From contig CBDDEI010000002.1 in assembly GCA_965226775.1 (NCBI GenBank), positions 18,479 through 82,478 on the forward strand: a DNA stretch of 64,000 nt, written 5' to 3'. Position 1 is the first letter of the stretch; every line of letters starts with the position of its first letter. The notes under the pieces are model-generated. The model ran no database searches. It was not told where the DNA came from and worked only from the letters and a program-made list of their open reading frames with translations. This document shows positions 1-64,000 of the stretch, piece after piece. The position numbers and the translations under genes are program-made. Source of the stretch: Dehalococcoidia bacterium. GTDB lineage: Bacteria; Chloroflexota; Dehalococcoidia; SHYD01.

Positions 1-2427
1 CGAGGGAACCCCGCTGACCGCTACTCTGGACGATCCCGACTTCGTCGTCAGTGGCAGCGCCACCTGGGCTTGGGCGGGTTCCCCGAACGGCAGCTCCTCC
101 TCCTGGACCCCCATCAATGGGGCAACCTCAGCCAGCTACACGCCGGTTCCCGCCGATGTGGGCCGCTACCTGCGGGCCACCGCCTCCTACACCGATGGAG
201 AAGGGTCGGGCAAGAGCGCCCAAAGGGTCTCGGCCAATAGGGTGCAGCCAGCGCCTGTGGAGCCGAATGAGCCGCCCGAGTTCCCGCTCACCGAGACCCG
301 TGCGCGCGACGTGGACGAGAACACGCCGGCGGGCGAGGACATCGGCGAGCCCGTCGCGGCCACCGACCCCGAGGGCGACACCCTGACCTACTCCCTGGAC
401 ACTGCCGGCGCGGAGTCCTTCGACATTGGCTCCACTACGGGCCAGTTGCAGACCAAGGCCGCCCTGAACTTTGAGACTACGCCCAGCTACAGCGTAACCG
501 TAACCGCCACCGACACCGGCGCCGCCACCGATACCATCATCATCACCATCACCGTCAACAACCTCGAAGAACCCGGCACGGTAACGCTGTCGTCCCTGCA
601 GCCCCTGGTCGCTATCCCGCTCACCACTACGCTGGACGATCCCGACGTCGTCAGTGGCAGTGTGACCTGGTCGTGGGAGCGTTCTCCGGACGGCACCTCC
701 TCCTGGACCCTCATCAGTGGGGCAACCTCAGCCAGCTACACGCCGGTTCCCGCCGATGTGGACCGCTACCTGCGGGCCACCGCCTCCTACACCGATGGAG
801 AAGGGTCGGGCAAGAGCGCCCAGGCTATCTCCGCTCACGCGGTGGAGCTGGCGCCGGGAAGGAACGCACCAGTGTTCACTGAGGGCGCCAGTACAACCCG
901 CAGCATCCCGGAGAACACACCCGCGGGTAGGAACATCGGCGCACCCGTCTCGGCCACCGACCCCGACAACGACCTCCTAACCTACAGCCTGGGCGGCCCC
1001 GACGAGGAGTTCTTCGACATTGATGCGTCCTCCGGCCAGTTGCAGACCAAGACGGCCCTCGACTACGAGAGCAAGTCCAGCTACTCAGTCACCGTGTCGG
1101 TCAGCGACAGTAAGGACGCCGACGGCAACCCTGACACGACCACGACAGTACGATCGCGGTGACGATTCTTGTCACCACTGTCACCACCACAACCACCACC
1201 ACAACGGGTGGCGGTGGCGGCGGAGGAGGAGGCCGCGGCCGCTCTACTCCAACGCCGAGCCCGACGCCTACACCGAGCCCAACGCCTACGGCGACACCTA
1301 CCCCTACCGGACCGCAGTTCTCCGGCTTGATTGCCGCTGAGCCCAGCGTGACCGGGATGGTGGTCCCTGAGGGCGCAACCTTGGGCCTCAACGGCGGCGG
1401 AGACCTGCCAGGCGGCGTCTACCTGAACTTCCCGCCCACCGCAGTGGCCTTGCCAGTGCACGTGAGCGTCTCGGTGAGCAACGACCGCGCCAGCGATGTG
1501 GAAGCGCCCAGCGGCACTACCTTGCTGCCCTTGACCATCAACATCACTCCGGAAACTCCCCTCACCCTGGGCGAGCCGCTGACCATTGAGATAAACCCCA
1601 CGCCGGAACAGCTGGAGGCCGCAGGCGGTGACCTGAACAACCTCGCCGTGGGCGTGGTGACTCCCAACGGCATTGTGGTGCTGCCCGCGAAGGTGATGCA
1701 CGGCAGGCTGGTGGTGACCACCGACCGCATCGCCCCCTTCGTCCTGCTTGCCATCACGGACACCGGCCCAGTTCTGACCCAGCCGCCTATGGGCGATGCC
1801 TCGTCTATGGGCCCGCTGCTGCAGTGGACCCAACCGCCGCGCACTACCTGGTTCCAGGTGCAGGTGATCCCCTTCAACGAGGACGGCCCCGGCATCAACC
1901 TGGTTATCGGCGACGGCGCGCTGGTGCGCGGCGCGCAGTACCAGGTCCTGGGCCCCAACTTCGGCAGCGCTGACCCCAACTACGTGATGCTGCCCGATAT
2001 GACCTACCTCTGGCGGGTGCGCACTACCACGGTGCTGACGAACCCGACGGAGGCAGACTGGAGCGCGTGGGCGGTGAGCAGCTTCAAGACGCCGCCTGCC
2101 AGCAGCAGCACCATCACCCCGGTGGCGCCGCCGGCCTTTGGGGAGGTGAGCACGCTCACCCCAACGTTGACCTGGGCGAACTCCAACACCGCCGTGTTCT
2201 ATTACGAGGTGCAGGTCAGCAAGGACTACGAGTTCGGGCCGAACGCCTTCCTCTACAGTGAGTACGTCCACGGCGGAGCCAGCACCCCGCCCAACAGCTA
2301 CGTGGTGCCGGCAGCCTTCCCCCTAGAGGCAGGCGAGATCTACTACTGGCGCGTCCGGCCGCGGATTCAGGGCGACGGCGACCCGCTGCCGTGGAGCGCC
2401 ACCTACGTGTTCCTGGCGCCAGGATAG
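1..2427 (+). CDS. Surface protein 1 (5'-partial): cadherin/Ig-like repeats, Thr/Gly/PT linker and shared C-terminal module; apparent -1 frameshift near 1144
   Basis: ORFs 158-1162 and 1159-2427 join if the G missing at CACG^ACAG (compare the near-identical copy near 8655) is restored. Cadherin motifs ENTPAG..IGAPV.ATDPD and LDYE..SY.VTV are present. Confidence 0.8.
1309..2427 (+). repeat. Copy 1 of a ~1.12-kb C-terminal module (other copies at 4225-5345, 9525-10645, 17958-19082)
   Basis: Four near-identical copies running from GPQFSG to WSATYVFLAP; similarity extends ~25 nt past the stop codons. Confidence 0.95.
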
Positions 2428-2541
2428 GGCGCAGACGAGCAGACGAGCAGACGAGTGTTGCCCCGGCGCGCGGACACGGTGCTGCACTACTTTCGGCTCA
2501 ACATTGCCCAGACCACTATATAAACATAGGAGTGTAACCTG

Positions 2542-5345
2542 ATGCGTAAAAGAATCTTCACGAGCACGATTGCCGCTCTGGCCCTCTTTGCCGTTGTTGG
2601 CCTTGTTGCCGCCCTCGCGCCCTCTATTGCATCGCTAAACCTGGCCCGCGCCCACTCCGTGACGGAGGCTGCCCTCACTGCGCTAACGGTGACCGCAGGG
2701 GGGACGACGCAGACGCTCTCCCCGGCGCTCAGCAGCACGGTGCATTACTACACGGTCCCCGTGGCCGATACTGTGACCCAGATCACCATTGCGGCCACGC
2801 CGTCCGGCGACGGCACGGTAGCCTATGAGGAGGCCGATGAGACGGCGCTCCCGGACGCCGACGCGAACACCCCCGGCCAGCAGGTAGACATCCCCACGGC
2901 CGGCAAGCGCATCAACGTAGTGGTAACCCATACCGACGCCGGGGTGATGATGGTAGAGACCTACGGCGTGCTGGTGATCCGCCATGGCCCGGCGGTACCG
3001 GACACGATCGTGCTCATGGCGCTGTACAACTACGCGGGCGGCGAGGACTGGACGAACAGCACCGACTGGGGGAGCACTGAGCCCCTCAACACCTGGTATG
3101 GCGTCAGCACGAACTCCGACGGCCGTGTCATACAGCTGGCCCTTAGTCAAAACAACTTGGTCGGAATCCTGCCGACCGCGTTGGGCAATCTCGACCAGAT
3201 GACGACTCTGAATCTGTGGGGCAACCAGTTGAGCGGGACAATCCCAGACCTGACCCGCCTCACCAGCCTGCTGGAGCTGTGGTTGAGCGATAACGCGTTG
3301 AGCGGGACGATCCCAGCCTCGCTGAACAGCCTCACCACCCTGACGCAACTGCACCTGGACAACAACCAGTTGAGCGGGCCGATTCCAGACCTGAGCAGCC
3401 TCACCAGACTGAAGCAACTGTCCCTGCGGAACAATGAGCTGACGGGAGAGATCCCGGCTTGGCTGGGCGACCTCGCCGCCCTGGAGTTACTGTACCTGAA
3501 GAGCAACCAGTTGAGCGGGGACTTCCCAGAAGAGCTGGGCATGCTCAGCCAGCTGAAGGCCACACGCTTCGCGAGCAATAAGGACGCCGACGGCAACCCT
3601 ACGTTGACCGGGTGCGTGCCCCATGGGTTGCGCTATCTCGTGGCCGCCGAGGAGTTTTCGGCGGGCTTCCCAGCCCAGGACTTCATCGCGGTGGACGCGA
3701 ACGGGGACGGCGACACCGATGACCTTGACGATACTCCCGGCCTGAACCTGCCGTTCTGCATGCTGAGCGCGTTGGACCTCAGCGACGTGACCCTCGATCC
3801 GTCCTTTGCCAGCGGCACTGTGGCCTACACCGCCGATGTGGCCAACACCGTGGCAGCCACGACGGTGACGGCGACGTTGTACAACTTCGCTGACACCATC
3901 TCCATCATGAAGGGCGCGGACACCTACATGAGCGGAGACCCGGTGCCGCTCAACGTGGGGGAGAACGTGATCACCATCAAAGTCACCCCTGCGGACAGCA
4001 CCCCTGTGCACACCTACGAGGTGACGATCAACGTCACCACCACAACCACCGCTACCGCCACCGCCACTGCCACTGCCACTGCCACTGCCACCGCCACTGT
4101 CACCACCACAACCACCACAACCACCACCACAACGGGTGGCGGTGGCGGAGGAGGCCGCGGGCGCGCTACTCCAACGCCAACGCCTACACCGAGCCCAACG
4201 CCTACGGCGACACCAACCCCAACCGGACCGCAGTTCTCCGGCAAGATTGCCGCGGAGCCCAGCGTGACCGCAACGGTGGTTCCCGAGGGCGCCACCCTAG
4301 GCCTTAACGGCGGTGGAGACCTGCCAGGCGGCGTCTACCTGAACTTCCCGCCCACCGCCGTGGCCTTGCCGGTGCACGTGAGCGTCTCGGTGAGCAACAC
4401 CGCGCCAGACGATGTGACAGCGCCCAGCGGCACTACCCTGCTGCCCTTGACCATCGACATTACGCCGGAAACTCCCATCACCCTGGGCGAGCCGCTGACC
4501 ATCGAGATTAACCCCACGCCGGAACAGCTGGAGGCCGCAGGCGGTGACCTGAACAAGCTCGCCGTGGGCGTGGTGACTCCCAACGGCATTGTGGTGCTGC
4601 CGACGCAAGTAATGCACGGCAGGCTGGTGGTGACCATCGACCGCCTCGCCCCCTTCGTCCTGTTGGCGGTCACGGATCCAGGCCCGGTCCTGAGCAGCCG
4701 CCTATGGGCGATGCCTCCTCCATGGGGCCGCTGCTGCAGTGGACCCAACCACCGAAAACTACCTGGTTCCAGGTGCAGGTGATCCCCTTCAATGAGGACG
4801 GCCCCGGCATCAACCTGGTTATTGGCGACGGCGCTCAAGTGCAGGCCGCGCAGTATCAGGTCCTGGGCCCCAATTTCGGCAGCGCTGACCCCAACTACGT
4901 GATGCTGCCCGGCATGACCTACCTCTGGCGGGTGCGCACGGCCACAGTGCTGACGAACCCCACGGAGGACGACTGGAGCGCGTGGGCGGTGAGCAGCTTC
5001 AAGACGCCGCCAGCCAGCAGCAGCACCATCACCCCGGTGGCGCCGCCGGCCTTTGCGGAGGTGGGCACGCTCACCCCAACGTTGACCTGGGCGAACTCCA
5101 ACACCGCCGTGTTCTACTACGAGGTGCAGGTAAGCAGGGACTACGAGTTCGGGCCGAACGCCTTCCTCTACAGTGAGTACGTCCATGGCGGAGCCAGCAC
5201 CCCGGCCAACAGCTACGTGATACCAGCAGCCTTCCCCCTAGAGGCAGGCGAGATCTACTACTGGCGGGTGCGGCCGCGGATTCAGGGCGACGGCGACCCG
5301 CTGCCGTGGAGCGCCACCTACGTGTTCCTGGCGCCACCGGGATAG
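2542..5345 (+). CDS. Surface protein 2: signal peptide, cadherin-like beta-sandwich, plant-type LRRs, second beta-sandwich and shared C-terminal module; frameshift near 4695
   Basis: RBS AGGAG upstream; hydrophobic N-terminus ending in ARA; repeats LxxLxLxxNQLSGxIP; DANGDGD Ca-loop. ORFs 2542-4782 and 4704-5345 join by comparison with the paralogs. Confidence 0.8.
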
Positions 5346-5393
5346 GGCGCAGGCGAGCAGACGAGCGTTGAGTTAGGAACATAACGTTACTCC

Positions 5394-8300
5394 ATGGGTA
5401 AAAGAATCTTCACAAGCACGGTGGCCGCACTCGCCCTCTTTGCGGTTGTTGGCCTTGTTGCCGCCCTCGCGCCCTCTATTGCATCGCTAAACCTGGCCCG
5501 CGCCCATACCGTGACGGAGGCTGCCCTGAGCGCGCTGACGGTAACCGCGGAGGAGACGGCGCAGACGCTCTCGCCGGCGTTCAGCAGCACGGTGACTGAC
5601 TACACGGTCGCCGTGGCCGACACCGTGACCCAGATCACCATCGAAGGCACGGCGGACGGCGACGGCACTGTGGCCTATCAGAACACGGACGGGACGACGC
5701 TCACGGACGCCGACACGAGCGTCGACGGCCAGCAGGTGGACATCCCCGCGGCGGGCGACAAGTCCATCAACGTGGTGGTGACCCATACCGACAGCGGGAC
5801 GGACGACGCAGACCTACGACCGTGCTGGTGAGCCGCGAGGGGACGGACGACACGTGCGACGGAATAGTCTACAACTCAACGCCGACGGCGGTGGAGGTGG
5901 ACGCCGTCCCGATCGTGGTCGAGTCGACGACCGCGGACTACTTCGTGCTCTATGTGCGACCTGACCTGGAAGCTGATCGCGAAATCCCGGTCTCGGTGAC
6001 GTTGGGAGAGGACGGCGAGACGACCCTGACGGATCAGCTCTCAGCTCTTCCTGTTGAGCACTACAGGGTGGAGAAATACCCCGTCGACGACCCTGGAGAT
6101 GTTGACCTTGACTGCATCCACGACATCGATGAGCTTGCGGACATGGGAACTATGAACCCGTTCAACCGCGCCGCGCCGATTGACCCGGACGTCGCCAACC
6201 TGCGCCTCCGTAACGGCACTATCGCAATTCCCGATCGCGAGACCTTCGAACAGCTCTCTTACCAAGGTACCGATGTGTGGATCGATCGTCATCTCACCAA
6301 TCTGGAGTTCGTCAAGTTCTTCCTCATCCTTATGAATACCGACCGGCCGGGGGTCTATTTCATGAACACGGTGATGCACCGGTGTCACTGCTATTTTGCC
6401 GCCGCTGTCGCTTTTCCATCCATCGGGGTGATGCGCGGCGAGATCGTGTACCACCCCAACATCGTTGCGCCTGACGGCTCGCTGGGCGTCTACCGCTTTG
6501 AGTTCGAGCCCAGGGATGCCTACCCCTTTGAGACTGTGCAATATGCTTATGAGGTGCTGGCCGCCAGCATGCCGCTGCTGGAGAACAACCTGGCCTACTA
6601 CCCAATGCCCGCTGCCGCGCTGCCGCTCTACCACAGAGAGCGGGCGAGCTATGACAACTCGCGGGTCAATGTGTTGTTTGAAGAAGATATCTTTCCTGAT
6701 GTCGCTTTCCTCTCCCTCAACAAGGGGACTGGGTACGGGTTGCTGCGGGTCATGTCACAGGATGAACGGCCTAATCCTCGCGATGTCGTGATCTATGAGT
6801 CGCTGCCCAACGAGTTATCCCGCGTCGCCGGCATCATCACCAGCGTACCCCAAACCCCACTCTCGCACGTCAACCTGCGCGCGATTCAGGATGGCGTCCC
6901 CAACGCCTTCATACGCGGCGCCCTCGACAAGCCCAAAATCGATGCGCTCATCGACCGCTACGTCCACTACACGGTGACCGCGACCGGATACACCATCCGA
7001 GCGGCCACTAGGACAGAAATCGACAATCATTTTGCGTCGTCTCGGCCCGCCCAGCCGCAGACGCCGCAACGGGACCTCTCGGTCACTGTGATCACTCCCC
7101 TTAGTCAGCTCGGCTTCGACGACTGGGATGCCTTCGGCGTAAAGGCGGCCAACGTGGCTGTCCTAGGAACGCTGGGGTTCCCGGATGGGACGGTCCCCGA
7201 CGGGTTCGCGATCCCGTTCTACTTCTACGATGAGTTCATGAAGCACAACGACTTCTACACCCGCATCGAAACCATGCTGGCCGACTCCGACTTCCAGACG
7301 GACTACGGCACGCAGGAGGAAGAACTGAAGGAACTGCGCGATGCGATCAAGGACGGGACCACGCCGGACTGGATCATCACCGCGCTGGAGGAGATGCACG
7401 CGGAGTTCCCGGACGGGACTTCGCTGCGTTACCGGTCCAGCACGAACAACGAGGACCTGCCCGGGTTCAGCGGCGCTGGGCTGTACGACTCCAAGACCCA
7501 GGACCCCGACGAAACCGAGGAAGACGGGATTGACAAGTCGATCAAGGGAGTGTGGGCGAGCCTGTGGAACTTCCGCGCCTTCGTCGAACGCGACTTCCAC
7601 CGCATCGACCACAACGCGACGTCGATGGGCGTCCTGGTGCACCCCAACTACTCGGACGAGCTGGCCAACGGCGTCGCCGTCAGCTTCGACCCTGTCTACG
7701 GCCGAGACGGCCACTACTACGTCAATAGCCAGCTAGGGGAAGACCTGGTCACCAATCCCGACGCACTCTCCCTGCCAGAGGAACTCCTATTGAGCCCGAA
7801 TGAGGGGGGAGACGTAGTTCTTGCCACCTCGAACCAGGTGGCGCCGGGGCAACTCCTGATGAGTGACGCCCAACTGACACTGCTGCGCGCACACCTCCAA
7901 GTGATCCATGACGAGTTCAAGAAGCTGTACAAACCCGGACCCGATGAACCGTTCGCCATGGAGATCGAGTTCAAGATCACCAGCGAGAATATCCTGGCCA
8001 TTAAACAGGCCCGCCCCTGGGTCTTCGGCGTCGCCTCGGCGGTGTTGCCAAACCGGGCGCCAGTGTTCACGGAGGGCGCGAGTACATACCGCATCGTGGC
8101 CGAAACCACCGCTTCGGGCGTGAACATAGGCGCGCCGGTCGCGGCCAGCGACCGAGATAGCGACGCGCTGACCTACTCCCTAAGCGGGGCCGACGCAGAC
8201 TCCTTCGACATTGATGCGTCCTCCGGCCAGTTGCAGACCAAGACGGCCCTCGACTACGAGAGCAAGTCCAGCTACTCAGTCACCGTGTCGGTCCGCGACA

Positions 8301-10645
8301 GCAAGGACGACGAGGGCAACCCTGACACGACCACAGACAGTACGATCGCGGTGACGATTCTTGTCACCGAAGTCAACGAAGTCCCGGTGTTCCCGTCGGC
8401 GACGGCCACTCGCACGATCTCGGAGAACACGCCCGCGGGCGTGAACATCGGCGCACCGGTGGCGGCCACGGACCCGAACAGCGGCGACACTTTGACCTAC
8501 TCCCTAGGCGGGACCGACGCAGACTCCTTCTACATTAATTTTACATCGGGCCACTTGCTGACCAAGACGGCCCTCGACTACGAGAGCAAGTCCAGCTACT
8601 CAGTCACCGTGTCGGTCCGCGACAGCAAGGGCGACGAGGGCAACCCTGACACGACCACGGACAGTACGATCGCGGTGACGATTCTTGTCACCGAAGTTAC
8701 CAAAGTCACCAAAGTCCCGGTGTTTCCGTCAGCGACGGCCACTCGCACGATCCCGGAGAACACGCCCGCGGGTAGGAACATCGGCGCACCCGTCTCGGCC
8801 ACGGACGCCGACAACGACCTCCTAACCTACAGCCTGGGCGGCCCCGACGAGGAGTTCTTCGACATTGATGCGTCCTCCGGCCAGTTGCAGACCAAGACGG
8901 CCCTCGACTACGAGAGCAAGTCCAGCTACTCAGTCACCGTGTCGGTACGCGACAGCAAGGACGACGAGGCTACAGCGACCACCGTGTCGGTCGCGCGACA
9001 GCAAGATCGCGATGACAACCCTGACTCGACCACGGACAGTACGATCGCGGTGACGATTCTTGTCACCGAAGTTACCGAAGTTACCGAAGTCCCGGCGTTC
9101 CCGTCAGCGACGGCCACTCGCACGATCCCGGAGAACACGCCCGCGGGTAGGAACATCGGCGCACCCGTCTCGGCCACCGACGCCGACAACGACCTCCTAA
9201 CCTACAGCCTGGGCGGCCCCGACGAGGAGTTCTTCGACATTGATGCGTCCTCCGGCCAGTTGCAGACCAAGACGGCCCTCGACTACGAGAGCAAGTCCAG
9301 CTACTCAGTCACCGTGTCAGTCCGCGACAGCAAGGACGACGAGGGCAACCCTGACACGGCGATTGACGCCACGACCCGAGTGACAATCAACGTCACCACC
9401 TCCACCACCACTACAACGGGCGGCAGCCGCGGTGGCGGCGGGCGGTGGCGGCGGCAGCGGCCGCGCTACCCCAACCCCAACGCCTACACCGAGCCCAACG
9501 CCTACGGCGACACCAACCCCTACCGGACCGCAGTTCTCCGGCTTGATTGCCGCTGACCCCAGCGTGACCGCAACGGTGGTACCCGAGGGCACCACCCTGG
9601 GCCTCAACGGCGGTGGAGACCTGCCAGGCGGCGTCTACGTGAACTTCCCGCCCACCGCAGTGGCCTTGCCGGTGCACGTGAGCGTCTCGGTGAGCAACGA
9701 AGCACCGAGCGACGTAGTAGCGCCCAGCGGCACTACCTCTGCTGCCGCTCACCATCAACATCACCCGGAAACTCCCCTCATCCTGGGCGAGCCGCTGACT
9801 ATTGAAATCAACCCCACGCCGGAACAGCTGGAGGCCGCAGGCGGTGACCTGAACAACCTCTCCGTGGGCGTGGTGACCCCCAACGGCATCAGTTGTGCTG
9901 CCCGCGCAGGTGCTGCACGGCAGGCTGGTGGTGACCACCGACCGCATCGCCCCCTTCGTCCTGCTTGCAGTCACGACCCCGGCCCGAGTTCTGACCCAGC
10001 CGCCTATGGGCGATGCCTCCTCCATGGGGCCGCTGCTGCAGTGGACCCAACCGCCGCGCACTACCTGGTTCCAGGTGCAGGTGATCCCCTTCAATGAGGA
10101 CGGCCCCGGCATCAACCTGGTTATCGGCGACCGCGCGCTGGTGCGCGGCCGCGCAGTACCAGGTCCTGGGCCCCAACTTCGGCAGCGCTGACCCCAACTA
10201 CGTGATGCTGCCCGATATGACCTACCTCTGGCGGGTGCGCACTACCACGGTGCTGACGAACCCCACGGAGGACGACTGGAGCGCGTGGGCAGTGAGCAGC
10301 TTCAAGACACCGCCAGCCAGCAGCAGCACCATCACCCCGGTGGCGCCGCCGGCCTTTGGGCAGGTGAGCACGCTCACCCCGACGTTGACCTGGGCGAACT
10401 CCAACACCGCCGTGTTCTATTACGAGGTGCAGGTTAGCAAGGACTACGCGTTCGGGCCGAACGCCTTCCTCTACAGTGAGTACGTCCATGGCGGAGCCAG
10501 CACCCCGCCCAACAGCTACGTGGTGCCGGAAGCCTTCCCGCTAGAGGCAGGCGAGATCTACTACTGGCGGGTCCGGCCGCGGATTCAGGGCGACGGCGAC
10601 CCGCTGCCGTGGAGCGCCACCTACGTGTTCCTAGCGCCGGGCTAG
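5394..10645 (+). CDS. Surface protein 3: signal peptide, beta-sandwich, PEP/pyruvate-binding (PPDK_N, ATP-grasp) domain, four cadherin repeats and shared C-terminal module; several apparent frameshifts
   Basis: N-terminus near-identical to protein 2; motifs FGVKAAN, VPDGFAIP, RYRSSTNNEDLPGFSGAGLYDS and MEIEFK..IKQARP. Indels near 5800-5820, 9430, 9740-9765, 9890 and 10148 relative to the paralogs. Confidence 0.75.
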
Positions 10646-10673
10646 GGCAGAGGCCGGCAGCCGCGCGTTGAGT

Positions 10674-10702
10674 AAGGAGGGGGCCTGATGGCCTCCTCCT
10701 TT
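10674..10702 (+). terminator. Hairpin/terminator after surface protein 3 (related copy at 19104-19131)
   Basis: AAGGAGGGGGCC-TGAT-GGCCTCCTCCTT inverted repeat. Confidence 0.55.
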
Positions 10703-10906
10703 CCTTGGTAGCGTTTTTGATGGGCAGATAAAGTAAGGTGAACTGCTGGTTAGCGGGCGAGCCTATGTACCCCAGCCGCAGGCCAGAAACTACACAGTAA
10801 TTGTCACGATGGCGGCCTATGTGCACACATCATGTATACCTAAGGGCTGTATCATGGACTATATATAATCTAGGGATATTATTTAGGGCCATACAGGTGG
10901 AGTGAA

Positions 10907-11683
10907 ATGAGAAAGCTCATTGTCCTGCTGACCATAGTTGCCCTTGAATCAAGCGTGATGACGGTCCTGGCCGGATGCGGATCGCCTACACCGACGGACC
11001 AGCCCGCTGCAGCGCCCACGGAGACCACATCCCCTCTCCTGAAACCCACCGCCACCGTAGCTACTCCTCTCGTGGATGACTCCGTGTCTACACCAACTCC
11101 CGCGTCGTCTGCCAGCGACGGGATTGAATTCACGCCCGTCGACTCATTCGGATCTTCCAAGAAACAGGACCCTATAACGGTTGCTGATCAGGATTCTCCC
11201 CAGAAGGATGGCCCCGGCGCTACCGGCCCTGTCCAGGGTGACCCCTACACCTGGCAGGACGGCGACAGGACCATGACGGTGATGCTTCAGGCAGACCTGG
11301 TAGTCGAGAAAGACTCCGGCGGATTGCCTCGTGACGTCGTTTCAGCCAACGAGGGTGGAACTAACGTTGTCAGGAGTGCGGATGCACAATCGAACAGTGC
11401 TACCCTGCCCGTCTTTCGCGCGGAGTCCGGCGCGCTGATGACCCTCCCCGGCAGCGTTCTGCTGGTGCTCAGCTCTGAATGGAGCCAGGCGGAAACGAAC
11501 GCCTTTTTCTCCAACAATGGGATCAAGATGGACCGCGTGTCGGAGTTGGGCTACGTCGCTAACGGCTTCTTCGTTGAAACTGAACCAGGATTCCCCTCGC
11601 TGGACCTCGCCAACGCCCTGGCAGTGCAGGACGGTGTGGAAATCTCCAGCCCCAACTGGGGAAAAGAATCCACCCCGAAGTGA
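10907..11683 (+). CDS. Lipoprotein with a C-terminal subtilase prodomain/external-chaperone-like domain
   Basis: Lipobox LAGC, Pro/Thr/Ser linker, and a C-terminal domain ending LANALAVQDGVEISSPNW typical of S8 prodomains; lies directly upstream of a subtilase. Confidence 0.65.
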   Translation: MRKLIVLLTIVALESSVMTVLAGCGSPTPTDQPAAAPTETTSPLLKPTATVATPLVDDSVSTPTPASSASDGIEFTPVDSFGSSKKQDPITVADQDSPQKDGPGATGPVQGDPYTWQDGDRTMTVMLQADLVVEKDSGGLPRDVVSANEGGTNVVRSADAQSNSATLPVFRAESGALMTLPGSVLLVLSSEWSQAETNAFFSNNGIKMDRVSELGYVANGFFVETEPGFPSLDLANALAVQDGVEISSPNWGKESTPK

Positions 11684-11762
11684 TTGTTGCCCGTGCATAC
11701 CACCGGTTGTTGTGACCCACTGTTCCCGTGAACGCTAACGTCTCTTCAGCGTCATCCATCCC

Positions 11763-14700
11763 ATGACCAGGATGTTCAGTCCGGCCAGACTGCTGCCGGC
11801 GGCGGGATGTGCCCTGCTCTGCCTAGTGCTGGCCCTGAGCTACGCCAGCGCGCAGACTCCTCCTGCCGCGCCTACCATCGACTCTGTAACTTCTGGCGAT
11901 ACCTCACTTACCGTGGCCTGGACCGCTCCCGCCGGCGAGACCGGCATCACGGCCTACGACGTGCGTCACATCGAGACCAGCGCGGATGAGACGATGGACT
12001 CCAACTGGATCATCAAGGACAACGCCTGGACATCCAGCGCGCTGCAATATACCATCACCGGCTTGACCAACGGCACGGAGTACGACGTGCAGGTACGCGC
12101 GGTAAACTCTCACGGAGACGGGACCTGGTCAGACATCAAGACCGGTACGCCGGCACTCCCTGCTCCCATTATAGATTCCGTGCGTGCCGATGACCGAGCC
12201 GTGCTGGTTTCCTGGAGCGCACCCACCGGCATCACCACCGGAGTCTCGGCTTACGACGTGCGCTACATCGAGACCAGCGCTGATAAGACGATGGACTCCA
12301 ACTGGACTGTGGAGGAGGACGCCTGGGAAGAGGGCGACGGCAGCCTGGCCTACGCCGTCACCGGCCTGACCAACGGCACGGAGTACGACGTGCAGGTGCG
12401 CGCGGTGGACGAAAAAGATGTCGACGGCGCCTGGTCGGCCACAACCAGCGCAACTCCCGCGGACCACGGCAACACCCAGGCAGCAGCCACTACCGTCTCT
12501 CCTGGCGCCAGAGTGTGGGGAGCCATTGACCCCGCCGACGATGAAGACTACTTCAGCTTTAGTGTGTCAAGGACAGCCGATTACTGGATATATACTTTAG
12601 GCGACCTGGATACCGTGGGTGAGCTGCTGGACGGTGACGGCATGTCCATCGACATCAGCGATAGAGGCTCCGTGCTGCCCAACCCGGACAACTTCTTCCT
12701 GTGGCAAAGACTCCAGTCCGGGACGTACTACATCAAGGTAACCGGCTACGGATCTACTGACGAACCATATGTCCTTAGGATCAGGGAGTTTAGGGACACA
12801 ACTTCAAGGAGCAACGCGGCCACTCTGAATCTCAACGGCTCCGCAAGCGCCACCATAGACCCGGAAGACGACGAAGACTACTTCAAGCTGGAGCTTTCCG
12901 AGACAACGGAAGTTGCCATTCGCGCCTCCGGGTACCCAGACACCGTTGGTGAGCTGCAAAGGAGCAACGGCACGGTAATTGCCTCCAACGATGACGGCTT
13001 TCTCTCTGGCGGCTGGACGAACTTTCTCATCCGGGAGAGCCTAAACGCCGGGGTGTACTACGTCAAGGTCAGCTCTTTCGCAAGTAGTTCCGATGGTCCA
13101 TACACAGTATATGCTACGGCTATAACCGAGCCGGGCAGCGCCATCGCCGACGCTCAGCCGCTGACCCTCGGCGGTACCGCAGGCGGAATCATAGACCCGG
13201 CCGGCGACGAGGATTACTTCAGCCTGACCCTCGAAGAGACAACGTACGTGATAATCGGTGGAGCGGGCGAAGTCGTTAATATCAGCGGCGATCTGACCGA
13301 TGAAAACGACCTCGCTGCCCCGGTAGACTCAGTTCACTTTAACCACTTATTCTTCTTCCAGGGCAGATTGGACGCGGGCACATACTACTTGAAGGTGACG
13401 GGCAAGGACGCCACGGAAACAGGGCGTTACACCGTCAGGGCTATTGTGGAGAGCAGCTACACTTATTTTGTAAACCGCTGCTCCAACATCCCAACCAGCA
13501 GCAGCATCAACGACCCGCTCTACGGATGCCAGTGGCACCTGAAGAACAATGACCAGTTCCGCAACAGTGGTGGGCATGACATACGCGTCGAGGAGGTATG
13601 GCCCACCTACACAGGCTCCGGCATCAACGTGGCAGTGGTGGACGATGGAATGCACTACTGGCACGAGGACCTGACCGGCAATGTCCTCACCTCCTTCAAT
13701 CACAACTATGACCCCGACCTGACCGACATCTACCATCCATTCGAGGACCACGGCACCGCGGTGGCCGGGCTCATCGCGGCGAAGGACAACAGCCTTGGCA
13801 TGCGCGGCGTAGCCCCCGAGGCCAAGATATACGGTTACAATTATCTGGTGGTAGATACCGTGGCCAACGCGGCGGACGCAATGTCTCGCAACGCGGCGAC
13901 CACGGCCATTTCCAACAACAGCTGGGGGCCTGGGGATTACGGTCGCCCGGAACCTGCCCCTGAGCTGTGGGAGACTGCGGTCAAGCATGGCGTCACCACC
14001 GGATACGACGGGAAAGGCGTCTTCTACGCCTGGGCTGCCGGCAACGGAGGAGACCGCGACGACTACTCCACTCTGGACGAGTTAGCGAACTTCTATGCCG
14101 TGACGGCCGTCTGCGCTGTCGGGCACGACGACATTAGAAGCGACTACTCGGAAGCAGGCGCAAACCTGTGGGTGTGCGGGCCGTCCAGCAGCGGGAGGGA
14201 TGGCCAGCCCCGAATAGCCACCACCGATAACGGACACCGGTATAGGGGCAGTTTTGGCGGCACCAGCGCCGCCACTCCCATCGTATCCGGCGTCGTCGCG
14301 CTGGTGCGCGAGGCCAACAGCGCGTTGACGTGGCGGGACGTCAAGCTCATCCTGGCGGCCTCCGCCCGCAAGAACGACCCAGATAACACCGGCTGGGTGG
14401 AAGGCGCTTTCAAGTACGGGTCGAGCACGGACCGCTACAACTTCAACCACGAGTACGGCTTCGGCATGGTGGACGCCAAGGCAGCCACGGACCTGGCTCC
14501 GGGCTGGACCAACGTCCGCGACTTGAGGGAAATCACCTCCGAATCCGGCGTCATCAACCTGCCAATCCCCGACTTCCCGTCATCCGGTACGCCTACCACC
14601 GTAACCACCAACCTGACCATCGACCCGTTTGTGGAGTTCGTCGAGTTTGTGGAGGTCAACGCCCACTTCTTCCACGCTAACTTCCGGGACCTGACCGTTG

Positions 14701-17700
14701 AGCTGGTCTCGCCCTCAGGGACCGTTTCAACGCTGTCCACTACCGCCCTTAGATTCGGGTCGTTGACCTACAAGTTCCGCTTTGGTTCGGCCCGCCATCT
14801 GGGCGAGGACGCGGCCGGCGAGTGGACGTTGCGGATTAAAGACCTGGAAAGAGTTGATACAGGAGCTCTCAGGTCGTGGGGTCTCACCATTTACGGTCAT
14901 GGCTTCGTTCCCGGCGAGCCTGAAATCGACGTTGTGACTCCGGGAGGAGGCACACTCGAAATTGACTGGAAAGCGCCGACCGACACAGGGGAAACGGCCA
15001 TCACGTCCTACGACCTGCGCTATATCCGAGATGACGTCACCGACAGGAGCGATGACAACTGGTCTGTGGTGACGGGCGTGGGGACGCCGAGCAACCGGAG
15101 CTACACCATCACCGGACTGAGCGGCGGAGTTAAGTACGATTTCCAACTCCGCGCCCACAACGATTCCGGACACGGCCCCTGGTCCCTAGGGGAAGCTGAC
15201 GAGCCCACCACGGTCAAGCCGGCCGCACCGGCCATTACCGACGTCACTCGCAGCGATAGGACACTGGCGGTCGTCTGGACGGCCCCCGCTGACACGGGTG
15301 GCGGGGTCACAGCCTACGACGTGCAGTACATCGAGACCAGCGAAGACGAGACGATGGAAGCCAACTGGACGGTACGGGACAACGCCTGGAGAAGCGGTGA
15401 CCTTAGATATATCATCTCCAATCTCACAAACGCGACGGAGTACGACGTACAGGTGCGGGCCGTCAACTCCGCGGGGGATGGAGCATGGTCTGACACAGAG
15501 ACCGGCACTCCGCTGCCGGACGACATACCCATAACGTTGCAGTGGGAAGAGACCTCTATTGAAGTGGCCGAGAACGCCGGGAGCATAGTCCTGAGGGCAG
15601 TAGTCACAACCACACTGGACGCGCCGCCGGAGGCTGACTTCACCTTCGATGTGACACTGACCACCACCGATAGCGGCACGACCCAAGGCGACGACTACAC
15701 GGCTCCGCCTTCGTCCGCAACCTTTGTCGCGAGCGACTTCAGCCAGACCGACGTGAACGGCCAGCAGCGCTACCGCGCCACCAGGGATTTCACCGTGGCC
15801 ATCATAGACGACACAGCGGATGAATCGAATGAATCATTCAGGGTAAGGCTGGCCTACCTGACTCCCGGCCTTACACATCTCCAGGGAGGCCCCTCTACCG
15901 CAGTCGTCACAATCCAGGACAACGAACACGTTCCAGTTACTCTCAGCTGGGAACAGCCGGATCTAACGGTCAGTGAGAACGCCGGAAACGCCACCCTGCG
16001 CGCTTACGCCATCACCACGGTGGACAAGCGGCCTGAAGACGGGTTCGCCTTCGACGCCTCCATCTATACGTCTGACGGCAGCGCGACCCAGCCCGGCGAC
16101 TATACGCGGGTGGACGATACCGTCACTTTCAGCCGGACCGACTTCAGCCGGGTAACCATCAACGGCGAACGACGCTATCGCGCCGCAAAGCAAGTGCCGG
16201 TGCCCATTCAGGATGACACATCCGACGAAGACGAGGAGGACTTCACGGCAACCATTGAGTACGCGAATCCCGGCCCGCTTCACCTGCAGGGCGGACTAGC
16301 CACTATGAGCGTAAAGATCACCGACAATGACTTCGTACCCGTCACCATCAGCTGGGACCAGTCGTTCGTGAGCGTCGACGAGGATGCGACAACGGTCACC
16401 CTGCAGGCCAGGGCTACCACCACGTCGGACAAAATGCCGGAGAGCGGTTTCACCGTCGCGCTGTCCGCGGCGACGGCCGGCGACACCGCCACCCGAGGCT
16501 CGGACTATCGGAGGCTGACCAGCAACTTCCGCTTCAGCCAGGGCGACTTCACGCGCGTAGAGGTGGGGGGCCAATTCCGCTTCCAGGCAACCAAGGACAT
16601 CAGCGTCTCCATCATCAATGACACCGCCGACGAGCCGGACGAGGACTTCACGGTAACCCTGAGCTACTCCAACCCAAGCCTCCCTCATCTACAGGGAGGT
16701 CCTGCCACTACGACGGTGACCATTACTGATAACGACCACGTGCCCGTGGTCCTGAGTTGGGAGCAGGCGGCGGTGACGGCCGAAGAAGCCACGAGTCCTG
16801 GGAGCACGCGCCCCGTCTCCCTGCGCGCAGTCGCCGTCACCACCAAGGACAAGATGCCGGAGAGCGGCTTCACCTTCGACGTAACCGTAGCCACCGCAGA
16901 CGGCAGCGCAACCCAGCCCGCCGACTACCAGCAGTTGTCCGACACGGCGACCTTCAACCGGAGTGATTTCAGCCTGGCGACCATCAGCGGCCTGCGGCGT
17001 TACCGCGCGGTGAAGACCTTCACGGTATTAGTCACTCACGACACCCTCCAGGAACCCAACGAGACCTTCACGGTGACCCTGAACTACGCCGACCCCAGTC
17101 TGCCGTACCTGCAAGGTGGAAGGGACACGGCGACGGTGACCATCACCGACGATATATCATCTACCGTGGACTTGAGTACAACGGTATTCGGCTCGCCCTT
17201 CCGTGTCTCCCGGAGCGAGGAGTTGACCTACAACTACACCGTCAGTAACTCCGGCCCGGCTGCTTCGACAAACACGGTTGTGAGGAGCACGCTCAACCGG
17301 GGCGTGAGCTTCGTGTCGGCTACTCCCGCTGACAAGTGCGCCCACTCGGGAGGAGCGACCGGCGGCGTGGTCACCTGTACGTTTGACACCCTGGATGCGG
17401 GCGCAAGCGAGGCAGGCGAGATCGTGGTGCAGGTCGGGCCAGCGGCATCCGCGGACATCGCCATTACCTCCATAGCCACTGGCGGCGAGCTGGACCGCAG
17501 TCCGGGGGACAACACGGCCACCGCGTTCACCGAACTCCTTGCCCCGCCCGAGCAGGTGACGAATCTGTCACCTGCTCGGAGCGGCGTCGATTTCATCGAA
17601 CTATCGTGGGCCACGCCCGTAGACAATGGCAGCCCCATCACCCGTTACGAGCTGGAACGCAAGGAGGCCGGCGAGAGCTATGTCCCCATCAATCCCGGAC

Positions 17701-19082
17701 CTAGCGCCGCGGCTACAACGTACCTGGACAGCCAGGTGCCGGCTGGAACGACCTACACCTACCAGTTGCGCGCCGTCAACGCCGACGGCGACGCCGAATG
17801 GTCCAACGAGGCGACTGCAACCGCTAGGGAAACCCGGCCTCCACCTACTCCTGGGCCGCGCGGTGGCGGCGGAGGCGGTGGCGGAGGCCGCTCTGCCCAA
17901 ACGCCGAGCCCAACGCCAACACCGAGCCCTACGCCGACGGCGACACCGACCCCTACCGGACCGCAGTTCTCCGGCTTGATTGCCGCGGAGCCCAGCGTGA
18001 CTGCAACGGTGGTTCCCGAGGGCACCACCCTCGGCCTTAACGGCGGTGGAGACCTGCCAGGCGGCGTCTACGTGAACTTCCCACCCACCGCAGTGGCCTT
18101 ACCGGTGCACGTCAGTGTCTCGGTGAGCAACGAAGCACCGAGCGACGTAGTAGCGCCCAGCGGTACTACCCTGCTGCCGCTCACCATCGACATCATCCCG
18201 GAAACGCCCCTCACCCTGGGCGAGCCGCTGACTATTGAGATAAACCCCACGCCAGAACAGCTGGAGGCCGCAGGCGGTGACCTGAACCACCTCGCCGTGG
18301 GCGTGGTAACTCCCAATGGCATAGTGGTGCTGCCCGTGCAGGTGCTGCACGGCAGGCTGGTGGTGACTATCGACCACCTCTCCACCTTCGTCCTGCTTGC
18401 AGTCACGGACCCCGGCCCGATCCTGACCCAGCCGCCGATGGGCGATGCCTCGTCTATGGGGCCGCTGCTGCAGTGGACCCAACCGCCGCGCACTACCTGG
18501 TTCCAGGTGCAGGTGATCCCCTTCAACGAGGACGGCCCCGGCATCAACCTGGTTATCGGCGATAGCGCGCAAGTGCGCGCCGCGCAGTACCAGGTCCTGG
18601 GCCCCAACTTCGGCAGTGCTGACCCCAATTACGTGATGCTACCCGATATGACCTACCTCTGGCGGGTGCGTACTGCCACGGTGCTGACGAACCCTGAGGA
18701 GGCAGACTGGAGCGCATGGGCAGTGAGCAGCTTCAAGACCCCACCGGCCAGCAGCAGCACCATCACCCCGGTGGCGCCGCCGGCCTTTGGGCAGGTGAGC
18801 ACGCTTACGCCGACGTTGACCTGGGCGAACTCTAACACCGCCGTGTTCTACTACGAGGTGCAGGTAAGCAGGGACTACGCGTTCGGGCCAAACGCCTTCC
18901 TATATAATGAGTACGTGCATGGTGGAGCGAGCACCCCGACCAACAGCTACGTGGTACCGGCAGCCTTCCCGCTAGAGGCAGGCGAGATCTACTACTGGCG
19001 GGTGCGGCCGCGGATTCAGGGCGACGGCGACCCGCTGCCGTGGAGCGCCACCTACGTGTTCCTGGCGCCCGCCGGCCAGTAG
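11763..19082 (+). CDS. Surface protein 4: kexin/furin-like S8 serine protease with Fn3, PPC-like, P-domain, Calx-beta-like and DUF11-like domains and the shared C-terminal module
   Basis: Intact 2439-aa ORF with signal peptide; catalytic motifs VAVVDDG, HGTAVAG, WAAGNGG and GGTSAATP; LTWRDVKLIL; P-domain GEWTLRIKD. Confidence 0.9.
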   Translation: MTRMFSPARLLPAAGCALLCLVLALSYASAQTPPAAPTIDSVTSGDTSLTVAWTAPAGETGITAYDVRHIETSADETMDSNWIIKDNAWTSSALQYTITGLTNGTEYDVQVRAVNSHGDGTWSDIKTGTPALPAPIIDSVRADDRAVLVSWSAPTGITTGVSAYDVRYIETSADKTMDSNWTVEEDAWEEGDGSLAYAVTGLTNGTEYDVQVRAVDEKDVDGAWSATTSATPADHGNTQAAATTVSPGARVWGAIDPADDEDYFSFSVSRTADYWIYTLGDLDTVGELLDGDGMSIDISDRGSVLPNPDNFFLWQRLQSGTYYIKVTGYGSTDEPYVLRIREFRDTTSRSNAATLNLNGSASATIDPEDDEDYFKLELSETTEVAIRASGYPDTVGELQRSNGTVIASNDDGFLSGGWTNFLIRESLNAGVYYVKVSSFASSSDGPYTVYATAITEPGSAIADAQPLTLGGTAGGIIDPAGDEDYFSLTLEETTYVIIGGAGEVVNISGDLTDENDLAAPVDSVHFNHLFFFQGRLDAGTYYLKVTGKDATETGRYTVRAIVESSYTYFVNRCSNIPTSSSINDPLYGCQWHLKNNDQFRNSGGHDIRVEEVWPTYTGSGINVAVVDDGMHYWHEDLTGNVLTSFNHNYDPDLTDIYHPFEDHGTAVAGLIAAKDNSLGMRGVAPEAKIYGYNYLVVDTVANAADAMSRNAATTAISNNSWGPGDYGRPEPAPELWETAVKHGVTTGYDGKGVFYAWAAGNGGDRDDYSTLDELANFYAVTAVCAVGHDDIRSDYSEAGANLWVCGPSSSGRDGQPRIATTDNGHRYRGSFGGTSAATPIVSGVVALVREANSALTWRDVKLILAASARKNDPDNTGWVEGAFKYGSSTDRYNFNHEYGFGMVDAKAATDLAPGWTNVRDLREITSESGVINLPIPDFPSSGTPTTVTTNLTIDPFVEFVEFVEVNAHFFHANFRDLTVELVSPSGTVSTLSTTALRFGSLTYKFRFGSARHLGEDAAGEWTLRIKDLERVDTGALRSWGLTIYGHGFVPGEPEIDVVTPGGGTLEIDWKAPTDTGETAITSYDLRYIRDDVTDRSDDNWSVVTGVGTPSNRSYTITGLSGGVKYDFQLRAHNDSGHGPWSLGEADEPTTVKPAAPAITDVTRSDRTLAVVWTAPADTGGGVTAYDVQYIETSEDETMEANWTVRDNAWRSGDLRYIISNLTNATEYDVQVRAVNSAGDGAWSDTETGTPLPDDIPITLQWEETSIEVAENAGSIVLRAVVTTTLDAPPEADFTFDVTLTTTDSGTTQGDDYTAPPSSATFVASDFSQTDVNGQQRYRATRDFTVAIIDDTADESNESFRVRLAYLTPGLTHLQGGPSTAVVTIQDNEHVPVTLSWEQPDLTVSENAGNATLRAYAITTVDKRPEDGFAFDASIYTSDGSATQPGDYTRVDDTVTFSRTDFSRVTINGERRYRAAKQVPVPIQDDTSDEDEEDFTATIEYANPGPLHLQGGLATMSVKITDNDFVPVTISWDQSFVSVDEDATTVTLQARATTTSDKMPESGFTVALSAATAGDTATRGSDYRRLTSNFRFSQGDFTRVEVGGQFRFQATKDISVSIINDTADEPDEDFTVTLSYSNPSLPHLQGGPATTTVTITDNDHVPVVLSWEQAAVTAEEATSPGSTRPVSLRAVAVTTKDKMPESGFTFDVTVATADGSATQPADYQQLSDTATFNRSDFSLATISGLRRYRAVKTFTVLVTHDTLQEPNETFTVTLNYADPSLPYLQGGRDTATVTITDDISSTVDLSTTVFGSPFRVSRSEELTYNYTVSNSGPAASTNTVVRSTLNRGVSFVSATPADKCAHSGGATGGVVTCTFDTLDAGASEAGEIVVQVGPAASADIAITSIATGGELDRSPGDNTATAFTELLAPPEQVTNLSPARSGVDFIELSWATPVDNGSPITRYELERKEAGESYVPINPGPSAAATTYLDSQVPAGTTYTYQLRAVNADGDAEWSNEATATARETRPPPTPGPRGGGGGGGGGRSAQTPSPTPTPSPTPTATPTPTGPQFSGLIAAEPSVTATVVPEGTTLGLNGGGDLPGGVYVNFPPTAVALPVHVSVSVSNEAPSDVVAPSGTTLLPLTIDIIPETPLTLGEPLTIEINPTPEQLEAAGGDLNHLAVGVVTPNGIVVLPVQVLHGRLVVTIDHLSTFVLLAVTDPGPILTQPPMGDASSMGPLLQWTQPPRTTWFQVQVIPFNEDGPGINLVIGDSAQVRAAQYQVLGPNFGSADPNYVMLPDMTYLWRVRTATVLTNPEEADWSAWAVSSFKTPPASSSTITPVAPPAFGQVSTLTPTLTWANSNTAVFYYEVQVSRDYAFGPNAFLYNEYVHGGASTPTNSYVVPAAFPLEAGEIYYWRVRPRIQGDGDPLPWSATYVFLAPAGQ

Positions 19083-19700
19083 GCCAGCCGACGAGCGTTG
19101 AGTAAGCAGGGGGCCTGATGGCCTCCTCCTTATGAGTCTCCCGCGCACAAGGAGAGGGCGGCGACACGCGGGTTTAGCGGCGTGCTTCCCAGTCTTTAGG
19201 TAATGTCCGTGTGGCAACAGGGGATCAAAATGAGTGGGCGCGGCGAGGGTACCCTGAAAAGATGTGACCGAGTCCAACTCATAGGGCCAAGCGCACCGGC
19301 GAAGGGAAACGCCCAGCAGTCAGTTCTGACCACTTTGCCGCGCGGGTAATTCGCGCCTCCCTCGTTGACCTGACCCAGGGTGGTTAGTAAATCTGTGTAA
19401 ATAGAGCACTGCCTTGACCATTGATTTTGGTCAGGAGGTACTCGTATGGGGCTAGATGGGCCGCTGCTAGGACCGCTACAGCGGGCGAACCGGCTCTTGC
19501 CGCTGCCTTCGCCTGCGGAGCTATAGGCACTGCCATTCTACTCCCCGACGAATTTCGTCATTCCCCTGGCGCCCAAGCCGCCGATTCCTTTTGCGGAGAT
19601 GAGAATAGCTGAGGCTGTTATTATCGGCGAGGCGCCTCTGCGACAACATGGCCGGGCTGTCAGGCGTGGCCAAGACAACCAAGTCGGTTGTGACTCGCTT

Positions 19701-19912
19701 TCAGCTCAGAGATTCAAGTCCCTCGAGGACTAGACGTGCTGCCTCCTCGACTTCGCCGTCCGAGTTAAATCTGCCGAAGCTGAAGCGTATGGAGGAGTCG
19801 GCCTGCACGGCGCTGAGGCCGAGGGCGCGGAGCACGTGAGAAGGCTCGGGAATGCCTGACGTGCAGGCTGCGCCCGTGGACGCCGCAACCCGTGGTTGGG
19901 GCGCCTATTAAC
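19701..19912 (-). pseudogene. Cysteine desulfurase (IscS/DndA-like) C-terminal remnant
   Basis: Manual translation gives QPRVAASTGAACTSGIPEPSHVLRALGL..SSIRFSFGRF, including the catalytic Cys; no start codon or 5' part; absent from the ORF track. Confidence 0.85.
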
Positions 19913-19919
19913 TGATTGC

Positions 19920-20336
19920 AAGGCTTCTGCTTTAGTCAAGCAGGACCATCAAAGGGCAAGCAATTCCAGCGGGGGCAGTCAAATTCTTCAAAATAACGGC
20001 CGAAGCATCGACGAAGGCCTCGAATACACGTTGACTGAAGCTCTCCTGGATACCCCGGCTTTTTTGATTTGAAAGAGATTGGCGGAGAAGTACGAATCGT
20101 CTTCAATTATGATGCACCCGGCTTATCGGGTCATTAAAGATTCCTTTAACAAGGGAGCGGATAATCTTTCGTCTTCCAGTTTCTCGGCAACTGTTTTGCT
20201 GCTTCAGGCGTGGGCTGACTTCGAGAAGCTCCAGCCGGATGGGGCAGGGAAATATCAAGCCCAAGAAGTCCGAGAAGACGGGGGGCGGTTAGGTCGAGAA
20301 ATCTTGGCTGCTGCCCGGGTCGATGCGAATGACTAG
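19920..20336 (+). pseudogene. Truncated hypothetical gene upstream of the PLD gene
   Basis: The frame of ORF 20079-20336 stays open upstream beyond an in-frame TGA at 20070; its end overlaps the start of the PLD gene. Confidence 0.4.
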
Positions 20337-21270
20337 GATTGGGGATGAACTGATAGACCTCTTGAGTGGTGCTCGATCGGAAGCAACCATAGTTGCACCG
20401 TTTATGAAGGCCACAGCGGTAAAACGCCTCATACAGAATCTGGCACCCGGCGTGGCCCTATCCTGCATTACTAGATGGCACCCTCACGAGATCAAGTATG
20501 GGGTCAGTGACCTAGAGGTTTGGGATGTCTTGCAAGCACATCAACCTTCAAGCCTGTCCCTCATTCCCACCCTACACGCGAAGTTCTATAGGGCTGATGA
20601 CCGTTATGCCATTGGCTCGGCGAACCTAACCAATGCAGCCTTGGGATGGTCGGCGCAGCCAAATGTCGAATTAATGATCTCAGGTGAGGTTGACCAGGTG
20701 TTAAGGGGCTGGGAGTCTTTTCTTCTGTCTCAAGCGACAAAGGTTGATGAGTCTCTAGTTCGGTTCTTTGAACGACTGGTTGATCATCTACCAAATGACG
20801 ACTTTGTCTTTACCGAACATTACCCAGACACGGAAAGTTCCTTGGACGAGGAATATGACACTCCAAAACTCGAGGTCATGTCTTGGTTGCCAATGACGCG
20901 GTATCCCGAACAGTTGTACAAAGTCTACCTTGGGCACACAGAAGAATTGAGTGCGGGGGCACGGGAATCAGCGAAAATCGACCTGCTCGCATTGGCAGTT
21001 CCCAAGGGGCTGGGCGCAGACGGATTCGGAGTATCGGTGGCTGCTAGTTTGCTGCAAATGCCGGTTGTTCACCAGATAGATCAATTCCTTGCTCAGCCGC
21101 GTTCCTTCGGAGCGGTGCGAGACTTCCTCAGGGCGTTGCCCCAATATCCACAACACCGGGAGCCGAGTACCGACTGGCAAACTATGATGAGGTGGTTTCG
21201 GCATTTCCTACCTCAAAGATTCCATGTTTCGGTTCCCAATTACTCCGAAGTAATCTATAGGGTGGAATAG
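20323..21270 (+). CDS. Phospholipase D-family (HKD) nuclease-like protein
   Basis: IVAPFMK and LHAKFYRAD..IGSANLT (single HxKxxxxD motif); lower GC than the flanks. Confidence 0.8.
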   Translation: MRMTRIGDELIDLLSGARSEATIVAPFMKATAVKRLIQNLAPGVALSCITRWHPHEIKYGVSDLEVWDVLQAHQPSSLSLIPTLHAKFYRADDRYAIGSANLTNAALGWSAQPNVELMISGEVDQVLRGWESFLLSQATKVDESLVRFFERLVDHLPNDDFVFTEHYPDTESSLDEEYDTPKLEVMSWLPMTRYPEQLYKVYLGHTEELSAGARESAKIDLLALAVPKGLGADGFGVSVAASLLQMPVVHQIDQFLAQPRSFGAVRDFLRALPQYPQHREPSTDWQTMMRWFRHFLPQRFHVSVPNYSEVIYRVE

Positions 21271-21376
21271 AACGCGCTACTATCCCAGCAGACAACGAAG
21301 GGCGATCTAGCGAAGTAGTTAGCTTTCTACGATGCCTCGAATTGCGGCGAAGAATCCTCACTCTCCTCTTTAACAC

Positions 21377-22287
21377 GTGGTGGGCGCGCGGGCGAGAGCC
21401 CGTTCTAGAGCAAGTCGTGCTCGGGGACTGCCTGGTGAGATTCGAGCCCAGGTTGATAGCGACTTCCGCGCAGTGCATGATTTGGGAACGGCGCCTGGCC
21501 AGGTGGCCATCGTAGAGGCTGCACGGAGCCGAGGAGTGGCCTTCCCTGATGAATCCGGAAGCATCAAGGATACTTATGAACAAGCCTTCCGCTGCCTACT
21601 AGAGCACCCCGATGTCTTCGACTTGGCCCTTCGGTTCTGGGAAACCGATATCCTAAGCCAGACGCAGTAGGTGCGCCGGACGGGACTCCCGGTCGTCGAG
21701 CCCGATCTCAGCGATATTGCCATCAATGCCCTTCGCGTAAATCTGCAGAGCCACTTCCTTCAAATTGTCTTTCTCTACTCTCCAAGCAAAGAGCGTCTAG
21801 ATACGAACTATCATGGGTCATACAAGGACATCCACGAACTGCAGCGGCTCTTCGCGTTCGCGATGCCAGACATCGGGTTGGACTCGATCCGCAACTCAAG
21901 CCGAGTCTACGACCTTGAACGCCTCAAGGAGCGGACCTTCGCCTGGGTATTCGAACCCTCATGGAACATCAAAAGGGTTGTGGTTAAGCGCCTCAGGTTA
22001 TCCGTGCACAGGGCATCAACAGGCATATTACTTTGGCCGGTGACACTCGGCGCAAAGCTGATGTGGTCTACGATCTCCTCGATGACGCGTTCGCCTCCGG
22101 GCAAACGCTGAGGCTCAATCGGTACCGTGTGACCCAGGCCGAGATTAAGGTGGAGTTTGACAACAACTACCGTCGCCAGTCCCTCCCCTTCACGTTAACA
22201 GCCCCAGACAGGTCCTCCCTCGGCTTGGACGGAGAGGAGCGCAACATCCGGGAGATGCTGGTGCGTTCAGGGATCGAACAGAGCTGA
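21377..22287 (+). pseudogene. Fragmented hypothetical gene of the mobile element
   Basis: ORFs 21377-21670 and 21671-22111 are separated only by an in-frame TAG, then shift into 22033-22287. Confidence 0.5.
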
Positions 22288-22294
22288 CGGACTT

Positions 22295-23193
22295 ATGACT
22301 TTGCTAGATGTCTTGGGCGAGCTTCTGGAGCGAGCCGACGCGCCAGGCGAAGAGGCCGACCACTTTCTTGTTGACGACCTCGAGGAGTATCCCGAAGAGC
22401 ACCTGGCGGCGCTTTCAACCTTCGGGCTATTGGTTCCCGGCACTCCGGCACGCACCGTTCTCTGTCCGGCCTGTTCCGACGAGCATTGGGAAGAACCGGA
22501 GCGCATGCCGGGAGCACACGCTCCTTGGTTCATCCGCTGCGGCATGTTTGGCCCACAAGCAATTGAACCAGCGCAACGTGAACGCCGACGCTTCGACTTC
22601 ACTGCTCTAGCCAATCATCTAGCGGCGTTGCTGGAAAACGGGCACACCAGTGACCCGCTCATTCCTGGACGCCTTTGGCGGCTGGGCGAGGTCATGTGGG
22701 GGGTGCATCGGGCCATGTGTATTTGATGCGTGGGATCGCATGGAAAGACGGCCTGCACCAGCTAGAGCCGTACAGCCTGCGAGGCATACTCCTGTCCCCG
22801 CAACGACTCGCACCAAAGTCCACGGGCCCGGACTTGCATATTATTGCTGTGATGAATGTGCTGCACGTCACGTCGTCAGGACACCTTAGCCTCCGGAACG
22901 TCTCTTACGAAGCCGTCGAGGAGGCGCATGAGCTGTCTGGTGGTAGGCCTTCTATTCCTGGGGACGTCTGGAAGATGCTGAGCGAACAAGAACGGGTGAT
23001 CCTGGAGCAGTTCCCAGCTTCTTCAGCGTCGATTGCCAGAGTGTTAGCAGACCGCGGCTATAAATGGAACACTCGTACAGTGCATTCAGCCAGAACGCGC
23101 CTGCGCCAGAGTCTAATACGGCGAGGCCTCGGTGCGGCACTCCCCGACGGACGGCCCTATTCAACCGGCAGAACGCGGCCCTCTGCCCGGTGA
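22295..23193 (+). pseudogene. Frameshifted hypothetical gene with a CxxC motif and a C-terminal HTH-like segment
   Basis: Overlapping ORFs 22295-22726 and 22675-23193 shift at a G6 run near 22697-22702; CPAC motif; SSASIARVLADRGY..RTV helix-turn-helix-like end. Confidence 0.45.
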
Positions 23194-23200
23194 TGTGAAT

Positions 23201-23336
23201 ACCTTGACAAGGTTCTTTGGAGACCAAACAGACGGCTTAGGAGGTCATTAGGCACGGATTTTCCTGAAAAACACCGCTTGACAGGAGAATCTTGTCAAGG
23301 TGCAGGCTTGAAGCAACTAGAGCTTCAAGCTTTTTT
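23201..23336. promoter_or_regulatory. Operator/promoter region upstream of the primase gene
   Basis: Palindrome ACCTTG-A-CAAGGT (23201-23213), inverted repeat CTTGACAGGA/TCTTGTCAAG (23277-23299) and hairpin GCTTGAAGC..GCTTCAAGC plus T6 (23306-23336). Confidence 0.5.
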
Positions 23337-23353
23337 GATCGAAGGGATTCTCT

Positions 23354-26095
23354 ATGACTGGCTCCGAACCAACCCAAGAACCGTCGGCCCTTGAAGAACA
23401 GCTGTCCTCCGAGCATCTTGCGGCACTGCTGCAGGGCTCGGGCCTATCCCAGGACGTCATCCGGGCCCGGGGCTACCGGACGTCATCCACGCGAGCCGAG
23501 ATGAAGCGCCTGGGATTCTCTGATACCCAGGCAAGGGTGCCCGCTCTGCTCATCCCGGTCTACGGCGCCTCCGGCGATCTCGTGCTCTACCAAGCGCGGC
23601 CCGACACCCCCCACATCAAGGACGGCAAGCCTATCAAGTACGAGACGCCTCGGGGCAGCCGCATGGTGCTGGACGTACATCCCGCCGCCCGAGCCGCCCT
23701 GGCCAACCCGGAAACTCCCCTGTTCGTGACCGAAGGTATCAAATAGGGCGACTGCCTCGTCTCCCACGGTTGCTGCGCTGTGGCCCTCCTAGGGGTGTGA
23801 AACTGGCGGGGAACCAACGAACTCGGCGGTAAGACGGCGTTGCCGGACTGGGAAGCGGTCGCCCTCAACGGCCGACAGATCTATGTCATCTTTGACTCCG
23901 ATGTCATGCTTAAACACCAGGTGCATGCGGCCCTCGCCCGGTTTAAGCCATTCCTCGAATCGCGCGGCGCCCGTGTCTTGCTCATCTATCTCCCCGTTGA
24001 CCCCTCTGGCAAGAAGACCGGCGTCGATGACTACCTTGTTGCTGGCCATTCGATGGATGACCTGCAGGCCCTCGCCACGCCCACTCTACGCTCCCTCGCC
24101 CAAGAAGCAAATGAACACGACCAACCGTATCGTGCGACGGAGTCCGGGCTGTTATGGCACAAACCCACCCAAAACGGCGTCGTCGACGTACCGTTGACCA
24201 ACTTTACCGCCCGCATTATCGGTGATGTGGCCGAGGACGACGGCGCGGAGGTACGCCGCCGCTTCGACATCGCGGCAACCCTACGCGGACGTTCCCACCA
24301 CTTCTCCGTCCCGGCGAGCCAGTTCGCGAACATGGGGTGGTCTGTCGAGCAGCTGGGCGCCGGGGCCATCGTCTACCCCGGCTTCGGCCTCAAAGACCAC
24401 GCCCGCACCGCGGTTCAACTCCTGAGCGGCGCTATTCCGGAGCGCCGCGTCTACACCCACACCGGTTGGCGGAAGGTCGACGATGGCTGGGTCTTCCTCC
24501 ATGCCGGTGGGACTATTGGGTCGATTGGGACGGTTCTGGAGATAATAGTCAATCTACCCTCAGCACTCGCACGCTTTGCATTACCCAGCCCGCTCACTGG
24601 CGACGCACTGTGCGAGGCCGTCCGCGCCAGCCTTGCCCTCCTCGACGTTGCCCCGGACCAGGTGACGGTCCCGTGCTTGAGTGCCATCTACCGGGCGGTG
24701 CTCGGGAACATTGATTTCACTCTCCATCTGGCAGGACCCACAGGGGCGGGCAAGACGGAGCTCGCTGCTCTTGCCCAGCAGCACTTCGGTCCCACCATGG
24801 ATAGCCGCCACCTCCCTGCGTCGTGGCTCAGCACCGGCAATGCCCTGGAAGGACTCGCATTTCTGGCCAAGGATGTCCTCCTGGTGGTCGATGACTTCGC
24901 CCCCACCGGTACCTCGAATGATGTCCAACGCTATCACAAGGAGGCGGACCGCCTCTTCCGCGGCCAGGGCAACCAGGCAGGGCGGGGTAGGATGCGATCA
25001 GATGGGAGCCTGCGCCCGGCGAAGCCGCCGCGCGGCTTGATCCTCAGCACCGGGGAAGATATCCCGCGCGGCCTGTCTCTCCGTGCCCGCGACCTCTTTC
25101 TGGAACTCGGTCCAAATGATCTGGACTGGCAGCGGTTAAGCGAGTGTCAGCAGGATGCGGCCAGTGGGCGTTATGCACTCATCATGGCGGGCTATCTCCA
25201 GTGGTTGGCCGCTGACTACGAGACGATCCAGAGCGCGCTACCTGCGGAGACCGCCGCCTTACGAGAGCTGGCGACGCGCGACCGCTCGCATCGCCGGACC
25301 CCGGGCATCATCGCCGACCTCGCCGTTGGTCTGCAGTATTTCCTCCGCTTCTCAGTCGAATGTGGAGCTATTACTGACGCAGAGGAACAGGCACTCTGGG
25401 AACGCTGCTGGACCGCACTGCTGGTTGCGGGTGCGGCCCAGGCTACCCACCACCAGGACGCCGAACCTACCGGGCGTTTCCTCCAGCTGCTGCGTGCTTG
25501 CTTAGGGAGCGGACGGGTGCACCTCGCCTCCATCGATGGCGACATACCTGAGAATCCCCAGGCTTGGGGCTGGCGAGAGGCGAGCGTGGGCATAGGAAAC
25601 TCCGCGCAGGGAGAGTGGCATGCCCAAGGAAGACGGGTAGGCTGGGTAGAGGACGATGATCTTTACCTAGAGCCTGACGCCGCTTTCGCCGCCGTCCAGG
25701 AGATGGGCAACCAGGTCGGCGAGCCGCTGACCATCCTGTCCTAGACACTGAATAAGCGGCTGGCCGAACGCGGCCTCCTCCGCTCCCAGGACACGGAGCG
25801 CAATCGGCATACCGTCCGTCGCGTCTTAGAAGGGGGGCGGCGCACCGTTCTCCATCTGGCTGCCAACCTCTTCCTTGGAGAATCGGCCCAATCGTCCCTT
25901 TTGTCCCATTACAGTACGGACGGTGAAGAGGATGGGGCGATTCCAAGGGACGATTTTTCCACCGCGCCGCCGGAATCGACCCACAAAAACGGCCCACGGG
26001 AGCGGCCCGCGCTTCCTCAGGACACTGGGGCCGGGTCGATTGGGCCGATTGGGACGGTTCCTGAGCCTTCCGACGAGGTGGAACTCCGGATATGA
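23354..26095 (+). pseudogene. Primase (DUF3854/Toprim-like)-helicase of satellite/ICE type, interrupted by three nonsense codons
   Basis: One continuous frame with in-frame stops at 23744 (TAG), 23798 (TGA) and 25742 (TAG); FVTEGIK*GD, IFDSD, GVDD, Walker A GPTGAGKT, Walker B LLVVDD. Confidence 0.8.
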
Positions 26096-26189
26096 ACGCC
26101 CTAGGTATTGCGCAGGCCGTCCAGGAGCTGGGTGCCACCCTCGTGGTGGAGCATGGTCAGGTGGTTATCCGCAGCCACGGGCCGCTGCC

Positions 26190-26500
26190 CGAGCATCGCC
26201 GAGCTCAACCAGCGCATCGAAGCGGCGACTATGCAACAAGTTGACACCAACCAGGTCCGGATGGCCCTCTCCAACATCCACGCCATCTACGGCGAACTCC
26301 AGCCTTACGAGCGACGAGAGCTGGTGCACCTGGTCATTCACAGGGTGGAATTGAGTGCCAGCAAACTGGTCCTGGAGATCAACGGAGGCGTCTGCACTGT
26401 ATTGGGTGAGACGCCTCTTATGGCTCACAATGGGTCCTTGGTTCGCCAGACACAAGACTGGCTCCCCGAGCTGGATTCGAACCAACAACATGCCGGTTAA
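26190..26500 (+). pseudogene. C-terminal remnant of a large serine recombinase reading into the tRNA
   Basis: Coiled coil followed by ERRELVHLVIHRVEL..KLVLEI; ends WLPELDSNQQ (tRNA antisense), as seen in tRNA-targeting integrases; the catalytic part is absent. Confidence 0.6.
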
Positions 26501-26533
26501 CAGCCGGCCGCTCTACCATTGAGCTATCGGGGA
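26459..26533 (-). tRNA. tRNA-Asn (GTT)
   Basis: TCCCCGATAGCTCAATGGTAGAGCGGCCGGCT-GTT-AACCGG..GGTTCGAATCC..GGGGAGCCA cloverleaf with encoded CCA. Confidence 0.97.
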
Positions 26534-26673
26534 GCGCAAACAACCTACCTAGTATATCAGCCCCTGCCACTGCCTGGAAGAGTGCGCTCCTTATTCGTTG
26601 CTCTTCCTAGACACCCAGTGCTATAGTGAGCAAGACCCCTCGTGGTGAAGCGGTTGGTTTGAGAGGAGCGATT

Positions 26674-27297
26674 GTGGCGTTCGATTGGTTAACGCGTCGG
26701 AAAGAGCGCGACGAGAAAAAGGCGGCCTATAAAGACCGCATTCCTCCGGGACAGTCCATGACCGATAAGTGGCCTGTGCTCCACTACGGCGATATTCCTG
26801 ATTTTAGGCCGCAGTTCTGGGACTTCTCCATCACCGGCCTGGTAGCTAACCCCCTCAAGTTCAGCTATCAGGAATTCATGGCGCTGCCCGCAATGCTGGA
26901 TACCTCCGACATCCACTGCGTCACCGGCTGGAGCAAGTTTGATAACGGGTGGGAGGGCATCAGCGTCAAGGCCCTTCTCGACAAGGCTGGTCCCACCGCG
27001 GACGCACGCTACGTGGTTATTCAAGCCGAGGAAGGCTACACCACGAACCTCCCGCTGGACGACCTTCTGGACGACAACGTTCTCCTAGCCTACAAACACA
27101 ATGGTCAAGACCTCACGCCCGAGCACGGCTGGCCACTCCGTCTAGTAGTGCCTAAGCTCTACTTCTGGAAAAGCGCCAAATGGGTGCGCGGCTTTGAGCT
27201 ACTGGACCATGACGAGCGCGGTTTCTGGGAGAACTACGGCTACCATAATTACGGAAACCCTTGGAAAGAAGAGCGGTACTCTTGGCAGGAGGGCTAA
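26674..27297 (+). CDS. Sulfite oxidase-like molybdopterin oxidoreductase
   Basis: DIHCVTGWS (Mo-ligand Cys), HGWPLRLVVP.LYFWKSAKW, GFWE..GY; GTG start after GAGGAG. Confidence 0.9.
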   Translation: MAFDWLTRRKERDEKKAAYKDRIPPGQSMTDKWPVLHYGDIPDFRPQFWDFSITGLVANPLKFSYQEFMALPAMLDTSDIHCVTGWSKFDNGWEGISVKALLDKAGPTADARYVVIQAEEGYTTNLPLDDLLDDNVLLAYKHNGQDLTPEHGWPLRLVVPKLYFWKSAKWVRGFELLDHDERGFWENYGYHNYGNPWKEERYSWQEG

Positions 27298-27308
27298 CTG
27301 CACAGCCT

Positions 27309-28010
27309 ATGAGCAGCATCCGCGTACTCACCAGCCTCCAGGCAGTGGATAGCGATATTCGTTCCCATCGCACCGTTCAGGAAGAACTGCAGCGTCAACT
27401 TGATGATATTGAGCAGCTAGAGGCGCTCAAAGAGCAGGTCGCCGGCGTGCAAAGCGTCATCGCCGATCTGGAGAAAGAGCAGCGTGAGGCGGATGGTGAA
27501 GCTGAGGGTACTCGCGAGCAACTCCATGGTGTTGAAGCCAAGCTGTACAGCGGCTCGGTTCGCATTCCCAAGGAGTTGGTCGCGCTGCAGCAGGACGCGG
27601 CCATGATCAAGACCCGGCTAGAAGGCCAGGATGAGCGGGTGCTTGGACTCATGACGCGGCTGGAAGAGCAGCGCGGCATGTTAGAGGGACTCAAACAAGA
27701 GCTCGCCCAAGTAGAGGCGGAGCGCAGTGAGTTGGAGCGTAAGCTAGGAGCAGAGCTCTCGCAGCTGGCCAGTGAGCTAGACCAGCTAAATGTGCAACGA
27801 CTTTCCTTAACTACTCAAGTCTCTAGCTCCGACCTCGCCCTCTATGAAAGCCTGCTCAATGCCAAGCAAGGAAGGGCCGTTGCCCGCATAGAGCGCGCCA
27901 CCTGCCAGGGCTGCCGAATCAATCTTCCCACCACCGTCCAACATCGGGTGCGCTCAGCACAGATACTTACCCAGTGTCCTAGCTGCAGCCGCGTCCTTTA
28001 TATGGACTAA
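27309..28010 (+). CDS. Coiled-coil protein with a C4 zinc ribbon (DUF164/CT398 family)
   Basis: Long coiled coil ending CQGCRI..CPSCSRVLY. Confidence 0.9.
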   Translation: MSSIRVLTSLQAVDSDIRSHRTVQEELQRQLDDIEQLEALKEQVAGVQSVIADLEKEQREADGEAEGTREQLHGVEAKLYSGSVRIPKELVALQQDAAMIKTRLEGQDERVLGLMTRLEEQRGMLEGLKQELAQVEAERSELERKLGAELSQLASELDQLNVQRLSLTTQVSSSDLALYESLLNAKQGRAVARIERATCQGCRINLPTTVQHRVRSAQILTQCPSCSRVLYMD

Positions 28011-28069
28011 GCAACGCTTTTCACTGAAACACGTTCTACGCAAGTAACAACGTAGGTATTGTATTTATT

Positions 28070-29473
28070 ATGGAAGCAGTAGGTTATTTCCGCACCCGGC
28101 CCCAGGCAGCGCTGGACGAAACCGTCCCCACGCTGGACGAGGACGAACGCGCCTTTTCTAGCTTCTGCCAGGAGCACGGCTACTACCCCGTAGCCACCTT
28201 TGTAGATAAAGCCCCCAAGGAGCAGCGCGGCTATAAGCAGCTGTCCGAGTTCTTGCAGCAGGACGGCCACGGCTTCATGGTCGTGGTGGTGCACCGCCCA
28301 GAAGACCTAGCGGATAACGGCAAGGAGATCGCCAGGCGGCTTCTGGAGATTGAATACCGCGGCGCGCAGGTAATCGCCACGGAGCACCCAGATAAAGACA
28401 TCCTAGCGCTTGCCATCACATTGTGGCGGCAACGCCGGGGAGGCGCCTCTCAAGCGGCTCGCACTATGGACGATACCCTTAGGAGCAAGGCGTTACGCGG
28501 CTACGGGCTGGGCAAGACCCCCTTTGGTTACACTATTGGCGCTGATGGTCGCTTAGAGATCGTTCCTGAAGAAGCCCGCGTGGTGCAGGAGATCTACCGG
28601 CTCTATCTAGAGGAGGGCATGGGGCTACGCCGCATTGCCCGCGATTTAAACGACGCTGCTACCAGCACCCGTCGCGGCAGCCGCTGGAGCGTGGTTACCG
28701 TGCGGGACATCCTGCGCAACCGCACCTACACCGGCACGTACATACGCTTCGGCATACGTGTGCCATCCAGCCATCCGGCCATCATCGCGCCGGACGTCTT
28801 CCGACAAGCGCTGCGGAAACGGGAGCAGCCCGCTCCACCCCGAGCGGATGGGCGAGAGTCTGCTTTTGCCCTCTCCGGCATGGCCTACTGCGGCGCGTGC
28901 AATGGCCGCATGATCGGCGTCAGCAGGCGCCAAAGCTGGGCGCGTAAGCGGGACGGTGGCCGCACCGTCGCCGAATATCGTTACTACCGCTGCGGCTCTC
29001 GGGTGAACCAGAGCGTCTGCGAATATCACACCTGGCGCGCTGATGCCCTCGAAACGGAAGTCCTCAAAACCCTGGCCCAGAACTTAGAGGCCACCAGTAC
29101 CCCCGCGGAAGACGTCTCCCCTAGCGACCTCTTAGCCACGCTGCGCGGCCGCCTCCGTAGCCTTGACCTGCGCTTCCAGCGGCAACTCAACGCCGCAGGT
29201 AGGGGTGTGCTCTCCCCTGCCGACCTGCGCGAATCGGCTGTCGCGCTGGTGGAAGAGATTCAGTACTTGGAGCAACGCATCGAGGCCTTCCAACGCTTCC
29301 CTGACCCCACAAGCCAGCGGGAGCTTTGGCAACTGCAGCAGCGCCAGAGCCTGCGCACCCTGCAGAGCCGCTGGCCGGATCGGACGGCTCAGGAGCGCCG
29401 CCGCTACCTGAACGAGCTGGTGCGCCAGGTCGTTGTCTACGACGACCACGTAGACGTCTCCCTCCAAGCCTAG
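28070..29473 (+). CDS. Large serine recombinase-family protein with a degenerate catalytic domain
   Basis: Recombinase domain (PFGY, EEARVV, TVRDILRNRTYTG, HPAII), Zn ribbon CGAC..YYRC..C and coiled coil; YFRTR in place of YxRVS. Confidence 0.85.
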   Translation: MEAVGYFRTRPQAALDETVPTLDEDERAFSSFCQEHGYYPVATFVDKAPKEQRGYKQLSEFLQQDGHGFMVVVVHRPEDLADNGKEIARRLLEIEYRGAQVIATEHPDKDILALAITLWRQRRGGASQAARTMDDTLRSKALRGYGLGKTPFGYTIGADGRLEIVPEEARVVQEIYRLYLEEGMGLRRIARDLNDAATSTRRGSRWSVVTVRDILRNRTYTGTYIRFGIRVPSSHPAIIAPDVFRQALRKREQPAPPRADGRESAFALSGMAYCGACNGRMIGVSRRQSWARKRDGGRTVAEYRYYRCGSRVNQSVCEYHTWRADALETEVLKTLAQNLEATSTPAEDVSPSDLLATLRGRLRSLDLRFQRQLNAAGRGVLSPADLRESAVALVEEIQYLEQRIEAFQRFPDPTSQRELWQLQQRQSLRTLQSRWPDRTAQERRRYLNELVRQVVVYDDHVDVSLQA

Positions 29474-29548
29474 TCCAGCGCGTTTCCTTCTCTCTTAGCT
29501 CTTCCTGACGGACATCCCCCGCGTTTTCGCGTTCGGTTAGTCGCAGCT

Positions 29549-29577
29549 TTGACGGCTCCTACCACCCAGGGTAGACT
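29549..29577 (+). promoter_or_regulatory. Sigma70-like promoter of rnpB
   Basis: TTGACG-17 nt-TAGACT just upstream of the RNA 5' end. Confidence 0.6.
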
Positions 29578-29585
29578 ACAGAGAG

Positions 29586-29935
29586 GGCAAGGAGACCGGG
29601 TGACCGCTTGCCACTGGCGAGAGGAAAGTCCGGACTCCACTAGGCAGGATGCTGGGTAACACCCAGGAGGGGAAACCCTACGGAAAGTGCCACAGAAACA
29701 TACCGGTTGCTTAGGCGACTAAGGGTGAAATGGTGCGGTAAGAGCGCACCGCTCCAAGGGTGACCGCGGAGGCAGGGTAAACCCCATCCGGAGCAAGGTC
29801 GAATAGAGGGATATTACGGCGCCTGGCCGGTCCCCGGGTAGACCGCTTGAGCCCGCAGGTAACGGCGGGCCTAGAGAGATGGTCATCGATCCGCCTCTGG
29901 CGGATTACAGAATCCGGCTTATAGGTCTCCTTGCC
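29586..29935 (+). ncRNA. rnpB: RNase P RNA (type A)
   Basis: GAGGAAAGTCCGGAC, AGTGCCACAGAAA, GGTAAACCCC and ACAGAATCCGGCTTA motifs; P1 helix GGCAAGGAGACC/GGTCTCCTTGCC. Confidence 0.97.
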
Positions 29936-30139
29936 TAAACCTCCTCTATCTGGGAGTTATGTACAGTAAATGACTCCCACTGCGCTTTCTTCCTCCAGAC
30001 ACCGCGGAATGCTCCTGATTGCCCTGTTCCCTACTCTTCGCCTGCTCCTCCGCAACGTTTGGCAATGCCTCCTCAGTGGGATCAGCGTAGCGGCGCAATC
30101 TTGCTACCCAGCTCGCGCAGAATAGCGACCGAGCAACAT

Positions 30140-30174
30140 AAAGGGGGCGCTCACCAAAAGTGAGCGCCCCCTTT
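30140..30174. terminator. Bidirectional intrinsic terminator
   Basis: AAAGGGGGCGCTCAC-CAAAA-GTGAGCGCCCCCTTT between convergent transcripts. Confidence 0.8.
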
Positions 30175-30194
30175 CCTATCTCTGTAGTGAATCT

Positions 30195-31976
30195 TTAGGG
30201 ACACGTTCCGGCGGGGTCGATCCAGGCTTCGATAAGCCCTTCACGCTGATAGGTGTAGTGCTTGGGCTTCAGATTCCTGATTTTGCAAGAGTCCACTGGG
30301 GTGTAGAAGAGGCTTTGTACAGGGACAAAGGCCATAATTTCCCACAGACGCTCCTGCTGCTGCTCGATGAGTTCAGCGCGCTTTACAGGGTCCAGCTCTT
30401 TCTGCTGGGCATCTGCAAGGCTATCCACCTTTGCATCTTTTACCCGTGTAATGTTAGCCACGCTTTCCGAGTGGACAATGCCGCGCGCCCAGTAGGACGG
30501 GAAGAAGGTGGGGGCAAGCACGGCCCACGCAATCTCATAGTCGCCCTTGGCCACGATGCGAGAGGAGCCGCCGCCGCTGCCCACGCCCATATCTCGGATG
30601 TTAATCTCGGCGTCAATGCCCACAGTCTTAAAGTTCTCCAGCACTACGGCAGCGTCCTGTGCGTAGCTGCCCGTCGTGTGAATCTGGAACTTAAGGTCAC
30701 CGGGCTGGTAGCCCGCCTCGGCCAGAAGCGCCTTTGCCTTCTCCGGGTCATGAGGGAACTTTTCCTTGAGTTTAGCGTCCTGCCAGGAGTACGAAACCGC
30801 CTGGGGAATAAAGCCCGATAAGGTAGCCCCGCCCTGGCGACTGCCCAGGGTAATGTCCTCGCGCTTGATGGCAAAGGAGATGGCCTGGCGCACTCTCACA
30901 TCGTTGCCGGGCTTCTTCTCTCCGTGCACCCAGACGGCGTGAACGCTGCCCTGACGGGGGAGATACACCCGAAACTGATCGGAGAATTTCTCACGGAATT
31001 CATCAACTTCAAGCCTGTTGGCTGCAGAGCCGTAGTCGAGCTGTCCCGAGCGTACGGCAGCGCTGGTGGCCGCCCTGTCCGCTAGAGCGATGCTCCTCAC
31101 CTCATCAATGTAAGGGAGGGCCAGGCCGTCCGCGCCCATGCGATAGTAGGCGGGGTTGCGCACTAATTTGGCGGACTGACCGGACCGGAACTCTTGCAAC
31201 ATGAAGGAGCCGGTACCAATGGCCCTCGATTTGAAGTCGCCATCCTGCTCAAAGACCTCATGTGCAAGCATGATGTTGGTATGGAACGCAAGCTGCTGAA
31301 GGAAGTCGGCATTCGGCTTATCCAGCTTCAGCTTAATGGTGTAGTGATCGGGCTCAGTGTGGCTGACGTCTGCCCAGAAGCTCCGGAGGACGCCCTGCTC
31401 AACCTGAAAATCGATGGTCCAGGCCACGTCTGACGAGACAAATTGGCGTCCGTTCACCGGCGACTTGTCATGCCACTTCACGTCGTCACGCAGATTCAGG
31501 GTCCAGCTCAGACCGTCCGCTGAGATTTCCCAGGACTTGGCCAAGGCAGGCTCGACCATATTGTCTTCCGCGTAGCAGATGCGGGGCCTGAGCAACATGT
31601 CGTAGACCTGGGGAATGGCTGAAAGCCCGACTGCCGAGCCCTTGGTGAAGTCGATGGTAGGAGAGCTACCAGACTGCGTCCAGGTGCCGCCTCTAATAGG
31701 CGCGCCTTCTGAGCGCCAGATCTCTTTGCCCGGCTCGCACGAGGCTGCTTCCTGCTCCTTGGGTAGCATGACCATCGTCTCGGTGTTATACTCGGCCATC
31801 TTGTCCATGGCTGGCATGCTCGCCTCTGGTGTGGCGGTTGGGCTGGTGCTGGAGCTGTCTGTGCCGCTGCTCGACGGCGCTGGCTGCGTGCTGCTTGCTG
31901 GCTCTGCAGATGGGCCGCATGCGACCAATCCCAGGCTGAGCAGCACGGCAAGAGATAGTATCCAATAGCTCTTCAT
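30195..31976 (-). CDS. ABC transporter substrate-binding lipoprotein (family 5, OppA/DppA-like)
   Basis: Lipobox LVAC; PALAKSWEISADGLSWTLNLRDDVKWHD; IGTGSF; DVRVRQAIS. Confidence 0.92.
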   Translation of the reverse strand: MKSYWILSLAVLLSLGLVACGPSAEPASSTQPAPSSSGTDSSSTSPTATPEASMPAMDKMAEYNTETMVMLPKEQEAASCEPGKEIWRSEGAPIRGGTWTQSGSSPTIDFTKGSAVGLSAIPQVYDMLLRPRICYAEDNMVEPALAKSWEISADGLSWTLNLRDDVKWHDKSPVNGRQFVSSDVAWTIDFQVEQGVLRSFWADVSHTEPDHYTIKLKLDKPNADFLQQLAFHTNIMLAHEVFEQDGDFKSRAIGTGSFMLQEFRSGQSAKLVRNPAYYRMGADGLALPYIDEVRSIALADRAATSAAVRSGQLDYGSAANRLEVDEFREKFSDQFRVYLPRQGSVHAVWVHGEKKPGNDVRVRQAISFAIKREDITLGSRQGGATLSGFIPQAVSYSWQDAKLKEKFPHDPEKAKALLAEAGYQPGDLKFQIHTTGSYAQDAAVVLENFKTVGIDAEINIRDMGVGSGGGSSRIVAKGDYEIAWAVLAPTFFPSYWARGIVHSESVANITRVKDAKVDSLADAQQKELDPVKRAELIEQQQERLWEIMAFVPVQSLFYTPVDSCKIRNLKPKHYTYQREGLIEAWIDPAGTCP

Positions 31977-32297
31977 ATAAAACCTCCTGAGCTAGATCTT
32001 GCCGACTTGTCCCAACGTGTGTGTGGAAGAAAATCTGTGTCCTGCGACTGCCGCCGCACGACCTGCCCAAAGTGGGGAATAGTGAGGGCACTTAAGGCTA
32101 AAAGGAGTGGGAGCTACTCAATGCCCGTTTCACGCCTTGCGCTGGTGCGCGCGTTGCTATCCCTCTTCCCTCTTTCTGCTACATACACATCTACAAGCTA
32201 AGGATGCGGCAATAATAGCACAGGGATTGCCAAGTGCAAAGGCAGTCAACTCAGCGGTGTGCCCTAATCGGGCAATTCAACCGTGCTTGCGGAGAGC

Positions 32298-33344
32298 TTA
32301 GGCGGTGACTGCCTTCCCCAAGTACTTCTCTTCCCACTCCTCCAGCTCCGTGGTGAAGTAACGGACGCGCGTCTTCTTGTACTCTTTGGTGCTGAAAAGA
32401 ACGGTGTAGTCGCCAACGCCGGTGGCCTCAGAGATGCTTTTTGCCACTGCGTGACAGTCCGCCACCTTGCGGCCATGGAGCATGGTGAAGATGTTGTACT
32501 GCCAGTCCTCGTACTTGGGGCGGAGGTAGCAGTGGCTCACCACGCTGAACGAGGCCATCTGCGGCCCGATCTCCATGACCTGATCCTCCGGGACGTTCCA
32601 TACCGCCATGCCGTTGGCGGCGTAGCCAGCGCGCCGGTGATACAGGATGGCGGCAATGCGGCGCAGGTGGCCGGTGCCCTGGAGCTTGCGCGCCTCGTCT
32701 AGCAGTTGCTCTTCTGTCATGCCCAGGCGTTGCGCCGAGGCAAGCAACGGGCGCGATGTAAGCACGAGATCTTCCTGGAGCTCACGGATTACGCGAATAT
32801 CGTCGGGAGTAATGGTATAGTCGCCGGCGGCGTCCCGCTTCTCGGAGGTGTAGACCGGCTCGGAGCGGCGGGTCAGGTCCTGGTCGCCGGTCATGTCCAG
32901 CTCCACGCCTATCTTATAGAGCCGCAGGGTTGGCAGGATGCGCGTGGTGGTTGCGCCGGTGAGCTCGTGAAGGCGGTCGACGGCGGTTTCCAGGTCGCTG
33001 GACGGCGGCGTGGCGAGGGTGTACCAGATATTAAAGCTGTGGTTGCGGCGATAGTTGTGGCTTACGCCGGGATGGGTGTTGATGATGGCCGCCGCCTGCT
33101 CCAGCCGCGCCGGTTCCACCGCGGTGGCTACCAGCGTGCTCTTGTAACCCAGCGCCCGCGTATCGAAGATGGCGCTAACCTGGCGGATGACCCTGTCCTT
33201 CTCCATCCGCCCCATGCGGGCGATGACCTCGGCCTCGGAGATTTCAAGCTGCTCGCCCAGGCGCGCAAAGGGCTGCGGATCCATGGGAAAGTGGCTCTGA
33301 ATAATGTTGAGAAGCTGCTTATCGAGGTTATCCAGGTCTGGCAT
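32298..33344 (-). CDS. Siroheme decarboxylase, fused AhbA/AhbB (NirDL-like)
   Basis: Two Lrp/AsnC-like halves with VSHNYRR and VSHCYLRP; FSTKEYKK. Confidence 0.88.
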   Translation of the reverse strand: MPDLDNLDKQLLNIIQSHFPMDPQPFARLGEQLEISEAEVIARMGRMEKDRVIRQVSAIFDTRALGYKSTLVATAVEPARLEQAAAIINTHPGVSHNYRRNHSFNIWYTLATPPSSDLETAVDRLHELTGATTTRILPTLRLYKIGVELDMTGDQDLTRRSEPVYTSEKRDAAGDYTITPDDIRVIRELQEDLVLTSRPLLASAQRLGMTEEQLLDEARKLQGTGHLRRIAAILYHRRAGYAANGMAVWNVPEDQVMEIGPQMASFSVVSHCYLRPKYEDWQYNIFTMLHGRKVADCHAVAKSISEATGVGDYTVLFSTKEYKKTRVRYFTTELEEWEEKYLGKAVTA

Positions 33345-33563
33345 GGGGAGTCCTCTCCTGCGGTAGTTGCGTATTGCATGCCATTATACAGGGGATGGAA
33401 GTTGTTGTAACTTTGTATGAGCGCTAAAGCGTTTGACTTACCTGGTATCCGCAAAAGAAACGGCGCTCATGGGTGTTTCCGTTGCGGCTTGCCCCTTTGC
33501 CATCAAAGCCGCTTTTGGACGGCGTTCAGAGACCGCTACCTAAGACTGAGGACTACTACCGCA

Positions 33564-34724
33564 TTGCACAAGCTAAGCCAAGCACAGGAAGCCGTTGCCG
33601 CATCGCTGATGGACGGCTGGCTGGTCTACGACTTTCGTCACAGCAACCCGCTGCTGTGGCAACTGCTCGGGGCGTCGCTGCATTCCACGCGGCGGGTGTT
33701 TCTGTGGCTGCCTCGCGAGGGTACGCCGTCGCTGCTGGTGCACCAGGTGGACGCCGGTCACTTCCCGCACGACGGTCTGGAGGTCTGCTCCTATCGCGAC
33801 GGCGACGATCTGCTGCGGCAGTTGCGAGCGCTGCTTGCTGGCAAGGGGACGGTAGCTATGGAGTACTCGCCCATGGGTGCGCTGCCCACCCTTTCTCACG
33901 TGGACGGCGGCACGCTGGAGCTAGTGCGAAGTTTGGGCGTGATCGTGGAGTCGTCTGCAGAACTGGCCCAGCACGCGCTGTGTCGTCTCACGCCGGAAGA
34001 GCTCGCATCGCACCGGCGGGCGGCGGCGGCGCTGGGTGATATCGTGCTGGAGGCTTTCGACTACATTGCGCAGCAGGCCGGCGGTGGAATCCGGGAGCAC
34101 CAGGTAGCCGGCTTCATCCGGGAGCGTTTTGCCGCTGCCGGGCTGGAGACGGACTCGGGGCCAATTGTGGCGGTGAACGGTCACGCGGGCGATCCCCACT
34201 ATGAGCCGCAGGCGCCGGACTCGGCGGTGATAAGGGCGGGAGATTGGGTGCTCATTGACCTCTGGGCCAAGGAGCCGGGCGGCATCTACGGCGACATCAC
34301 TTGGGTGGCCTGCCTCGGTGAGCCTTCCGCGGAGCAGCAACGCGTCTTTGACGTGGTCACCGGCGGTCGAGACGCCGCAGTAGCGTTCTTGCAGCAGGAG
34401 GCCGCGGGAGGGCGCTACGCCCCGGGCGCAGCCGCCGACGGGGTCGCACGAGAGTATATTCGTGCAGCAGGCTACGGAGAGCAGTTCACCCATCGCCTGG
34501 GCCACAGTCTGGGTGACGTGGTGCACGGCTACGGGGCAAACCTGGATGGTTACGAAACCCAGGAGCCGCGACGGCTGGTGCCGGGCCTAGCCTTCACCAT
34601 CGAGCCGGGTGTGTACTTGCCGGCGTTCGGGGTACGCAGTGAGATAGACCTCTTTATGACGGAGCACGGTCCGGAGAGCACTACGGTTGTGCAGCGGGAA
34701 ATCGTGCAGATACCTGTGAAATGA
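33564..34724 (+). CDS. Xaa-Pro peptidase (M24 family)
   Basis: DPHY, LIDLW, YGDITW, HRLGHSLG, FTIEPGVY, GVRSE; probable TTG start after GAGGA (the ORF track starts at 33417). Confidence 0.9.
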   Translation: MHKLSQAQEAVAASLMDGWLVYDFRHSNPLLWQLLGASLHSTRRVFLWLPREGTPSLLVHQVDAGHFPHDGLEVCSYRDGDDLLRQLRALLAGKGTVAMEYSPMGALPTLSHVDGGTLELVRSLGVIVESSAELAQHALCRLTPEELASHRRAAAALGDIVLEAFDYIAQQAGGGIREHQVAGFIRERFAAAGLETDSGPIVAVNGHAGDPHYEPQAPDSAVIRAGDWVLIDLWAKEPGGIYGDITWVACLGEPSAEQQRVFDVVTGGRDAAVAFLQQEAAGGRYAPGAAADGVAREYIRAAGYGEQFTHRLGHSLGDVVHGYGANLDGYETQEPRRLVPGLAFTIEPGVYLPAFGVRSEIDLFMTEHGPESTTVVQREIVQIPVK

Positions 34725-34739
34725 ACAACTGGAGCACTT

Positions 34740-34940
34740 ATGGTACGACGTAACGACGAACCAGAGGACGAAGGCTACATTCCCGACGAGGACGACCCTG
34801 ACTACAAGCTGTCGGAGGCGGCGGGCTACGCTGGTTGGGAGCAGCCCAAACGGCAATGGTTGCGCCCGCTGCTGCTCGGCATTAGCCTGCTCATCCTCGC
34901 CTCTCTGCTTGCGCCCATGATCCTCGTTGTGCTGCGCTAG
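34740..34940 (+). CDS. Small membrane protein
   Basis: RBS GGAG, acidic N-terminus and one C-terminal TM helix. Confidence 0.7.
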   Translation: MVRRNDEPEDEGYIPDEDDPDYKLSEAAGYAGWEQPKRQWLRPLLLGISLLILASLLAPMILVVLR

Positions 34941-35063
34941 CAAAAGTTCACACAACCCTTGCCTTCAACCACCTTCAACTGCGTGCTGCTGCGCTTTGAC
35001 GCGCCGCGCTCGCTACCCCTACACTTAGCTCCATCTATCTAAAGGAGCCTAAACACCAACACT

Positions 35064-35522
35064 ATGAGCGTAGAAGATAAGCTGAAAGAGCTTGGCCTTA
35101 CCCTGCCGGAGCCGCCGCGCCCGGTGGCAACCTATGACCCCGCCGCGCGAGCCGGGAACCTGCTGTTCATCAGCGGCCAGCTCCCCCTTGTCGATGGGCG
35201 GCTACAGAAGATGGGCAAGCTGGGCGGCCAGTTCACGCTGGACGAGGGCGCTGATGCTGCCAAACGCGCCACGCTGAACGCGCTGGCCGTCGCGAAGCAG
35301 AGCCTGGGGAGTCTGGACAACGTGCTGCAAGTAGTGCGACTGGGTGTGCACGTGGCCTCTGCCTCCGGCTTCACCGACCAGTCACGGGTGGCTAACGGCG
35401 CATCGGAGCTGCTCATTGCGGTGTTTGGGGACGCGGGACGCCACGCGCGCCTAGCCCTGGGCGCCTCAGAGCTCCCGCTGGGATCGCCGGTGGAGATAGA
35501 GCTTATCTTAGAGGTCAAGTAG
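35064..35522 (+). CDS. RidA/YjgF family protein
   Basis: LFISGQLP, VANGASELL, GRHAR, PVEIE; RBS AAGGAG. Confidence 0.92.
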   Translation: MSVEDKLKELGLTLPEPPRPVATYDPAARAGNLLFISGQLPLVDGRLQKMGKLGGQFTLDEGADAAKRATLNALAVAKQSLGSLDNVLQVVRLGVHVASASGFTDQSRVANGASELLIAVFGDAGRHARLALGASELPLGSPVEIELILEVK

Positions 35523-35568
35523 CGCCGCCCCCAAAGGCGGGCACGCTCAGAATGACGTGGTGGGCATG

Positions 35569-36918
35569 CTAGGCGTCGCCGGGCTTGAGGTGAGGACGAC
35601 GCAGCATCTGTAGCAGAACCAGGTTCACCGCCACAATGGCTGCAAAGGTGAACATGGCTATCTGATAGCTGCCAGTGTTGTCGTATACCAGTCCCGCAAA
35701 GAGAGGGCCGCTGATAGTTCCCAAAGTGTTTATGGGGGTCATTGCGCCCGCGATGGTGGCAAACGCGCGCCGTCCAAAGTAGTCTCCCCTTAGCGCAGAC
35801 ATGAGGGCAGCCGCACCACCGTACGCGGGGGCGTAGAGCACCAAGAAGATGCCCACCTGCCACACCTCCGTGGCGAACGCCAGCACCAGCACTCCTACAA
35901 GGAGCACCAGCAGGGCCGCCGTATAGACCACCTTCTTATCGAAGCGGTCCCCGATATACCCTAGCCCTATGCGCCCGATGATGCTCAGGATAGCCTGCGC
36001 GCTCAAGGCAAAGGCTGCTTCCAAGGGACTCCGCCCCATGTCGCTGAGCAGCGGCACAAGATGGAGCGTCACGGCGCTGGTGACCATCACTCGCATAGCG
36101 AACGAGAAGGCCAGCACCCAGAAAGCGGGCGTAGAGAGCGCCTGCCTGACAGTAAACTCTTCCTCCACAACGCGCGGTCTGGCGCGCGTGCGCTCGCTGT
36201 TGGCCGCGGTTGCGTCTTCCGCGGGTGCGGTCTCGCCATCCGGCAAGTAGCCGTAGTCTTCCGGACGGTGCCGCATCACGAAGGCGGCGGGTATGCCAAC
36301 AATAAGCACCAGGAAGGCCGCAAAGACAGAGGCCTGCTCCCAGGAAGTGCGAGCCAATACCATGCCGATGACCGGCACCCACAGGCCCGCGCCAATGCCT
36401 ACGCCCGCAGAGAGGATGCCCAGAGCCATTCCCCTACGGCGGATGAACCAGTTGGCAACAGCGGTGTTAGCGGCCATGCCGGTACCCAGCGAGCTGCCCA
36501 GAGTGATGCCTAGGACATAGATGGTATAGAAGAGAATAAGGGCGTCCCAGCCGGTGAAGGCGGTGATGTCTGCCACGCGAGACAACAGATAGAAGCCTAC
36601 CGCAATCAAGGGCACGCCCAAGAGCATCATCTTGCGAGGCCCAAAGCGGTCCACCAGGAAGCCCTCCAGCGGGCCGATAAGGCCGCTCTCCAAGCGGGCC
36701 AGGGAGAGGGCGCCGGAGAGGGCCGCCCGGCTCCAGCCAAACTGGGTGGTGAGGGGGATAAAGAAGAGGCTGAGGCCGTAGGTATTGGTGGTGCCCACTA
36801 CCGTCATGATGGCGGTGCCGGCGATGAGGATCCACCAGCCGTAGAAGATATTGGGAAGGAATGGGATCTTGCGGCGAACTGGGCCTGCCGCTGGGGCCTC
36901 TGATGATGCGGCGCTCAC
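35569..36918 (-). CDS. MFS transporter
   Basis: About 12 hydrophobic segments; motif A GFLVDRFGPRK and GYIGDRFDKK. Confidence 0.92.
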   Translation of the reverse strand: MSAASSEAPAAGPVRRKIPFLPNIFYGWWILIAGTAIMTVVGTTNTYGLSLFFIPLTTQFGWSRAALSGALSLARLESGLIGPLEGFLVDRFGPRKMMLLGVPLIAVGFYLLSRVADITAFTGWDALILFYTIYVLGITLGSSLGTGMAANTAVANWFIRRRGMALGILSAGVGIGAGLWVPVIGMVLARTSWEQASVFAAFLVLIVGIPAAFVMRHRPEDYGYLPDGETAPAEDATAANSERTRARPRVVEEEFTVRQALSTPAFWVLAFSFAMRVMVTSAVTLHLVPLLSDMGRSPLEAAFALSAQAILSIIGRIGLGYIGDRFDKKVVYTAALLVLLVGVLVLAFATEVWQVGIFLVLYAPAYGGAAALMSALRGDYFGRRAFATIAGAMTPINTLGTISGPLFAGLVYDNTGSYQIAMFTFAAIVAVNLVLLQMLRRPHLKPGDA

Positions 36919-39179
36919 TCCACCTTCTCCAAAGGCGCAAAACTCAGCAGGAGTTTCTTGATCCCGGACTCGCCCTTAAAGGCGACGGTGACCAGGAAGT
37001 CGCTGCGGTCTGGCACGCAACTTAGCACGATGCCCTCCCCGAATTGCTTGTGGCGCACGTGGTCGCCGGCGCTGAAGCGCGCTGCAACCGCTTCCTCCTC
37101 GGACGGGGCAGCCTCGCGGGCAGGCGCGGCGCTGGCGGGGATGCGCGTGGGCTGCGGTCGGGGCACGGCGCGGGGCGTCGGCGGTGACAGCATCGGTTGC
37201 GACGAGGGCATGTTCGGTCGCCCGCCTTCGGTAAGGTGCGCGGGCAGGTCGCGCAGGAAGCGCGAGGGCGGGCTGTGCATCCGGTTGCCCGCAAAGCCGC
37301 GGCGGAACGCCCGCAGGAGATAGAGGCGCTGCTTGGCGCGGGTGAAGCCCACGTAGGCCAGGCGTCGCTCTTCCTCCATCTGGTTGGGGTTGTCAAAGGA
37401 GCGCATGTGGGGCAGCACCCCCTCTTCCAGGCCGGTGATGAACACCACCGGATACTCCAGCCCCTTGGCCTGATGCAGGGTGATGAGGGTGACCGAATCC
37501 TGTGACTCCTCAAGGCTGTCCAGGTCGGAGACGAGGGAGACGTTCTCCAAGAAACTGGTGAGCCCTTCTTCCGGCTCGGCATCGCTGAACTGCTGAGCTA
37601 CGGTCTGAAGCTCCTGGATGTTCTCCCAGCGGTCCTCACCGTCTTCCTCATAGTTGTCCAGAAGGAAGCGGCGGTAGCCTACCCGCGCCAGCAGCAGCTC
37701 GAAGAAGGCATCCAGGCGCTGGGTCTCGGCAGCCTGTATCAGCTCGTTGAGCAGCCTCAAGAACTGCTGGAGTGCGCCGGTGGTCTTCGTCGTGAACTTT
37801 GGCTTATCCCCCAGGGCAGGAGGGCTCTCGGCAGCATCCGAATCATCGGCCGCAAGGAGCAACTGAAGTGCGGTATAACGGGGCACCCGGTGCGCCGCTG
37901 CCCAGCGGTTGAGCTCCTCCAGGGTGCGCTGGCCGATACCCCGGCCGGGCACGTTGATGACCCGCTGAAGGCTCACGTTATCAAAGGGGTTCATCGAGAG
38001 GCGCAGGTAGGCCAGGATGTCCTTCACTTCACGGCGCTCGTAGAAGCGGGTTGCGCCCACCAGCTTGTAGGGCGTACCGCTGCGCACCAGCGCCTCTTCC
38101 AGCGCGCGGGATTGGGCGTTGGTGCGGTACATAACGGCGCAGTCGCGCCAGTCATAGGTGCCGCGCACCACCAGCCGCTCCAGCTCCTGCGCCACGTAGT
38201 AGGCTTCTTCCTCCTCGTCGTAGCCCTCCCGCACGGTGATGGGAGAGCCGGCATCGTTCTCCGTCCAGAGCTGCACGTCCTTGCGCTGGCGGTTCACGGC
38301 TATCAGGTTGTGGGCGGCCTCTAGAATGGTCTTGGTGGAGCGATAGTTCTGCTCCAAGTGCACCACTGCCGCCTCGGGATAGTCTTGCTCAAAGTTGAGG
38401 ATGTTGCGGATGTCCGCGGAACGCCAGGAGTAGATCGACTGATCAGGGTCACCCACCACGCAGATGTTGCGGTGCTGCTCCGCCAGCATGCGCGCCCAGA
38501 CGTACTGGGCCACGTTGGTGTCCTGGAACTCGTCGATGAGCAGATGCAGGTAGCGTGACTGGTACTTCTCCAACACCGCCGGGTTCTCTCGCAACAGCAG
38601 CACGGTGCGCATGATGAGATCGTCAAAGTCCAGGGCTTTGGCCTCGGTAAGCGCGTGCTGATACTCCTCGTAGGCTCGCCGCACCACCTCCTCAAAGTAG
38701 CTCTGACTGCGATAGTCCTGGGGTTCCAGCAACTGGCTCTTAGCCTGGCTGATGGAGGAGAGCACGGAGCGAGGGCTGAAACGCTTGGTGTCTACTTCCA
38801 GGGTGATAAGACAACGCTTGATCACCTCCATCTGATCGTCGTCGTCATAGATGATGAAGCGACGGTCAAGGCCCACGTGGTCGGCCTCCGCCCGCAGCAT
38901 GCGGGTGCACACAGCGTGGAAGGTGCCCATAGTCACGTCGTCCGCCATGGGGCCAATGAGGCTGCGCAGCCGTTCCTTCATCTCCCGGGCCGCCTTGTTG
39001 GTGAAGGTGACCGCCATGATGCGGTAGGGGTGGACGCCATCCTCCTGAATGATATGCGCAATGCGATGGGTGATGACGCGCGTCTTGCCGCTGCCGGGGC
39101 CCGCCAGGATAAGCAAAGGCCCGCCGGTGTGGGCCACCGCGCGGCGTTGCTCAGGGTTCAGGGCTGCAAGAATGTCCAT
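36915..39179 (-). CDS. pcrA: ATP-dependent DNA helicase PcrA/UvrD
   Basis: AGPGSGKT, DEFQDTN, VGDPDQSIYSWR, LEQNYRS, TLHQAKGLEY, EERRLAYVGFTRA and a C-terminal Tudor-like domain. Confidence 0.97.
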   Translation of the reverse strand: MDILAALNPEQRRAVAHTGGPLLILAGPGSGKTRVITHRIAHIIQEDGVHPYRIMAVTFTNKAAREMKERLRSLIGPMADDVTMGTFHAVCTRMLRAEADHVGLDRRFIIYDDDDQMEVIKRCLITLEVDTKRFSPRSVLSSISQAKSQLLEPQDYRSQSYFEEVVRRAYEEYQHALTEAKALDFDDLIMRTVLLLRENPAVLEKYQSRYLHLLIDEFQDTNVAQYVWARMLAEQHRNICVVGDPDQSIYSWRSADIRNILNFEQDYPEAAVVHLEQNYRSTKTILEAAHNLIAVNRQRKDVQLWTENDAGSPITVREGYDEEEEAYYVAQELERLVVRGTYDWRDCAVMYRTNAQSRALEEALVRSGTPYKLVGATRFYERREVKDILAYLRLSMNPFDNVSLQRVINVPGRGIGQRTLEELNRWAAAHRVPRYTALQLLLAADDSDAAESPPALGDKPKFTTKTTGALQQFLRLLNELIQAAETQRLDAFFELLLARVGYRRFLLDNYEEDGEDRWENIQELQTVAQQFSDAEPEEGLTSFLENVSLVSDLDSLEESQDSVTLITLHQAKGLEYPVVFITGLEEGVLPHMRSFDNPNQMEEERRLAYVGFTRAKQRLYLLRAFRRGFAGNRMHSPPSRFLRDLPAHLTEGGRPNMPSSQPMLSPPTPRAVPRPQPTRIPASAAPAREAAPSEEEAVAARFSAGDHVRHKQFGEGIVLSCVPDRSDFLVTVAFKGESGIKKLLLSFAPLEKVE

Positions 39180-39443
39180 GAGTGAGAGGCTCTAGGGGCA
39201 TTATAATCCCACAGACGCCCCTCACCCTAGCCCTCTCCCAGAGGGAGAGGGGACCTAAAACTTTACGGCGAACTTAGAGGGGTCTTCACCGCACTTAGTT
39301 GTGAGGTTGTAGGCATTTCTAATCGTATCAGGAGTGTCCCAATTCAACGTGAGGTATAGTTGCTCCCCAGATGGCATCATGTTCAGTTTAGTAGGATTAG
39401 AGAAGTACCCCCTCTCCCTCTGGGAGAGGGTTGGGGTGAGGGA

Positions 39444-39821
39444 ATGACCTACCGCGGCGGTCTGGCTAAAGCCACACTCTTAGAGCGAAGCCGCGCGTTG
39501 CGCATAGCTGGCACAGATGCAGAAACGTTGCTCTGGCGCTCTCTCCGCAGACGGCAGATGGCCGGCGTAAAATTCAGGCGGCAGCACCAGTATAGTGGCT
39601 ACATTTTGGACTTCTTTTGCTCTGAGCGCAGTCTGGTTATTGAAGTGGATGGCGGGCAGCACGCTGTCAGCGAACAAGCTGAATACGACGTTGTTAGGAC
39701 TCAGTATCTAGAGGCAAGCGGGTTGAGAGTAATCCGCTTTACCAATACGGAAGTGCTGAATGAGACCGAGGCTGTACTGAGTTTTATCTGGGATACAGTT
39801 ACCTCGCTTCCCTCACCCTAG
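39444..39821 (+). CDS. DUF559 (Vsr-like) endonuclease, copy 1
   Basis: TDAETLLW, KFRRQH, YILDF, LVIEVDGGQH, D..R, VIRFTN. Confidence 0.92.
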   Translation: MTYRGGLAKATLLERSRALRIAGTDAETLLWRSLRRRQMAGVKFRRQHQYSGYILDFFCSERSLVIEVDGGQHAVSEQAEYDVVRTQYLEASGLRVIRFTNTEVLNETEAVLSFIWDTVTSLPSP

Positions 39822-40034
39822 CCCTCTCCCAGAGGGAGAGGGGATCTAAAACTTTACGGCGAACTTGGAGGGGTCTTCACCGCACTTCGTTGTGAGATTG
39901 TAGGCATTTCTAATCGTATCAGGAGTGTCCCAATTCAACGTGAGGTATAGTTGCTCGCCAGATGACATCATGTTCAGTTTGACAGGATAAGAGAAGTACT
40001 CCCTCTCCCTCTGGGAGAGGGTTGGGGTGAGGGA

Positions 40035-40412
40035 ATGACCTACCGCGGCGGTCTGGCTAAAGCCACACTCTTAGAGCGAAGCCGCGCGTTGCGCAGAGCT
40101 GGCACAGATGCAGAAACGTTGCTCTGGCGCTCTCTCCGCAGACGGCAGATGGCCGGCGTAAAGTTCCGGCGGCAGCACCAGTATAGTGGCTACATTTTGG
40201 ACTTCTTTTGCTCTGAGCACAGTCTGGTTATTGAAGTGGATGGCGGGCAGCACGCTGTCAGCGAACAGGCAGAATACGACGTTGCTAGGACTCAGGATTT
40301 AGAGGCAAGCGGGTTGAGAGTAATCCGCTTTACCAATACGGAAGTGCTGAATGAGACCGAGGCTGTACTGAGTATTATCTGGGATGCAGTTACCTCGCTT
40401 CCCTCACCCTAG
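40035..40412 (+). CDS. DUF559 (Vsr-like) endonuclease, copy 2
   Basis: Same motifs; 6 amino-acid differences from copy 1. Confidence 0.92.
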   Translation: MTYRGGLAKATLLERSRALRRAGTDAETLLWRSLRRRQMAGVKFRRQHQYSGYILDFFCSEHSLVIEVDGGQHAVSEQAEYDVARTQDLEASGLRVIRFTNTEVLNETEAVLSIIWDAVTSLPSP

Positions 40413-40545
40413 CCCTCTCCCAGAGGGAGAGGGGATCATAGTGTTGCAGCGCCTGGGAAAGCTTCCTGGTAATTCTGGTGTCCTGGGGCGCAACGCACTA
40501 CAATAGGGCTTGCGTCACGAACAATGTAGGAGTGAGTACGTCACT

Positions 40546-40827
40546 ATGGCTAAGTTTAACCAGGACGATAAGGTGCGCGTAGGAGGCTATTCCCGGCACC
40601 CTATCTGCGTCACCGGCTACGAGCTAGGCGCCGATTGCCGGCACATTATGGATGAAGAGGGCGTTGTTCAGGAGGTCACCGCTACGGCGATTTACCCCGA
40701 TGAGGACGACCCCAGAAGCGGGGACCTGCAACCAAACTTGCTTTACAAGATCTACATCCCCTTGTCCGGCCCGGACCATGAATTGCACCTTATTCCGGAA
40801 GACTGGCTCATTACCGTCGAGCCGTAA
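40546..40827 (+). CDS. Small hypothetical protein (SH3/KOW-like), paralog A
   Basis: RBS AGGAG; MAKFNQDDKVRV..PIC-x9-C..G.V..Y.I..IPEDWL. Confidence 0.7.
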   Translation: MAKFNQDDKVRVGGYSRHPICVTGYELGADCRHIMDEEGVVQEVTATAIYPDEDDPRSGDLQPNLLYKIYIPLSGPDHELHLIPEDWLITVEP

Positions 40828-40906
40828 AACCCCCGGCATGTGCTACACTCGTGCGGGCGTTATGCATGCCCGCACTGCTTTTTTGTCGAATGGAGGATAG
40901 GCGATT

Positions 40907-41194
40907 GTGGCCAAGTTCAATACAGGCGATAGCGTAGTCATCAATGAAAAAGGGGCCTTCCCCCTGTGCCTGGAGGGAGAGAAGGACAATATCTCTTGCA
41001 GCTACATCCTGGGACAGACCGGCATGGTCAAAGGGATGGCGGACACCACTGTTCCTGTGCCCGGGCGAGTTCCCGCCGGACAGACGCCGCCACCGCCGCG
41101 CGCCGTGTACATGATACAGATCTCCCTTGCCGGCCGGGATGACACGCACGACGTGCATCAGGTGCCGGAGGACTGGCTAGACGCCGCATCGTAG
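40907..41194 (+). CDS. Small hypothetical protein (SH3/KOW-like), paralog B
   Basis: RBS GGAGG; MAKFNTGDSVVI..PLC-x9-C..G.V..Y.I..VPEDWL. Confidence 0.7.
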   Translation: MAKFNTGDSVVINEKGAFPLCLEGEKDNISCSYILGQTGMVKGMADTTVPVPGRVPAGQTPPPPRAVYMIQISLAGRDDTHDVHQVPEDWLDAAS

Positions 41195-41315
41195 CAGCCG
41201 CTTCAATACGGCTCCTATCTTATGCTACGGTAGTATGGAAGTAGAGCACGCCGACGACCTAGTCAGCTTGCTAGAGACCATGAGCGCGATCCATTAGCTC
41301 AGAGAGGCGGGGACG

Positions 41316-42098
41316 ATGGATTTAGGACTGAACGGTAAGATAGCCGTAGTGACAGGCAGCAGTGAAGGCATTGGCAAAGCGACTGCCACAGCCCTGTCGC
41401 AAGAGGGCGCGAAGGTAGCCATCTGCGCCCGCAGGCCGGACCAGCTTGAGAGCGCTGCCCAGGAGATCCGCTCGGCCAGCGGCGGCGAGGTGTTGGCCGT
41501 GCCCACGGACGTGATGCAGCCTGACCAACTCGAAGCCTTCTTGCAGCGCGTCATCGACACATGGGGCGGCATCGATATCTTAGTGAACAACGCGGGCACC
41601 GCCGCATCCGGCGCCTTTGAGTCCGTCTCGGATGAAACATGGAAGTCGGACATGGAGCTGAAGCTATTTGGCGCAATCCGCACCTCCCGTATCGCTATTC
41701 CCGTGATGCGCGCGCGCGGGGGCGGGCGCATTATCAACATCACCCAGATTCTGGGCAAGCAGCCCCCCGCCAACTCCGTCCCCACCTCCGTAACGCGTGC
41801 TGCGGGCATTGCGCTTACTAAGGAGCTCTCCAAAGAGCTGGCCAAGGACAAGATTCTGGTCAACACCATATGCGTGAACCTGGTGAAGAGCGGGCAGATG
41901 GCCCGCAGCGCCCAGCGCAACTACCCAGGGATGAGCGTAGAAGAAGGCTGGGCCGAGATGGGGAAGAGCGTGCCCCTTGGTCGTATGGCCGAGGCGGAAG
42001 AGGTGGCGAACGTTATCGCGTTCCTGGCCTCCGACCGCGCGTCCTACCTAACGGGCGCAGCCATCAATGTGGACGGAGGCGCCAGCGGCGCGGTCTAG
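41316..42098 (+). CDS. SDR-family oxidoreductase
   Basis: TGSSEGIG, DILVNNAG, VDGG; the catalytic YxxxK is replaced by TSVTR. Confidence 0.92.
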   Translation: MDLGLNGKIAVVTGSSEGIGKATATALSQEGAKVAICARRPDQLESAAQEIRSASGGEVLAVPTDVMQPDQLEAFLQRVIDTWGGIDILVNNAGTAASGAFESVSDETWKSDMELKLFGAIRTSRIAIPVMRARGGGRIINITQILGKQPPANSVPTSVTRAAGIALTKELSKELAKDKILVNTICVNLVKSGQMARSAQRNYPGMSVEEGWAEMGKSVPLGRMAEAEEVANVIAFLASDRASYLTGAAINVDGGASGAV

Positions 42099-42126
42099 CT
42101 GCTACAGCTAATTCTAAAAAGGTAGA

Positions 42127-42159
42127 AATTGGGGCGCTCGCTTAACACGAGCGCCCCTA
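42127..42159. terminator. Hairpin between convergent genes
   Basis: GGGGCGCTCG-CTTAACA-CGAGCGCCCC. Confidence 0.65.
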
Positions 42160-42264
42160 CTAATTGCCCTAACAGCAGTCACAGTCAGGACACGGACATT
42201 CCGGCCGCTTATTCATTGGGCACGCGGAGTAAGTCGAATCACCCCCCTCAGGGGGCAGAAGGGG

Positions 42265-42999
42265 CTAGTCCAAGGAATGGATAACGGACGGCAGCGCGGC
42301 CAGGCTGGGAATGACCAGTGTCGCAGCAGCCGAATCCACAGGCGTTGGACTCACCAGCACCACCCGCGCGCCGAGGCTCGCGGCCCACTGGACGGCATTC
42401 AAGCTGTCATCTACAACGATCGCATCCCTGGGTTCAACGCCTGCGTCTGCGAAGACCCGCTCGTAGTATTCAGGTCCAGCTTGTTTGAAGAAACCGACGA
42501 GGTCGGAACCGTAAAGGCGTCGGAAACAGTCGCGGATGCCCATGCCCTGCAGGTAGACTTCTAGTTCCCAGGAGTTTTCAGCCGACGCGCTGTAAATAGG
42601 GTAGCCACCCAAATGCAGCGCTCTCACCGTGTCCGCTGCGCCGGGGAATCCGCTCCGGGTCTTGGGGATGATAAAAGCCGATGCTCTCGCTTCAAGGTCT
42701 ACGCACTCTTCCTCGGAGCGTTCGGGAACTCCTACGACGTTGCACATGCTGTTTACCCATGCCACCGCGTAGCTGCGCCAGAAGGCGCGGTAATCCGCAG
42801 CGGATGCCTCCCAGAGGTTTAACCACTCTGCGAACAAATGCTGGACGATTGCCTTCTTGTTCGCAGCGCTCCACTCAGCTGACGTGCCGCCAAGAATCGG
42901 AGGGTAGAATTCGCCCACCAGACGCGCCCACTGCTCCTGGCGCAACGAGTTGTCGTTCAGGACGCCGCCATCGTCTAGAAAAAGAGTGGGCCGCGTCAT
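42265..42999 (-). CDS. HAD-family hydrolase
   Basis: Motif I FLDDGGVL and motif IV VVDDS. Confidence 0.88.
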   Translation of the reverse strand: MTRPTLFLDDGGVLNDNSLRQEQWARLVGEFYPPILGGTSAEWSAANKKAIVQHLFAEWLNLWEASAADYRAFWRSYAVAWVNSMCNVVGVPERSEEECVDLEARASAFIIPKTRSGFPGAADTVRALHLGGYPIYSASAENSWELEVYLQGMGIRDCFRRLYGSDLVGFFKQAGPEYYERVFADAGVEPRDAIVVDDSLNAVQWAASLGARVVLVSPTPVDSAAATLVIPSLAALPSVIHSLD

Positions 43000-43018
43000 G
43001 CCCTAACGCCCGGCCTGT

Positions 43019-43444
43019 TCATTCGACTGCGGGATCGCTGGGGAGGGTGTCCTTGTTAACATGTTTCCGCGCGTAGACGGCCAGCGCCTTGCGGAGCACG
43101 GTGGCGGCCAATGTGGCGCTGTGGAGCTTGCTGGGTGGCAGCCCCCCTAGGGCGTCCAGCACATCCTGGTGGGTGAGCGCTTCCGCCTTCGCCAGATTCA
43201 TACCCTGCAGAAGCTCGGAAAGCATGCTCCCTGCCGCGGTGGCTCCGGTGCAGCCTTGCACCTGTTGCTTAGCCTCTTGGATACGGCCGTCCTCTATCCT
43301 CAGGAAGAGGGTGAGCACGTCCCCGCAGACGGGGTTGCGGTCCACGGCAATGCCGTCAGGCTCCGGGATAGACCCCACGTTGCGCGGGCTGACGGCGTGG
43401 TCGAGGGTGAGTTCGGTGTAGCCGGAGTCGTGAGGAATGTTCAT
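43019..43444 (-). CDS. iscU: Fe-S cluster scaffold IscU/NifU-like
   Basis: PRNVG, NPVCGD, GC, ALGGLPP.KLHS (third Cys replaced by Ser). Confidence 0.88.
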   Translation of the reverse strand: MNIPHDSGYTELTLDHAVSPRNVGSIPEPDGIAVDRNPVCGDVLTLFLRIEDGRIQEAKQQVQGCTGATAAGSMLSELLQGMNLAKAEALTHQDVLDALGGLPPSKLHSATLAATVLRKALAVYARKHVNKDTLPSDPAVE

Positions 43445-43487
43445 GATGTCAGATTCACTTGGGTGAAGTGGGTCGCTAGCCTTCCCT

Positions 43488-43673
43488 TTAGGAAATGCTC
43501 AATTTTTGCTTAATTTCACTTAATTCAAACCCAATGTTCAGAGCCTCCATAACGCCGACAACGCCACCACAATTAGAGCACTGAATGAACACGACACTGA
43601 AGTTAGAGCCGCGAGGTTCAGCAGGAACCATTTCGAAATTGGTATTGTCACATTTTACGCATGTGGATATCAC
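43488..43673 (-). CDS. Small zinc-ribbon protein
   Basis: CVKC..F..VFIQCSNCGGVVG; AT-rich relative to the flanks. Confidence 0.7.
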   Translation of the reverse strand: MISTCVKCDNTNFEMVPAEPRGSNFSVVFIQCSNCGGVVGVMEALNIGFELSEIKQKLSIS

Positions 43674-43747
43674 TATGATTTTTTACCTGCCTTCGAGTAG
43701 TCGCTTATCAGAAGCAAGACCAATACGTTGCTGGTAGACCTGAGGTA

Positions 43748-44932
43748 TCACGCCCGAGCGAGGGGAGAGAGGGAGCGCAGTCGTGCCACTATGTCCGGCA
43801 GGGTATGCAGGAGATAGTCCACGTCCTCCTCCGTGTTTGCTCGTCCCAGGGTGAGGCGCAGGCTGCCGTGGGCAATGTCTGTTTGCCGCCCCATGGCAGT
43901 GAGCACGTGAGACGGCTCCAGGGAGGCCGAGGTGCAGGCGCTGCCGCTGGAGGCCGCAATGCCCGCAAAGTCCAGCCCCAGCAGGATGGGCTCGCCCTCC
44001 ACGCCTTCAAAGGAGAGGTTCACGTTGTTGGGGAGCCGCTGGGTGGGATGGCCGTTCAGGTGTACCCCGTCCACAACCTCCATGAGCCCGTTGGTGATCC
44101 TGTCCCGCATCAGGCTCAGGCGGTGGTTGCTCTCTTCCTGCTCTGCCACGGCAAGCTCCAGAGCCAACGCCGTACCCACAATCCCGGGGACATTCTCGGT
44201 GCCGGCGCGGCGGAAGCGCTCCTGTGCGCCGCCCTGCAACTGCGGCATGAAGGGCACGCCCCGTCGCACGTAGAGGACGCCCGTCCCTTTGGGGCCGTAG
44301 AACTTGTGCGAGGAGAGGCTGAGCATATCCACGCCCAAGCGGTCGACGTTGAGGTCGAGCGCACCTGCACCCTGGACGGCGTCTGTGTGCAGAACGATGT
44401 TTCTGCCACGCTGCTTGCTCTTGGCTCTGACCACCGCCGAAACTTCAGCGACGGGCTCGATAGTGCCGGTCTCATTGTTGGCGTACATCACGCTCACCAC
44501 GGTGGTGCGGTCGGTGATGGCGGCTTCGAGCTCGTTGAGGTCGATAAGGCCGTGCACGTCCACTGGCAGATAGGTCACATCAAAGCCGAATTGCTCCAAG
44601 AACTGGCAGGTATGGAGCACGGCGTGGTGCTCTATAGCGGTAGTGATGATATGGTTGCCCAGCTGCCGGTTGGCAAAGGCTGCGCCCTTCAGCGCGGTGT
44701 TATCGGACTCGCTGCCGCCGCTGGTAAAGATGACCTCCGTGGGCCGGCACCCCAGCAGCCGTGCGACGGTAGCGCGGGATGCGTCCACGGCTCTGCGGGC
44801 TTCCTGGGCCAGGCTGTAGATGCTGGAGGGGTTGCCATACTTCTCGGAGAAGTAGGGCAGCATAACATCCAGGACCTCTTGCCGGACGGCCGTGGTGGCC
44901 GCGTGGTCAAAATAGACATACCGTTGGGACAT
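43748..44932 (-). CDS. iscS: Cysteine desulfurase
   Basis: [31 protein letters not shown]. Confidence 0.97.
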
Positions 44933-45169
44933 GACGCTTCTTTCCTAGCTGCTGGTGAGGGTGGGAGATGAGAGCCTAATCCGCTGAACCTTTTCCTGCG
45001 TTCTTGTGTGCGTTCCAAATGTGAGTGAGTAAAGTATAGCCAGCGCGCCGTGTGGTGTACAGTTTGGAACCCTGAATTACTATTAGAATGAACCACGGCG
45101 ACTGCGCTTCTTTGCTCCTTGTTTTGGCGTATCCCCTGCCGGGGCGGGCGAGCGCAGAGGGTGGTCCGG

Positions 45170-45337
45170 CTAGAGGTCGGAGCAGTCCCGCATGTAGCCG
45201 CAGTTGCGGCAGATGATCTTGCAATGAAGCTCGTAGGAGGGGCCGCTGCAAACGTCGCAAGGGCCGGCAGAAGGCCGTTGGGGCGACTGCGCTTGGGGGG
45301 TGGGCCGTGTTGGAGGCTGAGGTCGTGGTGTAGTCAT
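45170..45337 (-). CDS. 55-aa zinc-finger microprotein (HVO_2523-like)
   Basis: Manual translation MTTPRPQPP..CDVCSGPSYELHCKIICRNCGYMRDCSDL; RBS-like AGGGTGAG; below the ORF-track cutoff. Confidence 0.8.
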   Translation of the reverse strand: MTTPRPQPPTRPTPQAQSPQRPSAGPCDVCSGPSYELHCKIICRNCGYMRDCSDL

Positions 45338-45422
45338 CTCACCCTACTTTGCGATTTTCAGACAACGCCATGTGCGCCGCTTCTGTTGAGCCGTTATAGA
45401 GGGAACCGTATACTAGACTCTC

Positions 45423-46367
45423 ATGAAGCGCATCGGTATCGTCATCGTTAATTTTAACGCCAAACCCCTGTTGGATGCATGTCTGGCCTCGGTTTACCGT
45501 TCCCAGGGCGTGGAGTTCGATGTGTCCGTAGTGGACAACGCCTCTGATGACGGCAGCGGTCAGATGGTGCGGGAGCGCTATCCACAAGCCACCGTCATTG
45601 AACGCGCCGATAACCGCGGGTTTGCGTATGCCAATAACCAAGCGTTGCGGGCCTGGGGCTTCACCGACGATGGCGCGGCTGAACCAGGCGACGGCTATCC
45701 CTACGTGCTGCTGCTGAACCCCGACACGGAGCTTCCTGCCGATGGCCTGGCGAAGGCAGTAGCGTACATGGACGCTCATCAGGACGTAGGGGTGGTAGGC
45801 GCAAAGCTGCTGAAGCCGGACGGCGCCCTCGATCTCGCCTGTCGCCGCAGCTTTCCCTCGCCCGGCGTTGCCTTCTACCGCATGGTGGGATTGAGCCGCC
45901 TCTTTCCTCACAGTAAGCGTTTCGGCCGCTACAACCTCACTTACTTGGATCCGGATGAGACTGCGGAGGTGGATGCCGTAGCCGGCGCATTCATGCTAGT
46001 GCGCGCCGAGGCCATCCGTCAGGCCGGCCTTCTGGACGAACGCTTCTTCATGTACGGGGAAGACCTGGACTGGGCGTTGCGGATGAAGCAGGTGGGCTGG
46101 AAAGTGGTCTACTATCCGGAAGTGGTAGTGCTGCACCACAAGGGCGGCAGCAGCCAACGCAACCGCAGCAAGGTGGTGACCTCCTTCTACCGCTCTATGC
46201 TCCTCTTTTACGAAAAGCACTACGCCAAAAGTGTGCTACTGCCCCTCCACTGGTGCATTCTGCTGGCTATCCACCTGCAAGGAGCGGGAGCGTTTATCCG
46301 GCATCTAATCGGCTCCGTGGGCAACCTCAACCCCAAGAGGCCGCGGACCAACCGCACCCGCACCTAG
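45423..46367 (+). CDS. Glycosyltransferase family 2 (WbbL-like)
   Basis: VVDNASDDGS, NRGFAYANN, LLLNPDT, FFMYGEDLDW. Confidence 0.93.
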   Translation: MKRIGIVIVNFNAKPLLDACLASVYRSQGVEFDVSVVDNASDDGSGQMVRERYPQATVIERADNRGFAYANNQALRAWGFTDDGAAEPGDGYPYVLLLNPDTELPADGLAKAVAYMDAHQDVGVVGAKLLKPDGALDLACRRSFPSPGVAFYRMVGLSRLFPHSKRFGRYNLTYLDPDETAEVDAVAGAFMLVRAEAIRQAGLLDERFFMYGEDLDWALRMKQVGWKVVYYPEVVVLHHKGGSSQRNRSKVVTSFYRSMLLFYEKHYAKSVLLPLHWCILLAIHLQGAGAFIRHLIGSVGNLNPKRPRTNRTRT

Positions 46368-46475
46368 AGCGCAGGCTTGGAGCAACGCAGCTATGCCTAG
46401 AACACCGGTTACTTCACCAAGGACGCTCAACCATGGCGATGCACCGCGCCAGGGCGAAGTGGTAATTGCTCAGGA

Positions 46476-47960
46476 GTGGCCGTGCGCGGCGGGAGCGCAG
46501 TCATATCGAGAGAGCCAGGGCCATCCGGCTCGGTTGCGCCTGAGGTAGTCATGGCGTCTCCCTTGCTCTTTTTCCTCCTTTCCGTGGCGATGCTCATCGT
46601 AGATATAGTCACCCTTGGACTTGCGCTGCTCCTTGCCTTCGACCTGCGCTTTCATACGGATCTGTTCGCCATGCCGGTTGAAATGCACATTTGGAGCGAG
46701 TACTGGCCGCTAATCCTCCTGCAGTCTATGGTGTTCGGGTTGGTCTTTGCGGGACGAGGCATGTACCGTATTCAGCGCAATGCCTCCAAGGTGGACGAGC
46801 TGCAGCGGGTGTTCCTGAGCGTGCTTATTGCCGGAGGGCTGACCCTCGGCGTGATTGCTCTTGGGCCGAGGGAGATCCCCTTTTCTCGTCTAGTAGTGCT
46901 GATGGCTTGGATAAGCGCCGTCCCGATGCTGTGGATAGCGCGCATTGTCCAATACTGGCTCCACGGGCAATTCCGGCGCTTTGGCCTAGGCGTAGAGCGC
47001 GTGCTGGTGGTGGGTGATGGGCCGGTGGCTTACGCCGTGCTGGAAAAACTGCACCACGGCCCTGCCTGGGGTTACCAAGTAGCTGGCTACGTGTCCGGCC
47101 CTGTCGCGTCCGGACGCACCTCCCTCAATGGCAGCACTCTGTTGGGCACGCTAGAGGAGCTCGATACCGTGGTGGCGCACAACCGTATCACCGAGGTCAT
47201 TGTTGCGGAGCCGAGCCTGGATCACCAGCATCTGTTAAACACGTTGGAGCGGCTCGACCCCAGGAACGTGACCGTGAAGGTGTTCCCAGACGAGTTCCAG
47301 CTTCTCTCCACCCAGGTGACCCTCAGCGACCTGAACGGCCTGCCCCTCATCAGCATCCGCGACGCTGCGCTGCAGGGGTGGCGCTCCATCGTTAAGCGCA
47401 TAGTGGATGCGGTTGTGAGCGCGCTGGTGCTGGTGTTCCTCTCGCCGCTCCTGCTGCTGCTTGCGTTGCTCATCAAGCTGTCGTCGCCTACGGGGCCGGT
47501 CTTCTTTATGCAGGAGCGCATCGGTTTGGATGGACGTCACTTCTGGGTGATCAAGTTCCGCTCCATGCGTCCTGATGCGGAGGCCGGGAGCGGGCCGGTG
47601 TGGGCTACACGGAACGATCCCCGCGCGACGCCGGTGGGGAGATTCCTCCGCCGCTTCTCCCTGGACGAGCTTCCCCAGTTCATCAACGTGCTGCTGGGGG
47701 ACATGAGCATTGTGGGCCCGCGCCCGGAACGCCCTGAGTTTGTGGAGGAGTTCCGGCAGCGCATCCCCAACTACTGGGCGCGGCACCGGCAGAAAGTGGG
47801 CCTCACCGGCTGGGCGCAGGTAAACGGCCTGCGCGGCGATACCAGCATTGAGGAACGTACCGCTTACGACCTGTGGTATGTTGAGAATTGGAGCCTCTGG
47901 CTAGACTTCAAAATCATGATACGAACTATCCCCGTTATTTTTAGGCACAGCAATGGCTAG
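46476..47960 (+). CDS. wcaJ: Undecaprenyl-phosphate sugar phosphotransferase (WcaJ-like)
   Basis: N-terminal TMs, KFRSM, LDELPQF, MSIVGPRPE, GLTGWAQVNG. Confidence 0.9.
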   Translation: MAVRGGSAVISREPGPSGSVAPEVVMASPLLFFLLSVAMLIVDIVTLGLALLLAFDLRFHTDLFAMPVEMHIWSEYWPLILLQSMVFGLVFAGRGMYRIQRNASKVDELQRVFLSVLIAGGLTLGVIALGPREIPFSRLVVLMAWISAVPMLWIARIVQYWLHGQFRRFGLGVERVLVVGDGPVAYAVLEKLHHGPAWGYQVAGYVSGPVASGRTSLNGSTLLGTLEELDTVVAHNRITEVIVAEPSLDHQHLLNTLERLDPRNVTVKVFPDEFQLLSTQVTLSDLNGLPLISIRDAALQGWRSIVKRIVDAVVSALVLVFLSPLLLLLALLIKLSSPTGPVFFMQERIGLDGRHFWVIKFRSMRPDAEAGSGPVWATRNDPRATPVGRFLRRFSLDELPQFINVLLGDMSIVGPRPERPEFVEEFRQRIPNYWARHRQKVGLTGWAQVNGLRGDTSIEERTAYDLWYVENWSLWLDFKIMIRTIPVIFRHSNG

Positions 47961-48894
47961 GTTTGGCAAGACCTTTGGCGTAACCCTGCTGGTGGTCTTT
48001 GTGGCCGCGGTTTCGTGCAGCTTTGGCGCGTACCTGGGCTCGGCCTCCAGTAGCGGAACACTGCCTGGTCTGGGTGGCGACTCCATTGCGGTGATTTACG
48101 TGGAGGGAGCGATTCAAGGCGGCGAAGGCGGCGGCCTCTTCAGCTCCGACGGCGCGTACAGCGACAGAATCATCCGCTGGATAGGCCGCGCGCAGCAGGA
48201 CCCCTCCGTGCGGGCGGTGGTGCTGCGGGTGGACAGCCCCGGCGGCGGTGTGACCGCCTCCGATGAGGTCTACAACGCACTGGTGAAGCTGAAGGCGGTG
48301 AAGCCCATCGTGGCCTCTTTTGGCAGCCTGGCGGCTTCGGGCGGTTATTACATCAGCGCGCCGGTCAATACCATCTTCGCTAACGAGACGTCTCTAACCG
48401 GCAGCATTGGCGTGATCACGGTAGTGCCCAATGCCCAGGGCCTCATGGAGAAGCTGGGCCTGGAGGTCTACACCATCACCAGCGGCGATCATAAGGACGA
48501 CACCTCCGGCCTAAAGCCGCTGAGCGACTCGGCGCGGGGCATCCTGCAAAGCATCGTAGACGAGTCCTACCAACGTTTCGTCACCATAGTGAGCGAGGGC
48601 CGCGGCATTTCAGAAGCAACGGTCCGCGAGCTGGGGGACGGTCGTATCTATACCGGACGGCAGGCGTTGGAAGCGGGGCTAGTGGATGAGTTGGGAGACC
48701 TGCCAGAGGCGATAGATGCGGCGGCAGCGTTAGGTAACGTCCAGGGAGAGCCGCGGGTCATTCGTTATCGTAGCGGCGGGCTCTTCTCCGGCACGAGCGC
48801 GTCGCTCAAAGCGTGGTTGGGCTTGCCAGAGCTGCCCTTGCCGTCACTCGGGCAAGCGCCCTTCTCCCTGCAGTACCTCTACCTAGCCCCCTAG
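47953..48894 (+). CDS. sppA: Signal peptide peptidase SppA (S49, short form)
   Basis: VDSPGG, AASGGYY, TGSIGV, GRIYTGRQA..GLVDELG. Confidence 0.93.
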   Translation: MARFGKTFGVTLLVVFVAAVSCSFGAYLGSASSSGTLPGLGGDSIAVIYVEGAIQGGEGGGLFSSDGAYSDRIIRWIGRAQQDPSVRAVVLRVDSPGGGVTASDEVYNALVKLKAVKPIVASFGSLAASGGYYISAPVNTIFANETSLTGSIGVITVVPNAQGLMEKLGLEVYTITSGDHKDDTSGLKPLSDSARGILQSIVDESYQRFVTIVSEGRGISEATVRELGDGRIYTGRQALEAGLVDELGDLPEAIDAAAALGNVQGEPRVIRYRSGGLFSGTSASLKAWLGLPELPLPSLGQAPFSLQYLYLAP

Positions 48895-49386
48895 GGCACG
48901 CAGAGACTTCGGGGTGAGGATGGAGTGGAGGGTTGCGCCCCCCGGCTCAATGCCGCCCTGCAGCGAAAGGTGCACGCAAGCCCCCTTCTGCAGGTCGATG
49001 GTGATGCGATCAGCGTCGCCACTGAGCAAGTAAGCGATCAATTCATGCAGGTCCGGCTCGTGGCCAACCAGCGCGACGGCGTTGCTGCCGCCCTGCTCCC
49101 GTAGCACTGCCAGCACTTCTTCCGGACTGTGCCCCGGCTCTAGGGCTTCGCATGGCACCGGGGCGGGCCACCCGGTGTTTTTTTCCAGATAAACCGCCGT
49201 ATCCCACGCGCGCACCAAGCGGCTGCTTAGGGTGGCCTGCACATCTTTGGCTACCTGCTTAAGGCCGTTGGCCGACTTCTTCCAGCGCTTCTCCCCTTCG
49301 GGCGTGAGCGGGCGCACCCTATCGTCGGGCCAGAGCGCGTCGTCCCTGTCGTACGCCACTGCGTGCCGAATGATGTAGAGGTCCAC
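48883..49386 (-). CDS. sixA: Phosphohistidine phosphatase SixA
   Basis: IIRHA, RPLT, VGHEP. Confidence 0.88.
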   Translation of the reverse strand: MDLYIIRHAVAYDRDDALWPDDRVRPLTPEGEKRWKKSANGLKQVAKDVQATLSSRLVRAWDTAVYLEKNTGWPAPVPCEALEPGHSPEEVLAVLREQGGSNAVALVGHEPDLHELIAYLLSGDADRITIDLQKGACVHLSLQGGIEPGGATLHSILTPKSLRALGG

Positions 49387-49388
49387 GA

Positions 49389-50117
49389 CTAACTCACGCT
49401 CTTCTGAAGCGCCTGCGCAGACGTAGCCGTCATATCCTTCAGTATCACCTCAAGCTCTCCTCTTATCTCGGAAAAGACCTCGGCTATGCTGCCGCGGGCG
49501 TCCACAACGGTCATGTTGTGGTCCCTGGCCAGGATCTGGAACTCGCTTAGGAAGAGCTTTTTGTACTGGACAAAGTTCTGGAAGAGTTCGGGATTTCTGA
49601 GGAAGTCTTGGCCGGATTCCCAGTAGTCAAAGCCCTTGTTGCTCAGCACTCTAGGGATGAGGCTGTCTACATCAATGTCTAGATAGATGGTCTTGTCGGG
49701 TACGGGCGCAAAGCCATACAGGTTTTGCAGCCATTCAGGCGCAAGGCCGCGCACAATAGCCCGGGCCATGATGGAGTAGAAGTAGCGGTCCACTAAGGCA
49801 ACTGCGCCCGCCCGCAGCGCAGGGATGATTTCCCGCTCCAACCGGTCACAGAAGTCTGTGGCATAGAACAGGTTGAGGGTAAGCGGGTCTAGGGTGTTGC
49901 CCTCTTTCGCCCGCTCTATGCCGCGGCCAGCCAACCTGGAGCGGGTAAGCCCGCTGGTCAGCACGGCGTGCCCTCTCAACTCCAGCCATTCGCTCAAAAG
50001 CGCAATCTGGGTGGTGCGACCGACACCGTCCACGCCCTCAATGACCACCAGCCGTCCGGGGAGGGGGTCTGTGGAAGTACCTGGAGGTGGCTTGCCGTAG
50101 AAGCGCAGGTCAGTCAC
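49389..50117 (-). CDS. Thymidylate kinase-like protein B (probable polyphosphate kinase subunit)
   Basis: IEGVDGVGRTT P-loop (Lys replaced by Arg), DRY; gene context. Confidence 0.8.
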   Translation of the reverse strand: MTDLRFYGKPPPGTSTDPLPGRLVVIEGVDGVGRTTQIALLSEWLELRGHAVLTSGLTRSRLAGRGIERAKEGNTLDPLTLNLFYATDFCDRLEREIIPALRAGAVALVDRYFYSIMARAIVRGLAPEWLQNLYGFAPVPDKTIYLDIDVDSLIPRVLSNKGFDYWESGQDFLRNPELFQNFVQYKKLFLSEFQILARDHNMTVVDARGSIAEVFSEIRGELEVILKDMTATSAQALQKSVS

Positions 50118-50153
50118 TATGCATTCCTCGCTAGTTGGTTGCCCTAAATTCCG

Positions 50154-50999
50154 CTATAAGTAGCGACCCTGCAAGTTGGTTTCATGCAAGGCTTCCGTGA
50201 CCCCAAAGGTATCGATTTTCATTGCGCCTTCCAGCATTGGCGCAACGATTTTGCGCATAAGCTCCTGCTGGTGTACTAGGGTTTCCGTTGCGTCCATGCG
50301 AATAAGTCCGTACTCATCAACAAGCTTGTCGTACTCCTCCTTAATAAGCCCCTGGAATAGCCTGAAGCTGGTGTAGACATCTGAGCTTAACCCTAAGTCC
50401 TGCCCGGCTTCATAGTGCTTAATAGTGGGCCGTCCGGACAGGATGCGGTTCATGGCTTCATCCAACGGAACATCAAAGTAGAAGGCTATGGTGGGCGGCA
50501 TTGCGAAGGAGTAAAGACTCCTTAGCCAGGCGCGGTCCACGCCGCGGGCGGCGTCCCGAGCGTAGGCGGTGTAGACGTAGCGGTCTGCGAGCACCACGGC
50601 GCCGGCCTGCAGCGCCGGCAGGATCTGGGAGTGCATCCGGCTGGCAAAGTCTGCGGCGTGGATAAGACTGAAGGACATAGGGGAGAGAAGCTTCTGATCT
50701 TTCCCACGACGAGTGGTTGCCTTGACGATGGGCGAGGAGTTCCATTCGCTGAAAATAACCGGGTAGCCCTGGTTGATCAGCCATTTGTGGAGCAGGTCTA
50801 GCTGGGTGCTCTTGCCGGAGCCGTCTATCCCTTCCACCACAATAAGCTTGCCTGGAAGATCGCCTTCCCCAAGGTACCTGGGAGCAGGCTCATCCTCGGG
50901 CTCTTTGTGCTGCGCGAGGATGAGGGACGCGGTTTCAACAGCTTTTCCGGGGGCATAGGCTGGAAATGCCAAGAAAAAGAGATCCCTTAGCAAGCGCAT
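50154..50999 (-). CDS. Thymidylate kinase-like protein A (probable polyphosphate kinase subunit)
   Basis: VEGIDGSGKST, ADRYVYT; gene context; start position uncertain. Confidence 0.82.
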   Translation of the reverse strand: MRLLRDLFFLAFPAYAPGKAVETASLILAQHKEPEDEPAPRYLGEGDLPGKLIVVEGIDGSGKSTQLDLLHKWLINQGYPVIFSEWNSSPIVKATTRRGKDQKLLSPMSFSLIHAADFASRMHSQILPALQAGAVVLADRYVYTAYARDAARGVDRAWLRSLYSFAMPPTIAFYFDVPLDEAMNRILSGRPTIKHYEAGQDLGLSSDVYTSFRLFQGLIKEEYDKLVDEYGLIRMDATETLVHQQELMRKIVAPMLEGAMKIDTFGVTEALHETNLQGRYL

Positions 51000-52540
51000 A
51001 GTGTTAGCCCACCAAGTACGCCTGCGTAACGTTCAGAGAGGAGCCTGAGTTGTCGGTGATCAAGCAAGGGAACGTTTATCATTAAGGCATCTCCCACGCG
51101 CCTAACGGCTAAGTCTGCCAGTACGCCAGGGCCACAGCGCTTCTCCAGAGTGTCCGCTATGTCCAGCAGCGCGCCCAGACGGGTTACGGTTTCTTCATCT
51201 TCAGTAGTTAACAGCGGCCTATATGCTCTGATGTCGAATTTTCCATTATCCGCCCGACGGATGCTTGCAGAGAGCAAGGCGATGTCCTCATGAGAGAAAC
51301 CGGCAAGGTCGGTCTCAGTGATTATGTCAGCAGCGTGATCGTGGCGGTTATAATAGTCTATGGCTCTGCCGATGTCCAGCACAGTAGTAGCGTAGGCAAG
51401 CATTTCTAAAGCGTTGGGAGAGATGGGGGCCGGCAAGGCCTCGGCAAGTGCGATGGCTATCTTGGTGCAACGCTCCGCGGTCATGCGGTTCCACCTGGTG
51501 AAGCGCCGCGTCAGCGCATCAATGGACGCATTCCGTGCCTCACGCGCCGACACGTGCACCAACTTTGCCCGCTCAAGCGCTAGGCCCTCACGTAACCCCT
51601 GGCCGGAGACTTTGATCTCGCTGGCATGGAGGACGTTAAGCAGGGTCAGTATGGTCAGCCCTCCTCCAACAATGGAATCCGTCCTGTCCGGATTGAGCCC
51701 GCCCATTTGGGCGCGCTCCTCCATCTCCTGCCCGGCCAACGTGTGCACGATGCGTAGCAGGCGCTGGCGGGTAACTGTGTAGCCATGCAATCGGGAGAGC
51801 GGATACTTGTGCCCTCTTCGGTCTATCTTGGCTAGGTTGCGTATTGTGCCGCCGGTGCCAACGAAAGATTCCCCTGCCCGTAAGCGGGGGACTCCCGCCT
51901 CTGTGAGCGTATCCTTGACGTAGCTTGTCAACTCCTCAATTTCAGCCCTTTCAGGAGGATCGCTGGTTAAATAGTGCGTGCTCAACCGAAGGGCGCCAAG
52001 GGGAAAGGACCAGCTATCAACCAGTTGACTCTTTCGGAAGCGGACTATCTGCATGCTGCCACCGCCGATGTCCACCAACATGCCGTTGTCTACTCCCAGA
52101 CCGTGGATCGCGCCGTAGAAAGCGTACTCCGCCTCCTGTTTGCCGGAGATAATCTCAATCTCAAATCCAAGGTCACGTTGCAGTCGAGCGATGAACTCTT
52201 CACCATTCCTTGCTTCTCGGACGGCCGCGGTGCCTACAGCGATGATTCTGCCCGCTCCGGCATACTGCGCCACTGCACGGAAGTCTTGCAGGACAGAGAG
52301 GGTATAGTCTATGGCTTCTTGCGGAAAGACGCCCAACATATCGACAGATTCTACGAGACGGAGGGGGGCATGAACATCTTCCAAGAGCTCAAAATGGCCC
52401 CGCTCTGTGCGCTCTAACACCACCAACCGGCCGCTGTTGGAGCCTATGTCTATAACGGCAGTGATCTCCGGGCCGGCGTTGCTGGAGGGGTAGAGTTCTT
52501 GGACTAACTTGGTAGAAAAAGCGCTGCCTTTAGTACTCAT
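50987..52540 (-). CDS. ppx: Exopolyphosphatase Ppx/GppA
   Basis: IDIGSNS, TAAVREA, DIGGGS, GTGGT, GLREG and an HD-like C-terminal domain. Confidence 0.93.
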   Translation of the reverse strand: MSTKGSAFSTKLVQELYPSSNAGPEITAVIDIGSNSGRLVVLERTERGHFELLEDVHAPLRLVESVDMLGVFPQEAIDYTLSVLQDFRAVAQYAGAGRIIAVGTAAVREARNGEEFIARLQRDLGFEIEIISGKQEAEYAFYGAIHGLGVDNGMLVDIGGGSMQIVRFRKSQLVDSWSFPLGALRLSTHYLTSDPPERAEIEELTSYVKDTLTEAGVPRLRAGESFVGTGGTIRNLAKIDRRGHKYPLSRLHGYTVTRQRLLRIVHTLAGQEMEERAQMGGLNPDRTDSIVGGGLTILTLLNVLHASEIKVSGQGLREGLALERAKLVHVSAREARNASIDALTRRFTRWNRMTAERCTKIAIALAEALPAPISPNALEMLAYATTVLDIGRAIDYYNRHDHAADIITETDLAGFSHEDIALLSASIRRADNGKFDIRAYRPLLTTEDEETVTRLGALLDIADTLEKRCGPGVLADLAVRRVGDALMINVPLLDHRQLRLLSERYAGVLGGLTLCAC

Positions 52541-52817
52541 GCCGCATCTGCTTTCGGATCTCCCAAATGGTGGGCGCGCAATAAAATGTCAACTCGGCTG
52601 TCCTCCGTAGGATAAGTAAAGATAAGAACGCGGCGTGTAAGTAATATGTTGCTGCTAATAAAACTATTAACTTAACGACTAGTATGTGTCAACGGATTAC
52701 AAAGCGGTATCAGTAGTTGTAGTAAGCGGAATGGGATCATCGTAACAGGACGCTTGACCCTCACTCCCCTTTCCTGTAAAAAGAGGTTCGTCTCCCAACC
52801 TAAAGGAGTCCACCTTC

Positions 52818-53009
52818 ATGATGCATCACCACGATAACACGTCCCCGTTCCAGCAGCCTGTTGCGCCCTTTGCGCTTACCCTGAGCGATGCGGCCTCTGC
52901 TCCGCTGCGCAAGATGGCCGGCACGTCCTCCCGCCAGACTCTTGCGGCGCGCGCCAAGCCTACCCACGAGCTAGCGGACCAATCTTTCTCCTTCACTTGG
53001 CGCCGGTGA
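52818..53009 (+). CDS. Small hypothetical protein
   Basis: Strong RBS AAGGAG; the stop overlaps the next GTG start (GTGA); no recognisable domain. Confidence 0.4.
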   Translation: MMHHHDNTSPFQQPVAPFALTLSDAASAPLRKMAGTSSRQTLAARAKPTHELADQSFSFTWRR

Positions 53010-53788
53010 AGCTCCCCCTGTATCAGATAGACGCCTTTGCCGATGCGCTCTTTGCCGGCAATCCGGCCGCGGTCTGCCCGCTGGAGACGTGGCTGCCAGA
53101 CGCGACCATGCAGCGCATTGCGGGGGAGAACAATCTGGCAGAGACCGCCTTCTTTGTGCGGGACGGGGCGGACTACCACATCCGCTGGTTCACCCCCACT
53201 ACGGAGGTAGACCTCTGCGGGCACGCAACTGTCGCCAGCGCCTACGTCCTGCGGCACTATCTGGGTGTACCAGATGCGCGGCTGCGTTTCTATTCCAAGG
53301 GCGGTGTGCTGGAAGTAACCCATGAAGACGGCTGGTACTTACTGAACTTTCCCACCGACAGCTTTGCGCCGGCGGAGACACCACCGGCATTCCTGCAGGG
53401 GCTGGGCGCGACGCCTACAGAAGCGTACAAGGGCCGCACCGACTACATGCTGGTCTACGAGCGTGAGGAGCAGATAGAAACGATGCGGCCGGACTTCGGG
53501 CTCATCGCGACGGTGCCTTCGCGTGGCGTGATAGTCACCGCGCCCTCTCGTGCGTTCGACTTCGTCTCGCGGTTCTTTGGCCCGCAGTCCGGCATCAACG
53601 AGGACTATGTCACCGGCTCCGCGCACACCACGCTGATCCCCTACTGGGCGCAGCGCCTCGGCAAGACCGAGCTCCTCGCCAAGCAGATCTCTTCCAGAGG
53701 CGGCGTGGTGAAGTGCCGCCTGCTGGGAGACCGGGTAGAAATTGGCGGGCAGGCGATTCCCTACCTAAAGGGAGAGATAGAGGTCTAA
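53006..53788 (+). CDS. PhzF-family isomerase
   Basis: QIDAF, GNPAAV, ETAF, EVDLCGHAT, ED.VTGSAH. Confidence 0.93.
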   Translation: MKLPLYQIDAFADALFAGNPAAVCPLETWLPDATMQRIAGENNLAETAFFVRDGADYHIRWFTPTTEVDLCGHATVASAYVLRHYLGVPDARLRFYSKGGVLEVTHEDGWYLLNFPTDSFAPAETPPAFLQGLGATPTEAYKGRTDYMLVYEREEQIETMRPDFGLIATVPSRGVIVTAPSRAFDFVSRFFGPQSGINEDYVTGSAHTTLIPYWAQRLGKTELLAKQISSRGGVVKCRLLGDRVEIGGQAIPYLKGEIEV

Positions 53789-53844
53789 CACAAAGCGGGT
53801 GGCTTGTAGCCACCCGCTGTTCATATCCTGAGTATCTTGGGGTG

Positions 53845-54813
53845 TTAAGAATCCAGCAGACTGGAGTGATACACGTCCTCAATCTTCAGCGGAGCCTTGA
53901 GGAGTCCCTGCTCCACCAGACCATTGATAGCCCGCTCCATGGTTGGCCGCATCGCTCGGAGGCCCAGTGGATACGGGTCCGGGCCAAAGGTCTCAGTGCC
54001 AAGCCCCGTAGCTTCGTCAATGCGCGCTTTGTCGCCCTCCTGCGCGTAGGCCATCTCCTTGGAGCGCACTAGCGCGTCGTAGAGCGACTGGGCGACCCAA
54101 GGGTGCTCCTGTAGCAGCCGGTTTTGGACAATAAAGTGGTGGTTGGGCTGGTGGACTCTGGTCTTGCGAAAGTACTCCGCAATCACTTGCTTCCCGGCGT
54201 CCGGCAGCAGGCGGCGCACCTCCGGGTTGTTCTGCGCTTTGTCCCGGGGCAGCGGCGACGCATCAAGCTCGCCCTTCATCAGCATCTCGTACTCGTCCCA
54301 ATCTTCCCTCGGCCAGTGCACTTCCACGCCGATAGGCTGCTCCACGTCCAGGTAAAGCTCCAGCGCGTGGCTTTCGCCGCGCTTGCGGAAGCTGTACCAG
54401 GTGATGTCGCTGGCCTTGATGTCATACAGGTCTCTGAACACGTTGCGCATCCAGACGGCTTGGGTCATCTCAAAGTCTGGCACGCCTAGCCGTTTGCCTT
54501 TGAGCTCTTCAATGCTCTTGATGGGCGAGTCCGCGCGGACGTAGAGGCCGGCCCAGGCGTGGCCGCGGCTAAGGTAGGCAGGAATGGCGCTCCAATCCCA
54601 TTTGCCGTTGCCGAACTGCTCTCGCCGTTCGAGGGCTATAAGGGTCTCAGAGATAGACATCTCCGAGATGTCGAGAATATCGTCGTGGAGGTTGCTGTAG
54701 TAAACGTTGTTAATCTGGCGTATCTCCAACTCCAGACCCTCAGCCTGCACCGCTCCCTCAAACAAAGGGACGGCGCGCGGGCTTACTCCAGCGAATGCCA
54801 TAGTTAATTTCAT
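53845..54813 (-). CDS. 4,5-dihydroxyphthalate decarboxylase-like (periplasmic binding fold) protein
   Basis: DISEMSIS, LKGKRLGVP.F.MT.AVW.R, DPYPLGL, EQGL. Confidence 0.78.
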   Translation of the reverse strand: MKLTMAFAGVSPRAVPLFEGAVQAEGLELEIRQINNVYYSNLHDDILDISEMSISETLIALERREQFGNGKWDWSAIPAYLSRGHAWAGLYVRADSPIKSIEELKGKRLGVPDFEMTQAVWMRNVFRDLYDIKASDITWYSFRKRGESHALELYLDVEQPIGVEVHWPREDWDEYEMLMKGELDASPLPRDKAQNNPEVRRLLPDAGKQVIAEYFRKTRVHQPNHHFIVQNRLLQEHPWVAQSLYDALVRSKEMAYAQEGDKARIDEATGLGTETFGPDPYPLGLRAMRPTMERAINGLVEQGLLKAPLKIEDVYHSSLLDS

Positions 54814-55013
54814 GCGAACGGCTCTTTCTAGCTTGTTTAGATTTTGTCGGGAGCTACGATGTTCAGCGGCGGCGGTGGAAGATGCCAGCAGTCATGCACC
54901 GCGCGAGCAATGCCGGCACGAAGAGCGCGCCATTTAACATGCAGGCGTAGTGCGTTCGGCACAGGTGCACCGCGCCGGAGGTCACCCCCCGTTACGTGTG
55001 TGCAGCTTGAACG

Positions 55014-57107
55014 CTAGGCGTTCTTCTCCGCGGCCTCTCGATCTTTCTTGGTCTGCTCAATTACTTTGGCGGTAAGGTGGCCCGGCACCTCTTCATAATG
55101 GCTGAATTCCATGGTGAAGCTGCCGCGGCCTTGGGAGATGGAGCGCAGGTCGGTGGCAAAACGCTGAAGTTCCGATAGTGGGGCCAGCGCTTCTATAACC
55201 GTCGTTCCATCTAATGGCGTCATGCCGGATACCTTGGCTCGCTTGGTGTTGAGATCGGAGATGGCGTCGCCCATGATGGCATCCGGCACCCGCACCTGCA
55301 AGCTCATCACCGGCTCCAAGAGGGTCGGGTGCGCTTTCTCAATGCCTAACTTCAGCGCCTGGGACCCAGCAATCTGGAAAGCCATGTCAGAAGAGTCCAC
55401 AGGGTGATAGCTGCCGTCGTAGAGCGTGACCCTGATGTCCACCATGGGGAATTGGGCTAGCACGCCCTCGTGCACCGTGGACTGCACGCCCTTCTCCACC
55501 GCGGGGATGTAGTTCTTGGGCACGGAACCGCCCACCACACGGTCGGTGAACTCTACGCCGCTGCCCCGTGGCAATGGCTGCAGCTCAATGAGCACGTGAC
55601 CGTATTGGCCGTGGCCGCCGGTCTGCTTCTTATGCTTGTATTCCGCCTTAGCGGACAAGGTGATGGTCTCTTTATAGGAAACACGGGGTAAACCTGCAGC
55701 TACATCTGCGCCAAACTTGCGCTTCATCTTCTCAATGGCAACGTCTACGTGAGACTCGCCAATACCGGCCATGATAGTCTCCGCAGTATCCGGGTCTTTG
55801 AACACCTGGAGCGTTAGGTCTTCCTCCACCAGGCGGCTCAAGCTGTTGCTCAACTTGTCCAGGTCCGCCTTAGTCTTGGCATGCACCGCCACCCGGAATA
55901 GGGGCATTGGGAAGGAGGTGGGCGGCAGCATGATGGGCTGCTCCTTGATGCAGAGGGTATCGTTAGTGGCGGTGTCTGTCAGCTTTGCCACCGCGCCCAG
56001 GTCGCCGGCGGTTACTTCCTGCACCGGCTCCTGGTTCTTGCCCCGCACCATCAGAAGCTGACCAACTCGCTCCAACTTGCCTTTATTGGCGTTCCACACC
56101 TGGGAATCGCTCTTTAGGGTGCCGTTGAACACTCTATAGAAGGAGAGCTTGCCCACGTAGGGATCGGCAGTGGACTTGAAGATGAAGGCGGCCAGTGCGC
56201 CATTGGGGTCGGAGGCGAGCTCTAGCTCTTTCCCGTCTTCTCCGGCGCTGGCCTTTACTGCCGGACGCCCCTCCGGGCCGGGGAGTAACGCGATGACGCT
56301 ATCCATGAAAGCTCGGACGCCCACGTTCTGGGTAGCGGAGCCCACTACCACGGGGATGATGCTGCCCTGGGCCACGGCCTCTCGGAGCGCTGCGTGAAGC
56401 TCCTCGTCTGAGAGAGCCTCCCCTTCCAGGTACTTGGACAGCAGGTCGTCGTTGGTCTCTGCAATAGCCTCAATAAGCTTCTCACGATAGTCCGCCACCT
56501 CATCGCTCAGGTCGGCGGGAATGGCTTCCTCTGTGCCCTCTTGGCCCAGATAGGCCTTCTGATTGATAAGGTCTATCACGCCCTGGAAATTTGCTTGAGA
56601 GCCAACGGGTATCTGTACAGCCACGCAGTGGGAGCTTAGTTGCGCCTGGGCTTGCTCCAGCACCCGCTGAAAATCCGCGTTGTCCCGGTCAATCCGGTTA
56701 AACATGATCATTTTAGGGAGGCCAGCTTCCTCCGCATAACTCCACACCATCTCCGTGCCTACTTCAACGCCGGAGGCGGCACAGATAAGGATGACCGCAG
56801 TGTCTGCTACCGCTACGGCAGACTTCATCTCTCCAATAAAGTCTGCGTAGCCTGGCGCGTCCAACACGTTGATCTTGGAGTTCTGCCAAGCCACGGGGAG
56901 CAGCGAGGTGTTAATGCTAATCGTGCGCTTCTGCTCATCCGGGTCCCAGTCAGAGGTAGAGGTGCCGTCGTCCACCTTACCAAGGCGGTTGATGGCGCCC
57001 GAATCGAAGAGCATAGCCTCTGCAAGCGAAGTCTTACCAGCACCGCCGTGGGATAGCAGCACGATGTTGCGAATCTGGTCGGTACGATACTTTTGCATAG
57101 CAACCAC
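55014..57107 (-). CDS. fusA: Elongation factor G-like GTPase (EF-G2 type)
   Basis: SHGGAGKTS, DAPGYADF, HKKQTGGHGQY, DGSYHPVDSS; divergent effector region (KRTISI); not adjacent to rpsL/rpsG. Confidence 0.92.
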   Translation of the reverse strand: MVAMQKYRTDQIRNIVLLSHGGAGKTSLAEAMLFDSGAINRLGKVDDGTSTSDWDPDEQKRTISINTSLLPVAWQNSKINVLDAPGYADFIGEMKSAVAVADTAVILICAASGVEVGTEMVWSYAEEAGLPKMIMFNRIDRDNADFQRVLEQAQAQLSSHCVAVQIPVGSQANFQGVIDLINQKAYLGQEGTEEAIPADLSDEVADYREKLIEAIAETNDDLLSKYLEGEALSDEELHAALREAVAQGSIIPVVVGSATQNVGVRAFMDSVIALLPGPEGRPAVKASAGEDGKELELASDPNGALAAFIFKSTADPYVGKLSFYRVFNGTLKSDSQVWNANKGKLERVGQLLMVRGKNQEPVQEVTAGDLGAVAKLTDTATNDTLCIKEQPIMLPPTSFPMPLFRVAVHAKTKADLDKLSNSLSRLVEEDLTLQVFKDPDTAETIMAGIGESHVDVAIEKMKRKFGADVAAGLPRVSYKETITLSAKAEYKHKKQTGGHGQYGHVLIELQPLPRGSGVEFTDRVVGGSVPKNYIPAVEKGVQSTVHEGVLAQFPMVDIRVTLYDGSYHPVDSSDMAFQIAGSQALKLGIEKAHPTLLEPVMSLQVRVPDAIMGDAISDLNTKRAKVSGMTPLDGTTVIEALAPLSELQRFATDLRSISQGRGSFTMEFSHYEEVPGHLTAKVIEQTKKDREAAEKNA

Positions 57108-57185
57108 CCTCTGGAAAATGTGGGCAAATTGTAGTCCATCAGGAGAGGCCTGGCAAATCGCCTCACTCCGCCGTCCTGTTGGGGG

Positions 57186-58451
57186 CTACGAGGGGTGGTC
57201 TCGGTAAGATGGCAGGGGCATAGGTTCCCCGGCAGCTCTGGTTAGGAGGATACCGCTGCCGGCCAAGAATGAGAGGATGAAGCTGAGCAAGATGAGGCCA
57301 TCTACGGCCCAGGCCTCGGCAAAGAACCCGCCAATCCAGCCGCCGCTGAGTTGACCGATACCAAGGAGCACGGAGTAGAAGCCCATCATGCTGCCGCGCT
57401 CGCTCGGAAACTGCTCGGAAATTTCGGCCAGGTGGGCAAGGGCAGCCGGAGTGAACCCGCTGGAGACCAAGATGGTAACCACAATGCCAAGAAAAGAGAA
57501 CGCCAGCAGCAACGAGTCATCACCGCCGCGCGGCGAGTGATTGAGCAGGTAGATGAAGACGCAAAAGGCACAGAGTCCCACGGAGGCTATGCCCATTATG
57601 GTTGTGGACCGCAGCCAGCCGAATAGAGGCATCCACCCTGCCGTCCCTACCACTACTGTAGCGCCCATGCCGGCGATCACCAGTCCCACTACTGTGCCGC
57701 TGTAGCCTCCCACTAGGAATTGGTCCGGGTTCACCGCCTGAGCCATCTGAAAACTGAGATGGGTGAACCAGATGCCAAGGACGGCATTTACCGCCAGCCA
57801 CGGGGGTGTGAACCCCAGGATGGCTCTATGGCGGAGCAGGGACTGGTAGGTTTGCCAACCTCGGTATTGTCTGCCTTCTAGGCCTTCTCCCTGCACCAGC
57901 ATGAATACACAGCTGGCAACTAAGAAGATCACCATAATTACTACAAAGGCTCCCACCTGCAGCCGGTCCCAGAGAAAACCACCTAAAGCGAATCCTAGGG
58001 CGATGCCGGCAATGGTCGCGACCTCAAAGACGGCCATTACTCTGCCCCGCAGTGCAGGGCGCTCAGATGTCATTGCAGCCAAGTAGCTGAGGACGGCAGG
58101 GATGGAGCTGGCGGAGGAGAGCCCAGTGAGCACTTTGGAAGCGACAAAGATGGGCAGCGCAGGGATAAGGGTAATAGGCAGCATGGCCCCGGCGCCCAGG
58201 AAGCCACCCAGCAAAAGGAAGGGCTTACGTCCCCGAACATCCGCCATTGCCCCAAAGACAGGCGCTCCCAGAAACTCAGCGCCGTAGAAGGCGAGGGCAA
58301 GCACGCCCAAAAAGGTAGCGGGAACTTCTGAGCCGGAGCGGTTGTGAAAACCCAGAAACAGGGCGATTGTTCCCAACGCAGCCGCAGCGGCAGCCCTGAG
58401 CAGAAGGTTGCCCAGAATGCACGCGGCTATGGACAGAGCGAACTTGGACAA
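57186..58451 (-). CDS. MFS transporter
   Basis: About 12 TMs; GAMADVRGRKP motif A. Confidence 0.88.
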   Translation of the reverse strand: MSKFALSIAACILGNLLLRAAAAAALGTIALFLGFHNRSGSEVPATFLGVLALAFYGAEFLGAPVFGAMADVRGRKPFLLLGGFLGAGAMLPITLIPALPIFVASKVLTGLSSASSIPAVLSYLAAMTSERPALRGRVMAVFEVATIAGIALGFALGGFLWDRLQVGAFVVIMVIFLVASCVFMLVQGEGLEGRQYRGWQTYQSLLRHRAILGFTPPWLAVNAVLGIWFTHLSFQMAQAVNPDQFLVGGYSGTVVGLVIAGMGATVVVGTAGWMPLFGWLRSTTIMGIASVGLCAFCVFIYLLNHSPRGGDDSLLLAFSFLGIVVTILVSSGFTPAALAHLAEISEQFPSERGSMMGFYSVLLGIGQLSGGWIGGFFAEAWAVDGLILLSFILSFLAGSGILLTRAAGEPMPLPSYRDHPS

Positions 58452-58601
58452 GGTGATATTGCTATTGCCCTAGTGTGGTCATGTTAGCACGCTATCGTGC
58501 TCCTAAGTACGATTGTAACGCCTAATCCTCCACCTAGAATAATATTGACATTGAGGATTGGAAATTGCGAAATTTGGGGTAAGTTACGAAGGAAATTATC
58601 C

Positions 58602-58630
58602 TTGACAGCCCTAATTCCCTATGTTACCTT
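58602..58630 (+). promoter_or_regulatory. Sigma70-like promoter for the tRNA pair
   Basis: TTGACA-17 nt-TACCTT with an extended TG. Confidence 0.55.
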
Positions 58631-58669
58631 GAGCACCACTAGTCAGCAGGGCCTAGCTACTAAGTACTT

Positions 58670-58741
58670 GGGCCGCTAGCTCAAAGGTAGAGCAACTGAC
58701 TCTTAATCAGTGGGTTGCAGGTTCGAGTCCTGCGCGGCTCA
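58670..58741 (+). tRNA. tRNA-Lys (CTT)
   Basis: GGGCCGCTAGCTCAAAGGTAGAGCAACTGACT-CTT-AATCAG..GGTTCGAGTCC; CCA not fully encoded. Confidence 0.95.
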
Positions 58742-58783
58742 CCGACCTTTTCTCCTGTACAGAGACTGTAGGACAGAGGATAT

Positions 58784-58868
58784 GGGGGAGTGTCGGAATT
58801 GGTAGACGAGCATGACTTAGGATCATGTGCCGAAAGGCGTGGGGGTTCGAGTCCCCCCTTCCCCACCA
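58784..58868 (+). tRNA. tRNA-Leu (TAG)
   Basis: Cloverleaf with long variable arm, CATGA-CT-TAG-GA-TCATG anticodon arm and CCA end. Confidence 0.96.
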
Positions 58869-58961
58869 GTTGGGAAGGGGGCGCAGTACAAAAATCTGGT
58901 GCTCACAGGGGCAAGGCGCTACTAAGGCTCCGAGAGAGTACTAAACCAAGGATAAGCAAAC

Positions 58962-59948
58962 ATGGGAACATTGCTTGAAGTACGCGACCTCAAGACCTAT
59001 TTCTTTACGCAAGAGGGAATGGTTAAGGCCGTAGACGGTGTCTCCTTTGACCTGCAAGAGGGCGAGACCTTAGGGCTAGTGGGAGAGAGCGGTTGCGGCA
59101 AGAGCGTCAGCGCCATGAGCCTGATGCGCCTTATACCCGACCCTCCCGGTAAGATTGTGAGCGGTGAGGTTATCTTTGAGGGCAAGGACCTTGTGACCAT
59201 GTCCGACGAAGAGATCCGCGCTATCCGCGGCAACCGCATTGCCATGATCTTCCAGGAGCCGATGACGTCACTTAACCCGGTGCTCACTATTGGCCGACAG
59301 CTTACAGAGGCCCTTGAGCTTCACCTCCACATGGATAAACGGGCCGCGCTCAACCGTGCCGCGGAACTGCTCCAGGCTGTGGGTATTCCTGATGCAGAGC
59401 GCCGCATTGACGACTACCCCCACCAGTTCAGTGGTGGTATGCGACAGCGCGTGATGATTGCCATGGGGATGAGTTGCAACCCGAAACTGCTCTTGGCCGA
59501 TGAGCCGACTACCGCACTCGATGTGACCATTCAAGCGCAGGTGCTGGAAGTTATGCAGAAGCTAAGCCGTGATACGGGCGCGGCTACTATTATCATTACC
59601 CATAACCTGGGTGTGGTCGCCCGTTACGCACAACGGGTGAACGTGATGTACGCAGGACGCATCATAGAGCGAGCAGATGCCGCGGATCTCTATGCGCATC
59701 CGCTGCACCCCTATACACTGGGCCTGCTCGCTTCGGTGCCTCGTTTGGATGAGGCGCTGAGAGAGAAGCTCGATCCTATTGAAGGTTTGCCCCCTGACCT
59801 AATTAACCTGCCGCCGGGATGCCCGTTTATGCCCCGCTGTAAGTTTGCGAAGCCCATATGCATGGAAAAGTACCCGCCGTTGATGGAGGTCGCCAAAGAC
59901 CATACCGCCGCGTGCTGGGTCGATGTTACAACCGGCGAGTTGAGGTGA
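58962..59948 (+). CDS. oppD: Oligopeptide/dipeptide ABC transporter ATPase
   Basis: [29 protein letters not shown] and a C-terminal Cys cluster. Confidence 0.93.
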
Positions 59949-59951
59949 ACA

Positions 59952-60965
59952 ATGGCTGACCAAGAACAAATCCTCCTAAATGTTGAAGGCCTCAAGGTCT
60001 ATTTCCCCGTTACCAGAGGAATCGTCTTTGAGAGGAAAGTAGCTGATATTAAGGCAGTTGATGATATTAGCTTCTATATTCGCAAAGGGGAGACCCTTGG
60101 CTTGGTGGGCGAAAGCGGCTGCGGCAAGACCACTACTGGTCGAGCCATTCTCCAGCTTAGCAAGGCCACTGCCGGCACCATCAAATTCTGGGATGACGAG
60201 CGCGATGAGTACCTCGACCTGACCACTCTGAAGGGCGAGGAGCTCAGGCGTGTGCGCCGGCGCATCCAGATCATCTTCCAGGACCCGTACGGTTCTTTGA
60301 ATCCCCGCATGTCCTGCGGCGGCATTGTTGGTGAGCCACTCAAGATCCACAACTTGGCTCGTGGGAAAGAGTACGATGAGCGAGTAGAAGAGCTGCTCAC
60401 TATTGTGGGACTGCATCCCTACTTTGCCAGCAGGTACCCTCACGAGTTCTCCGGTGGTCAGCGGCAACGCATCGGCATTGCCCGGGCGCTGGCGTCCAAC
60501 CCGTCGTTTGTCGTCTGCGACGAGCCCATCTCGGCACTGGACGTTTCGATTCAGGCGCAGATCATCAACCTACTGGAAGAGCTGCAGGATCGGTTTGGAC
60601 TGACCTACCTCTTCATTGCCCACGACCTCGCTGTGGTGCGTCACATCAGTGACCGCATCGTCGTGATGTACCTGGGCAAGGTAGCAGAGATTGCCGACCG
60701 CACGGCGCTGTACGAGAACCCCTTGCACCCGTACACCAAGGCGCTGCTCTCTGCCGTGCCAATTCCTGACCCCTCCATTGAAACCAAACGAGAGCGCATC
60801 ATTCTGCAGGGCGATGTGCCCAGCCCGCTGCGGCCGCCGCCAGGATGCGTGTTCAACACCCGTTGCCCCATCGCCATTGATGTATGCTCAGAAGTGATCC
60901 CCGAGCTTCGGAACGTCGGCGGCGAAGGTTCCGATGAGCATTGGATCGCCTGCCACCGGGTGTAG
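59952..60965 (+). CDS. oppF: Oligopeptide/dipeptide ABC transporter ATPase
   Basis: [29 protein letters not shown]. Confidence 0.93.
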
Positions 60966-60983
60966 CCTTAAAAACAGTAATCG

Positions 60984-61013
60984 AAAGCCCTCCGCCTGAG
61001 CGGAGGGCTTTTT
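60984..61013 (+). terminator. Intrinsic terminator
   Basis: AAAGCCCTCCGC-CTGA-GCGGAGGGCTTTTT. Confidence 0.85.
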
Positions 61014-61034
61014 GTTGGGCGCATAATAGTACTA

Positions 61035-62207
61035 ATGCAGCTGTCTTCTTCTCTAAGCCTTCGCCGCTGGCTCCTCTTCGCATCATGTTGCATCCTGCTG
61101 GTCGCCGCAACGGGATGCCAGACCGCGCAGCATGACGTGCGTATGCTCAAAGTGGGGTTGGTGACGCCGCTTTCCGGCCCCTACAACGCGGAGGGCACGC
61201 GGTGGCTTTTAGCGGCCAAGCTGGCAGTGGAGCAGTGGAACGCTACTCATGAGTATTCGCCTTATTGGATAGAGCTGGTTACTCACGATGAGACGGAGGG
61301 CCCGGACGTGGCGCGACGGCTGGCCTTGGATCCGGAAGTGCTGGGCGTCATTGGCTACACTGGCGGCGAGCTAAGTGTGCAGACCACTTCTACTTATTGG
61401 GCAGCAGCCCTCCCCTTACTCACGGTGGGACCTGTGGCCTACGACAGCCCAAAAAGCGGGCCGCCGCGCCTCCTGCGGCTCGCTGCCGACTATTCGGCTC
61501 AGGCGGAGGGCATCAGCGCATTCCTAGAGCTCCAGTTGCAGGCGAGCAGCGCCGCGCTGGTGACGGGCAGCGACCCCATGCATCGGAGATGGCTGCTGGA
61601 CTTGGAACGTGCGCTAGCTACTAGGAGCGTGCGCACAGCAGTAATTGCGCCACTGCCTGCGGACTCCGCGGACTACCGTAGTGTGGCGCAACTGGTGTTG
61701 GGTGAAGAGGTGGGTGCGGTGGTAGTCGCAGCATCGCCGGCGGAGGTCCTCGATTTCCAGCGGGCGTATAGCCTCTTGGAAAGCCCGCCGCCTCTCATCT
61801 TCATCAATACTTCCAAGCCGGCCGTCACCACTGAGGCGCTATCCAGCGTGGAGCAGCTGTACTGGCTCACGAGTGCGGGCGCAGCCTTTGAGAAGCCAGA
61901 GCTGCCGCCCTTTGAGGAGCCCTCCCAGCAGCACTTGGGCGAAACCCTTAGCCCACAAGCGGCACTGGTTTACGACGGGGTGCTGCTCTTGTTGCAAGCA
62001 TATCTGCGGGTCTTTGAGCAGGATGTGGAACCCACTAGGGACGCGGTCTGGATGGAGCTGCGCGAGGCCGGAACCTACTATGGGATCCTCAGAAGCTATC
62101 AGTTTGACGAGAGCGGCGGCCTAATTGAGCCGGTGACTTCGCTCTTGCAGGTCAGGGCTGATGGTGAATGCTGTGTGCTGGTTCCCCAGCTATCCGTGCA
62201 GCAGTGA
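61035..62207 (+). CDS. Branched-chain amino acid ABC substrate-binding lipoprotein (LivJ-like)
   Basis: Lipobox-like ATGC; KVGLVTPLSG, GVIG, YDGV, FDESG. Confidence 0.8.
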   Translation: MQLSSSLSLRRWLLFASCCILLVAATGCQTAQHDVRMLKVGLVTPLSGPYNAEGTRWLLAAKLAVEQWNATHEYSPYWIELVTHDETEGPDVARRLALDPEVLGVIGYTGGELSVQTTSTYWAAALPLLTVGPVAYDSPKSGPPRLLRLAADYSAQAEGISAFLELQLQASSAALVTGSDPMHRRWLLDLERALATRSVRTAVIAPLPADSADYRSVAQLVLGEEVGAVVVAASPAEVLDFQRAYSLLESPPPLIFINTSKPAVTTEALSSVEQLYWLTSAGAAFEKPELPPFEEPSQQHLGETLSPQAALVYDGVLLLLQAYLRVFEQDVEPTRDAVWMELREAGTYYGILRSYQFDESGGLIEPVTSLLQVRADGECCVLVPQLSVQQ

Positions 62208-62208
62208 T

Positions 62209-63486
62209 CTAAAGCGGCCTTAACTGACCGCTGCCCCGGATAATCCACTTATAGGTAGTAAGCTCTTCCAGCCCCATGGGGCCGCGGGCGTGGAACTTCT
62301 GCGTGCTAATGCCTACCTCTGCGCCTAGGCCAAACTGCGCGCCGTCGGTGAACTGGGTGCTGGCATTCACGTAGACCGCTGCGGCGTCCACTTCCCGTAG
62401 GAAGCGTTGGGCCGCGCTGTAGTCCTCGGTAAGGATTGCTTCCGAATGCCCCGAACCGTAGCGCTCGATGTGCGACAGCGCGCCGTCCAAGTCGTCCACC
62501 ACCTTGATGGCTGCCGTGAGGGCCAGGAACTCCTTACCCCAATCCTCCTCTGAAGCGGGTTGCACCGTTGCGCCCTCCGCGGAAGCGAGGATGTTCAGCG
62601 AAGAGGGATCGCAGTGGAGCTGGACACCCTCTGAAGCAAGCCGCTGTGCCAGAGAGGGCAGGAACGCATCCGCAACCTGTTGGTGCACCAGCAGCGTGTC
62701 CAACGCATTGCAAATAGTGGGACGCCGGCACTTAGCGTTCACCACAATCTCCAGCGCCTGCGCCAGGTCTGCGTCGCTATCAACATAGGTGTGGCAGACC
62801 CCGATGCCGCCGGCCACTACGGGCATTGCGGCGGTCTCCGCTACGTAGCGGATGAGATCCGCACCGCCGCGGGGAATCAGCAGATCGATGGACTCCTTCA
62901 TCTGGAGCATCTTGGCTACCAGGCTGCGGTCGGAGTCGGAAATAAGTTGCACGGCTCCCTCGGGCACACCTGCGGCGTTGCACGCCTCCTGGATAACCGC
63001 TACCAGCGCGATGTTCGATTGCAGCGCTTCCGAGCCGCCACGCAGGATAGCCGCATTGCCCGACTTGAGGCAGAGCACGGCGATATCTACCGAAACATTT
63101 GGACGGCTCTCGTAGATGGAGCCGATAACGCCCAGGGGCACCCGTACCCGCCCGACTTCTAGGCCATTAGCCAGTGTACGTTGGTCCATCAGCCGGCCCA
63201 CGGGATCCGGCAGGGCAGCCACGGTCCGCACGTCTTTCGCCATGTTCTCCAACCGCTGCGGGTTGAGGAGCAGCCGGTCCAGCATCGCCTCGGAGAGGCC
63301 GGTCTTTTGGGCCGCGGTGTAGTCCGCCGCGTTGGCGCGGAGTATAGCCTCCTGGTGAGCCAGCAGTCCCTGGGCTATGCCCTCCAACGCCCGGTTCTTC
63401 ACCTCCGTGGAGAGGACGGCCAGCTTGCGGGAGGCCGCCTTAGCGGCGGCGCCCAGGGCAGCGAGGTCTATGGTTGTGGTAGCCAT
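62209..63486 (-). CDS. proA: Gamma-glutamyl phosphate reductase
   Basis: VPLGVIGSIYESRPNV, ICNALDTLL, GSGHSEAI, EVGISTQKFHARGPMGL. Confidence 0.97.
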   Translation of the reverse strand: MATTTIDLAALGAAAKAASRKLAVLSTEVKNRALEGIAQGLLAHQEAILRANAADYTAAQKTGLSEAMLDRLLLNPQRLENMAKDVRTVAALPDPVGRLMDQRTLANGLEVGRVRVPLGVIGSIYESRPNVSVDIAVLCLKSGNAAILRGGSEALQSNIALVAVIQEACNAAGVPEGAVQLISDSDRSLVAKMLQMKESIDLLIPRGGADLIRYVAETAAMPVVAGGIGVCHTYVDSDADLAQALEIVVNAKCRRPTICNALDTLLVHQQVADAFLPSLAQRLASEGVQLHCDPSSLNILASAEGATVQPASEEDWGKEFLALTAAIKVVDDLDGALSHIERYGSGHSEAILTEDYSAAQRFLREVDAAAVYVNASTQFTDGAQFGLGAEVGISTQKFHARGPMGLEELTTYKWIIRGSGQLRPL

Positions 63487-63513
63487 TATGCACTCTATCT
63501 TACCAGCTTCCAC

Positions 63514-64000
63514 CGCTAATCGCCTATCCTTGCATGCGGCGGTTCTCCCTCACCCTAACCCTCTCCCAGAGGGAGAGGGGAGCGCATCCCCGCCCCTCGT
63601 AGTTCGACAAGCTCACTACGAACGGACTCGCCGTCGGCCCTCCACCGCTCCCCCCGCCCCTCGTCCGCTACCATGGTGAGCCATGGTGAGCCTTCCTTCG
63701 CTAATCGCCTATCCTTGCACGCGGCGGTTCTCCCTCACCCTAACCCTCTCCCAGAGGGAGAGGGGAGCGCGTCCCCGCCCCTCGTAGTTCGACAAGCTCA
63801 CTACGAACGGACTCGCCGTCGGCCCTCCACCACTCCCCCCGTTCCGCTCATGGTGAGCCTTCCTTCGCTAATCGCCTATCCTTGCACGCGGCGGTTCTCC
63901 CTCACCCTAACCCTCTCCCAGAGGGAGAGGGGAGCGCATCCCGCCCCTCGTTCGACAAGCTCCTACGAACGGACCGCGCCCTCCACTCCCCCCGTTCCGC
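63514..64000. repeat. Tandem array of at least three composite ~167-185 bp units containing the BoxC-like palindrome
   Basis: Units start at 63514, 63699 and 63866; palindrome at 63547, 63732 and 63899; second motif GTTCGACAAGCTCACTACGAACGG. Confidence 0.92.

Follow-up and report, generated by a model that had tools for sequence, protein, structure and literature searches.

The locus examined here raises the question of what a shared C-terminal module does on proteins whose other domains are unrelated; to our knowledge, little is established about how Dehalococcoidia keep proteins on their surface. The window, a stretch of 64,000 nucleotides from the genome of a Dehalococcoidia bacterium (contig CBDDEI010000002.1, positions 18,479 to 82,478 of the forward strand), carries this module four times, and an earlier note on the same DNA had read it as a single undescribed anchoring unit, nearly identical at the DNA level and onto which cargo is swapped. 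A repeat search of the window recovered four direct repeats of ~1.1-1.2 kb starting at 1309, 4225, 9525 and 17958, and the MAFFT alignment of the four module copies has a mean column identity of 92%, which bears out both the number of copies and their starts. The repeat families D1-D5 and D8 have four copies each with segment identities of 82-97%; in three ungapped families the indels of copy 3 lower its identity to 62-63%. The array of four belongs to a larger set, the genome holding 15 full copies and one more that is cut by a contig end. The near-identity of the DNA had been overstated: across the six genome copies whose module is open, dS spans 0.22-0.65 and dN/dS 0.11-0.38, and the likeness among module copies is mainly a matter of constraint on the protein.

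All four genes lie on the forward strand. Gene 1 is represented by its 3' part (2..2427), and its start is ~3.3 kb upstream of the window, where a leader-like match is found. Its cadherin/Ig repeats (Pfam Cadherin and Big_9; 2-1162) are followed by a Thr/Gly/PT linker (1159-1308) and a module that is itself open (1309-2424, stop codon 2425-2427), and a frame change at ~1159-1162, between cadherins and linker, divides the gene into the ORFs 2..1162 and 1159..2427. Gene 2 (2542..5345) encodes a hydrophobic leader, a Cadherin-like domain, leucine-rich repeats (LRRs), a Thr/Ala/Gly/PT linker and the module from 4225, in which a 1-nt deletion at ~4694 gives rise to the ORFs 2542..4782 and 4704..5345. 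Gene 3 (5394..10645) combines a PPDK_N domain, assigned by Pfam as an ATP-grasp-fold dikinase domain, with four cadherins, a linker and the module from 9525. Repeat family D11 and the translation place its true start at 5394, with a leader and Cadherin-like start (5394-5830) common to gene 2, and it contains at least six frame changes, at ~5800-5820, in the linker and at module nucleotides 213, 240, 366 and 621. As a mere hint, Logan contigs from one of four sequencing runs carry +AC following 5801 together with -1 at 5818, and the resulting net +1 would bring the two frames of gene 3 back into one at this point; the contigs of these runs are short, derive from related populations and also fit paralogous copies.

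Gene 4 (11763..19082; 2439 aa) is the only uninterrupted ORF of the four. It encodes a leader, two fn3 domains, PPC-like repeats and a Peptidase_S8 domain with a P-domain (~13614-14891) that Pfam assigns to the kexin/furin-type P_proprotein family, followed by fn3, four Calx-beta domains, DUF11, a further fn3, a Gly/PT linker and the module. Directly upstream lies a lipoprotein-like ORF of 258 aa (10907..11683) whose leader ends in LAGC and which has no Pfam or NCBIfam match; its paralogs detected by tblastn (C2:2298189-2298961 and C2:2327817-2328590) lie ahead of the two further giant S8 genes in the genome. Hydrophobic N-terminal leaders are recognisable by inspection in genes 2, 3 and 4. 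A Gly run and a (P-T/S)n linker precede the module in 4/4 genes, with a Thr run in three of them, as the earlier note had it, and the Pfam assignments (Cadherin/Ig-like; LRR plus Cadherin-like; PPDK_N plus cadherins; Peptidase_S8 plus P_proprotein) sustain its view of the tail as a shared unit joined to four unrelated cargoes.

The description of the locus as four tandem genes holds for the module copies and fails for the reading frames, since genes 1-3 are frameshifted. In practice, annotation should treat three of the four window genes as broken between leader and stop, a state shared by 12 of the 15 full genome copies; the intact ones are gene 4 and the copies c09 and c10. The window thus shows one working gene beside decayed or mis-assembled paralogues. 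There is a serious chance, somewhat short of even, that the array is mostly non-functional, either as a decaying tandem family or through long-read consensus errors, a reading that is compatible with the model proposed below for gene 4. Real decay is suggested by the position of the indels, mostly outside homopolymers, by an identical +T in gene 3 and copy c11, by the absence of splits in the 7.3 kb of gene 4 and the ~30 kb of housekeeping ORFs of the window, and by a same-genus genome that has only five full modules, all open, against 15 here. Several observations point instead to the assembly: the large contig starts and stops inside module copies, open modules are found in 3/3 copies outside the two end clusters versus 3/12 inside, a penicillin-binding-protein gene elsewhere in the genome is also split, and other assemblies, too, often contain module proteins that are truncated or frame-shifted (16/64 close matches). 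No public sequencing run contained more than 0.48 of the sampled words. For the family as a whole, the intact state of gene 4, c09 and c10 and the purifying selection on the open modules speak against loss of function and indicate that it is functional. The idea that c03 and c13 are read in an alternative genetic code was rejected, their in-frame TGAs being flanked by compensating 1-2 nt insertions; antigenic-variation cassettes or a programmed frameshift are unsupported, the indels being scattered and different between copies.

The module consists of two parts, a hinge (residues 1-150) and a pair of Fn3 domains (residues 151-374), neither of which gives a Pfam or NCBIfam match above threshold in the window. 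The AF2 model of the gene 4 module (pLDDT 94.2, pTM 0.87) agrees with the ZU5-like domain and two Fn3-like repeats that had been read from the letters. In the gene 4 hinge (17958..18407), model residues 5-154 were aligned by VIA-align with ZU5 and GAIN_B domains at Z 9.5-10.4 and rmsd 3.0-3.6 over 122-134 residues, values that for a beta-sandwich are good and not unique; the matches include the ankyrin ZU5 domains 3ud1_A (Z 10.4, rmsd 3.2, 131 aa) and 3f59_A (Z 10.3) and the GAIN domains of CD97 (9mqr_A, Z 10.3), BAI3 (4dlo_B, Z 9.8) and CELSR1 (8vy2_A, Z 9.5). Similarity at the sequence level is marginal: Pfam ZU5 gave weak matches in 2/52 family members (best E 0.0081) and left the window copy unmatched, and a PDB sequence-profile search with the family alignment gave no match at E up to 1. 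Foldseek against the PDB returned generic multi-Fn3 matches alone (TM ~0.2-0.4), and a hinge-only homologue search, bounded by its word index, returned close relatives alone.

The gene 4 hinge has a His-Leu-Ser motif (18375..18383; module residues 140-142, protein residues 2205-2207) that sits in the model in the turn between the last two hinge strands (133-138 and 143-149), with Leu|Ser as the predicted scissile site. Among homologues with a residue at the motif column, H-[LFV]-[ST] is found in 33/51 distant and 40/64 close sequences and the catalytic motif is absent from 18/51 and 24/64, respectively. This is the hallmark of an autoproteolytic class already described. The ZU5 superfamily includes an autoproteolytic class described by Zhang et al. 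2012 (PMC3482391), and the preprint of Brogan & Rudner (bioRxiv 10.64898/2026.05.12.724683) presents the Microbial Autoproteolysis INducing (MAIN) domain, a GAIN_B-like domain with B. subtilis YfkN as its prototype. [quoted passage not shown] The window proteins share this order of leader, adhesion or enzyme domains, beta-sandwich hinge with HX(S/T) before the last strand and C-terminal element, and like MAIN proteins they are large and occur several per genome. They differ in that the C-terminal element is an uncharacterised Fn3 pair and not a sortase signal, wall-binding domain or SLH, and in that about one third of this subfamily has lost the catalytic His and Ser and is still intact. With adhesion-GPCR GAIN domains and the ZU5 domains of PIDD, UNC5 and ankyrin they share the fold, an HL|S or HL|T-type site before a hydrophobic last strand (here S-T-F-V-L-L-A-V) and cadherin and LRR ectodomains upstream; unlike GAIN proteins they have no GAIN_A helical subdomain, no Cys-rich GPS motif and no 7TM. 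On the strength of the model, the first 150 residues are best assigned as a MAIN/GAIN_B/ZU5-type hinge, so that the module is not one undescribed unit, and a third of it has a known non-anchoring role, namely release. Self-cleavage of the copies bearing His-Leu-Ser is probable; in gene 4 the chain would be cut between Leu2206 and Ser2207 via an N-O acyl shift.

Aligned translations of all genome copies show that the motif of gene 4 is replaced by Arg-Ile/Leu-Ala in genes 1-3. The gene 1 hinge (1309..1758), for which a ZU5/GAIN_B-like fold is predicted from the gene 4 model, has Arg-Ile-Ala at ~1726-1734 in the place of His-Leu-Ser; gene 2 has Arg-Leu-Ala at ~4642-4650 and gene 3 Arg-Ile-Ala. 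Intact genes with such a dead hinge are present in the same-genus genome and in other relatives (19/48 complete modules), indicating that the family can do without release. A single clade (support 0.985) unites the dead-hinge copies across four cargo classes, and in the mosaic copy c15 a live hinge is joined to an Fn3 part of the dead clade, both of which favour the swapping of cargo; the state of the hinge is uncoupled from the cargo.

The Fn3 pair of gene 4 (18408..19079) comprises two Ig_Rha78A_N-like domains and is the sole element between hinge and stop: no transmembrane tail follows the hinge, and the protein ends three residues past the last strand of the pair. The model matches the tenascin Fn3 pair 1qr4_B at Z 12.1, and among single domains of known structure it comes closest to the alginate lyase Atu3025 N-domain (3a0o_A, Z 10.7, rmsd 2.6), with which the fold is shared. 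The nearest sequence family of each half is Ig_Rha78A_N (PF25788), the N-terminal Ig/Fn3-like domain of GH78 rhamnosidases, which matches 49/52 aligned family members when E values up to 1 are admitted (best 1.9e-10); scores of the window copies are 23.5-26.9 bits (25.1 bits in one comparison), just under the gathering threshold of 27.4. Unlike PF25788 proteins, this family has a fixed tandem pair, strongly conserved motifs of its own and non-glycosidase cargo. An ESM Atlas search with the pair yielded only Ig_Rha78A_N-type or unnamed clusters and no functional lead, and complex modelling gave no support for a homodimer. Conservation is far higher in the pair than in the hinge: identity in distant homologues is 51% versus 27%, with the pair higher in 26/26, columns conserved at 90% or above number 48/220 versus 1/140, and dN/dS is 0.07-0.26 versus 0.15-0.63.

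Other exported enzymes, too, carry the Fn3 pair, in their case with no hinge. In the same genome its partners, named from a reading of the sequences and not from Pfam, are an S8 protease, a PQQ-dehydrogenase-like protein, PD40 and YVTN propellers and a nuclease-like protein; on these it is always terminal and set off by a PT-rich linker, and one protein carries it tripled. Among distant matches the pair is C-terminal in 81, N-terminal in 41 and internal in 15, and up to six matches are nearly stand-alone; a second counting rule gives 42 N-terminal pairs, 37 of them right after a hydrophobic leader. Strong matches are found in 10/10 genomes of the same order (5-38 each), and among 31 genomes from other families of the class eight have weak matches only and 23 have none. 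The strict C-terminal position that had been foreseen for the module therefore holds for the composite of hinge and pair (47/48 close and 24/26 distant matches) and does not hold for the Fn3 pair alone. By the earlier note's own standard of refutation, its reading is half refuted.

We propose that each gene would give a Sec-exported surface protein consisting of a leader, a variable adhesion or enzyme cargo, a Thr/Gly/Pro-Thr linker, a MAIN-type hinge, the Fn3 pair and a stop. After the cut in a live hinge such as that of gene 4, the last beta-strand would remain buried in the hinge sandwich, so that the cargo half would stay attached, non-covalently, to a tail half made of this strand and the Fn3 pair, and the two could be separated by pulling; in a dead hinge such as those of genes 1-3 the link would be permanent. 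The Fn3 pair would be the cell-proximal element that keeps the protein on the envelope by non-covalent binding; in this lineage many further exported enzymes bear the same pair, at one terminus or the other. We slightly favour this model as a whole. As the pair occupies the anchor slot of MAIN proteins and is unusually conserved, anchoring is a reasonable proposal, to which we give about an even chance at best. If the long N-terminal hydrophobic segments stayed in place as membrane anchors, the tail would lie distal to the cell, which would argue against retention by the pair.

The absence of a recognised anchor is in line with what the earlier note had reported for the module: Pfam, NCBIfam and inspection of the sequence detected on it no SLH match and no LPxTG with a hydrophobic tail. 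SLH triplets, CWB2 and LysM are non-covalent wall anchors of monoderms that stand at either terminus of unrelated exported proteins, sometimes multiplied in tandem, and are typical of a lineage and more conserved than their cargo. The Fn3 pair resembles them in all these respects, and its terminal spread fits a binding domain working at either end, as SLH or LysM does; unlike them it is a putative binder, and it has no relation to them in sequence or fold.

A different role for the tail, as a C-terminal secretion or sorting signal that is read by machinery of its own and subsequently taken off or attached in the style of the T9SS CTD, sortase or exosortase, is very improbable. Such a signal would agree with the composite at the extreme C-terminus and with the lineage-restricted family, and the T9SS CTD is an Ig-like sandwich, as the module is. 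The Fn3 pair, however, is also found N-terminal (41-42 proteins), internal (15), tripled in some proteins and nearly stand-alone, which argues against a sorting signal, and at 372 aa the module is far larger than known signals. No NCBIfam sorting-domain model falls on it, and the Por_Secre_tail model has no match at the extreme C-terminus; gene 4 shows a single trace of TIGR04183, a sub-threshold match of 18.3 bits at residues 523-555. The only conserved neighbour seen next to the copies is the lipoprotein-like ORF, which goes with the S8 cargo and not with the module. Neither a sortase nor an SLH domain was matched in the 97%-complete genome. Sortase is missing in this genus alone and present in 8/8 other genomes of the order that bear the Fn3 pair, and the idea that the pair replaced a lost sortase as a general rule was rejected on this ground.

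The same coexistence of sortase and Fn3 pair leaves room for a pair that is not an anchor at all, and is instead a spacer, a folding or solubility aid, or a binder of an external ligand such as a host or matrix polymer or a substrate. The proteins would then be released, and cleavage would yield two-chain secreted proteins. The glycoside hydrolase origin of Ig_Rha78A_N, its nearest sequence family, the alginate lyase domain as top single-domain structural match, a pair-PT linker-enzyme layout resembling that of CBM, linker and catalytic domain, and the internal and stand-alone occurrences all agree with such a role. We nevertheless consider it unlikely. Conservation of the order seen in the pair is rare in plain spacers, and a shared substrate is hard to envisage for a protease, nuclease-like and dehydrogenase-like proteins, propellers, LRR/cadherin adhesins and a dikinase-like enzyme. 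A self-cleaving hinge would, moreover, have no evident use unless one side is held, following the model put forward in the preprint of Brogan & Rudner (bioRxiv 10.64898/2026.05.12.724683).

The anchor slot of a MAIN protein is filled in this lineage by an unstudied domain pair that also occurs on many of its exported enzymes. If the Fn3 pair binds the envelope, a new anchoring system would be defined, and the pair would become useful for surface display or for labelling these uncultured cells with fluorescent tags. Cargo classes in which live hinges occur alongside dead ones amount to a natural experiment on the purpose of self-cleavage. Taken furthest, and only tentatively, tandem Fn3 pairs may be new non-covalent envelope anchors of Dehalococcoidia that functionally correspond to SLH or CWB2 domains, acting at either terminus of hundreds of exported protein clusters, and combined with live (His-Leu-Ser) or dead (Arg-x-Ala) hinges they would provide releasable and permanent display, swapped between cargoes by recombination.

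Each of four genes on one strand of the window terminates in a repeat of ~1.1-1.2 kb, which encodes a common C-terminal module. Six four-copy families recovered by a repeat search of the window span 1211-2231 and its counterparts 4127-5146, 9427-10449 and 17860-18880; identity to the reference copy is 82-97% for most segments and just 62-63% for copy 3 in three ungapped families, because copy 3 has indels. In a MAFFT alignment the four module copies show a mean column identity of 92%. The unlike cargoes that an earlier note had read on these genes are borne out by Pfam domain matches: cadherin and Ig-like repeats (gene 1), LRRs and a Cadherin-like domain (gene 2), PPDK_N, a dikinase ATP-grasp-type nucleotide-binding domain, with four cadherins (gene 3), and Peptidase_S8 with a proprotein-convertase P-domain plus fn3, PPC, Calx-beta and DUF11 (gene 4). 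The PPDK_N/dikinase-like cargo, unusual in an extracellular protein, is found in gene 3 (5822-9556) and in two further module copies of the genome, c09 and c11.

Just upstream of gene 4 lies a lipoprotein-like ORF of 258 aa (10907-11683) with a leader ending in LAGC and no match in Pfam or NCBIfam; its C-terminal half may resemble a subtilase propeptide or I9 inhibitor. Its paralogs on the large contig (G000:C2:2298189-2298961 and C2:2327817-2328590) are 87-98% identical, one of them frameshifted, and each of the three S8/kexin-like giant genes is closely preceded by one such ORF. Directly 3' of gene 4, at 20323-29937, is a set of genes resembling those of integrative elements, namely PLD-like and DUF3854/DUF927 genes and, at 28070-29473, one for a large serine recombinase; next to them are a minus-strand tRNA (26462-26533) and the RNase P RNA (29588-29937).

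By tblastn, the genome of the window (2.42 Mb, two contigs, 97% complete) has 16 module copies, 15 of them full and one truncated at a contig end. A tandem row of seven opens the large contig, its last four being those of the window; six copies lie near the contig's end and three elsewhere. The 2.36-Mb contig both starts (C2:752) and ends (C2:2364793-2364918) inside module copies; evidently the assembly break fell in the module repeat. If these ends join, 13 module genes would share a single region some 100 kb long. The S8 gene of copy c12 (G000:C2:2299020-2306358) and gene 4 share 100% protein identity over 450-530 residues in their S8/P-domain and N-terminal fn3/PPC parts, and the c12 module, with four deletions, is unlike that of gene 4, which points to segmental duplication in the very recent past, with the tail evolving or assembled differently.

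The earlier note missed that only gene 4 (11763-19082, 2439 aa) is a single open frame among the four window genes. Gene 1 changes frame at ~1159-1162, gene 2 has a 1-nt deletion at ~4694, and gene 3, which by repeat and translation starts at 5394 with a leader common to gene 2, shifts frame six times or more. Of the 15 full copies, six have an open module frame, and only gene 4, c09 and c10, the last two being dispersed copies, read from a hydrophobic leader to the stop in one frame. The broken genes may reflect real decay or consensus error of the assembly. Decay is favoured by indels that lie largely outside homopolymers, by one indel common to gene 3 and c11, and by the housekeeping ORFs elsewhere in the window, 14 of 17 tested matching Pfam at E ≤ 1e-5 with no split genes seen; consensus error is favoured by the position of both ends of the large contig within module copies, by the three copies away from the end clusters, all with open modules, and by a PBP (transpeptidase) gene elsewhere in the genome that is likewise split. 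The latter (G000:C2:1928196-1929129) occupies two overlapping frames, split at a non-homopolymer site; it may be a pseudogene or owe its split to an assembly indel, which bears on the trust placed in the module-gene frameshifts. Public sequencing runs yielded short contigs of related populations that fit paralogues too. In a genome of the same genus, each of the five full modules has an open frame that is preceded by 1000 or more open codons.

Pfam and NCBIfam gave no name to the module except a sub-threshold Ig_Rha78A_N match. An AlphaFold2 model built from a 52-sequence alignment is confident and has three domains (pLDDT 94.2, pTM 0.87); Foldseek returned generic Fn3 arrays only. An exhaustive VIA-align search of the model resolved residues 150-374 into two Fn3 domains, the pair matching a tenascin pair best (Z 12.1) and the second domain an alginate lyase N-domain (Z 10.7, rmsd 2.6). 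For residues 5-154 the matches were ankyrin ZU5, at Z 10.4 and 10.3 with 122-131 residues aligned at rmsd 3.0-3.2, and, at Z 9.5-10.3, the GAIN_B subdomains of CD97, BAI3 and CELSR1. The matches of both parts thus uphold the earlier description of the module as ZU5-like plus two Fn3, as split on the predicted model. In gene 4 the motif D-H-L-S-T-F sits in the turn between the last two modelled strands of the ZU5-like domain (133-138 and 143-149), the position of the HL|T or HF|S autoproteolysis site in GAIN and ZU5 domains. Of the homologues, 33 of 51 distant and 40 of 64 close ones have H-[LFV]-[ST] in this column, with DHFTKF and DHLSKF as common readings. ZU5, GPS and Nup98 domains have already been united, and ZU5 noted in large bacterial surface proteins, by Zhang et al. 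(2012, PMC3482391). Bacterial domains of this type are named MAIN (Microbial Autoproteolysis INducing) in a preprint (Brogan & Rudner, bioRxiv 10.64898/2026.05.12.724683), which shows, in vitro and in vivo, that they cut themselves by way of HX(S/T) and that the pieces stay together. The hinge fold and the HX(S/T) motif match this class, and thus the first third of the module is a member of it; self-cleavage of the copies with His-Leu-Ser (HLS) is predicted as probable.

In genes 1-3 the motif reads D-R-I/L-A-P-F, with both His and Ser gone. Genome-wide there are seven HLS, seven R-x-A and one R-L-S copies. The R-x-A copies cluster in a single clade (support 0.985) across four cargo classes, pointing to a single origin of the dead hinge followed by spread; the dikinase and LRR-cadherin classes each include live and dead hinges, and all three S8 genes have a live one. 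Copy c15 is a recombinant, since its hinge part groups with a live copy and its Fn3 part with a dead copy (0.972). All dead-hinge genes of this genome are broken. Dead hinges also occur in two of the five intact genes of the same-genus genome, which has one His-to-Gln change besides, and close relatives have them in 19 of 48 complete modules; the dead hinge is thus a maintained variant and not just decay. Some members have three tandem Fn3 pairs after a single hinge (c08, G000:C2:964264-966705, and the proteins P0002 and P0003), and in the same-genus counterpart (L037) the motif His is replaced by Gln.

The Fn3 pair is the better conserved part. Its identity to the query is 51% vs 27% for the hinge, being higher in all 26 distant homologues; 48 of 220 columns vs one of 140 are at least 90% conserved, and dN/dS is 0.07-0.26 vs 0.15-0.63. 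Eight more genes of this genome carry a hinge-less pair at 40-50% identity (by sequence reading an S8 protease, two propeller proteins, a PQQ-dehydrogenase-like and a nuclease-like protein, and others), terminal every time and set off by a PT-rich linker, and a single protein bears a tandem of three pairs. Across all 1.84 billion representatives scanned with HMMER, 570 clusters matched at E ≤ 0.001. Of 247 proteins retrieved, 48 close and 26 distant matches combine hinge and pair, and in 47 and 24 of them, respectively, the composite sits at the C-terminus; among distant matches with the pair alone, its position is C-terminal for 81, N-terminal for 41 and internal for 15. Under a second position rule it is N-terminal in 42, directly after Met and a hydrophobic leader in 37 of these, and nearly stand-alone in six. 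Matches are strong in all ten genomes of the same order (5-38 each); in other families of the class, eight of 31 genomes have weak matches only and 23 have none. More distant carriers are mostly labelled as Dehalococcoidia or Chloroflexi MAGs. Matches of 37-44% identity in MAGs labelled Aenigmatarchaeota, Microgenomates and Gammaproteobacteria (L076, L081, L099, L078, L082, L095) may stem from horizontal transfer or binning contamination.

In the gene 4 protein the Fn3 pair alone lies downstream of the hinge, and the chain ends three residues past the last strand; a sequence check found no LPxTG or hydrophobic tail after the pair, and the 97%-complete genome gave no match to sortase or SLH, PBPs being present. 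The sorting idea of the earlier note does not hold for a T9SS-type or sortase-type signal, there being no NCBIfam family, no sortase and no LPxTG with hydrophobic tail. The pair's place as the last element, the lack of sortase and SLH matches, its conservation and its recurrence across other proteins and genomes speak for a role in anchoring or specific binding. Against anchoring by the pair stand the sortase present in all eight other genomes of the order, so that the pair is no simple sortase replacement, and its closest sequence family, which derives from glycosidases. An anchoring role is put forward tentatively, at even chances or a little less.

MAIN proteins, as that preprint's main text gives them, run from a signal peptide through adhesion or enzyme domains and MAIN to a surface anchor, be it a sortase signal, a wall-binding domain or SLH. 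The module system would work like them and belongs with them in fold, motif and architecture, as a MAIN-type hinge with an Fn3 pair in the anchor slot; it differs in that the module genes lack the known downstream anchor. Neither Chloroflexota nor Dehalococcoidia appears in the main text, whose supplementary tables may list members. Our literature search met bacterial GAIN/MAIN hinges in no other paper and an Fn3-pair anchor in none.

We lean slightly towards the whole proposal of hinge plus putative retention by the Fn3 pair. The protein would be exported by Sec, and the Thr/Gly/Pro-Thr linker would form an extended stalk marking the cell-proximal end, by analogy with Gram-positive anchors, which Pro-rich wall-spanning regions adjoin. 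An HLS hinge would then cut itself between Leu and Ser, cargo and tail staying joined via the embedded last strand while the Fn3 pair keeps the tail on the envelope. Force or denaturation would free the cargo, and the R-x-A copies would stay fixed.
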